Source: Bugula neritina
Taxonomy: Eukaryota; Animalia; Bryozoa
DNA length: 64,000 bases
Reading direction: 5' to 3'
Assembly: GCA_964035545.1 (NCBI GenBank)
Contig: OZ037765.1
Span: 32,239,504 to 32,303,503 of the forward strand
The position numbers were made by a program, and so were the translations under genes. Positions 1 through 64,000 of this stretch are shown here, one piece after another. The notes beneath the pieces are model-generated. The model did not search any database, was not told the origin of the DNA, and worked only from the letters and a program-made list of their open reading frames with translations. Each line of letters starts with the position of its first letter. Within the stretch, counting starts at the first letter, position 1.

Positions 1-766
1 TTTTGTGTATAATAGTCTGAAGTAGATGTTTTTGTTATGGTAAATTTTTGAAACCTTGAAATTTTGTTTCTTCATAATTTCAACAAATGGAATTCATTAA
101 GTCAGGGGAAAAATATTTTTATCCTTGTAATTCTATTGGCTCTGAATAGAAAGTCAGTGCAGCTGTCATCTGTTGCTGCTTTGATTACCTGGGATACTGA
201 ATACATACCCACAATGCAGCTAGGAAATAGCGCACATGCTTGCAGCTTATTGCAGCAAATTCCAACCATTTGAAATTTCTAAAACCAATACATAAGTTTA
301 TTGTTCACGTAGAATTACAGTATAGTTATTGTTCTTTCAACACTATTTGAAGCATCTATGGCTTATAGAATTCACTGATGATGATATATTAATTCACGCT
401 GTTACTGCTACACCCATCTGCTGTGTAATAAAATATAGTCAGTGTTGAATCTGCAAATGTGGCTTTTTGCGTAAAAAGAAGCTGATTGGCTGTGCATGTC
501 ATGTTTTCAGTGCCAGCTGACTGAGGAATGAGGAAAAGTCAGCATAATTCAAAGCAGCTTCTTGGCAAGATACACTGTAGAAGAAATTCTAAACTCTACG
601 GGGAATACCTTATTGCACTGTTTAAGAAATCAATATGAGCCATGTGATTATTTTATTAAAGTGCCTGGTTTACATTTCCTGCATTTGCTGTTACAGCCCA
701 TCATCTTCACTGTAATATACTAAACAGTTGCAACCTATAAGTTATAATATTACAGATGTTAACAGA

Positions 767-873
767 TGTAGTATTGAGGTTACCTAGTGGTCTCCGTGGT
801 GTAATGGTTATAGCACACTTGCTTGCAAGCCAAAGATCTCTGTTCGATTTCCAGTGGGGGCAATTATTTTTCA
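767..873 (+). mobile_element. tRNA-derived short repeat, family 1 (degenerate copy)
   Basis: A-box-like GTGGTGTAATGGTTA and B-box-like GTTCGATTTCC; aligns by eye with 10708-10814. Confidence 0.65.
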
Positions 874-2242
874 GTAGACATCACTTTTTCAAACAAACTA
901 TTATTCTCATTAAATGTAGCAATAGATGGCGGAATGTAGATTGGCTGTATAGATACTGATAACGTCCAATGAATTTAAAATAGGTCAGTTTTTGAACCGC
1001 CAATATTTCCCACTATTCATCATTAGCTTATTTTAATGTAAATTGATGCTTTTTTGGTCTGGAACTAGGGTTCATCATAAAGTACATGTTCTGAAGTTGT
1101 AAGAACATGATATAAATGTTATGAGTCATGCATGTTTCATAACATTCAATATATAACCTGCTCAAAATGATAAAATCAAAATATGCAGCTCTTTAAGTAC
1201 AAATATTTTAGTGAAATTTAACTTCAAATTCCATGCCAAATACAAATTGTTAATAATGGATTTGCATTAAACTAATAGCTGTGTAAGGTAACGTACTTGC
1301 CATATGTGCAATTATATTACACTTTGTGAAAAATTTGAGCTTTACAGTGTTAATACTATAGCACAGCAGGTTAGTATGAAGTTACAAGCCAAAGTTGGCA
1401 CAAAAAGTCTTCAAACGATTAAAAAGAACTGATCAATAAGTAAAATATGTATAAGCTCGGTCCCAGCATCCTTGGTGGTTGTTTGTAGGACTAGGACTTT
1501 AACTTGGACTAATATTAATAGTAACAGATGGTGCTTTTGCAATAAAACTTACTAAACATGAGTGGAATGAGTTATGGGCCATTGATTAGAACTATTATAT
1601 ACAACTTAGAGATAATACATTGAAATATAAAATGGAGATTTTCCTAACTCCACACGGATATAAAAATATCACTTTCACTGTTGTAAGCATTGTTCCGCTT
1701 TTACTATAAGCTTCAAACTAACTTCTATGGGAATGCTCCAATAAAACAAGGCAACAGGAGTTGTGTGATCAACACATGCCAATTTCTTCTATGAAAGTTA
1801 AAATAGAATAACCAATATGAGTAGGTAGTAACAGGGGTGATTATCCAGCGTGGGCATGTAATGATATAAACATTAGCTTGTGCTGATTAGCCTAGTTCAA
1901 CCTATAGAATAATCATACTACTGCTGTAAAAGTGGAATATAGCAAATGCCAATATAAGGGAAGCCATTCACTGTTCCTTTACTTTAGCTTGCATTGAATT
2001 TCTTTCAGCAAAAAACCCACCAAAACAGCAACTGTTGTTTTGTAGATTTGAACAGCTGGTATATCATTATATAATTCTATCACATATTGTTAGGAATGTA
2101 TACATGTCCACCACCCACCCAAATTGTGTTTAGCTCAGCTTTTATAAGATGGTAGCTGCCAAGTTTGAAATAAACGTGCTGAAAGATACTAAACTGGGTT
2201 AAACATATAAAAATTATCATGCAATCCAATTATGCTGTAGTG

Positions 2243-2425
2243 AAATGTAATGTATTGTATTGTAATGTATTGTATTGTAATGTATTTTATTGTAATGTAT
2301 TGTATTGTAATGTATTGTATTGTGTTGTAATGTAATGTAATGTATTGTATTGTATTGTAATGTAATGTATTGTAATGTAATGTATTGTAATGTATTGTAA
2401 TGTAATGTATTGTAATGTATTGTAT
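2243..2425. repeat. Pentanucleotide microsatellite (ATTGT/AATGT)n
   Basis: Directly visible; explains the spurious ORFs at 2189-2471. Confidence 0.95.
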
Positions 2426-3174
2426 AATCAATAATTTGCTCTACAGTGTAGCAATGGGTTACGAAAAGCATCTGTGCTGTTTGCTACACTACACCATTCT
2501 GATGTAGTATAGCAAACTATACCCCAGCATGGCTTTATGCAACTCTTTCTACCTACTTTCTCCATTTAGTTGCAGTAGTGAAGAAACTTTATTAGCCCAT
2601 GTTCTTTATTTTTTTTAATAATTTATGTTTTCTGGTCGGATTGAAACTCTAGCAAAGGTGTAACCCTTTTGCTAAATTTCTCACTTAGAATGAAGGCTTT
2701 CTGAAATCTCTTCCACTCCTCCCTCTACTAGAAAATATTTAACAAAATTTTGTAGAAAGCGATCTGTCTGCTAATAAAAAAGATGCTTCACTGTAAAGCA
2801 CTTCGAATGCTGGCTACAATAATCTCCTTTTTTCAAAGTTAAAGGTGTAGGTAAAAGGCATTCAAAAGTTCTAAGAAACATATTTTGGTAAGAAAAACCA
2901 ACAGAAACTAGCTAAAATGCATCCCTATATGATCTTGTGAAATGTATACAGTTTCAGTTTGATCTTTTCTACCTATAGACAAGGTAGTCTTCACCAGTCA
3001 TGATTTGAACTTCACATTCTTATGGCTTTATTACGTAACACCTCCTTTTAACACTAATCATTTATCATGATGAGCCAGTGTACATCGCGTGTTCACTTCG
3101 TGCGGTTATTGAAAACTATACGTGCAACAAACAAACAAATCTGAAACAACCAATCAGAGGCTGATTTTAAGAAG

Positions 3175-3183
3175 TATAAAAAG
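3175..3183 (+). promoter_or_regulatory. Candidate TATA box (with upstream CCAAT) for the SLC34 gene
   Basis: GTATAAAAA lies ~115 bp before the proposed ATG (3291), and CCAAT lies at ~3151. Confidence 0.4.
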
Positions 3184-3290
3184 GTTGATTCGTTAGCCGG
3201 GTGCTCAGATAGACTCGTCTCACCAACTAACCATCAGCTACGTTGAAAGACTGTCTTGGAAGTTTTATAACTTCCAATAATCTTCTTGCT

Positions 3291-6200
3291 ATGTCAGATA
3301 ACGGAAGTGCTGCTAATGGACACGTAAGTCAGCCCCTCTAATTATAATGTAGCACTAGGTGTATAAATCTGTTCATTAGAATGCTAGTTTTTTCATTAAC
3401 CTTTTATTAATAGTTTACACAAATGTTAATTCATTAAGTTATTAACATTGTCATTAAAATTTAAATTAAATTACATCTGAGTGTGGTTAATTAGCTACTG
3501 CTAGTAGTATACAACACTAACTAGATCTCTACTTTGTTCCTAACTATTTATTAATTTTATGAATATTCTATTTCATTTATTATTTCACCATCTGTTGAAT
3601 CAGTTTATTTTCATATGGAAAATGTTAATTATGATAAAAATATAGCTAGGTCTTACTGTAACTTCAAGTGCGTAACTGATACTATAACTATATAAATACT
3701 GGTATTTCATATGCCTGCGGCTAAGGCCTATTTGATTATAAGTTAAGCAGTTAAAATCCTTGTTGACTATTTTCTAATAGTATGTACACAGTATGCTTTT
3801 ATCAGCTTGAGAAAGTTGGCTATGAAAAATGATTGGTATAATTCTAGGAAGTTTGATAAAAGTTCATTAGCATTTTGCCTCCTTTATTAGGCTTAAGAAT
3901 TGTCAAATAGACTTTCAGTTTAAGCTTTAAAACTTGTAACAATATTTTGAAGGCTAGCAGTTTAAGAATGGTTGTGATTGTATGAAGAAGTATGCTAATA
4001 CTGCCTTCCACCAGTACAAACGAACTCCTATATGTTTAAAAGGATTAGTTGCTTGTAAACAAAAGAAATACCTTTTAGTTTAAAATTTCTGCAAGGTTGT
4101 ATTCAATGTTAGTTGAAATTAGTAAAAGAGTTCAACTAGGCCCTGTTACTTGCTTGTCTATTGTCTCTATTGATGAAGAGTGTATACTTTAGAAGCTATA
4201 AATATATTATAGAGTGGCAGATGGCATTGTAGATTTACTGTTTATAGCTCTAATAGTAATTTCAACTTGGCCCTATTTAGCTGCAGTTTTGGAGAGATTT
4301 CAATAGCTTAGGTTCTTAAAACAATTAATAAACGTTGGTTTGGGCCGCCCATTTGAACTGCATACAAAGTAATTACCAAAATAGCTAATATTACAAATCT
4401 TTAAGCTAAAATCAAATTTTTCTTGCTTTCTGGAAAATGATAAACTAGAGGTCACCATTTTAGTATAACTTGGCTCGTATACTTTGTTGAAACTAATGTT
4501 TGATAAGCTGAAGAGTGGATGGAAGATTCTGGACCTTAGCTCTACGTTGTGAAATATTGCCATTATATAAATAGACCTCGCGTGTCACGTAAACTCTATC
4601 TACAGCTAGGCTAAATGTTTTAGTAATAGCTACTAGCACTTAGAGACCGTGTACTAACTCAGGCTAAAATATCTTCATCATTACTTTCAACATAAGTTAC
4701 TCTTCCATTTGCTCTTCTGAAGTGATGCACAGTTGATAAAGAAGTTCTGGGAATAGAGGCTATCCAAGAATAATCAACATCTAAAATCTAATAACTAACT
4801 GAATGCAATAGAGTTGATGTAATACTAGTGTTACTATAGAGTATGTTATGTTAATTAGTAAATTTTTCAATCACGCTTGTAGCACGAGGCAGCTCATTCA
4901 TAAAAAATAATCAATAACAATGATAGCATATGGGACCATACTGCTTCAAATGTATGGTCATTTGTTGAAAACCCTAAGAATGCAAGAGTTAATACGGCAA
5001 ATGACATGTGTGTTGAAGTTGTCTGCTCCTGTGAATTATTCCACATACAGGCAGGTTTTCCTTTGTGATAGATAGCCTATGTTTCTTCTTACAAATGTAG
5101 ATATCACTAGAGTAGAAGTAATATTAATAGGCAATTTTACCCTTACCAGATGTCTTACTTTTAAAGGCAAATGAAGATGTAGAGAGAAATGGGGGCAATT
5201 CACCACCTCCCTATGATGATACTCTCACAAAAGAAGCAGTGAGTTGTGTTGTTTGCTTTAACTTATCTGATAACATTAGGTGACTCATTGAATATCAAAT
5301 ATCTGACAGACTTCTAAAATTATTGACTGAATTTTCTAGGGAGTGGAGGAGAAACCGCAGGAAACTGAGGAGGTTGACCCGTGGACAGTGACTGACCTGG
5401 TAGACAAAACAAAGCCTTGGGCTGGTTAGTTTCTCATCATCATACCTTGTTTATGTTATAACTGGTGGTAGATCTAAAGCTAATGTAACTGACCTTACAT
5501 AATACAGTGTACTGCAACATCCCTACAAGACACAATGTACTGTAACATATCTACAGGACACAGTGTACTGTAACATCCCTACAAGACACATTGTACTGTA
5601 ACATCCCTACAAGACACAATGTACTGTAACACCCCTACAAAACACAATATACTGTAACACCCCTACAGGGTACAGTGTACTGTAACATCCCTACAGGGTA
5701 CAGTGTACTGTAACATCCCTACAGGACACAATGTACTATACACCTTTATTGGGCAGAGCAATGTTGCAATACATTTCACAGTTTTCGCCATCATTTTGCT
5801 GCACGCTGTATTTTTGTTCCCCAGAGCTGACAACAAGCGAGCGCGTGCAGAGAGTCTTATGGGGCTACATATTCAGACAGATGTTACTGCTGGGTCTCCT
5901 CTACATGTTCATCTGCTCTCTGGACTTCCTCAGCTCAGCCTTCCGTCTGCTCGGTGGTACGTCTTCCAGAACATTCTGTTGGAGTTCCTAGCTAGCATAG
6001 CTGATCTGTCTTAGTAGATATGCCGTTTATAGCCTGTAGAGCCAGAAATGCGTTAATAACTAAGCTAAAATAGTACCTAGCACTCAGGTCTTGCGCAATA
6101 TCTGTGGATCTGATGACTTAAATTTAATTATATTTTAAAATCCGGCATCTGCTCAACATTGCAGCAGAAACTGCACTGTCATCTATTACCTGGACATGGC

Positions 6201-9200
6201 AATTGATATTTAAATTTAAGGGCGTGTGCCTTATTATCATTAATAATTTTATCCTCTCTAACATGTTTTTATTGCAACAGGAAAGGCTGCTGGAAAAGTG
6301 TTCAGTGACAGTAAAATATTCAACAACCCGATTGCTGGACTCATGATTGGTGTACTGGCTACTGTGTTGGTGCAAAGTTCTTCTACTTCCACATCAATTG
6401 TTGTATCAATGGTGGGCTCTAACTGTAAGTACCTTACTGCTTGCATACTTATACCGCTGGTTTTAAGGCTATAAAGTATCACCTATGTAGGTTTTGTTTT
6501 ATTTTATTTGCCTATCTCGCAATGTTAATGTCTATATTATTGTCTAATTATATAGAATATATATAAATATATATTATTTAATGTAATATAATATATATTT
6601 ATATACAGTATAATGTATAATATAATACATATTAAATAAATAAACTGTAGCAAAAACAGTTATACATGCTTTTAGCATGCGTTAGACATGCCCTGTTGAA
6701 TGATGCAATTTATTCTATCTATTGGCTAATAATAATCAATATCTGTAACTTTGGTAATTCAATAAATGCTTTCACATCATTTGCAACATTCCAATTACTA
6801 TTTTACTATGCAACTCTCATTTATTACTCACTGCATTCCTTCCCTAATATAGAAACACTTACAGGAGAAAATAACTTCAACAATGCCTGATTGTGATATA
6901 ATTAGTAGTTGATAGTTATGCTAATATGTAATGAACTATTTCATATGGCATACAATTGCATTAATTAAGGTAATGTATTCATTTGCATAAATTGCAACAG
7001 TATTTAGTGGGTGCCTCTTCCTCATTCAGGTGAATTAGAGATAGTATAAACGCCGCTTTGTGTTATAAATTAGAGTTTTATGGTTTAGATCTTGCTAAAC
7101 GCTCTTCAAGTATTTCCTCCATCATTAGTAAGTCTAATAGGTGTTGTTACCAGCTAGTCATCGTAATTATTAAACGTAATGGATTACTTAATTGGTTATT
7201 TTTGCTATTAACGCCTATTTTTTCAGTTTAAAACAGGGTTGAATTCATAAATTAGACGTTCTGATTATATTCGATTATATCATCTCGTTTGTAGTGCTGA
7301 GTGTAAGGATTGCTATTCCTATTATTATGGGAGCCAATATTGGTACGTCTGTTACCAACACCATCGTTTCCATCGGCCAATCAGGAGAGAAGAACCAGTT
7401 CCGTAGAGCTTTCGGTGGAGCTACTGTACACGACATGTTCAACTGGCTGTGCGTCATCTTTTTGCTTCCTCTAGAGCTAGCCTCAGGTTAGTTTTGTACT
7501 AGATAGGCTGGTTGCTTGCCCCAACCCTCACATAATCCAAACAGTCTTTAGTTTTTAGTCTATGATGTAACAAAGCGAAGTTGTCTTCTTTTTGTGAATT
7601 TCCTGTGAAGTCATTAAACGATACTGACTAATTCTATTTACAGGTTATTTATTTCGGTTGTCGGATGCGATAATCAAATCTTTCCACATACAGACGTACG
7701 AAGAAGGAAATGTTAAGCTACTCAAAGCAATTACAGAACCATTTACTAAGTTCATAATCAAGGTATGTAGACTTTGGACTATCTTTTTGTGAGATATATA
7801 GAAAGATATATACTCTTTGAGAGTGTAACCCTTGCAACTCTCTATTCAGGTTGATACAAAAGTCATTACTAAGATTGCATTGAATCAAACCGACCCTGAT
7901 ACCTCTCTAATTAAAACAGAATGCACGCAAGACGGTATAAATGGAACCGTGCCATGTGAGTATTTAGATTGCATGAGATTACTTTTGAGTTGTCTTTCTA
8001 ATAAAAATAACTTGAATTAGATTTAATATTCTACCAAGTAAGAAAATCAGAAATGGCGTGTCATTTTATGAATTTAAAACTTTGGTTTTTTATTGATAAT
8101 GTTATTAACTAAAAACGGGTTGCATTACTATTTTCTCCTGAATTTGTTTTTATATTTATGTTCTGATCGTTGTAGGTAAATTTTTGTTCATGAATGTGGC
8201 GGGAAAGTGGGACGACTGGTTGATTGGTCTGGTACTCTTACTGATTGCTCTCTTCGTCTTGTGTACTTGCCTGGTGCTTATAGTCAAGATCCTTAACAGC
8301 ATATTCAAGGGGCACATTGCAGTGCTCCTCAAGAGATTTGTCAACGCCGATTTTCCTGGTAATATTCCGCAAAACTTTGGCTCTTTATATTTGATAACAA
8401 AATTTATCATTAGTCAAATCACAATTTATTTGTGCTAGTATTATAGTGTGCTTGAAATGTTTTTAACAGTAAAATTATGTAGCAGAAATTAGAAAAAAAA
8501 TTACCATCAAGTAACGATTGTTTAGTTTGCCGTTCAACGCTTCTAGTACTGCCTCCAACGTATGCATTTAGGTACAACCAGTGTTCTATTACAAGCATTG
8601 CCTGTTACAGGAAAGTGCGGGAAATATGGCACTGGCTATTTAGCCATTCTCCTTGGAGCTCTCCTCACAATCCTTGTGCAGTCTTCCAGCATATTCACGT
8701 CAGCCTTAACCCCCCTGGTCGGCATCGGCGTCATCACCATTGAGAGAATGTACCCTCTGACATTGGGGTCCAACATTGGTACGACATTCACTGCGATTCT
8801 CGCGTCTCTGACACAAGAAGGAGACAAGCTTTCCGATGCCATGCAGATCTCCATGTGTCACTTGTTCTTCAACATTTCCGGAATCATCTTGTGGTATCCC
8901 GTTCCGTTCATGAGGAAAATCCCGATTTACCTGGCGAAGCAGTTGGGAAACACTACAGCCAAATACAGATGGTTTGCAGCACTCTATCTCTTGTTAGCTT
9001 TCTTCGCTCTTCCTGCTTTTGTGTTTGGCCTGAGTGTAGCTGGCTGGCAGGTTCTGGCGGGAATTGGAACACCACTTGTTGTCGTAATCATCATAATCGT
9101 CATCATAAACATTCTACAAAAGAAGAAACCGGAATGGTTACCAAGTCGCCTTAGGAATTGGGAGTTTCTTCCCCTGTGTTGTCATTCATTTAAACCTTTG

Positions 9201-9332
9201 GATCGCATCATCACGAAAGTGTTCCGTAAGTGTAAGTGCTGTTCGAAATGCTCCTCCAATGACAGCATAGAAAGTTCTTCAGAAGATTCAACAGATCAAC
9301 ATGAGATGTACAGAGTCAAGCCAGATGTATAG
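3291..9332 (+). CDS. SLC34A: Type II sodium-dependent phosphate cotransporter (SLC34/NaPi-II family), 10 coding exons, ~595 aa
   Basis: GT-AG exons 3291-3323, 5167-5238, 5340-5424, 5825-5956, 6281-6424, 7295-7486, 7644-7762, 7850-7955, 8176-8358, 8611-9332 join in frame (1788 nt). Family hallmarks are present: [19 protein letters not shown], two QSSS repeats ([20 protein letters not shown]), [46 protein letters not shown], and a Cys-rich C-terminal tail. The first three exons are less certain. Confidence 0.95.
5505..5738. repeat. 29-bp minisatellite (~8 copies) in an SLC34 intron
   Basis: Unit approximately CAGTGTACTGTAACATCCCTACAAGACA(C). Confidence 0.9.
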
Positions 9333-9769
9333 TATGCCACTTCAGAATCATATCTCAATGTCACTTTACTTAGTAACAATCATTATATTTATTTTATTAC
9401 TTGTAATTCTACATAATATATCAGCTTGTACTTGTCAGCGCAAAATGGAAACACGTGTAAACTTCATTTTCAAGTTGTTTTTCGCATGACTTGACCCTAG
9501 CTGATACCCTAGCTGATAGCAAACTCATTTTTTTATCCAATTACATTGCAGCTTATAATATGTTAAACAACTGGTTATGATATATTATATAGCAATAAAC
9601 TCTATTTTTATATGTAAAATCTGCTTCAAACACAGCAGCCATGTTGAAATGGTGACATATTTTTATGTCGGTCTATGCGTGTTGACTCACTCAGTTTGAA
9701 GGAAACCAGGAATTGGTCATTTCATAACTTTCCTTGACTGCAAATCACATTGATTGGCAATTAACTCTT

Positions 9770-11120
9770 TTCCATATTATGGATTAATGGCAATTTTTTA
9801 CTATGATCAAAATATAAATTCTTTTTCTACTTTATTTTTACATTTGGAGCGCTAATTTTAAACTCATTTGCTAATGGCTAACCTGCATAGCTCTTTACTA
9901 CTGTATCGTATTGAACAATGACTACTACAAATAATTTTTCCATGTAGTTTAAATTACTATTCATTTTACTTACAATTTTATTTTTCCAAAAACCTTTTTG
10001 TCAAAAAGGGTTATTTTAGTCTAATTGTGAGCTCACTAATGAAGTCTTGCCATTACTAAGTTGATAGTCAAAAATTTAGCTGTGTATCTGAGACGTGTTG
10101 TAAATATTGTTTTGTATATTTTTAACTTTTTCACAATTGTCTGCTCAATATTAAAATGCTTCCACTTGTGCATTCATTAACCAACTGTTCTAATAAATGC
10201 AATAAGAAATTATCTCCCCACACTATATTATAGTTTCTTCTTGTACCAGGTTACACTTCAGGTAAAATTCTTCAATAAGTAAATTAACTTTTTAATTATT
10301 TCGCAGCAATATTTATTGCACACATGCCACTGTTATAATAATAAGTTTGTTTCTATTCAACTCTAATTGTTTCCCTTGTCATGAGAGAGAGCACAACTAC
10401 AGTATAAGATAACTTGTCTACATTAATATTATTATGGAATAATGCTACTTTTTTTCACTACGATCAAAATTTAAATTGTTCTTCTACTCTATTTTTACAT
10501 TTAAAGCATTAATTTTGAACTCATTTGCTAATGGCCAATATGAGTAGCTGTTACTTACTACTGTTGCTTAATAAAAAGTTGCTACTTATAAAACGTAATT
10601 GTTTCAAATAATTTAAGTTACTAGTAAATCTATTTACAGTTTAATTTTGTTTCTTCCAAAAAACCTTTTTGTCAAGAAGGTTTATTTTAATTTATTTATG
10701 GACTGACTGTAGTGTTGAGTTTATCCAGTAGTCTCTGTGGTGTAATGGTTAGCACACTTGCTTGCAAGCCGGAGGTCTTGGGTTCGATTCCCAGTGGGGG
10801 CAAAACAATTTTTCACTGACGAACGAAGTCTTGCCAATACAGAGTTGGTAGTCATATATCTAACTGTTTATCTTGAACATGTTGTAAATATTTTGTACAT
10901 TAAAACTTTTTTACAATTGTCTGCACAACATTAAAGTGCTTCTAATTATGTTTTCACTAACCTTATTTTAATAAATGCAATAAGGAGTTATCTGCCCACA
11001 ATATATAGTTATAGTTTCGTGTCACGTCACACTGCCACTGCACGTAAAGGTTTCCAATAGACAAACTTTCCAAAACAATTTTTATAATTAATTTGTAGCA
11101 ACATTTATTGCACAAGTCAG
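9770..11120. repeat. Diverged local tandem duplication (~9770-10330 vs ~10430-11120) downstream of SLC34
   Basis: Colinear blocks are shared, e.g. GATCAAAAT.TAAATT, AACTCATTTGCTAATGGC, CCAAAAACCTTTTTGTCAA, GAAGTCTTGCCA, TGTTGTAAATATT, CAATTGTCTGC, ATTTATTGCACA. Confidence 0.85.
10708..10814 (+). mobile_element. tRNA-derived short repeat, family 1 (tRNA-Ala(TGC)-like pseudo-tRNA/SINE)
   Basis: GTCTCTGTGGTGTAATGGTTAGCACACTTGCTTGCAAGCCGGAGGTCTTGGGTTCGATTCCCAGTGGGGGCA has D and T arms, but a 6-nt anticodon loop and a wobble-rich acceptor stem. It is flanked by an ACTGAC direct repeat (10702-10707, 10815-10820) and is absent from the paralogous segment near 10030. Confidence 0.75.
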
Positions 11121-12114
11121 GTATTGCTATTGGGTAAGCCATCAACATCAGTTCCTCTAAAAAAACCAAACTAATTTTGAATGAAACTATTTATTTTACC
11201 ATCAGAAATAAAGTGTGTGGCTGTCTAAAAGTGAAAAGCCTGTTCAACACATGTTTGGCCACCCTGTGTAACATATAACTGTGTGTTGAATGACTTATAT
11301 TTGCCTTCCTGTAGCATTCATATCAAAGAGCCACCCTGAGTTTGGATCTCTAATGATTAGAGCTCTTGTATCCTCCATGTATAAGCATGCCGGTCACCAT
11401 GACCTCTACACTATATTCAAACAGGTAGGTCAAACATTAATAAACTGACTGCTTTTTGTTAGAATTATAAACATGAAGAAATGAAGTGCCTATCAAACTT
11501 AAAGCGGCGCAAAGTAATATATTAGCTATTTTGAAATGATTGACATCTAAAAGTTTTAATTTTTAGAATCATTTATTGAATATCTGTCTCAATCATTGAT
11601 CACGTATATAGAACAGCTTTTGTTCGAGTCCACCTAAATTTAAGTTATAGTCAAAGTGTGTATATTTTCCTACAACACCAGTTTTCACACATAAGACTTG
11701 CCGAATAATTGGTTTCATAAAATATAATTTGCAATTTTCATTAGTGATAGAAAAATTATTCTGTCGTAAATTAAAACAAAATTAGATGGTATAGATATAT
11801 GAGGAGCTTTCTTGTTTTTTTATTGACCACTTTTCAGGTACAAACTAAAGTGAGACAACTTTGTGTAAATCGAAACTTTGAGAGTGGAGGACAGTTGGTT
11901 GTAGTCTGGGATACTCTCACTCATATGAGAAAACTTTACCTGTTTCCTGATTTTAATGGTTACAAAGGAGAGGATGACTTCTAAATTAAAATATACTGAA
12001 AGTTACAACTTGCGCATATATTCTCAATTTTTTGGTTTGTAGTTCTATATATATCCGTTTATATATACAAATAATGATATTTTTCATGCAGTTATTAAGT
12101 TTTAGATGAGTCAT

Positions 12115-12265
12115 TGCAATCCATGTCTAGGGGCTAGAGCGCTGGCTTAGTAAACCTGAGATCTTGGGTTCGAACCCCAGTGAAGGCAGTTGGTGATGTT
12201 AAGAAGAGCATTCAGCCATAATTGCCCCTGTGCCACATATGAATAAGTTCTTAACCCATTCTAAC
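12115..12265 (+). mobile_element. tRNA-headed SINE-like element, family 2
   Basis: B-box GGGTTCGAACCCC is followed by the body TTGGTGATGTTAAGAAGAGCATTCAGCCATAATTGCCCCTGTGCC. A second copy is on - at ~31155-31292. Confidence 0.6.
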
Positions 12266-12764
12266 AAAAGCCCTATAATAAAACCTGTTTAATTGTTTTA
12301 TTGCAAATGGCATATTTGATGATAAACTTTGCTCTGGTATATTATATAATTGCTTACTGCAGGACTTTGTTTTTGTACTATTGGTTTTGTAAGCTCTGCT
12401 TATTAACTAGTTTTTTATTATAACTCCAGTTCTCAACTTGAGTTCTCAAATTATTCTTACGTTTTCAGCATCTTCATGATAACTAGTTATAGGTTATATA
12501 TGTATATTTCTATATAACAACTCTTTTTATTGCATATGCCATTTTACTATTTTACAATAATCCTGGTAATTCAAATGTTTGAAATAAACAATAAAACAAT
12601 TTTTTTTCGGAATAAATTATAGTTAAAATTTAAGTTTGAGTAATATCACAAAACTCGACTCTGCTATTTGCAGTACACAAATGCAGTAAAAAGTGTGTTG
12701 AATAGAGATTATTTAATATGTATACTATTTAACTTAGGTAGTTATACTAATAGTTAAGTAAAAT

Positions 12765-12870
12765 ATTTTTCTTCCACTGAGATTTGAACAGCAGACCTCC
12801 AGCATGCAAGCAGGCATGCTATAGCTATTCTACCACAGTGACCATATACTGGGTTCTATCCTCACCACAA
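12765..12870 (-). mobile_element. tRNA-derived short repeat, family 1 (degenerate copy)
   Basis: The reverse complement reads ..GGTCACTGTGGTAGAATAGCTATAGCATGCCTGCTTGCATGCTGGAGGTCTGCTGTTCAAATCTCAGTGGAAG.., similar to the 10731 copy. Confidence 0.55.
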
Positions 12871-13528
12871 TGCTTTTAATTATATTAACTTTTATAACCA
12901 TATAGGCTTTCTTCCAAAATTTCCTTTTTATTGGAATCGACAAATAAAAATCATGCAGTAAAAAACATAAAAATACCATAATTTCATTATATGTTATACA
13001 TCAATTTTGGGTAAAAATGCTTATCAGCCTAAAGTAAAATAAAATATAGAATATAGGTGTGATATAAATTATGCAATTTATATTAATTTTTTTGCCACCT
13101 GCGCAGGACCACGGCGGTGAAAGGTGACCATAAATTATGCAATTTGGGAAAATTTGTAACTTATTTGTTGCTTCTTTTCACTCAACAAAACCACACAATA
13201 CTTAAGATAAAATATTTTTTTTCTACTGAATGTTTTACTAAATTTGTAGCAAAACTATATATTATATAATATTTTAATAAAGAAACTTTTTACTAATTAT
13301 TAGGTGTTACCACACCTGCTGATTCAAAAGGAAAAACAACTCCTATCATAAATACAGTAACGGATGACTACATCAAGTATGCGCAATATTATTATAAAAA
13401 TAAAAACTGGCGCACTGCATGTCCAACTGCTCACAAAAGTTACAAAAGTAAAAAATGAAAAGAAGCCTATATAGGATGGTAAAGAGGTATGCTGAAAGTT
13501 ACTATACGCTGGTGAATTACCTTAAAGG

Positions 13529-14992
13529 CTAAGTAGAAGAGACTTTCTGTGGTAAAGCTATGGAGTATATGTCCAGTGAAGACAGGCTGGATGAGTGATG
13601 CTGAAAAGCAGAAGGCACATTCTGTGTCAAAGGTTGTGGTCTAGCATTGCTGAGTTCACTCATAGAATGACTCATAGAATGAGTCATACTGCTGGTCTGG
13701 GAGATTGAAGGTGATTTTGAGTCAATGCTGCTTAACTTTGGAGTATAAATTTCCAAGGAGTAACTTGATGTACTCAAATTTGAATTCATTTCTTCTGCCG
13801 TAAGGGAAGCATCTAAAATACATCAGAAAACTTTGGTAAACATTATTGACGGTTTTTAGCAGTTGAAAAAATAAATTCTATTTAGTGGTACAAACATAAA
13901 GTTAATTAGCATTGATATGCTTATAAATATTTTCAAATTGAGTCTTTAAAGTTTATTACTCAACTTTTAAAACCTACAATATACTTTTTGAAAAAAGTAA
14001 GTGCCAACTTCATTTTGTGCTGGCTTAAGCTCATTTCTCATAAAGATTGTTATAAATTTAATACTGCTGCTAATTTTCCCTTGTTATCACATGCTATAGA
14101 GTTAACAATTATAACATTGTTATAACCAGGCTATTCCGGCTATAATTAGTTTGAAGAATAAAACTATGAATCTCTATATAGCCCTCCATGACTTAGTAGC
14201 TGACAGAACAAGTAGACTTTTGTCTACTTGTATATGGAAGATCAGTAGGCTGACATATTTCATAATAATCTTCATCTTTAGTGTGATAATAAATGGTCAT
14301 CTCTCTTGATAATAAAATAATAACAGCCTAATAAATATAAGAACGGGCTCATTTAAAAACCAAAAGTCTTTTGAACATATAAACATGGTGATGACAAAGA
14401 GGCATTAATGATATTTCTCGATTAATACCACAGGCTTGTTATATATATAGAGTGCAAACTACCCATTCCATAGATTCTTGCTACAATCATCGAAAACTAC
14501 AATATTCAAGTACATTTTCTCGTAGATTGACACATTTGCTTTATTTCCATGTGCATCAAAGCCACATTGAAGTTACTCAGTTTAAATGTATGAAAATTCA
14601 GTATAGTTGGACTCTCTAATGTCTACATTACCATGCTTCCTGCTAGCATATTTAGATTACATCATCATTATCTGTGTATTATACTCACTGCTAACATATC
14701 TGAATTACATCATCAGTATATGTGTATTATACTCACTGCTAACATATCTAGATTACATCATCAGTATATGTGTATTATACTCACTGCTAACATGTACTTC
14801 AACCAGATGTTCTCTGATATCATCTCTTGATCCATGAGAGTTTCCTTGCAGTTTTCTTCGAATCAAAAGAATTAATAACATAACTACAACTATGAATGCT
14901 ATTGCAGATGGAACCCCAAACAAGACCGATATAACCACTCTTGCAGCTTGAGGATCAACATTAGAACTGTCGATATAGCCAACAAGCACCAT
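13529..14992 (-). CDS. Orphan single-pass (type III-like) membrane protein, cluster gene A, ~163 aa
   Basis: Exon 14785-14992 (ATG just after a ttgtag acceptor; TM VVISVLFGVPSAIAFIVVVMLLILLI then RRK; donor A|GTGAGT) joins in phase 1 to exon 13529-13812 (ttttag|; Ser-rich tail with SLEIYTPK, RPQPLTQNV, SSLSSLDIYSI). The tail is clearly paralogous to that of gene B. Confidence 0.75.
14636..14792. repeat. 48-bp tandem repeat (~3 copies) spanning the gene A splice donor
   Basis: ATACTCACTGCTAACAT recurs at 48-bp spacing (donor dinucleotides at 14687-88, 14735-36, 14783-84). Confidence 0.9.
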
Positions 14993-15683
14993 TTTCTACA
15001 AAATATACAAAACATGCAGCTAAAACTATTTTAAGCAGTTTAGTACTTATATAAGGCAAATAATGCTAATTAATTTTAGTAACTATAAATAAAAGGAATT
15101 GTTAAATATTAGTACATTTCATGAATGAAAAGTATGATATTTTATTTTCTCAATCAAAAATTTCAACTGGTTACAAATGATGCCGATTTGTATAATTCAA
15201 TTACATTCTTATTTATTTATTATATGCATAGTAAAAAGAATTTGTTTTATATAATTCTATAATAAAAACTGTGAAACATTTCGCACCTATAATAGTACAA
15301 TACTAAAAGCAAAGAGACATTTAAACTCTGTCCACACTGGGTTACATTTGAACTATGTTTGCATTTAACCTTCTAAATGCTTTTTGGAATGCTTTTAGTC
15401 TTTTAATTGTATACTACACTATTATAATATTCAGGTAGTATTTACAAAATATCTGCTAGGAAATAAAACATGTGTTAAGGAAGTATACAGAAAAGTACAT
15501 ATTTAACACTGAAATTTGGCTAGATCATATCACTGAATAAACTTTGTAAACACTCGCACACACATTGCAGCTGTATTCACAGCAAAAAAGTAGCAGTCTT
15601 TTTTCAAGGATAAAATTTTTTTGAAGAATATTTGTCATATTGAATAATTATTAGTAGAAAATATATTTGTTCATTTATAGTAA

Positions 15684-15740
15684 TTTACCTGCTCAGACAA
15701 TTTACCTGCTCAGACAATTTACCTACTCAGACAATTTACA
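15684..15740. repeat. 17-bp tandem repeat (TTTACCTGCTCAGACAA)x3
   Basis: Directly visible. Confidence 0.85.
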
Positions 15741-16925
15741 TGGAATTAGTTTTGTCACTTCTCTATTCACACAAACAAGTAAATTATTACCAGGTCAAAA
15801 TGCAAGTCAAAAATTTAAATCAACTCGAACAAGGTAAACTTTTCTAATATTAGAAGCTTTAACAAACTCTATGGTGTACTGAAAGGCAGGTAGAATGACA
15901 GGAATTTAAAGTGCCTTTTAGTGATGTGTCATTCTCTGAGAATAACTTAAAATAGTAAAACCTTTGAACTTGGTTATAATATTCTACAAAACAGAAAGCT
16001 TGGTTTGTTTCAATAAAATGTTATAATATAATAATACATACTTTAGCAAGTGTTCTTAGGCTTTTAGCTCACGCATTTAAAGTTAGCTGCGAATGTTGCT
16101 GTTCCCGTTAATATATTATTCTAGTTAGTGTGAACTATTGAGGACAGGTGAACAGCTTGTACCCCCTAATAGAATCTACTGTATGCTTGAATGGATATCT
16201 TATTCAATAAGTTAATCAACAAACAATATCAATTATTGATTGGGAAAACGTTATGACTGATAAAAATTCCCGTTTTATTTCGTGTATATATATGCATTAT
16301 TTGTGAGCATTCACAATTTCAAAGCATGTACGTGTCAAACTGCACAGTGTGACTGCTTGTATTATGGTATTATATAAGGCTGGCTAATATTTTTAACCTT
16401 TGAACTTTATTATCCCACCATGTCATATAAATATATAAATATACTAGATATTTGAGAGAGAAAAGTAACGCGTATTGTTTAATACCAGCTCTATAAAGTT
16501 ATAATGACAATCATATGGCAAATAAAATTATTCTTATAATAGCATTCAAATGGACAATATAAATATAGACAGTATATATAAGAATAAGACTTCGATAAAA
16601 AACTCTCTGATACAACATACCACGCCACTGCTAGCATAATATAGTGCTTTCCAGCTTTTGTTTGATTGAAAAGCATATAATGAAAGATGCTGCAGCATAA
16701 ATTATTATTACTCTTGCGATTTGCATGTGATTCTCTATGAAATGAAAAAATCAATTCCACAAATAAAATCGTCGAACACCAAAGACTCCACATTTACACT
16801 ACATAGATGCTTCTACATTGAGAGTACTTAATATATGATCCACAATGCAATATCTAGCAAATATACATGAGACAGCCAACAAATATTGTCTCTTTTAGAG
16901 ATTGTAAACTTATTGCATTATTGAA

Positions 16926-17898
16926 TCAACAGGAGCTGGAGGAGAAAACTCCTGGTATGGAGTGGATGTCAAGAGATGACAGACTGGAAAGGCTGTACTG
17001 GATAGAATGTACATTCAGTGTCATGGGTTGAGGGTCAGCGTCAGTGAAGTCACTGCGGCAGCTGGAAAGACTGGCGTTACAGTTGTAGGACATCAACGAG
17101 CTACCAGATTTGGGAGTATAAATCTCAAGGGATAGACCAGAGGAATCCAAATTTGAACTTAATTCTTCATGCGCATTTACAAATTCACCTGAAAATATTT
17201 AAAGGAAATTTTTTTAGAAACATGAATAATTATCATGGAACAATTTTTTGGTTATAGTAATTTAACTGGTCGATCAACACTGAAAATTTGTTATTTGTAG
17301 CCTATATACAATTGGTTAAACTATAATTTATATATTATTATCTCAAAATTACTGAACCAATAGCTATAAAATCACTTAGTTGTTATCTGGCAAATTTTTG
17401 ATTCCTTAAAATTTTATAAATTTATCTAGTCTATATATATTTGTAACAAATTAGAGGACGAAAATAAACAAAAGTTTCTTATAAACTAGCATTAACTGTG
17501 ATAAAATAGGTTTTTCACAAACTCTGTTTAGATAAAAATATTGTGTGCTAAATATTAAAAGATGGCTCAAACCTGCAAATAGCAGTTATATTTAATACAA
17601 TTTTAATAGATTCTTAAAGAATGTAAAACTCTTATACACATGAGATGATTATCATAGATGCTGGTACTATTGCACTTTGTCTATATCTGTATATATACTC
17701 ACGGGCTTCAAAAGGAACACTTTTTGACAATCTCATTCCTGCCTTTTGACTGGTTCTTAATTCATGGATGGCAAGGAAGACCAAGCATCCTGTTAGCAAG
17801 GAAAGAGACACTCCAATAAACCACCAAAGTTCAGTTTCAGACGGGAAGGAATTTCTATAGTCGCTACTTTCAAGCAGATCTAATGTCGGCACATACAT
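16926..17898 (-). CDS. Orphan single-pass (type III-like) membrane protein, cluster gene B, ~152 aa
   Basis: Exon 17703-17898 (MYVPT..., TM LWWFIGVSLSLLTGCLVFLAI, donor C|GTGAGT) joins in phase 1 to exon 16926-17188 (ttttcag|; LSLEIYTPK, DADPQPMTLNVHSI, SLSSLSSLDIHSI). Confidence 0.75.
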
Positions 17899-18635
17899 CT
17901 TTCTACAGAATTAGAAATAAAGTTTTAAACTTTTTTTTATAGGGAATTTAAAGCTTATACTCTTTCTGTTGAGCATAAGGTGATATGCACTGAGAAAAGT
18001 TTTTTTATAAAATATTATATACAAGCAAAAATGGGAAAAAATATATCGTATTGCAATTCTGCTACATTTACATATAGTAAATCATAATTAGATATTTTAA
18101 CTTTATTTCCAAAATGTACATAAAATGTTTTGTTGAAGATAAACCTTAAAAGATCTTGCTGCTTTATGATAAACACACTGCTTTAAAGCATTAAACTGTT
18201 TTGATAATAAGTAACTGACCATATAAACTTTTCTCTCACTGCACATGCCAGTTACCTCAAAGCTGTAGCAATCTGATCAACATGCAATAACTTCCCCAGT
18301 CTACTAGTTAATCATATACATTCACTCAATATATAGAAGCATATTATTTTCCCTTTGTGTGTGATTATATAAGCATCCGCATTCATAACTAATCCAAAGA
18401 CTACAACACAATAGCAGTTATTGATTTATTGAGTATGGAGCAAAGATGGGGGAAGCAAATTTTTCCAGTTTCCCTTATACAAAGGCTAAAAGGGGAAACG
18501 GAAAAATCTTTATGCATTGCTGTGCTTTTGAAAAGACAACTCTAATTTCCAAGTGCTGAAACTTTCAAAAGAAAGAATTTCACTAACAATGCTTACCATA
18601 GAAAGAATACACAAATTGCAATTTATTGTTCTGTG

Positions 18636-19595
18636 GGGGAAACCTGGGTGATATGGACCACTTAAGCCCACAGCCCATACTGACTATGGTTGATTGAAAA
18701 TTAGTATTTCAACATGTGGGTGCTATCTCTACTGACATACAAACAGAATTTGAAGCTCCTATATACAGATGCTTAACTGAGCTATAATTGAAAATTGGTG
18801 GACCATATCACCCGCAGATTTTTTGATATTTTGATGATATGGGCCACCACAGACTCACTCACATAAAGTTAGCTTGTTTGTGTTGAAAATGCACTTTGCT
18901 ATATTAAAAAGTAATATAAAGCAACAGATCTGCAATAAGTGTGTAACAGCTTCTTTTAGTGCCTCTTCACTCCAAGCATTTAGAATATTGTTGGAACAAG
19001 ATCCTGGCATCTAAAATACATTGCATGAGTATGAATAATTCAAGTACACATTCTACTGCAACTGGCTATAATGCTGTCTAATCAATATTTAGGGATTTAA
19101 GGTTTCAGCATTGTTTGAAATACTATAGTGTTACATTTCCCCAAACAAGTAAATGAAAAGAAAAATTCAATTGGCTGAGTGATAGGGTCCACGGTCGATA
19201 TTACCCCCCAAGTGGCGGTCCATATCACCCAAAAATCATGGCACCAAAAATTTTGAATTCCTACAGACTGAGAGTGGACAAGTATTTTATATACTATTTG
19301 GATATTTATACATACCTTCTGCACAATATCTGTAGATACAGGCTCCTTACTTAAGGTAATTTTTTTCAATGAAAATAGATCCACAAAAGTTGTGAAAAAT
19401 TATAAGAAAATGAGCAAAAAGAGAAAATGTGTCCTTATTTTCTTAGACAAAAAGACAAGTTTGAAACATGTAGACAGGAAGTTAGATATTCCTATCTCCA
19501 TACAATAAGACACTTCAACTTTCTGGTAACCTTGGATACTGCAAAACATGCATGGTCCATATCACCCGGGTGGTTCATATCACCCAGGTTTCCCC
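18636..19595. mobile_element. Non-autonomous DNA transposon (~960 bp) with ~25-bp TIRs and a TA-type target (Tc1/mariner-like)
   Basis: TIRs GGGGAAACCTGGGTGATATGGACCA ... TGGTTCATATCACCCAGGTTTCCCC are flanked by TG and TA. Internal copies of the GGTCCATATCACCC motif occur at ~18800, 19215 and 19555. The element is absent from the duplicate copy. Confidence 0.85.
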
Positions 19596-19911
19596 TATGT
19601 TTCATATATAACCCTAGCATTAGCACATCTATAAGAATAGGTTTTACTATGATGTAGTAATTTTGCTGCTGTTATTAAATGCTATCCAAACATTTGCAAG
19701 TATTTTAGACACTATATGATACAAAAATTATCAAGCTGTTAATTTAGTGAATTTTGCAGAGAGATTTTAGCTTGTATGATAGTGCAAGCATAGAAAGCAG
19801 TTTCAAAAACAAACTGGGGTATGTTAAAGTGCTTAAAAATAGTGTAGGAAAAGATGTGTAGCAACAAAACTTGATTTGTTTGTTGATAATTTATAGAAAT
19901 AATTTATGGAA

Positions 19912-19914
<3 letters not shown>

Positions 19915-19980
<66 letters not shown>

Positions 19981-19996
19981 TATATACTGTATATAT
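19915..19996. repeat. (TA)n microsatellite
   Basis: Directly visible. Confidence 0.95.
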
Positions 19997-22315
19997 ATCT
20001 CAATCTGTGGACAGCAGCTGTTTCGGGATTTGTCCCCTCATCAGCACAGAACAGAGTACCATGGCCCACACCTTCGCAATAGTAGAAACTTATAGTTTTA
20101 CTAAAGCTACATTTACATAGTTACAGATCATATGATTAGACTTATAACATAGTAAATCATAATTAGATATTTTAACAATTTATTTTAAAAATGCATATAA
20201 GAAGATTTTTTTTAAATAAACCTGAAAATAATTTGCTAATGGTGATAAACACGCTACAATAACTTTAAAGTAATTAACTATTCTAATGATAATGATAACT
20301 ACAAAGATTTATTAAAATGTAAACACAAATAACTGACCATATAAACTTTTCACTCACTGCACATGCCAGTTATAACCTTAAAGCTGCAGCAAGCTGATCA
20401 ACATGCAATAACTTCCCCAGTCTACACGTTAGTTATCAATATAGAGGCATATTATTTTTCCTTTGTGTGCGATTATATAAGCATCCGCATTCATAGCTAA
20501 TCCATAGACTACAACACAATAGCAGTTATTGATTTATTGAGTATGGAGCAAAGATGGGGGAAGCAAATTTTTCCAGTTTCCCTTATACAAAGGCTAAAGG
20601 GGAAACGGAAAAATCTTTATGCATTGCTGTGCTTTTGAAAAGACAACTCTAATTTCCAAGTGCTGAAACTTTCAAAAGAAAGAATTTCACTAACAATGCT
20701 TACCATAGAAAGAATACACAAATTGCAAATAATCGTTCTGTAGGCCTATGTTCCATATATAACTCTAGCATTAGCACCTCTATAAGAGTAGATTTTACTA
20801 TAATATAAAAATTTTGATGCTTTCCAAACATTTTAGACACTATATGATACAAAAATTAATTTAGTGCATTTTGCAGAGATATTTTAGCTTGTGTGATAGT
20901 GCAAGCATTATAGAGAACAGTTTCCAAAACAACCATGCAGGGTATTTTAAAGTACTTAAAAATCATGTAGGAAAATAGATGTGTAGCAACTTAAAACCTA
21001 ATTTGTTCGTTGATAATTTATAGAGAAGTATATTATATTTGACTTTCTGTAGAATTTGAATTTGGGATAAATTAAATAGTGAAAAGAAAACTTTTGAAAC
21101 TTTAAAAATATCCTATGATAGAAAGCTATAAAATGGCTGTACATGACATATTACTGAGAGAAAATATTACATATAATTACTTATATTTAGTAAATATAAG
21201 ACCAGAGGTTTTTTTCCTATACTTTGAGCACATATACAAACAACTGCACAACAGCCGCTTTAAATGAATAGCTAACAAATATTTTAGGTATAGAATCTTA
21301 CGTATAAAATTTTTGCTTTCAAGTGTAATACAAAACAGTATCGGCATTATTTGGTGCATTCGTGACTCATTTTAAAAGGAAAAAAAGCAAACAACTTCTC
21401 TGACTCATAATCAACACTTCAACAGTATCTTCTCTGTTGTGAACTATGGCTAAAGTTTATATAATATGCTTTCATTTTCATGGCATTTGACCGAAATCTA
21501 GTATAACAGAGGCATGGGAGATTACTCCTGCTAAAACTATTGATCTAATTATAAAGAGCAGACGGTACCTTCAAACATGCCAAGTTATATGGCTAGTTCA
21601 AGGTGAAGGTCATACATCGTATTTATCAATAAAATAGTTCATTCTACTCTTTTACGACTAAATAACTTTATACTGTAAAACAGGCATAAGTGCTAGAAAG
21701 TTCTAGCTTGGCTAACGAAATAATTGGGAATTTGTATCAATGAATCATTGTCTCCACTTATCGAAGGTGTGTGGCTCAAAGTACTATATATTTATATTAT
21801 ACAGTGTTTATTTATAATGTGAGAATTTCATTTATTTTTATTAATTGTTGCACATTTGTTACATGTTTGTACAAAACTTATGATAAGAACTATAAACACA
21901 ATCTTTGCTGAAATATAACTGATATGAGATATCTAATTATTAGCAGAAAAGAAATTAAATTGGAATTTAGTTTTCTATTTTTGCACATCATATTGTAACT
22001 CAAAAAGTTGTAATTTGTAAGCTTGATTAATTGTGCTATATCTAAACGTTTTTGTTTTATTTACAAATTTAAAAGCATTTAATAATTTTCATAAAAACAA
22101 AACAAACTATATATGAAACATTCAATTAAATTGTTTTAATGAACGGCAAGCAGAGCTGAAAAGCTAAAAGAGCAAAGCCAAAAAGAAAAAGATCAAGTAA
22201 AATAACAAAAGCAATCAAATTGTATCTTTATAATTATATAAATAACGACAGAGATAAGTAGTGTAATGATGTCTTTCAAGGTGAAGGTCAAAATTGCATT
22301 GTTGTTACTTTTTTT

Positions 22316-24050
22316 TTAATCCATTACCTCAAGCTTCAATGACTTTGGGTCTGCATCACTAAACATACTGTGCTGCTTAGAATGAAGGGAGCGTGTTGAA
22401 CGTCCGCTAGATGAGTTGATGGACCGAATAGACAGTGCCAAACTGCTAGAAGAATCTGAATCAAAAGCTGTTTCCTTTACCATAGACTCATCTAAAATTA
22501 ACAATTATTTTAAAATAATATGAGCAATTGTATTTTAAAACTATGCCACTCATGCATAATCTGTGATGAGAGACAGTTTATATACATAAATATAATTCAG
22601 CAAAACAAAAATTGAATTCTTTTCGATATTTTTGGAAACAAAATCATGTGTTCTTACTTGTGTCGATTTTAATGTCAGTTAATGTTGTTGGAAGTCTACT
22701 TGGATCAAAATTATCTGCAACATACAAGTTTATAACTGGTATTATGGTATATTTGTTTTAGAAATAATTAACCTAAATCAAGGTATAAGAAATGCTACAT
22801 ATAATGATGGTGTTGTACATGCACTCAATATATATCTAAAACCTATATAGCTAGTTATATTTCATACTGTAAAGTGGTTCTTGCACTCTTACTATACTTA
22901 CTATTTATTGTGGGTTCTGTTTGAGGGTTGATGTTGAATTTGAAGAAGTATATATAAAAAGAAACTCCTCCAAAAATTAAAACAGCCGATAGCACAACTA
23001 GGCTTATAGTCCATAGTGCAGGTTGGGATATTGTTGGTGCAACGGTAGATTCACCAGCGTCTTTTGGCTTTAACTTCTTACCAGCATTATTAAGAAATCT
23101 GTTTATCTTAAATTTGAGGCTGCAGTGTAGTGGTACATTATAAGTTGGAAAAGAGGCTGTGTAATTAGTGGTATAACCTAGAAAATGGTCTACAATCACA
23201 ATCAAAACACTGTGTCAATTGTCTGCACAGGTTTTTACTTTATTATAGTATTACAGGTACATATTAATTTTGTTTAAAAATATTAAAGCGGTGCTTATGA
23301 AAAAAGTTATAACACATTTGATATACTATAGTTAATGAGAAAAATTTTACACCTATATAAACTTCTAAATCTCTTCTGTAATATTCATATAGACTGGAAC
23401 TCTATCTTGTTAAAATCAATATGTTGCTACTAAGTAATTTGTAGTCTGCAAATGTTAAATTTTATGCTTATATATTACTCCAGTACACACACACAAACAC
23501 ACAAATTCTATCTGCTATTCACAAAATAATATATCAAATGTTTTACACTTCCAAGTATAATACCAACAGTAAAGTTAATTCATTGATGAGCCCAGCAGTA
23601 AACTAAGCGCAGGGGATCTGAAAGCCTCATATCGACCAAGTAATTTTGTGGATGCAGTCCAAGTGAGATTTTTACATAGAAAACTAGTGTTTGCTCCAGC
23701 GTACTAAGTATAACTAGTCCTAGTCACATGCAGTAAATTAAGCTTTCATAGAAAGGAAATTGTTAGAACATAGCATAAACTAACAAAATTGGATCCTTTT
23801 AATACTGAAAAGATTGTATATGACCAAATAGTAGCTAGTGTATCCAGATCAATACTATACTGAATATAGCATAGCTTATTACGTTTCTTACCATGTTGAT
23901 TTCTGTAGCAAATATCCTTATATGGAAACTCCAATTCTGCACCATCTTCAGCCTCTTTTATAGAGGAATATAACTGGTATTGCAAACTCAATCGACATAG
24001 TATAACTAACAATAAAAGTGTTTTGATAGTTTGTTGAACTTTCTGTGACA
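22316..24050 (-). CDS. Orphan type I membrane protein, cluster gene C, ~207 aa (start uncertain)
   Basis: Phase 1-1 exon 23892-24050 (signal-like TIKTLLLLVILCRLSL; donor G|GTAAGA), phase 1-1 exon 22902-23189 (N-glycosylation sequon NYT; TM LWTISLVVLSAVLIFGGVSFYIYFF; donor A|GTAAGT), and terminal exon 22316-22491 (SSSSLALSIRSI, SDADPKSLKLEVMD*). The last two exons are better supported than the first. Confidence 0.65.
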
Positions 24051-24077
24051 CTAAAACACAATTTAAAACATATACAT

Positions 24078-24099
24078 AACACACACACACACACACACA

Positions 24100-24138
<39 letters not shown>

Positions 24139-24154
24139 GCGCGCACACACACAC
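24078..24154. repeat. (CA)n/(CGCA)n microsatellite
   Basis: Directly visible. Confidence 0.95.
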
Positions 24155-24850
24155 AAATAGAATACTAAGATATGTATGAGTCTATCACTTTCACTGTAGG
24201 TTACTATAACAATACTTTAAGTTGATGGGTAGTTTAGTAAAGTAGGTCATATAGTAATGATTGAGACTATGTAAGAAAGTAGGTGATCAATTCAGCTGAT
24301 TTAAGGTACTGCTATATATCCTGCTTTCTGATGAAACTATAAAGCTACTCATACAACTATAAGTTACTAAAATATATCTACTACTTAAACTAGTACACTT
24401 TTATCCAGATAAGTTGCATTTTTTCACATTTCTACATCATTATATGTGATACATACTAAACTCCATTGCGCTTTACTATGTTACTTCAGCTCTCCTAGTA
24501 ATTCCTCACTCAAAGCAGCAAAAGCCATTTGTTCGTACTATGTACACGTTATGCATGACTAAAAACTTTTGATAAATGTTTTTGTTAAAATGCAACTTGA
24601 GGACAATAAATATACTTACTTATATATGCATTTCCAAAGCGAGTTTATCTAATCTGCCAAATACGGAAGTAAAGTCATCGTACGAAAAAAGGATATTCAA
24701 AATGGCGATGGCACTATTATAGTTCAGAGTTGTATTCTCTTGCTACTTTTAAGTTGTCTTTGCCATAGTTGCATCTGATATGTTTTGCTGTAAACGATGT
24801 TCACAGACATCCCATTATATAATATTTTGTCAGTTAGTTTGTTTCTATAA

Positions 24851-25203
24851 GCCTAGGGCCACACTGTGCGTATTTTCGCATGCGAAAATTGAAACCACAA
24901 GTGCGCAAGCAAGCAAAGGTGTTCACTGTAGCGTCAGTGATGCGTGATAAATAAAGCTTTCATTTTTAAATCGCACTCGCTTTCAATAAAACGCAATTTG
25001 CTGGAATGTAGCACTAAAATAAAGAAATTGGGCCCGCTGAATAACTACCAGCCAATTAGGTGACGACGACAAAGACGATTCGCACTTGCGTTGAGAATGC
25101 TGAGCGACAAGTGCGAATGTTTTCTCAACGCGTACAGTGGACACCTTTGCTACTTGCGATTTCAATTTTCGCATGCGAAAATACGCACCGTGTGGCCCTA
25201 GGC
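24851..25203. mobile_element. MITE, PIF/Harbinger (Tourist-like), 353 bp
   Basis: ~50-bp TIRs GCCTAGGGCCACACTGTGCGTATTTTCGCATGCGAAAATTGAAA / TTTCAATTTTCGCATGCGAAAATACGCACCGTGTGGCCCTAGGC, flanked by TAA on both sides (3-bp TSD). Confidence 0.9.
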
Positions 25204-26944
25204 TAAGAATATTGTTAAGGGCTGTCCACCCTGAGGCAGTTCTGTACAGAATGGCAAAACCAGAGTCTTGGCAGATTCATTCAGGCTATTGTTTTAAAAA
25301 TGGTAATTTTCTTGCTAGCAGAGATTTTGCTTTTAATAGTAAAAGGTAACTTATTGGAGCGTTATGTAAATATGCAATGTTTAAAATGCCCAGCCATGCA
25401 GTCACAGGATGCTGGTTTCAAAAAGTGTCTGTTTGTCCAGCTGCTCCTGCTCCAATTGTGTCATTATTATACCTGTGCCAATTTTACGGTGCCATTTTTA
25501 CCTAAAATATCACTTTGCTTAGCACATCACTGGTTCTCTACAAACAGTGACAGCTTATAAATATACAGTAGCGATTTTTACAGAATTGCCTCCACATGAA
25601 CAAATTACCGGTTTAATATTTATATGTGCATATAATTGAATTATTATATACTAATCATATTATATTATACAGACATTGTGTTAAAAATATGCAATTATTA
25701 ATCCAATTGTGAGAAAAGTATAAGATTCGAGTAAAAAGGATCTAAGCTAAATACAAATGCAATGTTCAAATTGAAAACTTCTTTTTAAAAAGTCATCTGT
25801 GAAGTCAAAAGTGAAGCCTGTCACAAAAGTAATCACAATCAAGTTGATTTTATTTTCGGAATTATTATTTTATATGTTGAGCTTTGTCATTTCAAAACAT
25901 CATCACATCATATAAAAAATTAAAATATAAATCAGTGTAAGCCAGCTTGCTTGATTAAACTTTCTAAAAGCTAAATTTGATAAATTATCTTTGTGCAAGA
26001 ATCAAACGATTGAATAAAATTAGCAACACTACATGCAGTTGTACTAATTTTATAATAATGTACGGCAAAGTTGCTATACAAGTTTAACAAGTAACATATT
26101 TGACTAGCTATAGCTGATACTCTGATAAAATTGCTAGCCATTGCATGTATCAGTTACCATGACTATATATACTATGTATTATAAGTTGATGATTCTCATA
26201 TTTTGTATCATACGAAATACAAGCTATATTTAGTAGCCTGACGTACACTGTATTATGTTTCATTATTCTTTACTCAATACAACAAACATTTTTGGCTTTC
26301 ATCTTTATCTGTTCAATCTGTGTATTGTGCAGTGATTAGGAAAAATATGTAGCAACTCGATCTTTGAACGGAATCATTTAACTCTATAGAAATATAATCT
26401 CTGTTGGTGCAAATAGCATTACTAGTTATATATGAAATTTGAAATATAAGATAACATGAAACTTATAGTTAGTAAACTACTAGTAGTAACATGTAGAAAT
26501 GTTGAGCACAACAACTCCAAATTTGTGACACAAATCTCCAAACCACCTTCAAAGCAAAATTTGCAATTCTTTTTGCAATAAAAATTCTATTACATTTTAA
26601 TCAAATATTTTATCAAATCATAGAAAAATAAGACAGTTACATGTTCATTTAGGACTTTAGGTGCAGCAAAGAGATTTTAGTAGCCCAAGCTCTTTAATTT
26701 TCTTTATAAATTTTTGTTTGGAGCGCAAGAACATAACTTCTTTTGCTAAATTTTCTATCTAGAACGTACAGACTTTTCCCAATTTCTCCATTACCGCACC
26801 TACCGCTAAATATTTGAACAAATTAATGATTAGTTTTTGTTATAGTCTATACATGAAGATATAAAATTATAGAATATTTGTCCTGAAACATATGTCATTG
26901 GAAGTTGTCTCTGCTAGCTGCAGAACTAAAAGAGAAGATAACAA

Positions 26945-27806
26945 CTAATTACTGTAATCTATTGAATGAATATAGAGGGAAAGTGAAGAGCTACTAGATC
27001 TCGTGGCCTTCATATCACTGCAGGAGTCAAGTGAATGAATATTAAGAGACAGTCCAAAAGAATTAAAACTGAGGGAACCTCTTCTTTGAGAATTAGCCAA
27101 TGAGCATTGAGTATTGCTTCTCGAACTTCGGTTTAGCAAGTCGTCAGTACTTCGGCTCTTTTCACTAACCAGCATCAGGTCATAAAATTCCTCTGAAACC
27201 AAAATGTAATTTTTAAAGTTGAGAAAAATTTGAAGATTTCAGATTTAAATTTTTTTTTAATAGTATTTTAGCTCTAAAATGTTCAACTATATAATAATTG
27301 CATTAAAATTTTACTTGACCTGTTACATTCCTGCTAGCTCTTATAGTTAACCTACTGTATGTATATGAATTATATTTATAAGAATGCAAGTATAATGTAA
27401 ATTATAATTAGAAAAACCTGAAAGACTTTAAACTTGTAAACCTAACACAGTATTATAACATATGTGTATAGTTTTCTTAGTTTATGTCTCATTTGTATAA
27501 CTATATAAAGTCATTAGTCATAGTTTAATTTGGAGTGGAAGCAGTTCATATATAAAAGTAAGTTTTTAAGCATTTGAAACTTGACAAACTGTATTGATTT
27601 AAAACACTCACTTTTCAAACTTCTCGCATTCTCTGTTGTCACTTGATTTTCGTTGCCATGGCAATTTCTTGCACTCCAAAAATATTTGAAAAGAAAGACC
27701 AAAGAAGAGACTCCATGCACATATATTATTAGTAACAAAATGATTAAAATTTTATTGAACTTTACGTCTTCTTTCAACTCATCTAGAGTTTTTTAATGTT
27801 TAACAT
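26945..27806 (-). CDS. Orphan single-pass membrane protein, cluster gene D (5' end frameshifted or incomplete)
   Basis: TM exon ending at 27612 (ILIILLLIIYVHGVSSLVFLF; donor A|GTGAGT) joins in phase 1 to exon 26945-27192 (tttcag|; EFYDLM, GLSLNIHSL, SSSSLSLYIHSI). The ATG at 27806 is out of frame by 1 nt across an A6 run. Confidence 0.6.
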
Positions 27807-28818
27807 GTGGTGGTGATCTATGTTTGTGCCAATTGAATCAGTAACAAAGTGACAACTAAATTGAAATTTTATCAAATCCAATGTGAGAAGTGTTGACACG
27901 ATTTTTTTTATTCATATAACAATCATAATTTTACCAATAAATTTAAATTTAGAATTATATACTAATGACTTAGTTTCCAACTTATAATATATTTGCCCTA
28001 TATATTATGTGAGCCCATGTTTGAATGCATGTCAACCCTACTCTGTGATGATTAGAATTTATTTGTGATATTGTGATAGAAGCATCTTGAATTCATGGCA
28101 CATCATCATTCTAATAGCATTATTATGCTTTTATTGATCCATTCTGCATTCAGAATCTCATTGTAAATATATTTAACATATTATTTTACAAATTGTTTAC
28201 TGGGAAAACTATAAGTTTTTCACTTAAAAGTGATTGAATTATTTTTCCTTATGCCTACAGAAGTGTGTGATTAAAAAATATATTATATAGTAATTCTGAA
28301 ATTGTATAAACTCTTTTTTTTGAGCTATATTGTAGCAATTTCAACTTTTATTTAAAATATAAATACAAATAAGAAGCAGCCATAAAGTGCCAGGTCAAGA
28401 GTTCAGACTCTGATTAAACTATCTTAAGTTTTATCCTGAATAGCTATTTTTAATAATTGTTTACATATTTTTATGTAGAGCATATAATAATTAAGGTAAT
28501 ATATTATCAATCAACTGTACAATTTTCTCCCCTGTACATTTTATAATGAAGGCAGCTGATAAATGTGAATACATCATAGATAACACTATTAAAATAATCT
28601 AACACCTAAACTACAATCATGAAACAATGGCACCTGGAATAGATTAAAAGCTCAATAAAGCATTATATAAGTATAGGGATATTAAAATAATAATATGTCC
28701 CATCAAGAAATTATTTAGCCTAATTTTATGCTGATAACTTGCTTCACCAATATAAATTTCATATAAACATGATTAGGAGTGATTTAGAAATTGTCTTCTC
28801 TACATTTGCAGGTGGAAG

Positions 28819-31800
28819 TTAATATGAGCCACTGTACTCAGGTGCAGGATGACTCGGCAATAAAGAATGTCTGTTTAAACTAGTGATGCTTTCTTCTGGT
28901 TGATTTACGCTAGCATAGTCAGAAGGTCGTAATGAGTCTGGAGATGTTGGTAAGTATAGCAGGGGAGCAGGTAAACTAGAGGTAGTTGAGGAATGGAGAT
29001 CATCTCCCCTCTCTTCACTGACCAATGAAGGAGTGCTGCTAGTAATTGTCAGGTCTTCATTTTCTTGAGGATCTTCAAAGTCTTCTGAGATTAGTGTGAG
29101 TTGATCTTAAAACAAAATTTCTATCAGTTAGGAAAAAAATTTGGGAGAGTTAATTTTTTATCTTGGAATTGAAAAAAATCATTAATTAAGAATAATATTT
29201 TACATAGCAGGGAAGACGTTAATGTAGAAAAATGACTATATAATCACTATGATCGAGATTGAATTAATACTCACCTTCATTTCCCAGGTTAAGTAATAGG
29301 GAGTCAGTAAATGCTCTGACGTTCTGGTTAGGTGATGGAAAGTATTGCTGGATCACAGATAGTTGTGCTTACAAAAACAAAAACTTGCAGATAACAGCAA
29401 AATACATCATGGTTGTCCGTTGTAGGCAAAGCAAAAAATTCTATGACAGATTTTTTTGTGGTGAAGCTGAATTTCCTGTATATCCTAACAGAGGCAATGA
29501 TTTCAAGGGAGAAAATTTAGCAAATAAACAGTCTAAACAAACCTGTTAGTGCTTCCCATCTCCTTTGATATCCAGCATAAGAGCGACAGAGTATGACAAT
29601 AACCACAATAAGCAGAAGTATGATAACTCCACACAGTACTACCGGTATTACAGAAATGATAGGATTTTTACTGTTTAGCGGAAATGTTGCCTCTTCTTGT
29701 ATATGTAGTTTGTCTTTTTCAAGCATACAGCTGGAAGCTCCTGCATAAGGATATAAGCTCATGAAATTTCTTTCATAATTAAGGTTCTGAATTAAATTCA
29801 TTAAATGCATTGTCGGCGCAGTATCAAGGTTATGAACTGCAAAGAGAGATATAGTAAATTAACCGAACAGATTTAATAAGCTCACTGTTACCGCCCTTTG
29901 GGTAACCGTATTTTCTTTGTGACTATTAATCCCTTGCAGCGCTCCAATTTCGGTTCAGTCGGACACCCGAAATAGTTTGGGGGATTCCGGATTTGGGTGC
30001 CCGATGGGCGATCGGACACCCGAATCCGGGCCGAAGATCACAAGCCTATAATACATTCTGATTGACGGACCACACTCTGATTCTGCTCTCTTTCATAATT
30101 ACTTTGAGATAATGTTCTAGCATTGGTTCTACTGACTCTACACCTCAGTAATTTTAGTGCACAATTTGTTTTAAAGTTCTTGTGTACGAAGGAATTTATT
30201 TAATAAATAAAGCAAATACTAAGCTACCATCCTTTAGCTATTTGAATAATTTTAGAATACCTTCATATGCCCACAAAGGTGAGTTTCTTACAATACAGCA
30301 TCTACCCATTTTGCAACTGTATCCTTTAAGCTGATGAGATCCATGTTTCCTTTCAATTGAATATTTGATTTTAATTGAGTGTAATACCATGTCTACAAAG
30401 TGAACAGGAGAAATCTTGTCTGTAATACATCAACTGCGGGACTAATTAGTTTTTAACAATATGAAGTAAAAAAATAAATTGGAGATATTACAAAGTAAAC
30501 ATGAACAAACTTCTTCTAAGATACCAAACAATGAAACATTTATAGCAAATTTTTGTTCGCAATCTATAATCATTGTATCAGCACGGATGCTTATGTATTG
30601 TGATTCAATCAATGGAGAGTGGATATGGATGGAGGACACATAAGCAGGCCACAACTCTACTTTTTGTCTATTGCCAACAGTATATTTCTCACAAAACTAA
30701 AATTCAAACTCCTACTTGAACTTGAACTCAAGCTCGAACTTGAACTTAGACTTGAACTTGAACTGTAACAATTATTTTGACAATTAAGTATAAATTGCCT
30801 GCATCTTTATAGCAGGAGGGAAATTGAGCTACACCCACTCATTGAGCAAAAACTGTCAGTAAATAGCTATCGCGAAAGCTTTCACAAAAAGCTTCTGATC
30901 GTTACACAATGATTTTCTGAAAGCTACCAAAAAACTCCTGCAACAATCATTAAATTATATTACCAAATTTATTTATTTAAATTTTAAAGTATATATATAT
31001 AGGTATACTGACTTATTTTAGAAAATTAATTAGTATTATAGGTAAATAAAAATAAAAATAAATAACAGTTATGAACCTCACAAAAGTTTATAGTCACCAT
31101 CCCCGTGAGAAACCCCTGATGAAAATAAAGATTTTTTTTGTTAAATCGGGGTAAGGACTTATTCAGATGAGGCACAGGAGCAATTATGACTATAGATGCT
31201 CTTTCTAACACCACCAATGGCTTTTACTGGGGTTTGAACCCATGACTTCGTGTTTATTAAGCCTGTGCTTTAATCTCTAGACTATGGCTGCTCCCAAAAT
31301 AATATAATTATGAGCCTAACTCAAATAAAATCTTCAATGATATTAAACTTTACTGAATTCGCATTGTAACTTTAGTAATAAATAGCTAATAAAGTGTAGG
31401 CTTATTCCTATATCATTATAACAAACTAAACTTGGGCAATCTTTATTAATTAAAGATATGGTTTTTTAAAATGCTGTCGAAGTGGCTGAAAATTTTATCA
31501 TTGCAATTTAGGGTTGAAAATTTGTCAGCAAAAATACTGAAACCAATATACTAGCATATATATGCATTTGCAGTAATAAAACACTTGCATGCTGCTCATA
31601 TTATATATAATTAGCTAAGGTGACTGCCATATGTTATTAACTTTAAATTGCTGGAGGTGAAAATTAAAAAAAAGGTAACATAGAAAACAAGCTTATATAC
31701 AGATCAGTCAAAGAAACCTGAAATTTGAACAAAAATTAGTTTGGAGCAAATAAATTTGTTTTAAAACATAACAAAATAAACTAGCTGAAGATGGCTATTT

Positions 31801-32296
31801 TTTATAGCTTGCGGTATAAATCTTAATGTTTTAGAATGCTACTCAATTCAATTGAGGACATAATTTATGCAACAGACCAAACTTGAATAGGTTTGGCTAG
31901 TAGTAATGAGTGTGTTTCTAGCATTAAAAGCCCATAATTTCAAGAAGCCCAAATATTTGCTTTCAGAGTTCAAAGTTTTCTTAGCATTATGCTAGAATTT
32001 GAAATTATGTCCACCGCTAAAATTTACTATAATAGAACTATATTTTTACATATTTTACATATACCTATATGATAATATACATGTATATAATATGCACCTT
32101 CAAAGAATGACTTTTCTGTTGACTTAACATCCTCAAAGTTGTCATACTGTGAATTTAAAGGCGTACAGAATTCATCTGCAGAATTAGCCTGGAAGTTACA
32201 TCTTAAAAGTTCATAGAAATACTCCATTTCAGTACATTCATGGCCACAGGCTACTGATAGAAGTAGCGGCAGGACAAGAATTAGTCTGGGTCCCAT
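28819..32296 (-). CDS. Orphan type I membrane receptor, cluster gene E, 5 exons, ~334 aa
   Basis: Exons 32098-32296 (signal MGPRLILVLPLLLSVACG; CTEMEY..C..C), 30261-30392 (..CKMGRCC..), 29543-29836 (stalk plus TM IISVIPVVLCGVIILLLIVVIVILC), 29275-29367 and 28819-29105. All introns are GT-AG and phase 1; total 1005 nt open. Confidence 0.75.
29930..30048. mobile_element. GC-rich DNA transposon end fragment in an intron of gene E
   Basis: Direct and inverted TCGGACACCCGAA sub-repeats ending in GATCACAAGCCTA; composition is unlike the flanks. No partner TIR found. Confidence 0.45.
31155..31292 (-). mobile_element. tRNA-headed SINE-like element, family 2
   Basis: The reverse complement contains GGGTTCAAACCCCAGTAAAAGCCATTGGTGGTGTTAGAAAGAGCATCTATAGTCATAATTGCTCCTGTGCC, matching the 12.1-kb copy. 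Confidence 0.6.
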
Positions 32297-33821
32297 GCTA
32301 TTCTAAAAGGAAGTGATGCCTTAGCATATGTACTAGGCTAAAACACCCACTAATAACCAACCATATAGGCTACACTATACAATATAATTTGCAGAACTTT
32401 ATAATGCATTATCACTATTTTGCTTATATATATAGTGAGCATTAAATATATAAGTTTTTTCTTATTACCCATAAGTACAACTAAACTAATATAAATATAT
32501 TGTTATAACAATTGATATTTTTCTCAATTAGAATATAAACGCTGCATGTATCCTACCCAACTTGCACAAGTATTTCATATACATTACAATACATTACAAA
32601 TACTTGTACTTGGGTACTCACCTTATACTGTAAGTGACTGCTAGTGTCAGTATTTACAGACTAACAACAGCTTTTCCCAAAAAAAACCAAAAACTCAAAC
32701 TAGTCATGGTACTAACAACTGACTACATATAAATGGAAGCTTCCATATCAGCTATAGCTCAAAGTATAACTAAAGAAACTTGCTGATAAATATACATTAA
32801 TGTGACGTGATTAAAGAAATTTACGAGAGATAACGTGCAGCTTGAAGTTAAATAATATTATTATCTAACTTCAAAGTTTTTCCTTTTATCTCGTGTAATT
32901 GTTTTTCCTTATTTTCTTTCAAGCTTTTTTCCATTATATACAAGATGAATTATAATCTTTAGGTTGGGTAATATACCAAGGATGCTAGTAAAACTTAAGT
33001 TTCATTGGTATTACTCAACCAAAAAATTACAACTCACCTTATATAAATAATAGAGAGGAAACAGTTTAACAGACTTGGAAATATACAAAAGCAATTTATT
33101 TGGATAAAGTCTAATAGCATTATTATGCTTTTATTAACCCATTCTGCATTCAGAATCTCATTGTAAACATATTTAACATATTATTTTGCAAATTGTTTGC
33201 TGGGAAAACTATAAGTTTTTCACTTAAAAGTGATTGAATTATTTTTCCTTATGCCTACAGAAGTATGTAATTAAAAAAGATATTATATAGTAATTCTGAA
33301 ATTTTAAACTCTTTCTCTAAAGCTATATTGTAGCAATTTCAACTTTTATTCAAAATATAAATACAAATGAGCAGCAGCCATGCATAACGTGCCAGGTCAA
33401 GAGTTCAAACTCTGATTACACTATAATAAGTATTATCCTGAATAGTTATTTTTAATAATTGATTACGTATTTTTATGTAGAGCATATAATAATTAAAATA
33501 ATACATTATCAATCAACTGTACAATTTTCTCCCCAGTACCTCTTATAATGAAGGCAGCTGATAAATGTGATACATCATAGATAACATGATTAAAATGATC
33601 AACACCTAAACTACAATCATGAAACAATGGCACCTGGAATAGATTAAAAGCTCAATAAAGTATTAAATATGTACAGGGGTAATAAAAATAGCAATATGTG
33701 CAAGCAAGAATTCACCTAGAGTGTGATTGCATGCTGATAGCTTACTTCACCAATATAACTTTCATATAAACATGATTATGGGTTTTTTAGAAATTGTCTT
33801 CTCTACATTTGCAAGTGGAGA

Positions 33822-36800
33822 TTAATACGAGCCACTGTACTCAGGTGCAGGGTGACTCAGAGATAAAGAATGTCTGTTTAAACTAGTGATGCCTTCTTCT
33901 GGTTGATTTACCATAACATAGTCAGAAGGTCCTAATGAGTCTGGAGATGTTGGTAAGTATAGCAGGGGAGCAGGTAAACTAGAGGTAGTTGAGGAATGGA
34001 GATCATCTCCCCTCTCTTTACTGACCAATGAAGGAGTGCTGCTAGTTATTGTCAGGTCTTCATTTTCTTGAAGATCTTCAAAGTCTTCTGAGATTAGTGT
34101 GAGTTGATCTTACAACAAAATTTCTATCAGTTAAAAAAAATTTTGGGAGAATTAATTTTCTATCTTGGAATTGAAAAAAAAATTCCGCTAAGAAAAATAT
34201 TTTGCAAAGCAGAGAATTGAAGTTAATGTAGAAAAATGACTATAATTACCATGATCGAGATTGAATTAATACTCACCTTCATTTCTCTGGTTAAGTAATA
34301 GGGAGTCAGTAAATGCTTTGACGTTCTGGTTAGGTGATGGAAAGTATTGCTGGATCGCAGATAGTTGTGCTTAAAAAAACAAAAACTTGCAGATAACAGC
34401 AAAATACATCATGGTTGTCCGTTGTAGGCAAAGCAAAAAATTCTATGACAGATTTTCTTTGTGGTGAAACTGAATTTTCTGTATAACATAACAGAGGCAA
34501 TGATTTCAAGAGAGAAAATATAGCAAATAAACAGTCTAAACAAACCTGTTATTGCTTCCCATTTCCTTTGGTGTCCAGCATAAGAGCGACAGAGCATGAC
34601 AATACTCACAATAAGCAGAAGTATGATAACTCCACACAGTACCACCGGTATTACAGAAATGATGGGCTTTTCACTTTTTGGCAGCAATATTGCCTCTTCT
34701 TGTAAATGTAGCTTTTTTTCTTCAAGTGTATAGCTGGAAGCTTCATAAGGATATAAGCTTTTGGATTCTTCACTTTTTAGTGGGTCTTCACTTTTTAATG
34801 AGTCTTCACTTTTTAGTGGCAATACTGTCACTTCTAGTGAATCTGGTATTTCGAAGTCCTCTTCAAGTGTATAGCTGGAAACTTCATAAGGATATAAACT
34901 CGTGCGATCTTCCTCATAAAGCTCTGCACTGAATTCATCAAATGGGACAACCCCAGTATCAAGATCATAAACTACAAAGAAAAATATAATAAATTAATAA
35001 AACAAACTAAATAAGCTCTAGCATTGCTATTGGCACAATACTGAGTCTCGCCATTACCTCCTGTTGGGTGATACCCCCATGTTATCTACTTTCTAATTAA
35101 ACATATTGATGGAATTTAATATAACAAAACAAAAAGTTTTAAGCAAAATAAGAATGCTCCAACCCCCCTATATATATACACACTTTGCCCCACTGTAGGC
35201 CGTAATGTAAATTGTCAGCCATTTTTAATGTGTCTGGGCTGAAGTTTTCAAAGTGCGCTATTGGGTACGATCTATGACACCTCATTGGACATTTATATCC
35301 AATGGATTCATTAAGAGCCCTTTTTTTAATCAAGCAGTGCTTGATTCAAACATACTGTAACCGTACAGGAAGCTTGGACATTTGTAAAAATGGCTGGCAT
35401 TTTATGCTACGGTCTACGGTGCGCAAAGTGTGTCTATATATATAGGGGGATAGACTTTAACAGCTGTTGTTATCAGTGACTATAATATACAGTCAGAACT
35501 ATCTATTATTTTGTTTTAAAATACTAATTAGATTAGCTAGGTATCATTTTGAAAGACGTATGCAGTTGGACTCATTGTTATGGCTAACAGAACTAGCTAA
35601 AAGACTCGTCACGAAATTGTTTAAAAAAGCTGTATGGCAAAATGAATTTCAAATAGAATAGAGTTGAGCTAGAGATTTCTAAACTCAGGTCTTATAGTGC
35701 ATGAGATATTAAAACTCTATAATTAGCTAAAAAGTGCAGTACCACAAAACAAACGAAACAGTGAAATCAGCAAACAAAATATTGATTAAACAGAGACCAA
35801 GTAGCCTACAGATCATTCAGTAGAACGAAAGTTATTGAATTATGTGAAAAAGGGCAGATAATCCTTAACAAGATTATATAACCAAAGTAAATCATACTAA
35901 TAGGATATTGTAGTAACTCCAAACATTGCAAAGCAGGGTCAAGATTTCGGCACTATAATAACAAATGGCTGTGGTAACCAAAAATGATACATGAAATGCC
36001 CCAAGCTCCCCAAATCTGCTACATATATTTAATTGCATATTTTCAAAATTAAATCTTCAAAATTTAGGTATATTTGCTTATTCTACAGCTATAACTTACT
36101 TAATTTCCAACTATTAATTAGTTTTTGTAAATATTGATTTCAGATTCCATAATTGATGACAAGCCCAGCAGAGCTTATAGCACTTTTCCAAAGTTGTAAA
36201 CCCTGATTTTAAAGCAGAAACACACTGCTATGTCTACGGAATGCAAAAGAGTAAAAAACTCACTCCTTACTTTACTCCCTATTATATGCTCACAATAAAG
36301 TATGTATAATCTGCTCCCGTTATATATACTTATCATTCATACTTTTAGGTCTATTATTTAGTCCATACCCTTATTTTTCTTTCTGCTATGCTCCATAGCT
36401 ACCTATAGCTATAACTACTCATAGTTAAAACTATACTGACTTGTGAGTTAAAACATGTATACAGCTATGAGCTCTTCATATATATTGATATCAGCCTAAC
36501 TGTAGCTAGTTCAAACATTTGTTCATGCAGGGCTACCCCCTCTTATTTTAATGTAATATGTTAAGAAACGTAGTTATGTGTGTTGTATGTTAACTATCAT
36601 GCAGCGCTTAACTTTTTGTGTTTCAACAACTTATTGAAGAAAAGGACATGTTTATAATAGTGCGTTACGAAATACTATTCCACTATCTCACATGTTTGAA
36701 TTTGGATAATTTAACATAAATACTGATAACTAACATAGTTACTATAATAGTAATAGTTATATTCTACCTCTTACTGGTGAAGCATTATTTTTTAGTCATT

Positions 36801-37218
36801 CAGCATATTGCGATGAAAGCTTTGAAAGGTAGCCTAATTTTCCTACCTCTTTAGTGTACGGGATGCTCTGATTGATCTGGTGTTTTTCCATGTATTTGTT
36901 TGTCTACAGTTAAACTGATTTTGAGTTGAGCAGATGAACTGGCTCAGAGTGGTTTCCATGTATCAAACTGAGTGAACTGCTGAACTGAGAATTATACATG
37001 GAGACTCGGCACTCACCATGCAGAGGCTTGCCATCATCATTTACTATGTGTGAGAAGTCGTCCCATTTTTTGCAAACAAATGAGTCATCTTTATTGCTAT
37101 ACTCCACCTGCTCATGAGAATGTTCCTCAATGGTACATTGATCTCTACAGGCAGCTGACATAAGTAGCAGTTGCAAAACTAAATAGAGAAATGCTTGTAT
37201 GCTTTTTCTTGTCGCCAT
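33822..37218 (-). CDS. Orphan type I membrane receptor, cluster gene F (paralog of E), at least 4 exons, ~335 aa
   Basis: Exons 37017-37218 (signal AFLYLVLQLLLMSAAC; CTIEEH..C; donor G|GTGAGT), 34546-34971 (acidic repetitive stalk plus TM), 34277-34369 and 33822-34108. All introns are phase 1; total 1008 nt open. The last three exons closely match gene E. Confidence 0.75.
35164..35449. mobile_element. MITE with ~65-bp imperfect TIRs in an intron of gene F
   Basis: CCCCCTATATATATACACACTTTGCCCCACTGTAGGCCGTA..CAGCCATTTTTA vs TAAAAATGGCTGG..TACGGTCTACGGTGCGCAAAGTGTGTCTATATATATAGGGGG. Confidence 0.8.
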
Positions 37219-39117
37219 TTTGTCTTCTTTCCAATCTACTTACATGCAAAGTTGGGAAGTAGATCTATAAATACACAACAAAACATTAACCAAGATACAT
37301 TAATGGATATTTGCATAATTACAATATAATATATTGTAATATATATATGCTCTCACTTTATGCTTAGCTATATAAGTACTATAATATGATACCATTTTGT
37401 GGTATGTTATAATACTACTGCTCTATAATAGTTATATAACATTATATTATTCTGTGGTTTAATACAATACTAGTATTTTAATGCATCATATTGTACTATT
37501 TTTATGTAATACACCTACTTTAAGAGGCAAAAAGTAAAAGAAATAGTTTTGTGATTTATTGTTTTTGTTACACTCCGCCTTATACAAACCAACTTAAAAT
37601 CTTTTACTCAAATAAAAAAAGACTACAATTTTACTATCCTAACATACCTGTAAACAGAAGTTTCTTATTATTGAAGCTATTAGCCACCTCTTCAGTCAAT
37701 AGTAAAGTGCCTAAATGTTATAGTGTTTTACTCAAATTAAAAATTTTATCTCAATCTTTGGTAAATTGCAAGTAATACTTAGTATGTGGCTGATAACATT
37801 GCTTTATCATTATAAAGTATACACATGAAGTATATTGTGGGCAACTATTTGAATGTTTACCCACGATATGTTTTCTGAGGTAATAGACACAGTAAACATT
37901 GGAATGGCTCATTCAACAGAAGTGTGAAAGCTTTCGACAAATTGCCTTCGTATGAAATAAGTTTTGTCAAAAGTCTTCATTAATGACCTTAACTGAACAC
38001 TCCCCATCTGCTTCTTTCTCAGATAGTAATGCGTGCAGCCATAGCAAGTATTTAAGTTATTAAAATTAATAAACCGCAGCTTCTAATAAATTTCTTGAAT
38101 ATTATAGAATCAACAATTGTTACAATCGTATATTATTTTGAAACAACTCTGTAAAAGCTATATTATTTGAGTTGCATCAGTTATCCTAACCAAACGCCAT
38201 CTCTTTAGTATTATGTGAAAAAAAACATATCTTTCATAGAGAATTATTTGTGCTATAAATGCATTTAGCATGAGGAGGTAGCTTTGTGGGGGGAACAACA
38301 CATAAACATCTGTGAACAATTTGAAACTTAAACAGTTGATTAAACAATTATATGCACTACCTTATAGTGGTTAGTCCCAGTTGGTACACGTGCATCTGAT
38401 TATCTATCAGGTGGCATTGTGCTGGTTGCATTTACTAACAACTTGCAAAAAGATCCTATAATATTAAAAGTGACCGAAAGTGTTTCTGTTAGTGTATATT
38501 TGCTAATAAAATAATCAATTAATAAAAATGTTCTATTGTTATATTTCTTATTCGATTGATAATAAGATGGTTAATAGAACAGTTTCTATTATTGTCATTG
38601 ATGATATAAGGAGCCATAACAACAATATTATGATTCCTTTTACAAAAATCTTAAAGAATATGCGATATTGTAGGCATATATTATATGTAATAGTTTAGAT
38701 TTTATTAGTAAGCATATTAACTACAATATACTAGCAGCCAGCTAGCCGAAAGCTAATTACTCTACCATTGAATACGACACTGATGTTACAGCAGTTGCAT
38801 AACCTTATAGTATAATAAAATAACTGTTATACTAATAAGTACTGATAGTTGATTTATATCAAAGGCTGCAATGATGATTAGTTACAAAATTGATGTTAAT
38901 TAATATTTCACAAGTATTTTGTTTGTTAAATTATGAAAATAGTTCTATAAGGGACATTGAGCCATCGTGATTAAATATTTCCCACTTCCTTCTCTGTTAT
39001 ACCGAGCTGGTTCTGTATTACTGGTAGAGGTCATCCGGAGGTCACAAGGCGAAATTGATTGAGGCTCACATTGTGGGTAGAAAAACATAATAACGTAGTT
39101 AAGTTCCTGTCTTGCAC

Positions 39118-41740
39118 TTAATTGCTGTTGTTTAGCATGTAGTTACTGTTGTTTAGCATGTAGTTGCTGTTGTTTAGCATGTAGTTACTGTTGTTTAGCA
39201 TGTAGTCCCTGCCAACTGGCAGACATGGTAAAGAGTGGATGTTCAGTGAAAGAGAATTAGACTTGTGAAGACAGTCACAACTCAGGTCGTGTCTGAGGGG
39301 CTGAGGAGAACTGCCAGCAGACCAGCTGCTGCCGGAGTTGGTGGATGCAGTTGGATGGTTGAGACTGCCAAGACTGGATCTGAGAGAGTAGATGAAGATG
39401 GACAGGCCAGATGAAGATCCATCAGAGGAACGCCAGCTGGTTCTGTAAGAAGTTTGAGGATGGTGTTCTGGTACGCCAGTCATGAAAATCCCTGAAGTGG
39501 TTTCCTCAAACTTCATCAGTTTTTTTAACTGATCAGTTTTTCTCACTGCAACACATTTCAATGAGTTTAGGGGGATAATCAAATGAGATTTATAGCATTT
39601 TAGACCTTAAAAACATTGTGCAGTATTTCAGTAACTTTTAACATGGAGATCAAGTCATGTTGGATAAAACTTTTGTTTGCATTCCCAACTAAACTTTTGT
39701 AACTAAAACCAGAACATTAGAACTGCAATTAAAATTTAAAGCAGTCAATAGTTTCAAAAAATCACATCCAATTTTAAAGCTTTTCGGAACACATAACTTT
39801 CCACCTTTTATTTGGTTAGTTTTGTGTTATTCACTACACATACTTCCCATGGTCTATAGCAGATGCTCGCAGGGATAGATTTGTGGTTTCATCTGATTGA
39901 CATTGCTCCCACCATGAGTGAAAAATTCATTCCATAATGCTAGTTTGGGAGTTGCAATAATGTCAACTAGAGTTCGTTGCTATACCCATTAACTATAACT
40001 AGTATAGATGTGAATCATGCTTCCAATTGTTATGGTCATAGTCAGCATCTATATATAATATTGTCATAGTTCTTGCTAACAGTTAGTCTGTATAGATATA
40101 GATTTGTCACCACAATTTATATTTTTCCTCCTACTCGTGTTACCAGAAAGATACTGATATTTATTAAGTTTACAACTTATATGGTATAAACTATAACATA
40201 TACTATGAGATCATGCATATACACTGTGTTATAATAATTTAAGCTAATAAATTCTAACTTCCTAATTATTTTGATTTATGTAATAAAACCTATTTGTAAA
40301 AGTACTAGCTATAACTTTTCTGTTGCATCTGGGTTTATTTGTGTTATTGTTATGTACTTGTTTTCATCTTGTTATAGGTTATTATAAGGTCAACATCAAT
40401 TCAGCATTACAGAAGCTACAGACAGACTCTTGCACTTTGCTATATACCTGTTTTGTGTTTTCAAGCTGAAAATTAGTTAATTGTTGCTTTACCTGCATGC
40501 ACTGGTATTTGGGAAAAAATAAAATTTCCTTAAACTTCAATACATTCAATATATATAATTGTTGACAATCGATAAAAGCTGTCTGTTATCTAAACCAAAC
40601 TTGCCTTGTCTTAAGGTTATATGCAGGAACTAAACCTTTCGAGTGGCCCATCTAGACTAAATAGTATGACTCACCCCCAGACAAGCAATGCTGTCTTTAA
40701 AGTTGTTTCAATGGCCATAATATTATTATAAGCAAAACTATAGAGATTACCATGAATAATGATGGTGTATTTGTCATCATAAATAGTGCAGTTATTGTTG
40801 AAAAAAATCACAGATTGCCGTGACTACATTTTATTGCAAGGTAAGTTAAACAGTTGACTGCATAACATATTGCAATAACCTTACTATACTCTTATAACAG
40901 ACAGCATTTAATAGTTGGGCAATTCCAAGTTCTATTGAAGAAAATGCGTTTAAAATTAGCAATTCACAGAAAGGTTATTTGCGATACTGCATGTTTAAAG
41001 TAAGACAACTTCTTTGCAACAGCTTTATGTTAACCTGAGTGTAAATTGCGGCATTTTTCGAGCAATTTTTATTGAATCTTGGATTAAATGATTATGGGGC
41101 CAGTGCCATTAATTGTCAACAAAATTTTTTCAATGCCCAAAAAGCCTATAACATTCAATTAGCTACATGAGCAGTTATATCCATGAAACACCAAAACTTT
41201 AATAAAATATTGCAACACTATCCACAAAGTATAACTTTTCAAGTGAATGGGTGAAAGCTATATTTAGCTTGTGTTACAGCTGCATGAAAATTGTAATGTT
41301 ATACAACACTGGATTATACCATGACTCATAAACAATGACTCAGGCTGATATAATTTCTACAGGGAAGTGTATGTTATACTAAGAGTTAAGAAAGCTCACA
41401 ATTTATAAATAGCTGAGAAATTTGATAGCTGATACTAATTTTTTGACAAAAATGAAACATTCTTAAACAAACAAATTTTAGTTCTGAAATTACCTCATGC
41501 AGTGACGTGTTGTTATAGTTATAAACGCATTGTAATGAGTAGGTAACACAGCCATGAAAACATAACATATCTATTAGATTAGAGAACATTCTGAAAAGAG
41601 TACAAGTGACCTTGCAACATATACTCACCAGAGCAAAACCAAGGTTTGATGCTTCTCTTCTTGAGAATTGTCAGCGTAGCAAACATCAGCATGATGGTGC
41701 CACAGGGAGCCAACAGGATGAAGGCCCACTCCCAAACCAT
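39118..41740 (-). CDS. Orphan single-pass (type III-like) membrane protein, cluster gene G, ~179 aa
   Basis: Exon 41629-41740 is below the ORF-track cutoff and encodes MVWEWAFILLAPCGTIMLMFATLTILKKRSIKPWFCS with donor G|GTGAGT. It joins in phase 1 to exon 39118-39545 (ttgcag|; SSGLSIFIYSL, SSPQPLRHDLS, SLSLNIHSL, (YMLNNSN)x4). Confidence 0.72.
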
Positions 41741-43680
41741 TTCTAATAACCTTTAGGCTAGCAGTTGTAGTTAACAATCATACTCATGTGGAAAAAAAAG
41801 CTGTCGTTGCTATAGTTACGCTACAGACACATTATTGTTGTGAGACACTTCGTCAGCACAACTTTCAGCCTTAAAGTGCAGCAACTAAATGAGTACTTTT
41901 GTTATATAAAACCAGGAAAAATTGCATCAATTTGCAAAAGCTGTAACCAAATACAATGTAATAGATACTCGCCCAAATCAGAATCTGATGTTTTTGTAAT
42001 TAATACAAATTTACAAACATGACCTTTAACCTATGTAATATACTTATTTTGTATCAAATGAGAATAGAATATACAAAAAGGTCAGTTTAACACAAAATAT
42101 AGACTACTTTATCACTAAGTGCAATTTTGATACACACATGCAGGTAGGCTATAGTTATTTGTTACATTTCTTATTTCTAACAGCAAAAATCATTCACCCA
42201 TGCAAAGTATGTAGATAAAGAAATATAACAAAATCATCTATGGGGTTATTTTAATTCTATGATCATCTTCATTTTAAATATGACAACTCTTTGCTATGCA
42301 CTAGGTATGCCAAAAATTGTTTGTAAAAAACAATTATATCTGTACATATCTTGCATTTAGTCAAAATAGTTACTGAATTGGATATTATGGTAACAAAGAA
42401 AACTTAATGTAATTGTGGCTTTTGGTTACTCAAAAGAAAATTATTTTTTGGTGCAACCACACCTTGAATGAGCTGCTAAAGTTTATTAAATGAACAAAAA
42501 ATAAAAAGAAACCTGTTGAGTATTAACAATAATTTGTTCAGGGTGATCTCCATTTCACTGTGAGTTTTTCCAGTTTAAGGTTAGAATTGTTTTGATATTA
42601 AATAAAAAAGAAAATGTGCATCTGTTTGCAATTAAACTGGTCAGATGTAGTTTAGATATCCATTTCCAAGTACTTTCTTTTATAATTAAAACAATAAGAG
42701 TTTGAAGAAGCTTCAATCTAATATTGACTTGCTTGCAATTTATCAAGTGAAGAGTGTCAAGAATTTACGTTTAAACGTCGCAGTGGTTTATTATTTCCAT
42801 TCGAATCATTCTTCTTTAAGGAATCAGTTAAATTAAAATCAAATAATGAAGGCCGTTGATGCAATGTCTCCCACAAACTGATTTAAATAAAAGTGGAATT
42901 GCTGTTACCTGTTTTGAAAGTTTTTCGACATAAACTGTGCTTAAAATGGGTGCTACTTAACGTATAACTTGAGGTTCTACTTAAAGAGGTGTACAAAGTA
43001 GTCTGTGTTACAGCATTGAGCTGTCATGTGTCTGCGTAATGTGATGACATCAGTTCCTTTGTTGCACTTCAGTTCTTCAGATTTGCAGACAATAAGATAT
43101 TTACTCGAGAGAATGGCTGAAATAGTTTATTTCGTTGTAAGGTTCTTTAAAATGTTTAAGCTAATTGAGCATGCGTAAAAGTGTGACGTGTGTGTGTGAC
43201 GTGTGGGATGTGTGTGTGACGTGTGTGACATGTGTGACGCGTGCCGCGTGTGCGCGTGTGAGTGAGTGCATGTGTTTTATATAATATTAATGCTGTAATA
43301 ACAAATAGTGCTAGTAATAAGGACAATAATAAGAATGACAATGGAAATAATAATGTAATTAGTTTATTTCATAAGAAATAGTAATTTAGAGAATAAATTC
43401 ATTATATACATCAATATACAAGTCATATATACAAAAAGTAAAAGTGAAAGGTTCAATATTTTGGAAGTAAATTATGTCGTAACGTTTTAAAAGATAATAC
43501 ACGGCCATGTTTAATTCCTAATCACATAAATAGAGAAATTGACTAGAAATGATACAATACTTGAACGCAGTACATCAGTACCCCTACAGTCACATTATTG
43601 CACACAAATCTAACTATAGTGCATATTTATGGCACACAGTTCTATTTATATCACGCGGTACTGTGTATAGTTGGCAAGAG

Positions 43681-59326
<15,646 letters not shown>

Positions 59327-61954
59327 CTGTATAATAGAATGAAACTGTTAACAGGAAGTCTGGGAATTGTGGGTATACATATTTTAATTCCCTGCATATA
59401 ACGGAAAAGTTTTAAATAATAAATAAAATGTGGAGAAGAAAAAGTACTGTTTCACTTATTTGGTCATGAATTTTGGTTGCATAAAAATTTAAAATATTTA
59501 GGTTTGTTGAATTTCAATATAATTATTAGCAGCCAGTTTTACTGCCCCAAGTTATTCGGTATTTAGAATTGGTAATTGCAGGCTAAGAAGAGAAAAGTAG
59601 ATAAATCATCTTACAGACTGTTGATGATTGAGAGTGATAAGGCATGAAAACACTGACTGTATTGATTAGCTAGGCATTGCACTGCTACCAGTAAAAATAT
59701 CAATTTGTTTAACTTGGCTAATAGAATACTGGCAGAGGGGCTAGTAACAGTACAGCTGCTTGCTATTGATAAGTATTCAGGCTATTGTACATAAGTGAAC
59801 TCTAAGTCTAAGTCATATATTGTTCTCACTACCGAATGGTTTGTATTCCTTGCAACAATCTCCATTAAAGTGATAAATTTTCTATTGTGGAACAAAATAT
59901 CTTACCAGCAAATTGCATGCCAATATTTCAACTGGTTAAAGTTGCGAAATACAACACAATATCACATGACTAGGCTCATCCGTGAACATGCATATAATAA
60001 AAACAAACTATTATCTAGCAAATGTAAGTTCTAAGAATTATTTTGTTTGAGGCTTGAAGTGATTTCAATAACAGGATAGCATACGTGTGAACAATTTACC
60101 CTACAAAAAATATTATTTACTGGAAAATTCCGTAACTACCTCAGAACTTTACAGTTGATGAAAATTTAAGAACTGCTGACTAAAAAGACAATAAAATGTT
60201 CTTCCCACAAATGACTCATGTTACATGTACTAGTAATTACTATCTTGCCAATCCCTTCAGTGAAACAACAATATGAATTATAAATTAAAATGGCAGATGG
60301 CTAGAATTCTGGCTACCCAGTTAGGAAAGAATAGTACACAATATTTATATAAGTAATTATAATAGAAAAATGGCGACTTTTTACTAGATCTCTTTTTAAT
60401 TGAGATTAAAAACCTTTTCAATTAGACTTAATCACCAAATCCAAAGCAAAAAAAGGAAAAATTTAGTTTTAGTTTGATGGAAAATCTTGCAGTAGAAATG
60501 TTTATTCAAAACAACTCATCACATAGTAAAACTGTGCAGGGACAAAGAAAAAATTGAATGATTCTATCAAATTTACTGTGTTGGGTGACTTTAATTAAAA
60601 TTGGAAGAATTTGTAAGAGTTTTAGGGACGAAGTTATTTGAAATAAAATAATTAATCATGTGGACAATGTGAAGTAGGCATAAGAGAGCTTTTGTATCGT
60701 ATTTAAGCTGAACCGTAGCAGTTGCGGTTGAATTGATGGCACAGCAGATGAGCATTGAAAATGTGGTGTATTTTAGTTGGCCTATTTTTCGTTCAGCTGT
60801 TTATCAATAAATCTAATATAGGATGATGACTGGATTCAAACTATCAATTAAATCTTTACCACCAAATTATTAAAAAATAAATTTCAACTTTTGTGAGCCA
60901 ATGTTTGTGAAAATAAAGTTGTTAAATATTTTGAATCAAATCAAAAATAAAAAACTAGTTGAAGATAATTATGATTCAACTAATTTAGTAGTTGCTAGGC
61001 GTAAAGATAGAGGTTCTAGCTTATAGCTTTAGGTTCCATCGCCCAGTTTTAAAATGAGTTTGATTTATTACACTGACAAGCAGTCAGTTCTTACATAAAA
61101 CTAGTTACTAGACCTAAGTCTATGCAAGAACTAAGCTTGCACCCTACGATTGCTTCCCCAAAAATCTGTTAAACAATTACAAGGAAACAAAAGCGATATC
61201 AATAGGGACTGTTAGTTACGGTTCCTGGTGTGTTTAAAGCTAGATTTTTCGTTATAGTATTATTTTAATCAATTAGTTTCAATCAGTCAATAAATATATT
61301 ACATAACTATACACTAAGCTGACAATGTTTAATTTTCTTGCCTTCAATTATTTAAAAGTCATCAGCCCTACAGTCAAAATAAATAAAGTTTATTTAGCAT
61401 TAAAATGGCCGACAAAAATAAATATATATGCAAATTATTTAAAAAGTTGAAAATATTATTTTTAATAAAACTGATTTTGTTTTGAAAACATTATGAGAGA
61501 CTCAACTTAAACAACTTTCTGATAGTTTTAACCAGAAGTTCCACAAATGGAAGACCGTTAGTCAAGATTTGACAAACTCACTATGACACTCATCTGTTTA
61601 TACAGTTGAAACTGCAGGCTACTGAACGCCATGTTTTTAAGCACTGTACACTTCATGAGTAAAAAGTTCATTTGATGTTTTTATACACTCAAGCACTAGC
61701 AATACTTTGCCAAATTTAATCTTCCCTATATAGTAGCTCGTCAAAGTAAATACAACTTGAAGAAATGTCACAGTAATGAAATTAATATTTAGACCTGACT
61801 CAGCAATGCAAATTATAAACTTCTATGCAAAGTACAAGTATATGCAGTTCTCTAAACTAGTGGTTAAAGTCCGCTTAGTGTGAAATAGCAGTCATTTACT
61901 CAGTGAACTTACATTTAGTGATGTATTCATGAAACCAATACTTTAAGCAAACAT

Positions 61955-62200
61955 ATAAGTAAGTATAGCTTATAGTAAGTATAGTATAGTAAGTATAGTA
62001 TAGTAAGTATAGTATAGTTTAGTATAGTATAGTAAGTATGGTATTATAGTAAGTATAGTATAGCAAGTATAGTAAGTATAGTTTATAGTAAGTAGAGTAT
62101 AGCAAGTATAGTTTATTATAGTAAGTATACTTTATAGTAAGTAGTTTATAGTAAGTATAGTACAGTAAGGAAATATACGAGTAAATATAGTAAGTATATT
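61955..62200. repeat. (TAGTA/AGTA)n degenerate microsatellite
   Basis: Directly visible. Confidence 0.9.
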
Positions 62201-64000
62201 AATAAGAAAGTAAGTATGAAAATATATAGCAAAGCAAGTAATTAAATGAAAACTACCTAATTCTGAAAACCATTACATTTTGTTCAATTCTAAACAAAGT
62301 TCAAAACTCAAGCATCAGTTGAATAACTAAAATGTCTGCCAAATGAGTCATATCAACTGCCTATAAGCATATCCACAGCTAAGAGATTACATTGCACATA
62401 GTGCAGTAATTTGTACTTGATAGCCATGTGACCCAAACAACACCCATATGAATAACTCATGTGTTTATACAACCAAGATGCCTAAAAGTATGGAAAAGAA
62501 CTTGAAATGAGTAGTTAAAACAGAAATTGGATAAATAAAATTGACATCATGTAGTTAAACTGCCACATCAAGTTGTTTCTTGCCTAAAGGCAGCTAATCT
62601 GCAGGGAAAACAAGTTTGCTGGCTAGATACTGGATGGTTTTCAAGTAAAAAGGTTGTTTTTCATAAAAACTGTAGTTCAGTAAAGTTCTACAGTCATATC
62701 ACCAAAATGTATGAGAAGCTTTGTAAAAGCAGCTTTGTTTAAAGCTTTTCTTTAATTAGCATTTGCAAAAGCCAAATAATTACAACATGCAAAGAAACTT
62801 GCATAAAGACTGCTATTTCAGAGTTAAAAGATTAGTAGGAAATTTTCAGTAAGCTTAAACTAATAGCTTTAGTTAGACAGCTGAAAGTATCTTTTGTTAG
62901 CCGCAATTTATTGACTAACTAAAAGTCACAAGTTGAACTGATAACAAGTTGAAAAGCTAGAAAAGTTGGACTAATAGAGTTATCAAAATAAAAAGTTGAC
63001 CATTCTAGAGAACTTAATTTGTTAGTGCCTAAAGAGGTAGTGGTGCCGTTAAAATGACTACCGTGTCTCACCTTCCAGTCGCAGAAGGATTAGATAGTTT
63101 GCTGATAAGTTGAAGCAGCTTGGCTTGCATACGGCGCGGTCGAATGTAATGCGCAGTGGTAGAACAACATGGGTGATACATAAATTATATGCTATTGTAG
63201 GGCTTGTATATTGCACTGCAATAGGTTTGATAAACGCATTCAACTGGAACGATATTACAGGCTGGTTAGTTGTTTGTACTACAATTTCATTATCAATACA
63301 GAGTGAATGCCTTTTAATATAACATGCTATCTGATAAGTTAATGCGGGCTGGTACTCACCCGCCCACAGAGTAATAGAAAATCATTTGTTATGAAACTAA
63401 GAAAAGTTGAGCCGCTCGCAGCAGTGTACTGTAAGCTGTACAATGTACATCAGGCAGTAAAAACTGGCTATCGCTTTTCAGGATATAAAACAAATTCTTT
63501 GAAGTTAGTTGTGTCCAAAAAGTTGTTTAAAATCAGCAAATTCGTGATAGAACAGACAGTGTCCCCATGTCCTTAGGAGTGCATCTTAAAATTTCAAAGA
63601 TAAATTAGTTTTCATTTTTAACCTTATAAATAAATAGAAGTTTGTGGGAAAAGTTTCAAACAATCTGCTTGCAGTTTGATTTTTGAATTATAATAAAAGC
63701 TTGTAAATTGAAAACTTCGCCAAAACATTGCTTCCATGCAATTTCACTATTATCCTTGCCTATCTCAATCTGTACCACCCCACTACATTTTTAAAACACT
63801 AGAGGAGTATATTAGTATTTAAATGACCTAATTTAGACCCCAGATTTTTATAATGCTATTATCTTTAGAAAGCTAGTGCTAGATCTATTTAAAAAATTAA
63901 TTTTTATGATGAAATAATAGTTCCAAACATTTTTTCAACGTTAAACTGACTTTTAAAATGATGCAAGGCATCTTGATGAGGTAGTGAAGATATAAAACTT

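Follow-up and report, generated by a model that had tools for sequence, protein, structure and literature searches.

A preliminary description of the 64,000 nucleotides of bryozoan DNA analysed here (the window) had placed a tandem cluster of single-pass membrane genes of one family and one layout between SLC34 and L3MBTL, and the question arises whether these genes are real, whether they belong to one family and what their products could do. The placement is confirmed, as Pfam puts seven co-oriented minus-strand units (g1 to g7; Table 1) between SLC34 and a gene with MBT and SAM domains. That no folded domain can be recognised likewise holds, none of the 18 cluster exons tried matching a Pfam family at its cut-off. 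In each unit, a hydrophobic segment (19-residue Kyte-Doolittle maximum of 2.16–3.75) is followed by a phase-1 GT-AG intron and finally by a Ser-rich last exon (19–30% Ser), and the predicted proteins are 140–335 residues long. Profile and tblastn searches found no eighth member in the window.

Table 1. Positions of the predicted exons, selected elements and flanking genes in the window.
Feature	Position	Strand	Remark
g1 exon 1: start, short outer segment, membrane helix, basic stop-transfer	14785..14992	-	junction position as in EB796_001511/001512
g1 last exon: Ser-rich tail, two LxIx[ST], one PxPL	13529..13812	-	
g2 exon 1: start, short outer segment, membrane helix	17703..17898	-	
g2 last exon: three LxI/Vx[ST] and PxPM	16926..17188	-	z=16 vs g1; dN/dS 0.28
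g3 leader exon, signal-peptide-like	23892..24050	-	
g3 ectodomain/stalk and membrane helix	22902..23189	-	
g3 small cytoplasmic exon	22658..22714	-	
g3 last exon: one LxIxS, terminal PxSL	22316..22491	-	both motif blocks kept in P0122
g4 membrane exon	27612..27806	-	ATG at 27806 out of frame
g4 last exon: two LxIxS, without PxPL	26945..27192	-	z=2.9 vs g2
g5 exon 1: signal-peptide-like leader, small Cys-bearing ectodomain	32098..32296	-	
g5 stalk and membrane helix	29543..29836	-	
g5 small cytoplasmic exon	29275..29367	-	
g5 last exon: Ser/Pro-rich tail; ITIM-like and TRAF6-like matches within chance	28819..29105	-	
g6 exon 1: leader, small Cys-bearing ectodomain	37017..37218	-	35% identity with g5 exon 1
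g6 acidic, internally duplicated stalk plus membrane helix	34546..34971	-	
g6 small cytoplasmic exon	34277..34369	-	
g6 last exon	33822..34108	-	protein 91% identical to g5 last exon
g7 exon 1: N-terminal membrane helix, basic stop-transfer	41629..41740	-	
g7 last exon: two IxS, PxPLRxD, terminal 21-base tandem repeat	39118..39545	-	z=8.0 vs g2
g7 PQPLRHD, nearest match to STING TBK1-binding motif	39286..39306	-	
Duplicated block copy 1, g5 3' part	28110..29759	.	90.8% over 1660 bases vs 33110-34759
Duplicated block copy 2, g6 3' part	33110..34759	.	
SLC34 phosphate transporter flank	5167..9332	+	nine exons traced; one more 5' exon exists
L3MBTL-like flank (MBT, zf-C2HC, SAM)	43681..48938	-	5' exons reach further upstream

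The claim that canonical GT-AG introns of phase 1 occur throughout was borne out for the predicted junctions (14 of 14), phase 1 not being distinctive by itself, as 6 of 8 introns of the adjacent SLC34 gene share it. With a donor matrix trained on 15 donors from the flanking genes (one donor and one acceptor of the L3MBTL-like gene were omitted from splice-matrix training), all 14 donors rank within the top 8.4% of 3647 local GT sites and 13 within the top 5%, whereas the acceptors fare less well (7 of 14 within the top 10%, the worst at 37%). In a decoy test, whose thresholds were chosen after the genes had been seen, the minus strand of the cluster gave 8 matches to a hydrophobic ORF plus donor and 7 Ser-rich ORFs, compared with one of each on the plus strand and means of 0.47 and 0.68, respectively, in 60 shuffles (maximum 3). 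The cluster exons have a GC content of 0.398 vs 0.302 in the remainder of the cluster, the frames are open in six of the seven models, and an AATAAA or ATTAAA, a frequent signal in AT-rich DNA, lies within 600 bases past each tail-exon stop. The start codon of g3 would be split, with a guessed one-base first exon ending at 24620. The tandem cluster is real, with junctions that are predictions, but it comprises two families.

The idea of one family fails because two unrelated tail types exist. Five genes (g1–g4 and g7) have a common Ser-rich tail with repeated LxIx[ST], and four of these five also contain Px[PS][LM] (PxPL in g1, PxPM in g2, PxSL in g3, PxPLR in g7, none in g4). The other two, g5 and g6, form a distinct duplicate pair with 91% DNA identity across 1660 bases, and nothing relates their tails to those of the remaining genes (shuffle z −0.7 to 0.7). 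Nor is there one layout, as a leader and ectodomain occur in g5, g6 and probably g3, whereas g1, g2 and g7 begin at or close to the membrane segment and have only 2–24 outer residues (2 to about 150 across all seven). Hydropathy predicts one membrane segment per protein, and in six of seven the side of the tail has the more positive flanking net charge; for g1, g2 and g7, hydropathy and charge together predict a short outer segment, one helix and a tail inside. The high divergence ascribed to these proteins does not extend to all of them either, given the similarity of g5 and g6 and the 51% identity of the g1 and g2 tails. In the tail tree, one of six inner branches is supported.

Within the five related tails, LxI/Vx[ST] occurs 9 times vs 0.28 in shuffles and Px[PS][LM] 4 times vs 0.11, but since both patterns were derived from these tails, the counts show recurrence and not function. 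Serine runs precede each motif, and the tails are 20–26% Ser. Selection appears to act on the g1/g2-type tail (last-exon dN/dS 0.28, with dS close to saturation), and in an alignment count g3 and P0122 are identical at 29 of 30 residues in two motif blocks and at 9 of 28 elsewhere. No Tyr-based motif exceeds chance in the tails: those of g1–g4 and g7 contain 0–3 Tyr, with one YxxPhi in five tails vs 2.2 expected by shuffling, and the single ITIM-like matches in g5 and g6 (none in the other five) are reached by 39% and 33% of shuffles. PxExxD (TRAF6-like) is present in g5 only, gone in g6 and reached by 20% of shuffles, and the calcineurin PxIxIT, beta-TrCP and PPxY patterns, as commonly defined, gave no match in the tails. 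A DAP12-kind charged-pair adaptor model was rejected, as the g5 and g6 helices contain no charged residue.

The searches turned up no relatives other than a pair of neighbouring hypothetical genes in Bugula neritina and three fragments from metagenomes. The former, EB796_001511 (KAF6040185.1) and EB796_001512 (KAF6040186.1), are true g1 homologues, unnamed and uncharacterised, with the two-exon layout of g1 and the junction at the same position; g1 differs from them at 25 of 159 and 29 of 158 residues, respectively. According to PMC7576161, the EB796 models were predicted by AUGUSTUS with the help of a transcriptome. For g1, these two homologues qualify the term "orphan" that had been applied to the genes. 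A literature search by six accession forms of the two proteins found no paper, and our searches returned no annotated B. neritina counterparts of g2–g7. A tail profile retrieved 2 matches among 1.84 billion representatives, one clustering with a Bugula protein, which supports the proposal that these single-pass proteins with their motif-only tails are lineage-specific and change fast, albeit not as one family. Other searches yielded little: none of 944 candidates of lengths 106–340 matched the g6 stalk/membrane exon at E<=1, an Atlas search with the g2 tail gave no usable match, and in metagenomes none of 155 pattern matches to related loci was confirmed, another scan giving no match. In PDB sequences the tail profile had only one chance match (E 5.4) and the g5 ectodomain none, and a low-confidence single-sequence model of the latter (pLDDT 60) had no Foldseek match, a result that carries no information. 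The best feature matches of P0123, namely stannin (0.91), orthopox A36R (0.90) and LIME1 (0.89), each with fewer than 170 common features, are read here as a generic likeness of a helix plus disordered tail.

Variation is concentrated on the outside and in the membrane. Between EB796_001511 and EB796_001512, 13 of 17 residues of the outer part and 12 of 26 of the membrane segment are changed, as opposed to 1 of 25 in the juxtamembrane part and 3 of 90 in the tail. For g5 and g6, exon 1 has an identity of 35% and membrane plus tail one of 90%. Since helices tolerate hydrophobic swaps, the membrane divergence need not be adaptive. In addition, g1 is a mosaic of the two B. neritina proteins, its first 13 columns agreeing 12:1 with EB796_001511 and its last 10 agreeing 8:2 with EB796_001512 (23 informative columns, permutation p=0.0024). 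Gain, loss and recombination in the cluster are indicated because B. neritina has two g1-like genes (adjacent locus tags, each on a contig of 173,462 bases) vs a single copy in the window, because g1 is a mosaic and because g4 is broken, in line with the birth-and-death evolution that had been postulated. In the DNA run X1, depth is 61–65 in long difference-free contigs over g3 and the outer exons of g5 and 105–118 in contigs over and beside SLC34; depth is not copy number, and the drop is a weak hint, as if one haplotype were without these parts or strongly different.

Such outer and membrane variation with a constant tail is the pattern of diversifying recognition receptors, and a diverged, recombined outer part with a homogenised tail is also found in the Alr, fester and FcoR allorecognition proteins. 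The Botryllus fester and fester co-receptor genes are described as two gene families lying together, with similar C-terminal and dissimilar outer parts, and the fester family as mixing ectodomains and tails by recombination and as having presence/absence haplotypes (PMC11507803). They differ by their Sushi domains, three membrane segments or 520–610 residues, and Tyr-based ITIM/hemITAM motifs, whereas the cluster proteins are far shorter, five have Ser-based motifs, and no sequence relation was found. Hydractinia Alr genes are likewise tandem and single-pass, with pseudogenes, low identity and motif tails in several unrelated groups, but their ectodomains are of the Ig and Fn3 kind and their tails contain ITAM/ITIM motifs (PMC9546547). 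No Ig, Fn3 or Sushi ectodomain was matched at the Pfam cut-off by any cluster exon tried. With their tiny outer segment, one helix and long motif-only tail, the adaptors LAT, LIME1 and PAG share the layout of g1, g2 and g7, but their many Tyr motifs for SH2 docking have no equivalent here, and they are not known to form variable tandem arrays. Single-CRD TNF receptors of the BCMA/BAFF-R kind were also compared, but the conserved disulfide spacing of their Cys-rich domain is not seen here: no more than two Cys columns are common to g5 and g6, Pfam gave no match, and the g5 ectodomain had none among PDB sequences.

From our point of view, the chances are about even that these two unrelated families of predicted single-pass genes act as diversifying recognition receptors, with an immune or allorecognition role suggested by the evolutionary pattern. 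The genes would have to be transcribed and spliced as modelled, with tails facing the cytoplasm; engagement or clustering via the variable outer and membrane part would then gather the tails. The tail, conserved and likely unstructured, would relay the signal via short motifs: Px[PS][LM]xx[DNE] would dock a Ser/Thr kinase, which would phosphorylate the flanking S-x-L-x-I-x-S repeats, and these would bind an effector. Duplication and recombination or gene conversion would move outer parts onto homogenised tails, and the biological role would be self/non-self or immune recognition. Against this reading, the very short outer segments of g1, g2 and g7 would leave a receptor hardly any surface with which to bind a ligand.

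The weakest step of this mechanism is the identity of the kinase, for which TBK1/IKKepsilon, by likeness to the STING tail, would be our best, though doubtful, guess. Both tails would be unstructured arrays of linear modules, and g7 has PxPLR with an Asp two residues on and a neighbouring Leu-x-Ile motif with serines. PxPLRxD arises in 2 of 10,000 shuffles of g7 and the core PxPLR, present in one of seven tails, has a shuffle p of 0.006, both post hoc. The STING consensus for TBK1 binding is (D/E)xPxPLR(S/T)D, taken from one review and one research paper (PMC7733315, PMC9343627, and PMC11387596 on the STING tail). TBK1 docking can only be a lead, because neither this strict motif (in g7 the S/T position is taken by a His, and the preceding acidic residue is missing) nor the IRF motif pLxIS/LxIS, whose Ser the family motif places one residue later, occurs in any of the seven tails. 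The first LxIx[ST] and the proline motif are also 27–39 residues apart, about ten times the spacing in STING, where pLxIS and the TBK1 motif are two residues apart. TBK1 is reported to require a hydrophobic +1 residue and to prefer F/Y at −2 (PMC3408500); the +1 residue is hydrophobic for 7 of 9 motif serines vs 48 of 159 of all tail Ser/Thr, an excess partly built in because the pattern asked for I, L or P there, and the −2 residue is aliphatic, with two sites ending in T-P. STING itself has four membrane helices and a cyclic dinucleotide-binding domain, as opposed to one membrane segment and no Pfam match here, its tail has been described as vertebrate-specific, and the shrimp protein lacks the motif yet binds IKKepsilon. 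Any likeness would be convergent.

Other readings have to be weighed against diversifying recognition receptors. Sperm-egg systems also have small single-pass proteins with fast-changing outer parts, and one could imagine real, fast-evolving genes for gamete recognition, adhesion or another non-immune surface role, whose tails dock other partners. We consider this unlikely: the lack of a canonical immune domain and of Tyr-based motifs above chance speaks for it, but conserved, repeated Ser motifs in long tails point to active signalling, and the mixing of outer parts and tails resembles described allorecognition families, two counterpoints that are not decisive.

Parts of the cluster do look degraded. 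The gene g4 has no usable in-frame start, as the ATG at 27806 misses the frame by one base across a run of six A (27789–27794), its 5' acceptor ranks at 78%, and it is a null allele, a pseudogene or an assembly error. One X1 contig has two additional bases at 17085 and thus an apparent frame shift in g2 before the later motifs. For g5/g6, a dN/dS of about 1.1 in membrane plus tail (5.5 synonymous, 19.5 non-synonymous) fits relaxed selection. Tandem repeats have expanded within g6, within g7 and at the g1 donor, and the region contains local duplications and many high-copy repeats, as had been noted, although "rich" has no genome-wide background for comparison. It is nonetheless quite unlikely that the cluster is largely decaying, with old duplicates under relaxed selection, several pseudogenes and variation as drift, given the low dN/dS of the g1/g2 tails, motif blocks kept between g3 and P0122 while spacers change, the mostly open frames, the uniformly strong donors and the intact g1-type models in B. 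neritina.

Since every intron is of phase 1, any donor fits any acceptor in frame, and one can envisage fewer transcription units that combine their exons in various ways, such as the outer part of g5 with the tail of g4; the strong g4 tail acceptor (top 0.9%) beside a membrane exon without a start would suit this. As every tail exon has a stop of its own and a nearby, if commonplace, AATAAA/ATTAAA, and as the annotation of B. neritina treats the g1-type genes as separate, with two exons each, we regard it as improbable. That the tails are CK1/GSK3-type phospho-clusters for beta-catenin or another developmental effector of this kind, in analogy with SLSSL in cadherins and APC, is very improbable. 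The Ser-rich tails with their serine runs do contain SLSSL, with 3 occurrences in g1 and g2 vs 0.06 in shuffles (post hoc), but these two are homologous and their matches not independent, g3, g4 and g7 lack it, the family core is LxIx[ST], and a developmental regulator is not expected to vary in copy number.

As a candidate, the cluster is concrete and can be genotyped, and it shows the evolutionary signature of recognition loci that are already known, being distinct from Alr and the fester co-receptors by its Ser-based instead of Tyr-based motifs and its varying membrane helix. Bryozoan allorecognition genes were listed as unknown in a 2011 review (PMC3342096), titles and abstract openings in the literature pointed to no later identification, and a 2023 survey reports no Toll-like receptors in Bugula neritina (PMC10279657). 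Should the TBK1 lead be true, a STING-tail-like module would exist outside STING and outside vertebrates. One could even speculate, as a long shot, that bryozoans independently evolved polymorphic single-pass receptors with STING-type TBK1 docking and repeated phospho-serine sites, wiring variable recognition at the cell surface or within the membrane straight to TBK1 in a lineage for which Toll-like receptors are reported missing, and that the cluster, haplotype-specific in gene content, is the bryozoan histocompatibility or innate-recognition locus.

Between SLC34 (window 5167-9332) and an L3MBTL-like gene, seven membrane-gene models, numbered g1 to g7 from low to high coordinate, share one strand, and their gene pattern lies far beyond chance, the individual models being predictions. 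As the preliminary description had stated, canonical GT-AG sites and phase 1 are found throughout (14/14 introns each), and with a splice matrix trained on the two flanking genes (15 donors, 17 acceptors), all 14 cluster donors rank within the top 8.4% of 3647 GT sites, the acceptors being weaker (7/14 in the top 10%). Phase 1 alone is not special since SLC34 has it in six of eight traced introns. A decoy scan, whose thresholds were chosen after the genes had been seen, returned eight hydrophobic ORFs, each with a strong donor in phase 1, as well as seven Ser-rich ORFs on the cluster strand, one of each on the opposite strand and at most three in 60 shuffles. The GC content of cluster exons is 0.398 versus 0.302 in the remainder of the cluster. 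Less of the original observation survives at g3, at g4, where the nearest ATG, on the far side of a run of six A, misses the frame by one base, and in the grouping of the genes.

Gene models of the cluster, rebuilt from sequence
Gene	Position	Strand	Product	Remark
g1	14992-13529	minus	163 aa	
g2	17898-16926	minus	152 aa	
g3	24620-22316	minus	226 aa	one-base first exon guessed
g4	27782-26945	minus		no start
g5	32296-28819	minus	290 aa	
g6	37218-33822	minus	335 aa	
g7	41740-39118	minus	179 aa	

Upstream of the g5 start, two consensus GTGAGT donors read by eye at 33037 and 32620 (minus strand) probably mark 5' untranslated exons. At 14640-14793, a 48-base tandem repeat makes three copies of the g1 donor, the extra ones following an in-frame stop; the intron start of the metagenome fragment P0124 reads like that of g1.

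The genes had been taken as one family with one shared layout and with sequences highly divergent apart from short motifs, none of which was confirmed for the whole set. By their predicted proteins they form two families, as shuffle tests on the last exons tie g1, g2 and g7 together (z 4.5-16) and link g3 (z 4.8) and, weakly, g4 (z 2.9) to g2, with no link from any of these five to g5/g6 (z -0.7 to 0.7). The tails of the five-gene family (family 1) bear one to three copies each of an S-x-[LY]-S-L-x-I-x-[ST] type motif and, except for g4, a Px[PS][LM]xx[DNE] motif. In g1, g2 and g7 the outer part is almost nil and a basic stretch follows the helix. The helix of g3 is preceded by a leader and some 100 residues, and g5 and g6 each combine a leader with a small region that bears Cys, an acidic stalk and a tail rich in Ser and Pro. 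The 3' 1660 bases of g5 and g6 are 90.8% identical; in exon 1 protein identity is 35% and dS is saturated. The C-terminal end of g7 consists of a 21-base repeat (39125-39206, 3.9 copies).

A profile of the five family 1 tails found two matches at E<=0.001 among 1.84 billion representatives, namely the metagenome fragments P0121 (g1-like) and P0122 (g3-like). P0121 groups with P0124 and the B. neritina gene EB796_001511; its neighbour EB796_001512 was added by a second search. In both Bugula models the g1 junction falls at the same residue, and since PMC7576161 describes them as having been predicted by AUGUSTUS with the aid of a transcriptome, they back the g1 structure independently without proving expression. 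The term "orphan" thus applies only in part: g1 has these two relatives, and no relative outside the Bugula lineage was found in searches bounded by length and word limits, the representatives having been searched with the family 1 tails. Within the same limits, the homologue search gave no relative at all for g6. In the flanking SLC34, the best match of the last exon after a longer (1191-residue) annelid protein is from the bryozoan Watersipora, whose 67% identity is the highest among the top matches. Together, these relatives point to B. neritina or a closely related species as the likely source of the window.

EB796_001511 and EB796_001512 differ at 13/17 positions in the outer part and 12/26 in the membrane part, compared with 1/25 in the juxtamembrane part and 3/90 in the tail. 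At the sequence level, g1 proves to be a mosaic of the two: its outer part resembles EB796_001511 (3/18 differ), its helix resembles EB796_001512 (6/26 differ, versus 12/26 to EB796_001511), and the informative columns change sides where the helix begins (p=0.0024). Variable outer part, constant tail and mosaicism agree with the proposed lineage-specific, fast-evolving receptors, a reading to be narrowed by the presence of two families. Between g3 and P0122, 29/30 residues are kept in two motif blocks and 9/28 elsewhere (counted from the alignment). The g1/g2 tail has a dN/dS of 0.28; membrane plus tail of g5/g6 are without sign of purifying selection because their dN/dS, resting on few changes, is about 1.1.

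In the DNA sequencing run X1, difference-free contigs covering 20596-24064, 24165-24741, 25757-26252, 29610-30671 and 31227-33229 have a depth of 61-65, versus 105-118 over and beside SLC34; this depth is not a copy number, and X1 is possibly not independent of the window. The difference is a hint that one haplotype lacks g3 and the outer exons of g5 or carries very different versions of them. At 17085, one X1 contig contains two additional bases, by which the later g2 motifs would be cut off. A full-depth X1 contig departs from the window at six sites within 8533-9620, in the SLC34 region.

According to the accounts in PMC11507803 and PMC9546547, respectively, the Botryllus fester/FcoR clusters and the Hydractinia Alr cluster evolve in a way that the present cluster resembles. 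Membership in either is rejected, no Ig, Fn3 or Sushi domain having been found in the cluster. Vertebrate transmembrane adaptors have a similar shape, but their Tyr motifs are missing here. For the g5 ectodomain, a likeness to single-CRD TNF receptors did not stand up to a check of Cys conservation; nor are these genes STING, and the strict tail-motif tests fail. It is fair to speak of a known type of locus that holds a new, lineage-specific family, the variant features being tails with Ser motifs and a membrane helix that varies. The two Bugula relatives are unnamed proteins, for whose accessions a search of one literature collection returned nothing, and no publication on such a bryozoan family was found, judged by titles and abstract starts outside subscription journals and supplements.

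Beyond layout, two families, motif conservation, a variable outside with a constant inside, and mosaicism, which are established for the cluster, a mechanism is inferred in which the outer and membrane part, being variable, would sense a partner or pair with it, the tails would then cluster, and a kinase docked at the proline motif would phosphorylate the serine motifs, to which an effector would bind. From our point of view, a recognition receptor in the wider sense has an even chance of being correct. The best named kinase candidate is TBK1/IKKepsilon, and TBK1 docking on the tails appears unlikely. The g7 sequence PQPLRHD comes closest to the STING consensus for TBK1 binding, given as (D/E)xPxPLR(S/T)D (PMC9343627, PMC11387596, PMC7733315); PxPLRxD was reached by 2/10,000 shuffles, having been noticed post hoc among many possible motifs, and other family members drift away from the g7 version. 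TBK1 is reported to need a hydrophobic +1 residue and to favour F/Y at -2 (PMC3408500): the former occurs at 7/9 motif sites, partly by construction of the search pattern, the latter at 0/9. The IRF motif pLxIS is absent from the tails and the spacing is unlike STING; according to bioRxiv 10.1101/2022.12.18.520954, shrimp STING functions without these motifs. In g5/g6, the matches of ITIM-like and TRAF6-like type are no more frequent than by chance.

Since bryozoan allorecognition genes were stated to be unknown in a 2011 review (PMC3342096) and B. neritina has been reported to be without TLRs (PMC10279657), the cluster is a worthwhile, testable recognition-locus candidate.

The window also holds repeats. 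Between g2 and g3, non-coding local duplicates (18074-18637/20149-20744 and 19594-19897/20745-21024; 78-83%) are split by an inserted repeat. Just upstream of the guessed g3 first exon, an element of very high copy number whose inverted ends measure 53 bases (24850-25204; X1 depth >250,000) is likely a MITE. At 10731-10802, high-copy sequence that matches an Rfam tRNA model at 39.5 bits, and to which pieces around 767-873 are related, is likely a tRNA-derived SINE. The introns of the L3MBTL-like gene hold long simple repeats at 48953-49327 (21-base unit x18) and 52680-53215 (GT-type array, ~535 bases). At 54921-55804 and 57538-58413, inverted repeats of 884 bases, 97% identical, surround ORF fragments, one of them matching HTH_Tnp_4 (E 1e-12); this is a DNA transposon of the DDE type whose terminal repeats are long.

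What the first reader, a model, noticed from the sequence alone, without database searches (positions are those of the whole stretch)
13529..39545. Cytoplasmic tails repeat a pLxIS-like S-L-x-I-[HYR]-[ST] motif, usually twice, inside serine clusters
Seen: A has YSLEIYT and SSLDIYSI; B has LSLEIYT, TLNVHSI and SSLDIHSI; C has LALSIRSI; D has LSLNIHSL and LSLYIHSI; G has LSIFIYSL and LSLNIHSL. E/F have looser versions (LTLIS, DLTITS, SLNRHSL). This motif is the main thing conserved among otherwise unalignable tails, so it is probably a selected docking or phosphorylation site. Established: STING, MAVS, TRIF and TASL recruit IRFs through a phosphorylated pLxIS motif. Inference: this could be an invertebrate variant (LxIxS, one extra residue) on membrane adaptors. 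Alternatives are CK1/GSK3 SLSSL-type sites as in cadherin and APC, or a PxIxIT-like calcineurin docking strand.
Basis: partly seen in the sequence, partly recalled or inferred. Interest (0 to 1): 0.85.

Follow-up and report, generated by a model that had tools for sequence, protein, structure and literature searches.

The report
Bryozoan receptor array with STING-like tails
Seven small tandem genes of a moss animal (Bugula) are predicted to encode single-pass membrane proteins whose serine-rich tails repeat one short motif and, in one gene, closely match the kinase-docking word of vertebrate STING, so they likely act as STING-tail-like immune signalling scaffolds, which would be unexpected in an invertebrate.

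Summary
The motif is real. S-[LI]-x-I-[HYR]-[ST] occurs 8 times in 6 tails (0.025 expected from shuffles) and survives leave-one-gene-out tests. It lies in seven predicted single-pass membrane genes (A-G) between SLC34 and L3MBTL in a Bugula (bryozoan) genome; all named relatives found are B. neritina. No tail has a canonical pLxIS (0 of 7). In G it reads PQPLRHD, matching STING's TBK1-binding PxPLR..D (shuffle P 0.0006; in the other tails the likeness is not significant). Best reading (0.38): the tails work like the STING C-terminal tail, docking a TBK1/IKKe-type kinase, being phosphorylated, and recruiting an IRF-type reader through a one-residue-longer motif. They are not STING-family members. 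Binding, phosphorylation, expression and a Bugula IRF/TBK1 are all untested. Against: E/F motifs are degenerate, one B contig allele is frameshifted, one A-type relative has an insertion in copy 2, and no G relative was found. Beta-catenin, calcineurin and RHIM readings fail their pattern tests.

The parts
13529..14992 (-). Gene A (predicted, 163 aa, no signal peptide): TM exon 14992-14785, tail exon 13812-13529; optional Tyr-rich small exon 14275-14228 with weak donor
   Evidence: B. neritina models KAF6040185.1 (P0163) and EB796_001512 (P0165) have the same start and TM-to-tail join
13742..13759 (-). A motif copy 1 SLEIYT, preceded by TAEE (TRAF2-type pattern, recalled)
13616..13639 (-). A middle element PQPLTQNV
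   Evidence: unchanged in P0161, P0163, P0165
13562..13579 (-). A motif copy 2 SLDIYS, inside SLSSL
16926..17898 (-). Gene B (predicted, 152 aa, no signal peptide): TM exon 17898-17703, tail exon 17188-16926 with SLEIYT (17132), PQPMTLNV (17033), TLNVHS (17021), SLDIHS (16976)
22316..24042 (-). Gene C (predicted; start exon not found): exons 24042-23892, 23189-22902 (TM), 22714-22658, 22491-22316; tail with LALSIRSI (22441) and C-terminal FSDADPKSLKLEVMD (middle element at 22348)
   Evidence: C-like relative P0162
26945..27782 (-). Gene D (predicted): TM exon 27782-27612, tail exon 27192-26945 with SLNIHS (27049) and SLYIHS (26980); no middle element; no first exon of its own found, but E exon 1 splices to it in frame
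28819..32296 (-). Gene E (predicted, 290 aa, signal peptide + small Cys ectodomain): exons 32296-32098, 29836-29543 (TM), 29367-29275, 29105-28819; tail with PQENED (PxExxD, 29070), DLTIT (29055), SDYASV (ITIM-like, recalled pattern, 28923), SLNRHS (28881)
33822..37218 (-). Gene F (predicted, 335 aa, signal peptide): exons 37218-37017, 34971-34546 (TM), 34369-34277, 34108-33822; tail exon 95.5% identical to E; SDYVMV (33926), SLNRHS (33884)
   Evidence: E/F-like relative P0166
28110..29883 (-). Duplicate of 33110-35018 (F exons 2-4 plus downstream DNA), lying between E exon 1 and the D TM exon
   Evidence: (90.8% over 1660 bases)
39118..41740 (-). Gene G (predicted, 179 aa, no signal peptide): TM exon 41740-41629, tail exon 39545-39118 ending in a 21-base tandem repeat (NNSNYML)
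39385..39402 (-). G motif copy 1 SIFIYS
39283..39306 (-). G middle element PQPLRHDL, matching the STING TBK1-binding PxPLR..D; the only PxPLRxD in all six frames of the window
   Evidence: consensus from PMC9343627 and PMC7733315
39232..39249 (-). G motif copy 2 SLNIHS

Best explanation
The seven tandem genes are predicted to encode single-pass membrane proteins whose tails share a repeated S-L-x-I-[HYR]-S motif and a middle P-x-P-L-type element, and they likely work like the STING C-terminal tail. Shown: the motifs, their order (motif, middle element, motif in A, B, G; motif, middle element in C; two motifs in D), their conservation at protein level, and fast change of the N-terminal parts. 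Inferred: (1) clustering of the proteins through their variable N-terminal or TM parts; (2) the middle element binds a TBK1/IKKe-type kinase, as PxPLR does in STING; (3) the kinase phosphorylates the serine clusters and the motif Ser, in trans on neighbouring tails; (4) the phosphorylated L-x-I-x-S strand recruits a reader, most likely a Bugula IRF with an IAD domain whose groove takes a motif one residue longer than vertebrate pLxIS. E/F, with a degenerate motif and an ITIM-like Tyr word, would be diverged or dampening members.
For: Motif far above composition and kept in leave-one-out tests. In 8 strict copies the Ile uses 3 codons, the first Ser 3 and the Leu 4, so residues and not DNA are kept. 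G has PQPLRHD: P 0.00035 (pattern) and 0.0006 (BLOSUM score against the published (D/E)xPxPLR(S/T)D), at a site homologous across A, B, C, G. The best TBM-scoring window is that same site in 5 of 6 independent tails (A, B, C, E, G; not D). C-like P0162 keeps 16/17 motif residues against 22/40 elsewhere (p 0.003). Tail of A is 81/90 identical to both B. neritina paralogues, N-terminal part 53/69 and 49/68; the two paralogues 87/90 against 42/69; neighbouring SLC34 exon 235/240. PMC7733315 (passages): the STING tail is a string of modular LxIS, PxPLR and PxExxD motifs that are gained and tuned; E has PQENED. PMC10451998 (passages): chicken pLxVS does not induce interferon in mammalian cells, so the motif varies with the host IRF. 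PMC3308963 (passages): a lophotrochozoan (Mytilus) has TBK1 and an IAD-bearing IRF. PMC10482946 (passages): only tandem two-copy STING tails signalled in a clustering device.
Against: Canonical pLxIS in 0 of 7 tails (only DLTIT in E/F); the added residue would turn the phospho-Ser to the other face of a beta strand (inference). G misses 2 of the 7 specified TBM positions (D/E and S/T); TBM likeness is not significant in A (0.09), B (0.21), C (0.30), E (0.83), D (0.92), and the best window is elsewhere in F, P0162, P0166; prolines are rare in these tails, so coincidence of sites is weak evidence. In STING the TBM follows pLxIS by two residues; in G there are 26. The G match rests on one sequence, and P values are for a pattern picked after seeing it. 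P0162 came from a motif-weighted profile. P0161 has an extra Leu in copy 2. One contig of run X1 has two letters put in at 17085, which shifts the B frame and removes the middle element and copy 2. E/F tails differ by 8 replacement and 3 silent codons, at the same identity as their introns. C and D lack a start exon in my scan. High tail identity between paralogues may be recent duplication or conversion.
Confidence: 0.38

Rival explanations
1. Real, selected docking strands for a different or lineage-specific partner (an unknown phospho-reader or kinase); the likeness to STING's two motifs is coincidence.
For: Conservation evidence is the same as for the best reading. No canonical pLxIS, wrong spacing, TBM likeness significant in 1 of 6 independent tails. 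No relatives outside Bugula or unnamed metagenome records.
Against: The one family member with a clean TBM match has it at the conserved site between two pLxIS-like words; two independent likenesses to one pathway.
Confidence: 0.25
2. CK1/GSK3-primed serine clusters of the cadherin/APC SLSSL type that bind beta-catenin or another armadillo protein (pattern knowledge recalled).
For: SLSSL in A (1) and B (2) directly before copy 2; tails are 19-30% Ser.
Against: SLSSL absent from 5 of 7 tails; the conserved core is the I-[HYR]-S that follows; recalled D..F/Y beta-catenin anchor pattern in 0 of 7; no cadherin domain.
Confidence: 0.13
3. Decaying or neutrally drifting paralogues; the motif persists by descent only.
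For: Frameshifted B allele in one contig; missing start exons for C and D; E/F without sign of constraint; insertion in P0161 copy 2.
Against: Seven open tail exons, 13 of 13 modelled junctions GT-AG in phase 1, 10 with GTRAG donors; synonymous codon spread in the motif; tails better kept than N-termini against B. neritina.
Confidence: 0.08
4. The repeated strands are degenerate RHIM-like amyloid signalling motifs that stack into a beta-solenoid.
For: Two or three copies joined by unstructured linkers resemble tandem RHIMs, which occur in invertebrates and on insect PGRP receptors (PMC4262963, passages); L-x-I-[HY] recalls the first RHIM strand (recalled).
Against: Recalled core tetrad [IVL]Q[IVLC]G in 0 of 7 tails; no Pfam family at E 10 in 8 of 8 tail sequences; prolines follow several copies.
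Confidence: 0.06
5. Calcineurin docking (PxIxIT-like strand).
For: Alternating hydrophobic pattern; LxVP-like words LPAP and LYLP in E/F.
Against: P-x-[ILV]-x-[ILV]-[TSH] in 0 of 7 tails; no proline two places before the strand.
Confidence: 0.03

Closest known systems
Vertebrate STING C-terminal tail (pLxIS + (D/E)xPxPLR(S/T)D, + PxExxD in fish)
   Same: Membrane-anchored, likely unstructured tail made of short modules; L-x-I..S strand in serine-rich context; PxPLR..D in G; PxExxD in E.
   Different: One extra residue before Ser; two or three copies; 26 residues, not 2, between strand and PxPLR; single TM, no cyclic-dinucleotide domain; seven-gene array with fast-changing N-termini.
MAVS, TRIF, TASL pLxIS adaptors
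   Same: Phosphorylatable L-x-I strand in a disordered region (PMC10589346 passages).
   Different: No CARD or TIR domain; no canonical pLxIS; integral single-pass proteins, three predicted without signal peptide.
Transmembrane adaptor proteins (LIME1, LAT, PAG type)
   Same: Short N-terminus, one TM, disordered tail; ESM Atlas lists LIME1 at 0.89, vaccinia A36R 0.90, stannin 0.91 for P0163 (low shared-feature counts, leads only).
   Different: Shared elements are Ser-based; YxxPhi occurs only in D, E, F tail exons.
Invertebrate allorecognition / paired immune receptor clusters (Hydractinia Alr, Botryllus fester; recalled)
   Same: Tandem single-pass genes, variable extracellular parts, copy-number change (two A-type genes in B. 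neritina, one here), ITIM-like word in E/F.
   Different: No Ig or sushi domain found; extracellular parts very short in A, B, G.

Membership tests
pLxIS adaptors (STING/MAVS/TRIF/TASL) | p-L-x-I-S motif | tested here: not met
   0 of 7 tails; DLTIT (Thr) in E and F only
pLxIS adaptors (STING/MAVS/TRIF/TASL) | Motif Ser phosphorylated by TBK1/IKK and then bound by an IRF IAD | not testable with these tools
STING | TBK1-binding motif (D/E)xPxPLR(S/T)D | tested here: inconclusive
   G has PxPLR and the last D, misses D/E and S/T (P 0.0006); not significant in the other 5 independent tails (consensus)
STING | TBM follows pLxIS at two residues | tested here: not met
   26 residues in G; rule from PMC9343627
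STING | Four TM helices and cyclic-dinucleotide-binding domain | tested here: not met
   One TM peak per model; no such Pfam or PDB match
STING/IRF pathway | Host encodes TBK1/IKKe and an IAD-bearing IRF | not tested
   No Bugula genome held; present in Mytilus per PMC3308963
Cadherin/APC beta-catenin-binding repeats | SLSSL phospho-cluster with upstream D..F/Y anchor (recalled) | tested here: not met
   SLSSL in 2 of 7, anchor in 0 of 7
Calcineurin substrates | PxIxIT | tested here: not met
   0 of 7
RHIM proteins | Core tetrad [IVL]Q[IVLC]G (recalled) | tested here: not met
   0 of 7; no Pfam match
TNF receptor superfamily | Cysteine-rich domain in the ectodomain | tested here: inconclusive
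   E/F exon 1 share A-C-x3-C-T-x2-E but no Pfam or PDB match; model pLDDT 52, helical

The most novel reading that the evidence does not exclude
Bryozoans have a tandem family of single-pass receptors that carry a STING-tail signalling code (TBK1-docking PxPLR-type element plus doubled IRF-docking L-x-I-x-S strands), so the TBK1-IRF docking logic is either older than vertebrates or was re-invented on cell-surface receptors, here coupled to fast-evolving, exon-shuffled recognition parts as in an allorecognition or symbiont-sensing locus.
Probability: 0.27. Interest if true: 0.88.

Novelty: new variant of a known kind. Interest (0 to 1): 0.62.

Why it matters
Shrimp STING lacks both pLxIS and PLPLRT/SD, and invertebrate STING is described as lacking a functional tail (10.1101/2022.12.18.520954, passages), while lophotrochozoans do have TBK1 and IAD-IRFs. 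What recruits them is open. These tails give concrete, cheap-to-test candidate docking peptides and a predicted variant code (one extra residue). They also offer a candidate immune or self/non-self locus in bryozoans, a phylum for which my searches (listings only) showed no paper on such genes.

Tried and rejected
Sequencing runs: no RNA holder listed; the single run X1 may be the source sample. Metagenome locus scans with the G tail and the A/B alignment confirmed 0 of 595 and 0 of 155 pattern matches; alignment A2 had no stretch conserved enough. Search of longer proteins: 0 of 7981 scored candidates at E 1 (weak). Exact look-up of 10 window ORFs: 0 of 10. Pfam: no meaningful family for tails or ectodomains. 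PDB sequence searches gave only chance hits, none STING or IRF. ESM Atlas: no usable hit for the G tail (shows neither novelty nor absence). AlphaFold: E exon 1 pLDDT 52, G tail pLDDT 53 without secondary structure; no fold search was run on them. No complex job was sent: no candidate partner was among the session's sequences. A recalled likeness of the motif's serine context to the IRF7 C-terminus could not be checked (0 occurrences in the 8 papers listed). A recalled BCMA-like look of the E ectodomain got no support. ISRE-like words near the genes: 10 in 35 kb, 13 in the window, no pattern. Rfam: only a tRNA-like element. The primary structure papers (PMC6862768, PMC4914169, PMC6596994) were not held; consensus motifs come from passages of PMC9343627, PMC7733315 and PMC10451998. 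No supplements were read; STING tail alignments in figures could bear on how much TBM variation is natural. Earlier findings: none. A global DNA alignment of E and F exon 1 (74% of 158 columns, many gaps) was set aside as an artefact; blastn found no match there.
Full report
Setting. The window is 32% GC animal DNA. The last SLC34 exon (8547-9329, +) falls in one 90% cluster with Bugula neritina SLC34A2 KAF6040188.1 and is 235/240 identical to it, so the organism is a Bugula bryozoan. L3MBTL-type exons (three MBT, two zf-C2HC) lie at 44.6-48.5 kb. Between them, on the minus strand, sit seven small predicted genes A-G.

Gene models. I joined exons by eye and checked them by script: 13 of 13 junctions are GT-AG in phase 1 with open frames, 10 with GTRAG donors and 3 weak. 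Since I chose the ends, this is not proof. Each model has one strong TM segment. A, B and G start with an ATG just behind an acceptor and have no signal peptide; E, F and probably C have a signal peptide and a small ectodomain. Two B. neritina GenBank models on the SLC34A2 contig (P0163, P0165) have the same layout as A; that annotation is ab initio with transcriptome hints (PMC7576161, passages). No start exon was found for C or D (0 candidates each). F exons 2-4 and downstream DNA are duplicated at 91% into the gap between E exon 1 and the D TM exon; E and F exon 1 are only 12/45 identical, and E exon 1 splices to D in frame. E is therefore likely a chimaera of D's old first exon with a copy of F's TM and tail (inference).

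The observation. Every quoted peptide is there. The strict pattern has 8 hits in 6 tails against 0.025 expected (0 of 20000 shuffles), and 8 of the 11 six-frame matches in the window are in these tails. Leave-one-gene-out profiles recover 9 of 10 copies in A-D and G at P 0.0135 or better (A1 0.09), and one weak copy in E/F (0.024). The paralogues share ancestry, so the better test is constraint. Third codon positions are scattered in the motif. The C-like P0162 keeps 16/17 motif residues against 22/40 elsewhere (p 0.003), though it was found with a profile that rewards the motif and I defined the blocks after seeing it. A's tail is 81/90 identical to both B. neritina paralogues while the N-terminal part is 53/69 and 49/68. 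Against constraint: P0161 has an extra Leu in copy 2; one X1 contig has a two-letter insertion in B's tail exon that would remove the middle element and copy 2; E/F tails show 8 replacement and 3 silent codon changes. Nine listed X1 substitutions in tail exons were checked (5 replacement, 4 silent, none in a motif core), but only 40 of 197 and 40 of 334 rows were shown, so this is no count.

Between the two copies (after the single copy in C) lies a second conserved element: PQPLTQNV (A), PQPMTLNV (B), PKSLKLEV (C, identical in P0162), PQPLRHDL (G), perhaps PDSLRPSD (E). Leave-one-out ranks the homologous site first in A, B, C, G, second and not significant in E; D has none. STING's TBK1-binding motif is (D/E)xPxPLR(S/T)D (PMC9343627, passages; PMC10451998), with LxIS and PxPLR conserved in vertebrate STING (PMC7733315, passages). 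G matches PxPLR and the final D; it is the only PxPLRxD in the window, P 0.0006 by shuffling. The other members do not reach significance. A and B also have [TA]xEE before copy 1 (TRAF2-type, recalled), E has PxExxD, and E/F have an ITIM-like SxYxxV.

Range. A profile search of 1.84 billion representatives gave 2 hits, the near-length search 4 of 5431 candidates, all B. neritina or unnamed metagenome fragments of A, C and E/F type. No relative of B, D or G was found, so the key G match rests on one sequence.

Mechanism. The most likely reading is a STING-tail-like scaffold: receptor clustering, kinase docking at the middle element, trans-phosphorylation of the serine clusters and motif Ser, then recruitment of a phospho-reader, best guess an IAD-bearing IRF. 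All four steps are inferred. It is plausible because lophotrochozoans have TBK1 and IAD-IRFs (PMC3308963), the motif is tuned to the host IRF, and doubling the tail helps signalling in an engineered system (PMC10482946). It is limited by the absence of a canonical pLxIS, the spacing, and the lack of any binding data. I give it 0.38; an unknown partner 0.25; beta-catenin type 0.13; neutral decay 0.08; RHIM-like 0.06; calcineurin 0.03.

Membership and novelty. These are not STING, MAVS, TRIF or TASL family members (defining motif and domains tested, not met); the claim is only that they may work like the STING tail. Literature searches for pLxIS with invertebrate (14 papers listed), bryozoa with STING and IRF (5), Bugula with allorecognition (8), PxPLR with TBK1 (17 of 18 listed) and bryozoan immune terms (15 of 7040 listed) showed by title and abstract start no report of such genes; subscription papers are not covered. 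Shrimp STING lacks both motifs. Verdict: real feature, new variant of a known kind, interest 0.62; 0.88 if the TBK1-IRF code is confirmed (probability 0.27).

Noticed in passing
window 28110-32296: E looks like a chimaera: a 91% copy of F exons 2-4 sits between E exon 1 and the D TM exon; E exon 1 splices in frame to either, so D may be a 5'-orphaned gene or an alternative splice form.
   Followed up: partly
window 20596-24064, 29610-30671, 31227-33229: Run X1 covers gene C and the region around E exon 1 with long contigs without any difference at depth 61-65, but A and B with shorter, differing contigs at 89-101; a weak hint of haplotype-specific gene content (depth is no copy number).
   Followed up: partly
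window 17085: One X1 contig carries two extra letters in the B tail exon, a frameshift after motif copy 1.
   Followed up: partly
window 14228-14275: Possible small exon of A with acidic Tyr word EDYYEI and weak donor; absent from the B. neritina models, and one X1 contig skips 13823-14330.
   Followed up: partly
P0163, P0165: B. neritina has two adjacent A-type genes with near-identical tails (87/90) but diverged N-termini and TM (42/69); the window has one.
   Followed up: partly
window 39125-39206: A 21-base tandem repeat (3.9 copies) makes an Asn-rich NNSNYML end of the G tail.
   Followed up: no
window 30633: A strict motif match (SIHIHS) in an 84-codon minus-strand frame inside the E intron, in a high-copy repeat region; likely chance.
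   Followed up: partly
window 10731-10802: tRNA-like element without a proper anticodon, similar to 767-873; likely a tRNA-derived repeat.
   Followed up: no
window 54921-58413: 884-base inverted repeats (97%) around frames with a DDE-type transposase HTH (PF13613): a DNA transposon.
   Followed up: partly
window 18074-21024: Intergenic segments duplicated at 78-83% between genes B and C, and a short high-copy inverted-repeat element at 24850-25204.
   Followed up: no

What the first reader, a model, noticed from the sequence alone, without database searches (positions are those of the whole stretch)
39286..39306. STING-like TBK1-binding motif (PQPLRHD) between the two LxIxS motifs of gene G, with variants in A, B and C
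Seen: G has SSPQPLRHDLS, A has NARPQPLTQNV, B has DADPQPMTLNV and C has DADPKSLKLEV. Each lies ~25-40 aa downstream of the first LxIxS motif. Established: the vertebrate STING C-terminal tail carries pLxIS followed by PLPLRTD (PxPLRxD), which binds TBK1, and most invertebrate STINGs lack this tail. Inference: these proteins may be stand-alone membrane-anchored equivalents of the STING tail, coupling a TBK1/IKK-epsilon kinase to an IRF. The same motif order supports this, but a short motif match can arise by chance.
Basis: partly seen in the sequence, partly recalled or inferred. Interest (0 to 1): 0.8.

Follow-up and report, generated by a model that had tools for sequence, protein, structure and literature searches.

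The report
STING-like tail on bryozoan membrane proteins
A moss animal (Bugula) has a cluster of small, fast-changing predicted membrane proteins whose inner tails keep a short motif that, in one of them, closely resembles the site where vertebrate STING grips the antiviral kinase TBK1, so they may be surface receptors wired to that kinase, though binding is untested.

Summary
The motif is real: PQPLRHD at 39306-39286 (minus strand), in the serine-rich tail exon of one of seven tandem single-pass membrane gene models. Close relatives are Bugula neritina hypothetical proteins.

It is constrained. PQP[LM] persists in A, B and G while the spacers have randomised. A relative of C keeps its version 13 of 13 against 19 of 37 elsewhere. 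A second G haplotype changes only the free position. G matches the STING TBK1-binding core (shuffle p about 0.002) and keeps the three residues shown to matter.

But 0 of 7 tails meet the full STING consensus and 0 of 7 have a canonical pLxIS; the serine sits one place later. D lacks the motif, and A, B and C do not match STING significantly. In B and C the motif reads as a third copy of the LxLxIxS repeat. No G ortholog, RNA, or Bugula TBK1/IRF sequence was obtained.

Best reading (about 1 in 3): a likely kinase-docking site recruiting TBK1/IKK-epsilon to phosphorylate the flanking repeats. Nearly as likely: a repeat copy that resembles STING by coincidence.

The parts
39286..39306 (-). Gene G middle motif PQPLRHD (the finding); matches PxPLRxD
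   Evidence: a second haplotype changes only the free position (Q to K) plus one silent site
39385..39399 (-). Gene G first LxIxS-type motif (IFIYS, followed by Leu)
39232..39246 (-). Gene G last LxIxS motif (LNIHS, followed by Leu)
39118..39545 (-). Gene G tail exon (predicted; phase-1 acceptor, ends in a 21-bp coding repeat and stop)
41629..41740 (-). Gene G predicted first coding exon: ATG, signal-anchor helix, basic residues after it, phase-1 donor
   Evidence: inferred, no RNA
13529..13812 (-). Gene A tail exon: LEIYT 13756-13742, PQPLTQN 13639-13619, LDIYS 13576-13562
   Evidence: same model as B. neritina EB796_001511 and EB796_001512
14785..14992 (-). Gene A transmembrane exon (short outer part, helix, juxtamembrane)
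16926..17188 (-). Gene B tail exon: LEIYT 17129-17115, PQPMTLN 17033-17013, LDIHS 16973-16959
17703..17898 (-). Gene B transmembrane exon
22316..22491 (-). Gene C tail exon: LSIRS 22435-22421, PKSLKLE 22348-22328, then stop three residues later
   Evidence: relative P0128
22902..23177 (-). Gene C transmembrane exon; candidate upstream exon 24042-23892 has no start codon of its own
26945..27192 (-). Gene D tail exon: LNIHS 27046-27032 and LYIHS 26977-26963, no Pro motif
27612..27782 (-). Gene D transmembrane exon; no start-codon exon found between it and the stop of E
28819..32296 (-). Gene E (exons 32296-32098, 29836-29543, 29105-28819): signal-peptide-like start, Cys-containing outer part, helix, tail with LTITS, PAPL, PDSLRPS, LNRHS
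   Evidence: tail not significantly similar to A-D or G
33822..37218 (-). Gene F (exons 37218-37017, 34971-34546, 34108-33822): recent duplicate of E in helix and tail, divergent first exon

Best explanation
PQPLRHD is the gene G version of a conserved short motif, P-x-[PS]-[LM]-[RKT]-x-[DNE]-hydrophobic, in the tails of a tandem family of predicted single-pass membrane proteins of Bugula, and it likely serves as a docking site for an IKK-family kinase (TBK1/IKK-epsilon), which would then phosphorylate the flanking L-x-I-x-S repeats to recruit an IRF-type or similar reader. Shown: the motif, its conservation, the open exon structure, and variable outer and membrane parts on a near-constant tail in the A-type genes. 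The motif probably arose from a middle copy of the LxLxIxS repeat, so any likeness to the STING tail would be convergent, not inherited.
For: G scores 25 of 44 against the STING 8-residue motif, shuffle p 0.0017; 1 of 32,628 six-frame windows reaches 23 or more. G keeps the equivalents of P371, L374 and R375, whose mutation is reported to disrupt signalling (PMC11796124 passages); PxPLR is named as the TBK1 motif in PMC7733315 (passages). In A, B and C the best STING-like window is the same position. Spacers between A, B, C and G share 0-4 of 19-23 non-serine positions while PQP[LM] is kept in 3 of these 4. The C relative keeps 13 of 13 motif-to-end residues against 19 of 37 elsewhere, Fisher p 0.0016. 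The second G haplotype leaves P, P, L, R, D intact among 8 listed differences. The motif Ser/Thr is followed by a hydrophobic residue in 8 of 11 copies (six tails, F left out as a duplicate of E) against 46 of 127 other serines, p 0.024; TBK1 requires this +1 residue (PMC3408500 passages). Molluscs have TBK1/IKK-epsilon and IRFs. A-type genes differ 14 of 18 in the outer part but 3 of 89 in the tail, a receptor-like pattern.
Against: Full consensus (D/E)xPxPLR(S/T)D met in 0 of 7 tails; canonical pLxIS in 0 of 7. A, B, C and the two B. neritina copies are not significant matches to STING (p 0.08-0.17); D, E and F are not matches by best window (p 0.76-0.83). The Arg is kept only in G and in one of two candidate sites of E. 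The eight residues after P-x score as a copy of the LxLxIxS repeat in B (p 0.0002), C (0.007) and A (0.04), which explains the Leu, acid/amide and hydrophobic positions without TBK1. The -2 residue of the serines is Ile, not the Phe/Tyr that TBK1 prefers, and all IKKs share the +1 preference; the copies are homologous, so p 0.024 is generous. Shrimp and oyster STING are reported to bind the kinase without this motif, so nothing shows that invertebrate TBK1 uses the pocket. No STING chain appeared at E up to 10 in PDB sequence searches. The STING match was looked for after the fact, among 6 independent tails.
Confidence: 0.33

Rival explanations
1. The motif is a degenerate third copy of the LxLxIxS repeat with a Pro in front. 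All copies would bind one phospho-dependent partner, giving multivalent docking, and the match of G to STING is coincidence.
For: The middle eight residues rank 3 of 80 windows in B, 2 of 51 in C and 5 of 87 in A against the repeat profile. D has two repeats and no Pro motif. C and its relative keep PKSL, not PxPL. Only 1 of 7 tails has PxPLR.
Against: In G the middle eight residues do not score as the repeat (p 0.26, rank 26 of 110), yet PQPL is kept. The Pro in front of the middle copy is invariant in the six-tail alignment and absent before the other copies, which suggests a separate role.
Confidence: 0.3
2. The tails are CK1/GSK3-phosphorylated beta-catenin-binding elements, like those of cadherin tails and the APC repeats, and would tune adhesion or Wnt signalling.
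For: A and B carry SSLSSL a short way after the Pro motif, and E/F a similar stretch. The likeness to cadherin and APC is recalled, not from a call.
Against: No Pfam family for 7 of 7 tails at E up to 1 or for 6 of 6 motif segments at E up to 10. No cadherin or APC chain in PDB searches at E up to 10. These searches are weak for short motifs. The conserved Ile-x-Ser after the stretch is unexplained.
Confidence: 0.1
3. The motif is inherited from a common ancestor without present function, and some of the genes are decaying fragments.
For: No start-codon exon was found for C or D. A transmembrane-like segment with a stop lies at 40675-40780. E versus F tail pN/pS is about 0.8. The G haplotypes differ by 5 replacement and 3 silent listed changes.
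Against: All 7 models are open with phase-1 introns throughout. Motifs are kept while spacers randomise. B. neritina has two annotated intact A-type genes with the same junction.
Confidence: 0.1

Closest known systems
Vertebrate STING C-terminal tail (pLxIS plus TBK1-binding motif)
   Same: Membrane-anchored disordered tail; a Leu-x-Ile serine motif followed by PxPLRxD (G); in C the motif is at the very end of the protein, as in STING.
   Different: One predicted helix, no cyclic-dinucleotide domain; serine one place later than in pLxIS; 24-34 residues between motifs instead of a few; a further LxIxS after the motif; acidic residue at -2 and Ser/Thr before Asp missing; most paralogs lack the Arg.
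pLxIS adaptors (MAVS, TRIF)
   Same: Serine-rich linear motif with L-x-I; E and F have a pLxIT.
   Different: Canonical pLxIS in 0 of 7 tails; no Pfam domain of any kind found in the tails or other exons at curated cut-offs.
Transmembrane adaptor proteins of lymphocytes (LIME1, LAT type)
   Same: Short outer part, one helix, long disordered tail (A, B, G); LIME1 appears among weak Atlas look-alikes at 0.89, a lead only.
   Different: Signalling motifs are serine-based; a YxxL/I/V/M motif was found in 1 of the 4 tails computed.
Hydractinia Alr allorecognition genes
   Same: Tandem cluster of variable membrane proteins in a colonial animal.
   Different: Alr genes are described as immunoglobulin-superfamily (search listing only); these have tiny outer parts with no Ig domain; no link to fusion or rejection is shown.
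Bugula neritina EB796_001511 and EB796_001512 (hypothetical proteins)
   Same: Same two-exon model as gene A; about 90% identical tail; PQPL kept.
   Different: Uncharacterised; no annotated counterpart of G was found.

Membership tests
STING TBK1-binding motif | PxPLR core | tested here: met
   Met in G only, 1 of 7 tails; core as named in PMC7733315
STING TBK1-binding motif | Full consensus (D/E)xPxPLR(S/T)D | tested here: not met
   0 of 7 tails; G has Ser at -2 and His before Asp (consensus from PMC9343627)
STING TBK1-binding motif | Residues equivalent to P371, L374, R375 | tested here: met
   All three in G and in E's PDSLR; Pro and Leu/Met only in A, B, C, F; none in D (residues)
STING TBK1-binding motif | Directly follows the pLxIS site | tested here: not met
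   24-34 residues after the first LxIxS; in STING it follows immediately
STING TBK1-binding motif | Binds the groove between the kinase and scaffold domains of the TBK1 dimer | not testable with these tools
pLxIS adaptors (STING, MAVS, TRIF) | Hydrophilic-Leu-x-Ile-Ser | tested here: not met
   0 of 7; pLxIT in E and F; the others are L-x-I-x-S/T
pLxIS adaptors (STING, MAVS, TRIF) | Serine phosphorylated by TBK1, then binds an IRF | not testable with these tools
   Only the +1 hydrophobic preference could be compared: 8 of 11 against 46 of 127
STING protein family | Several transmembrane helices plus cyclic-dinucleotide-binding domain | tested here: not met
   One helix per model, plus a signal-like peak in F; no STING Pfam family among 17 cluster segments scanned; model of P0125 is one helix and coil
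Cadherin/APC beta-catenin-binding motifs | Match to the Pfam families or solved chains | tested here: inconclusive
   No hits, but short-motif sensitivity is low; the likeness is recalled
Invertebrate allorecognition receptors | Polymorphism of the outer part that predicts fusion or rejection | not testable with these tools
   Outer and membrane parts vary among three A-type sequences; no phenotype data

The most novel reading that the evidence does not exclude
Bryozoans independently built a STING-tail-like TBK1-IRF signalling module and put it on a tandem family of variable cell-surface proteins with interchangeable phase-1 exons, giving a colonial invertebrate direct membrane-to-IRF signalling for immune or self/non-self recognition, with a shifted LxIxS code in place of pLxIS.
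Probability: 0.17. Interest if true: 0.85.

Novelty: new variant of a known kind. Interest (0 to 1): 0.5.

Why it matters
The STING tail with its IRF and TBK1 motifs is described as a vertebrate feature, yet molluscs and shrimp signal through TBK1/IKK-epsilon and IRFs. How invertebrate adaptors dock these proteins is open. If the G peptide binds TBK1, it shows the docking groove is used outside vertebrates and by proteins unrelated to STING, and it gives a short peptide test. Even if not, the cluster is an uncharacterised receptor-like family of a colonial animal, with variable outer parts on a conserved signalling tail, and a candidate for bryozoan immune or self-recognition. My searches found no paper on it.

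Tried and rejected
No whole genome is held, so TBK1, IRF and further paralogs could not be sought in it.

No RNA holder listed; this is no evidence on expression.

G tail against the 5.8-billion protein set: 1 candidate, none scored (64-205 residues only). Metagenome scans: 430 pattern matches for G and 39 for A, none confirmed. The seven-tail alignment had no stretch conserved enough for that scan.

Profile search of 1.84 billion representatives: 4 hits. I dropped 2 as unrelated, a snail repeat/kinase protein and a 1203-residue repeat protein.

PDB sequence searches gave nothing relevant. Atlas search with P0125 gave only generic single-helix look-alikes; the Atlas search with the G tail did not complete.

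No complex was predicted, for want of a TBK1 or IRF sequence. No fold search was run, since the model is one helix plus coil at mean pLDDT 59.

Earlier findings: nothing in three look-ups.

The primary structure papers on the STING-TBK1 and IRF3 complexes and one pLxIS paper are not held; the consensus comes from a review and secondary passages. No supplements were opened.

Considered and dropped from recall only: calcineurin PxIxIT, CtBP PxDLS and RHIM amyloid motifs; spacing or composition does not fit.

Full report
Setting. The window is intron-rich animal DNA of about 32% GC; no whole genome is held. An SLC34 phosphate-transporter exon (plus strand, 8562-9332) and an L3MBTL-type gene (minus strand, MBT, zf-C2HC and SAM domains, ending near 43684) flank the region. 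Among the top SLC34 hits the bryozoan Watersipora has the highest identity, 72% (only proteins of 449-2000 residues searched). The genes in question have near-identical relatives in Bugula neritina, so the window is from Bugula or a close relative.

The observation. PQPLRHD is at 39306-39286 on the minus strand, and the A, B and C variants are as quoted. They lie 24-34 residues after the first LxIxS. PxPLRxD occurs once in the six frames and in at most 4 of 5000 shuffles of the G tail. Two corrections: C has one LxIxS and stops just after its motif, and the flanking motif is L-x-I-x-S, one residue off the vertebrate pLxIS, which occurs in 0 of 7 tails.

Anatomy. Seven minus-strand models (A-G) between 13.5 and 41.7 kb each have a transmembrane exon and a terminal tail exon. 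All read open, all introns are phase 1, and tails are 74-153 residues with 25-32% Ser+Thr. A, B and G start just before the helix, with more basic residues after it than before. E and F have an extra first exon with a signal-like start and cysteines. No start-codon exon was found for C or D, so they may be alternative cassettes or fragments. These models are inferred: the one run that holds the stretch is not on record as RNA. B. neritina EB796_001511 and EB796_001512 are annotated with the same junction as A. AlphaFold gives P0125 one helix (residues 14-49) and an unstructured tail. No tail matches Pfam. Tails A, B and G are clearly related (0 of 1000 shuffles), C and D more weakly, and E/F are not significantly similar to the rest (p 0.24-0.78), so their membership rests on position and layout.

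Range. A profile of the seven tails over 1.84 billion representatives gave 4 hits: 2 family members and 2 that I dropped as unrelated. A word-based search added the second B. neritina A-type gene and a C relative, 4 hits among 7,991 candidates scored. No G ortholog was found. The only named relatives are from Bugula, but short motifs in low-complexity tails are hard to detect at distance.

Is the motif constrained? Yes. Spacers between A, B, C and G share 0-4 of 19-23 non-serine positions, yet PQP[LM] persists in A, B and G. The C relative keeps 13 of 13 residues from the motif to the stop, and 7 of 8 of the first repeat, against 19 of 37 elsewhere (p 0.0016). Both B. neritina A-type genes keep PQPL, but their whole tails are about 90% identical to A, so this says little. 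A second G haplotype at half depth in run X1 has 12 differences; of the 8 listed, two fall in the motif, one at the free position (Q to K) and one silent. That run may be the window's own source, and 4 differences were not shown.

Is it a TBK1-binding motif? The consensus is (D/E)xPxPLR(S/T)D, directly after pLxIS (PMC9343627, passages). PxPLR and L374 are named in PMC7733315 (passages), and P371, L374 and R375 in PMC11796124 (passages). G keeps these three and scores 25 of 44 against the STING 8-mer (p 0.0017; about 0.01 over six independent tails). It lacks the acidic residue at -2 and the Ser/Thr. In A, B and C the best window is the homologous one but p is 0.10-0.17; D, E and F do not match by best window, though E has a PDSLR. 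By membership it is not a canonical motif. By function it may still work like one in G.

The main alternative. The eight residues after P-x resemble the flanking LxLxIxS repeat in B (p 0.0002), C (0.007) and A (0.04), but not in G (0.26) or E/F. The Leu, acid/amide and hydrophobic positions that look STING-like are therefore partly explained by internal repetition. What is new in the middle copy is the Pro, invariant in the six-tail alignment (the E/F register is ambiguous). G needed only a few changes from this background to reach PxPLRxD, so the match is less improbable than the shuffle suggests.

Independent hint for an IKK-family kinase. The motif Ser/Thr is followed by a hydrophobic residue in 8 of 11 copies against 46 of 127 other serines (p 0.024); the two first copies of A and B are Thr-Pro instead. 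TBK1 requires a +1 hydrophobic residue but prefers Phe/Tyr at -2, where these have Ile, and all IKKs share the +1 preference (PMC3408500, passages). Oyster and Aplysia have TBK1/IKK-epsilon, and oyster has working IRFs (PMC5869526, PMC9334734, PMC8218723, passages). Shrimp and oyster STING bind the kinase without the vertebrate motif (10.1101/2022.12.18.520954, passages), so use of the groove in invertebrates is unshown. I obtained no Bugula TBK1 or IRF sequence.

Receptor-like evolution. The two B. neritina A-type genes share 4 of 18 outer residues, 14 of 26 in the helix and 86 of 89 in the tail. The window's A has an outer part like one (15 of 18) and a helix like the other (20 of 26), which points to shuffling. 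E and F are 91% identical over 1.66 kb but have very different first exons. This fits immune or recognition receptors with a fixed output, but does not name the pathway.

Mechanism, with steps marked. Shown: conserved motifs on predicted membrane-anchored disordered tails. Inferred: clustering through the variable outer or membrane part, docking of TBK1/IKK-epsilon on the Pro motif, phosphorylation of the LxIxS serines in trans, and recruitment of an IRF-type reader. I give this 0.33, the repeat-copy reading 0.30, a beta-catenin-binding reading (recalled likeness, no hits) 0.10, and loss of function 0.10; the remainder is other partners.

Novelty. Searches for the motif in invertebrates (0 papers), Bugula with TBK1 (4 unrelated), bryozoan immunity and allorecognition showed no description of this family in the listings. 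Most subscription papers are not searched. It is not STING and not a pLxIS adaptor by definition; if the reading holds it is a convergent variant of the STING tail module. Interest 0.5.

Noticed in passing
window 14785-14992 (-), with P0125 and P0127: Gene A is a mosaic: outer part like EB796_001511 (15 of 18), helix like EB796_001512 (20 of 26), tail nearly constant. Suggests recombination or conversion among receptor copies.
   Followed up: partly
window 40675-40780 (-): A second transmembrane-like segment inside the G intron, with a strong GTGAGT donor but an in-frame stop; possibly a decayed alternative first exon. The other haplotype differs here by 14 letters and 3 gaps.
   Followed up: partly
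window 27612-27782 and 23892-24042 (-): D and C have no start-codon exon of their own; since all introns are phase 1 they could be spliced to first exons of upstream genes.
   Followed up: partly
window 28819-29105 and 33822-34108 (-): E and F tails begin with a dileucine-like DQLTLI and carry pLxIT and a YxxV motif; tail pN/pS about 0.8, stalk pN above pS (0.19 against 0.13, 32 codons). Motif labels are recalled.
   Followed up: partly
window 39125-39206: 21-bp tandem repeat (3.9 copies) encodes the last residues of G; the haplotypes differ here.
   Followed up: no
window 14139-14296 (-): An open stretch in the A intron with an acidic tyrosine cluster; not part of the B. neritina model and no strong donor found.
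   Followed up: no
window 54921-55804 and 57538-58413: 884-bp inverted repeat at 97% identity around about 1.7 kb; looks like a DNA transposon with long terminal repeats.
   Followed up: no
window 10731-10802; 12121-12269 and 31136-31287: A tRNA-like element with an unreadable anticodon, and a dispersed repeat with very high contig depth near 31 kb; probably tRNA-derived SINEs.
   Followed up: no
window 18074-21024: A duplicated, apparently non-coding block (78-83% identity) between B and C.
   Followed up: no
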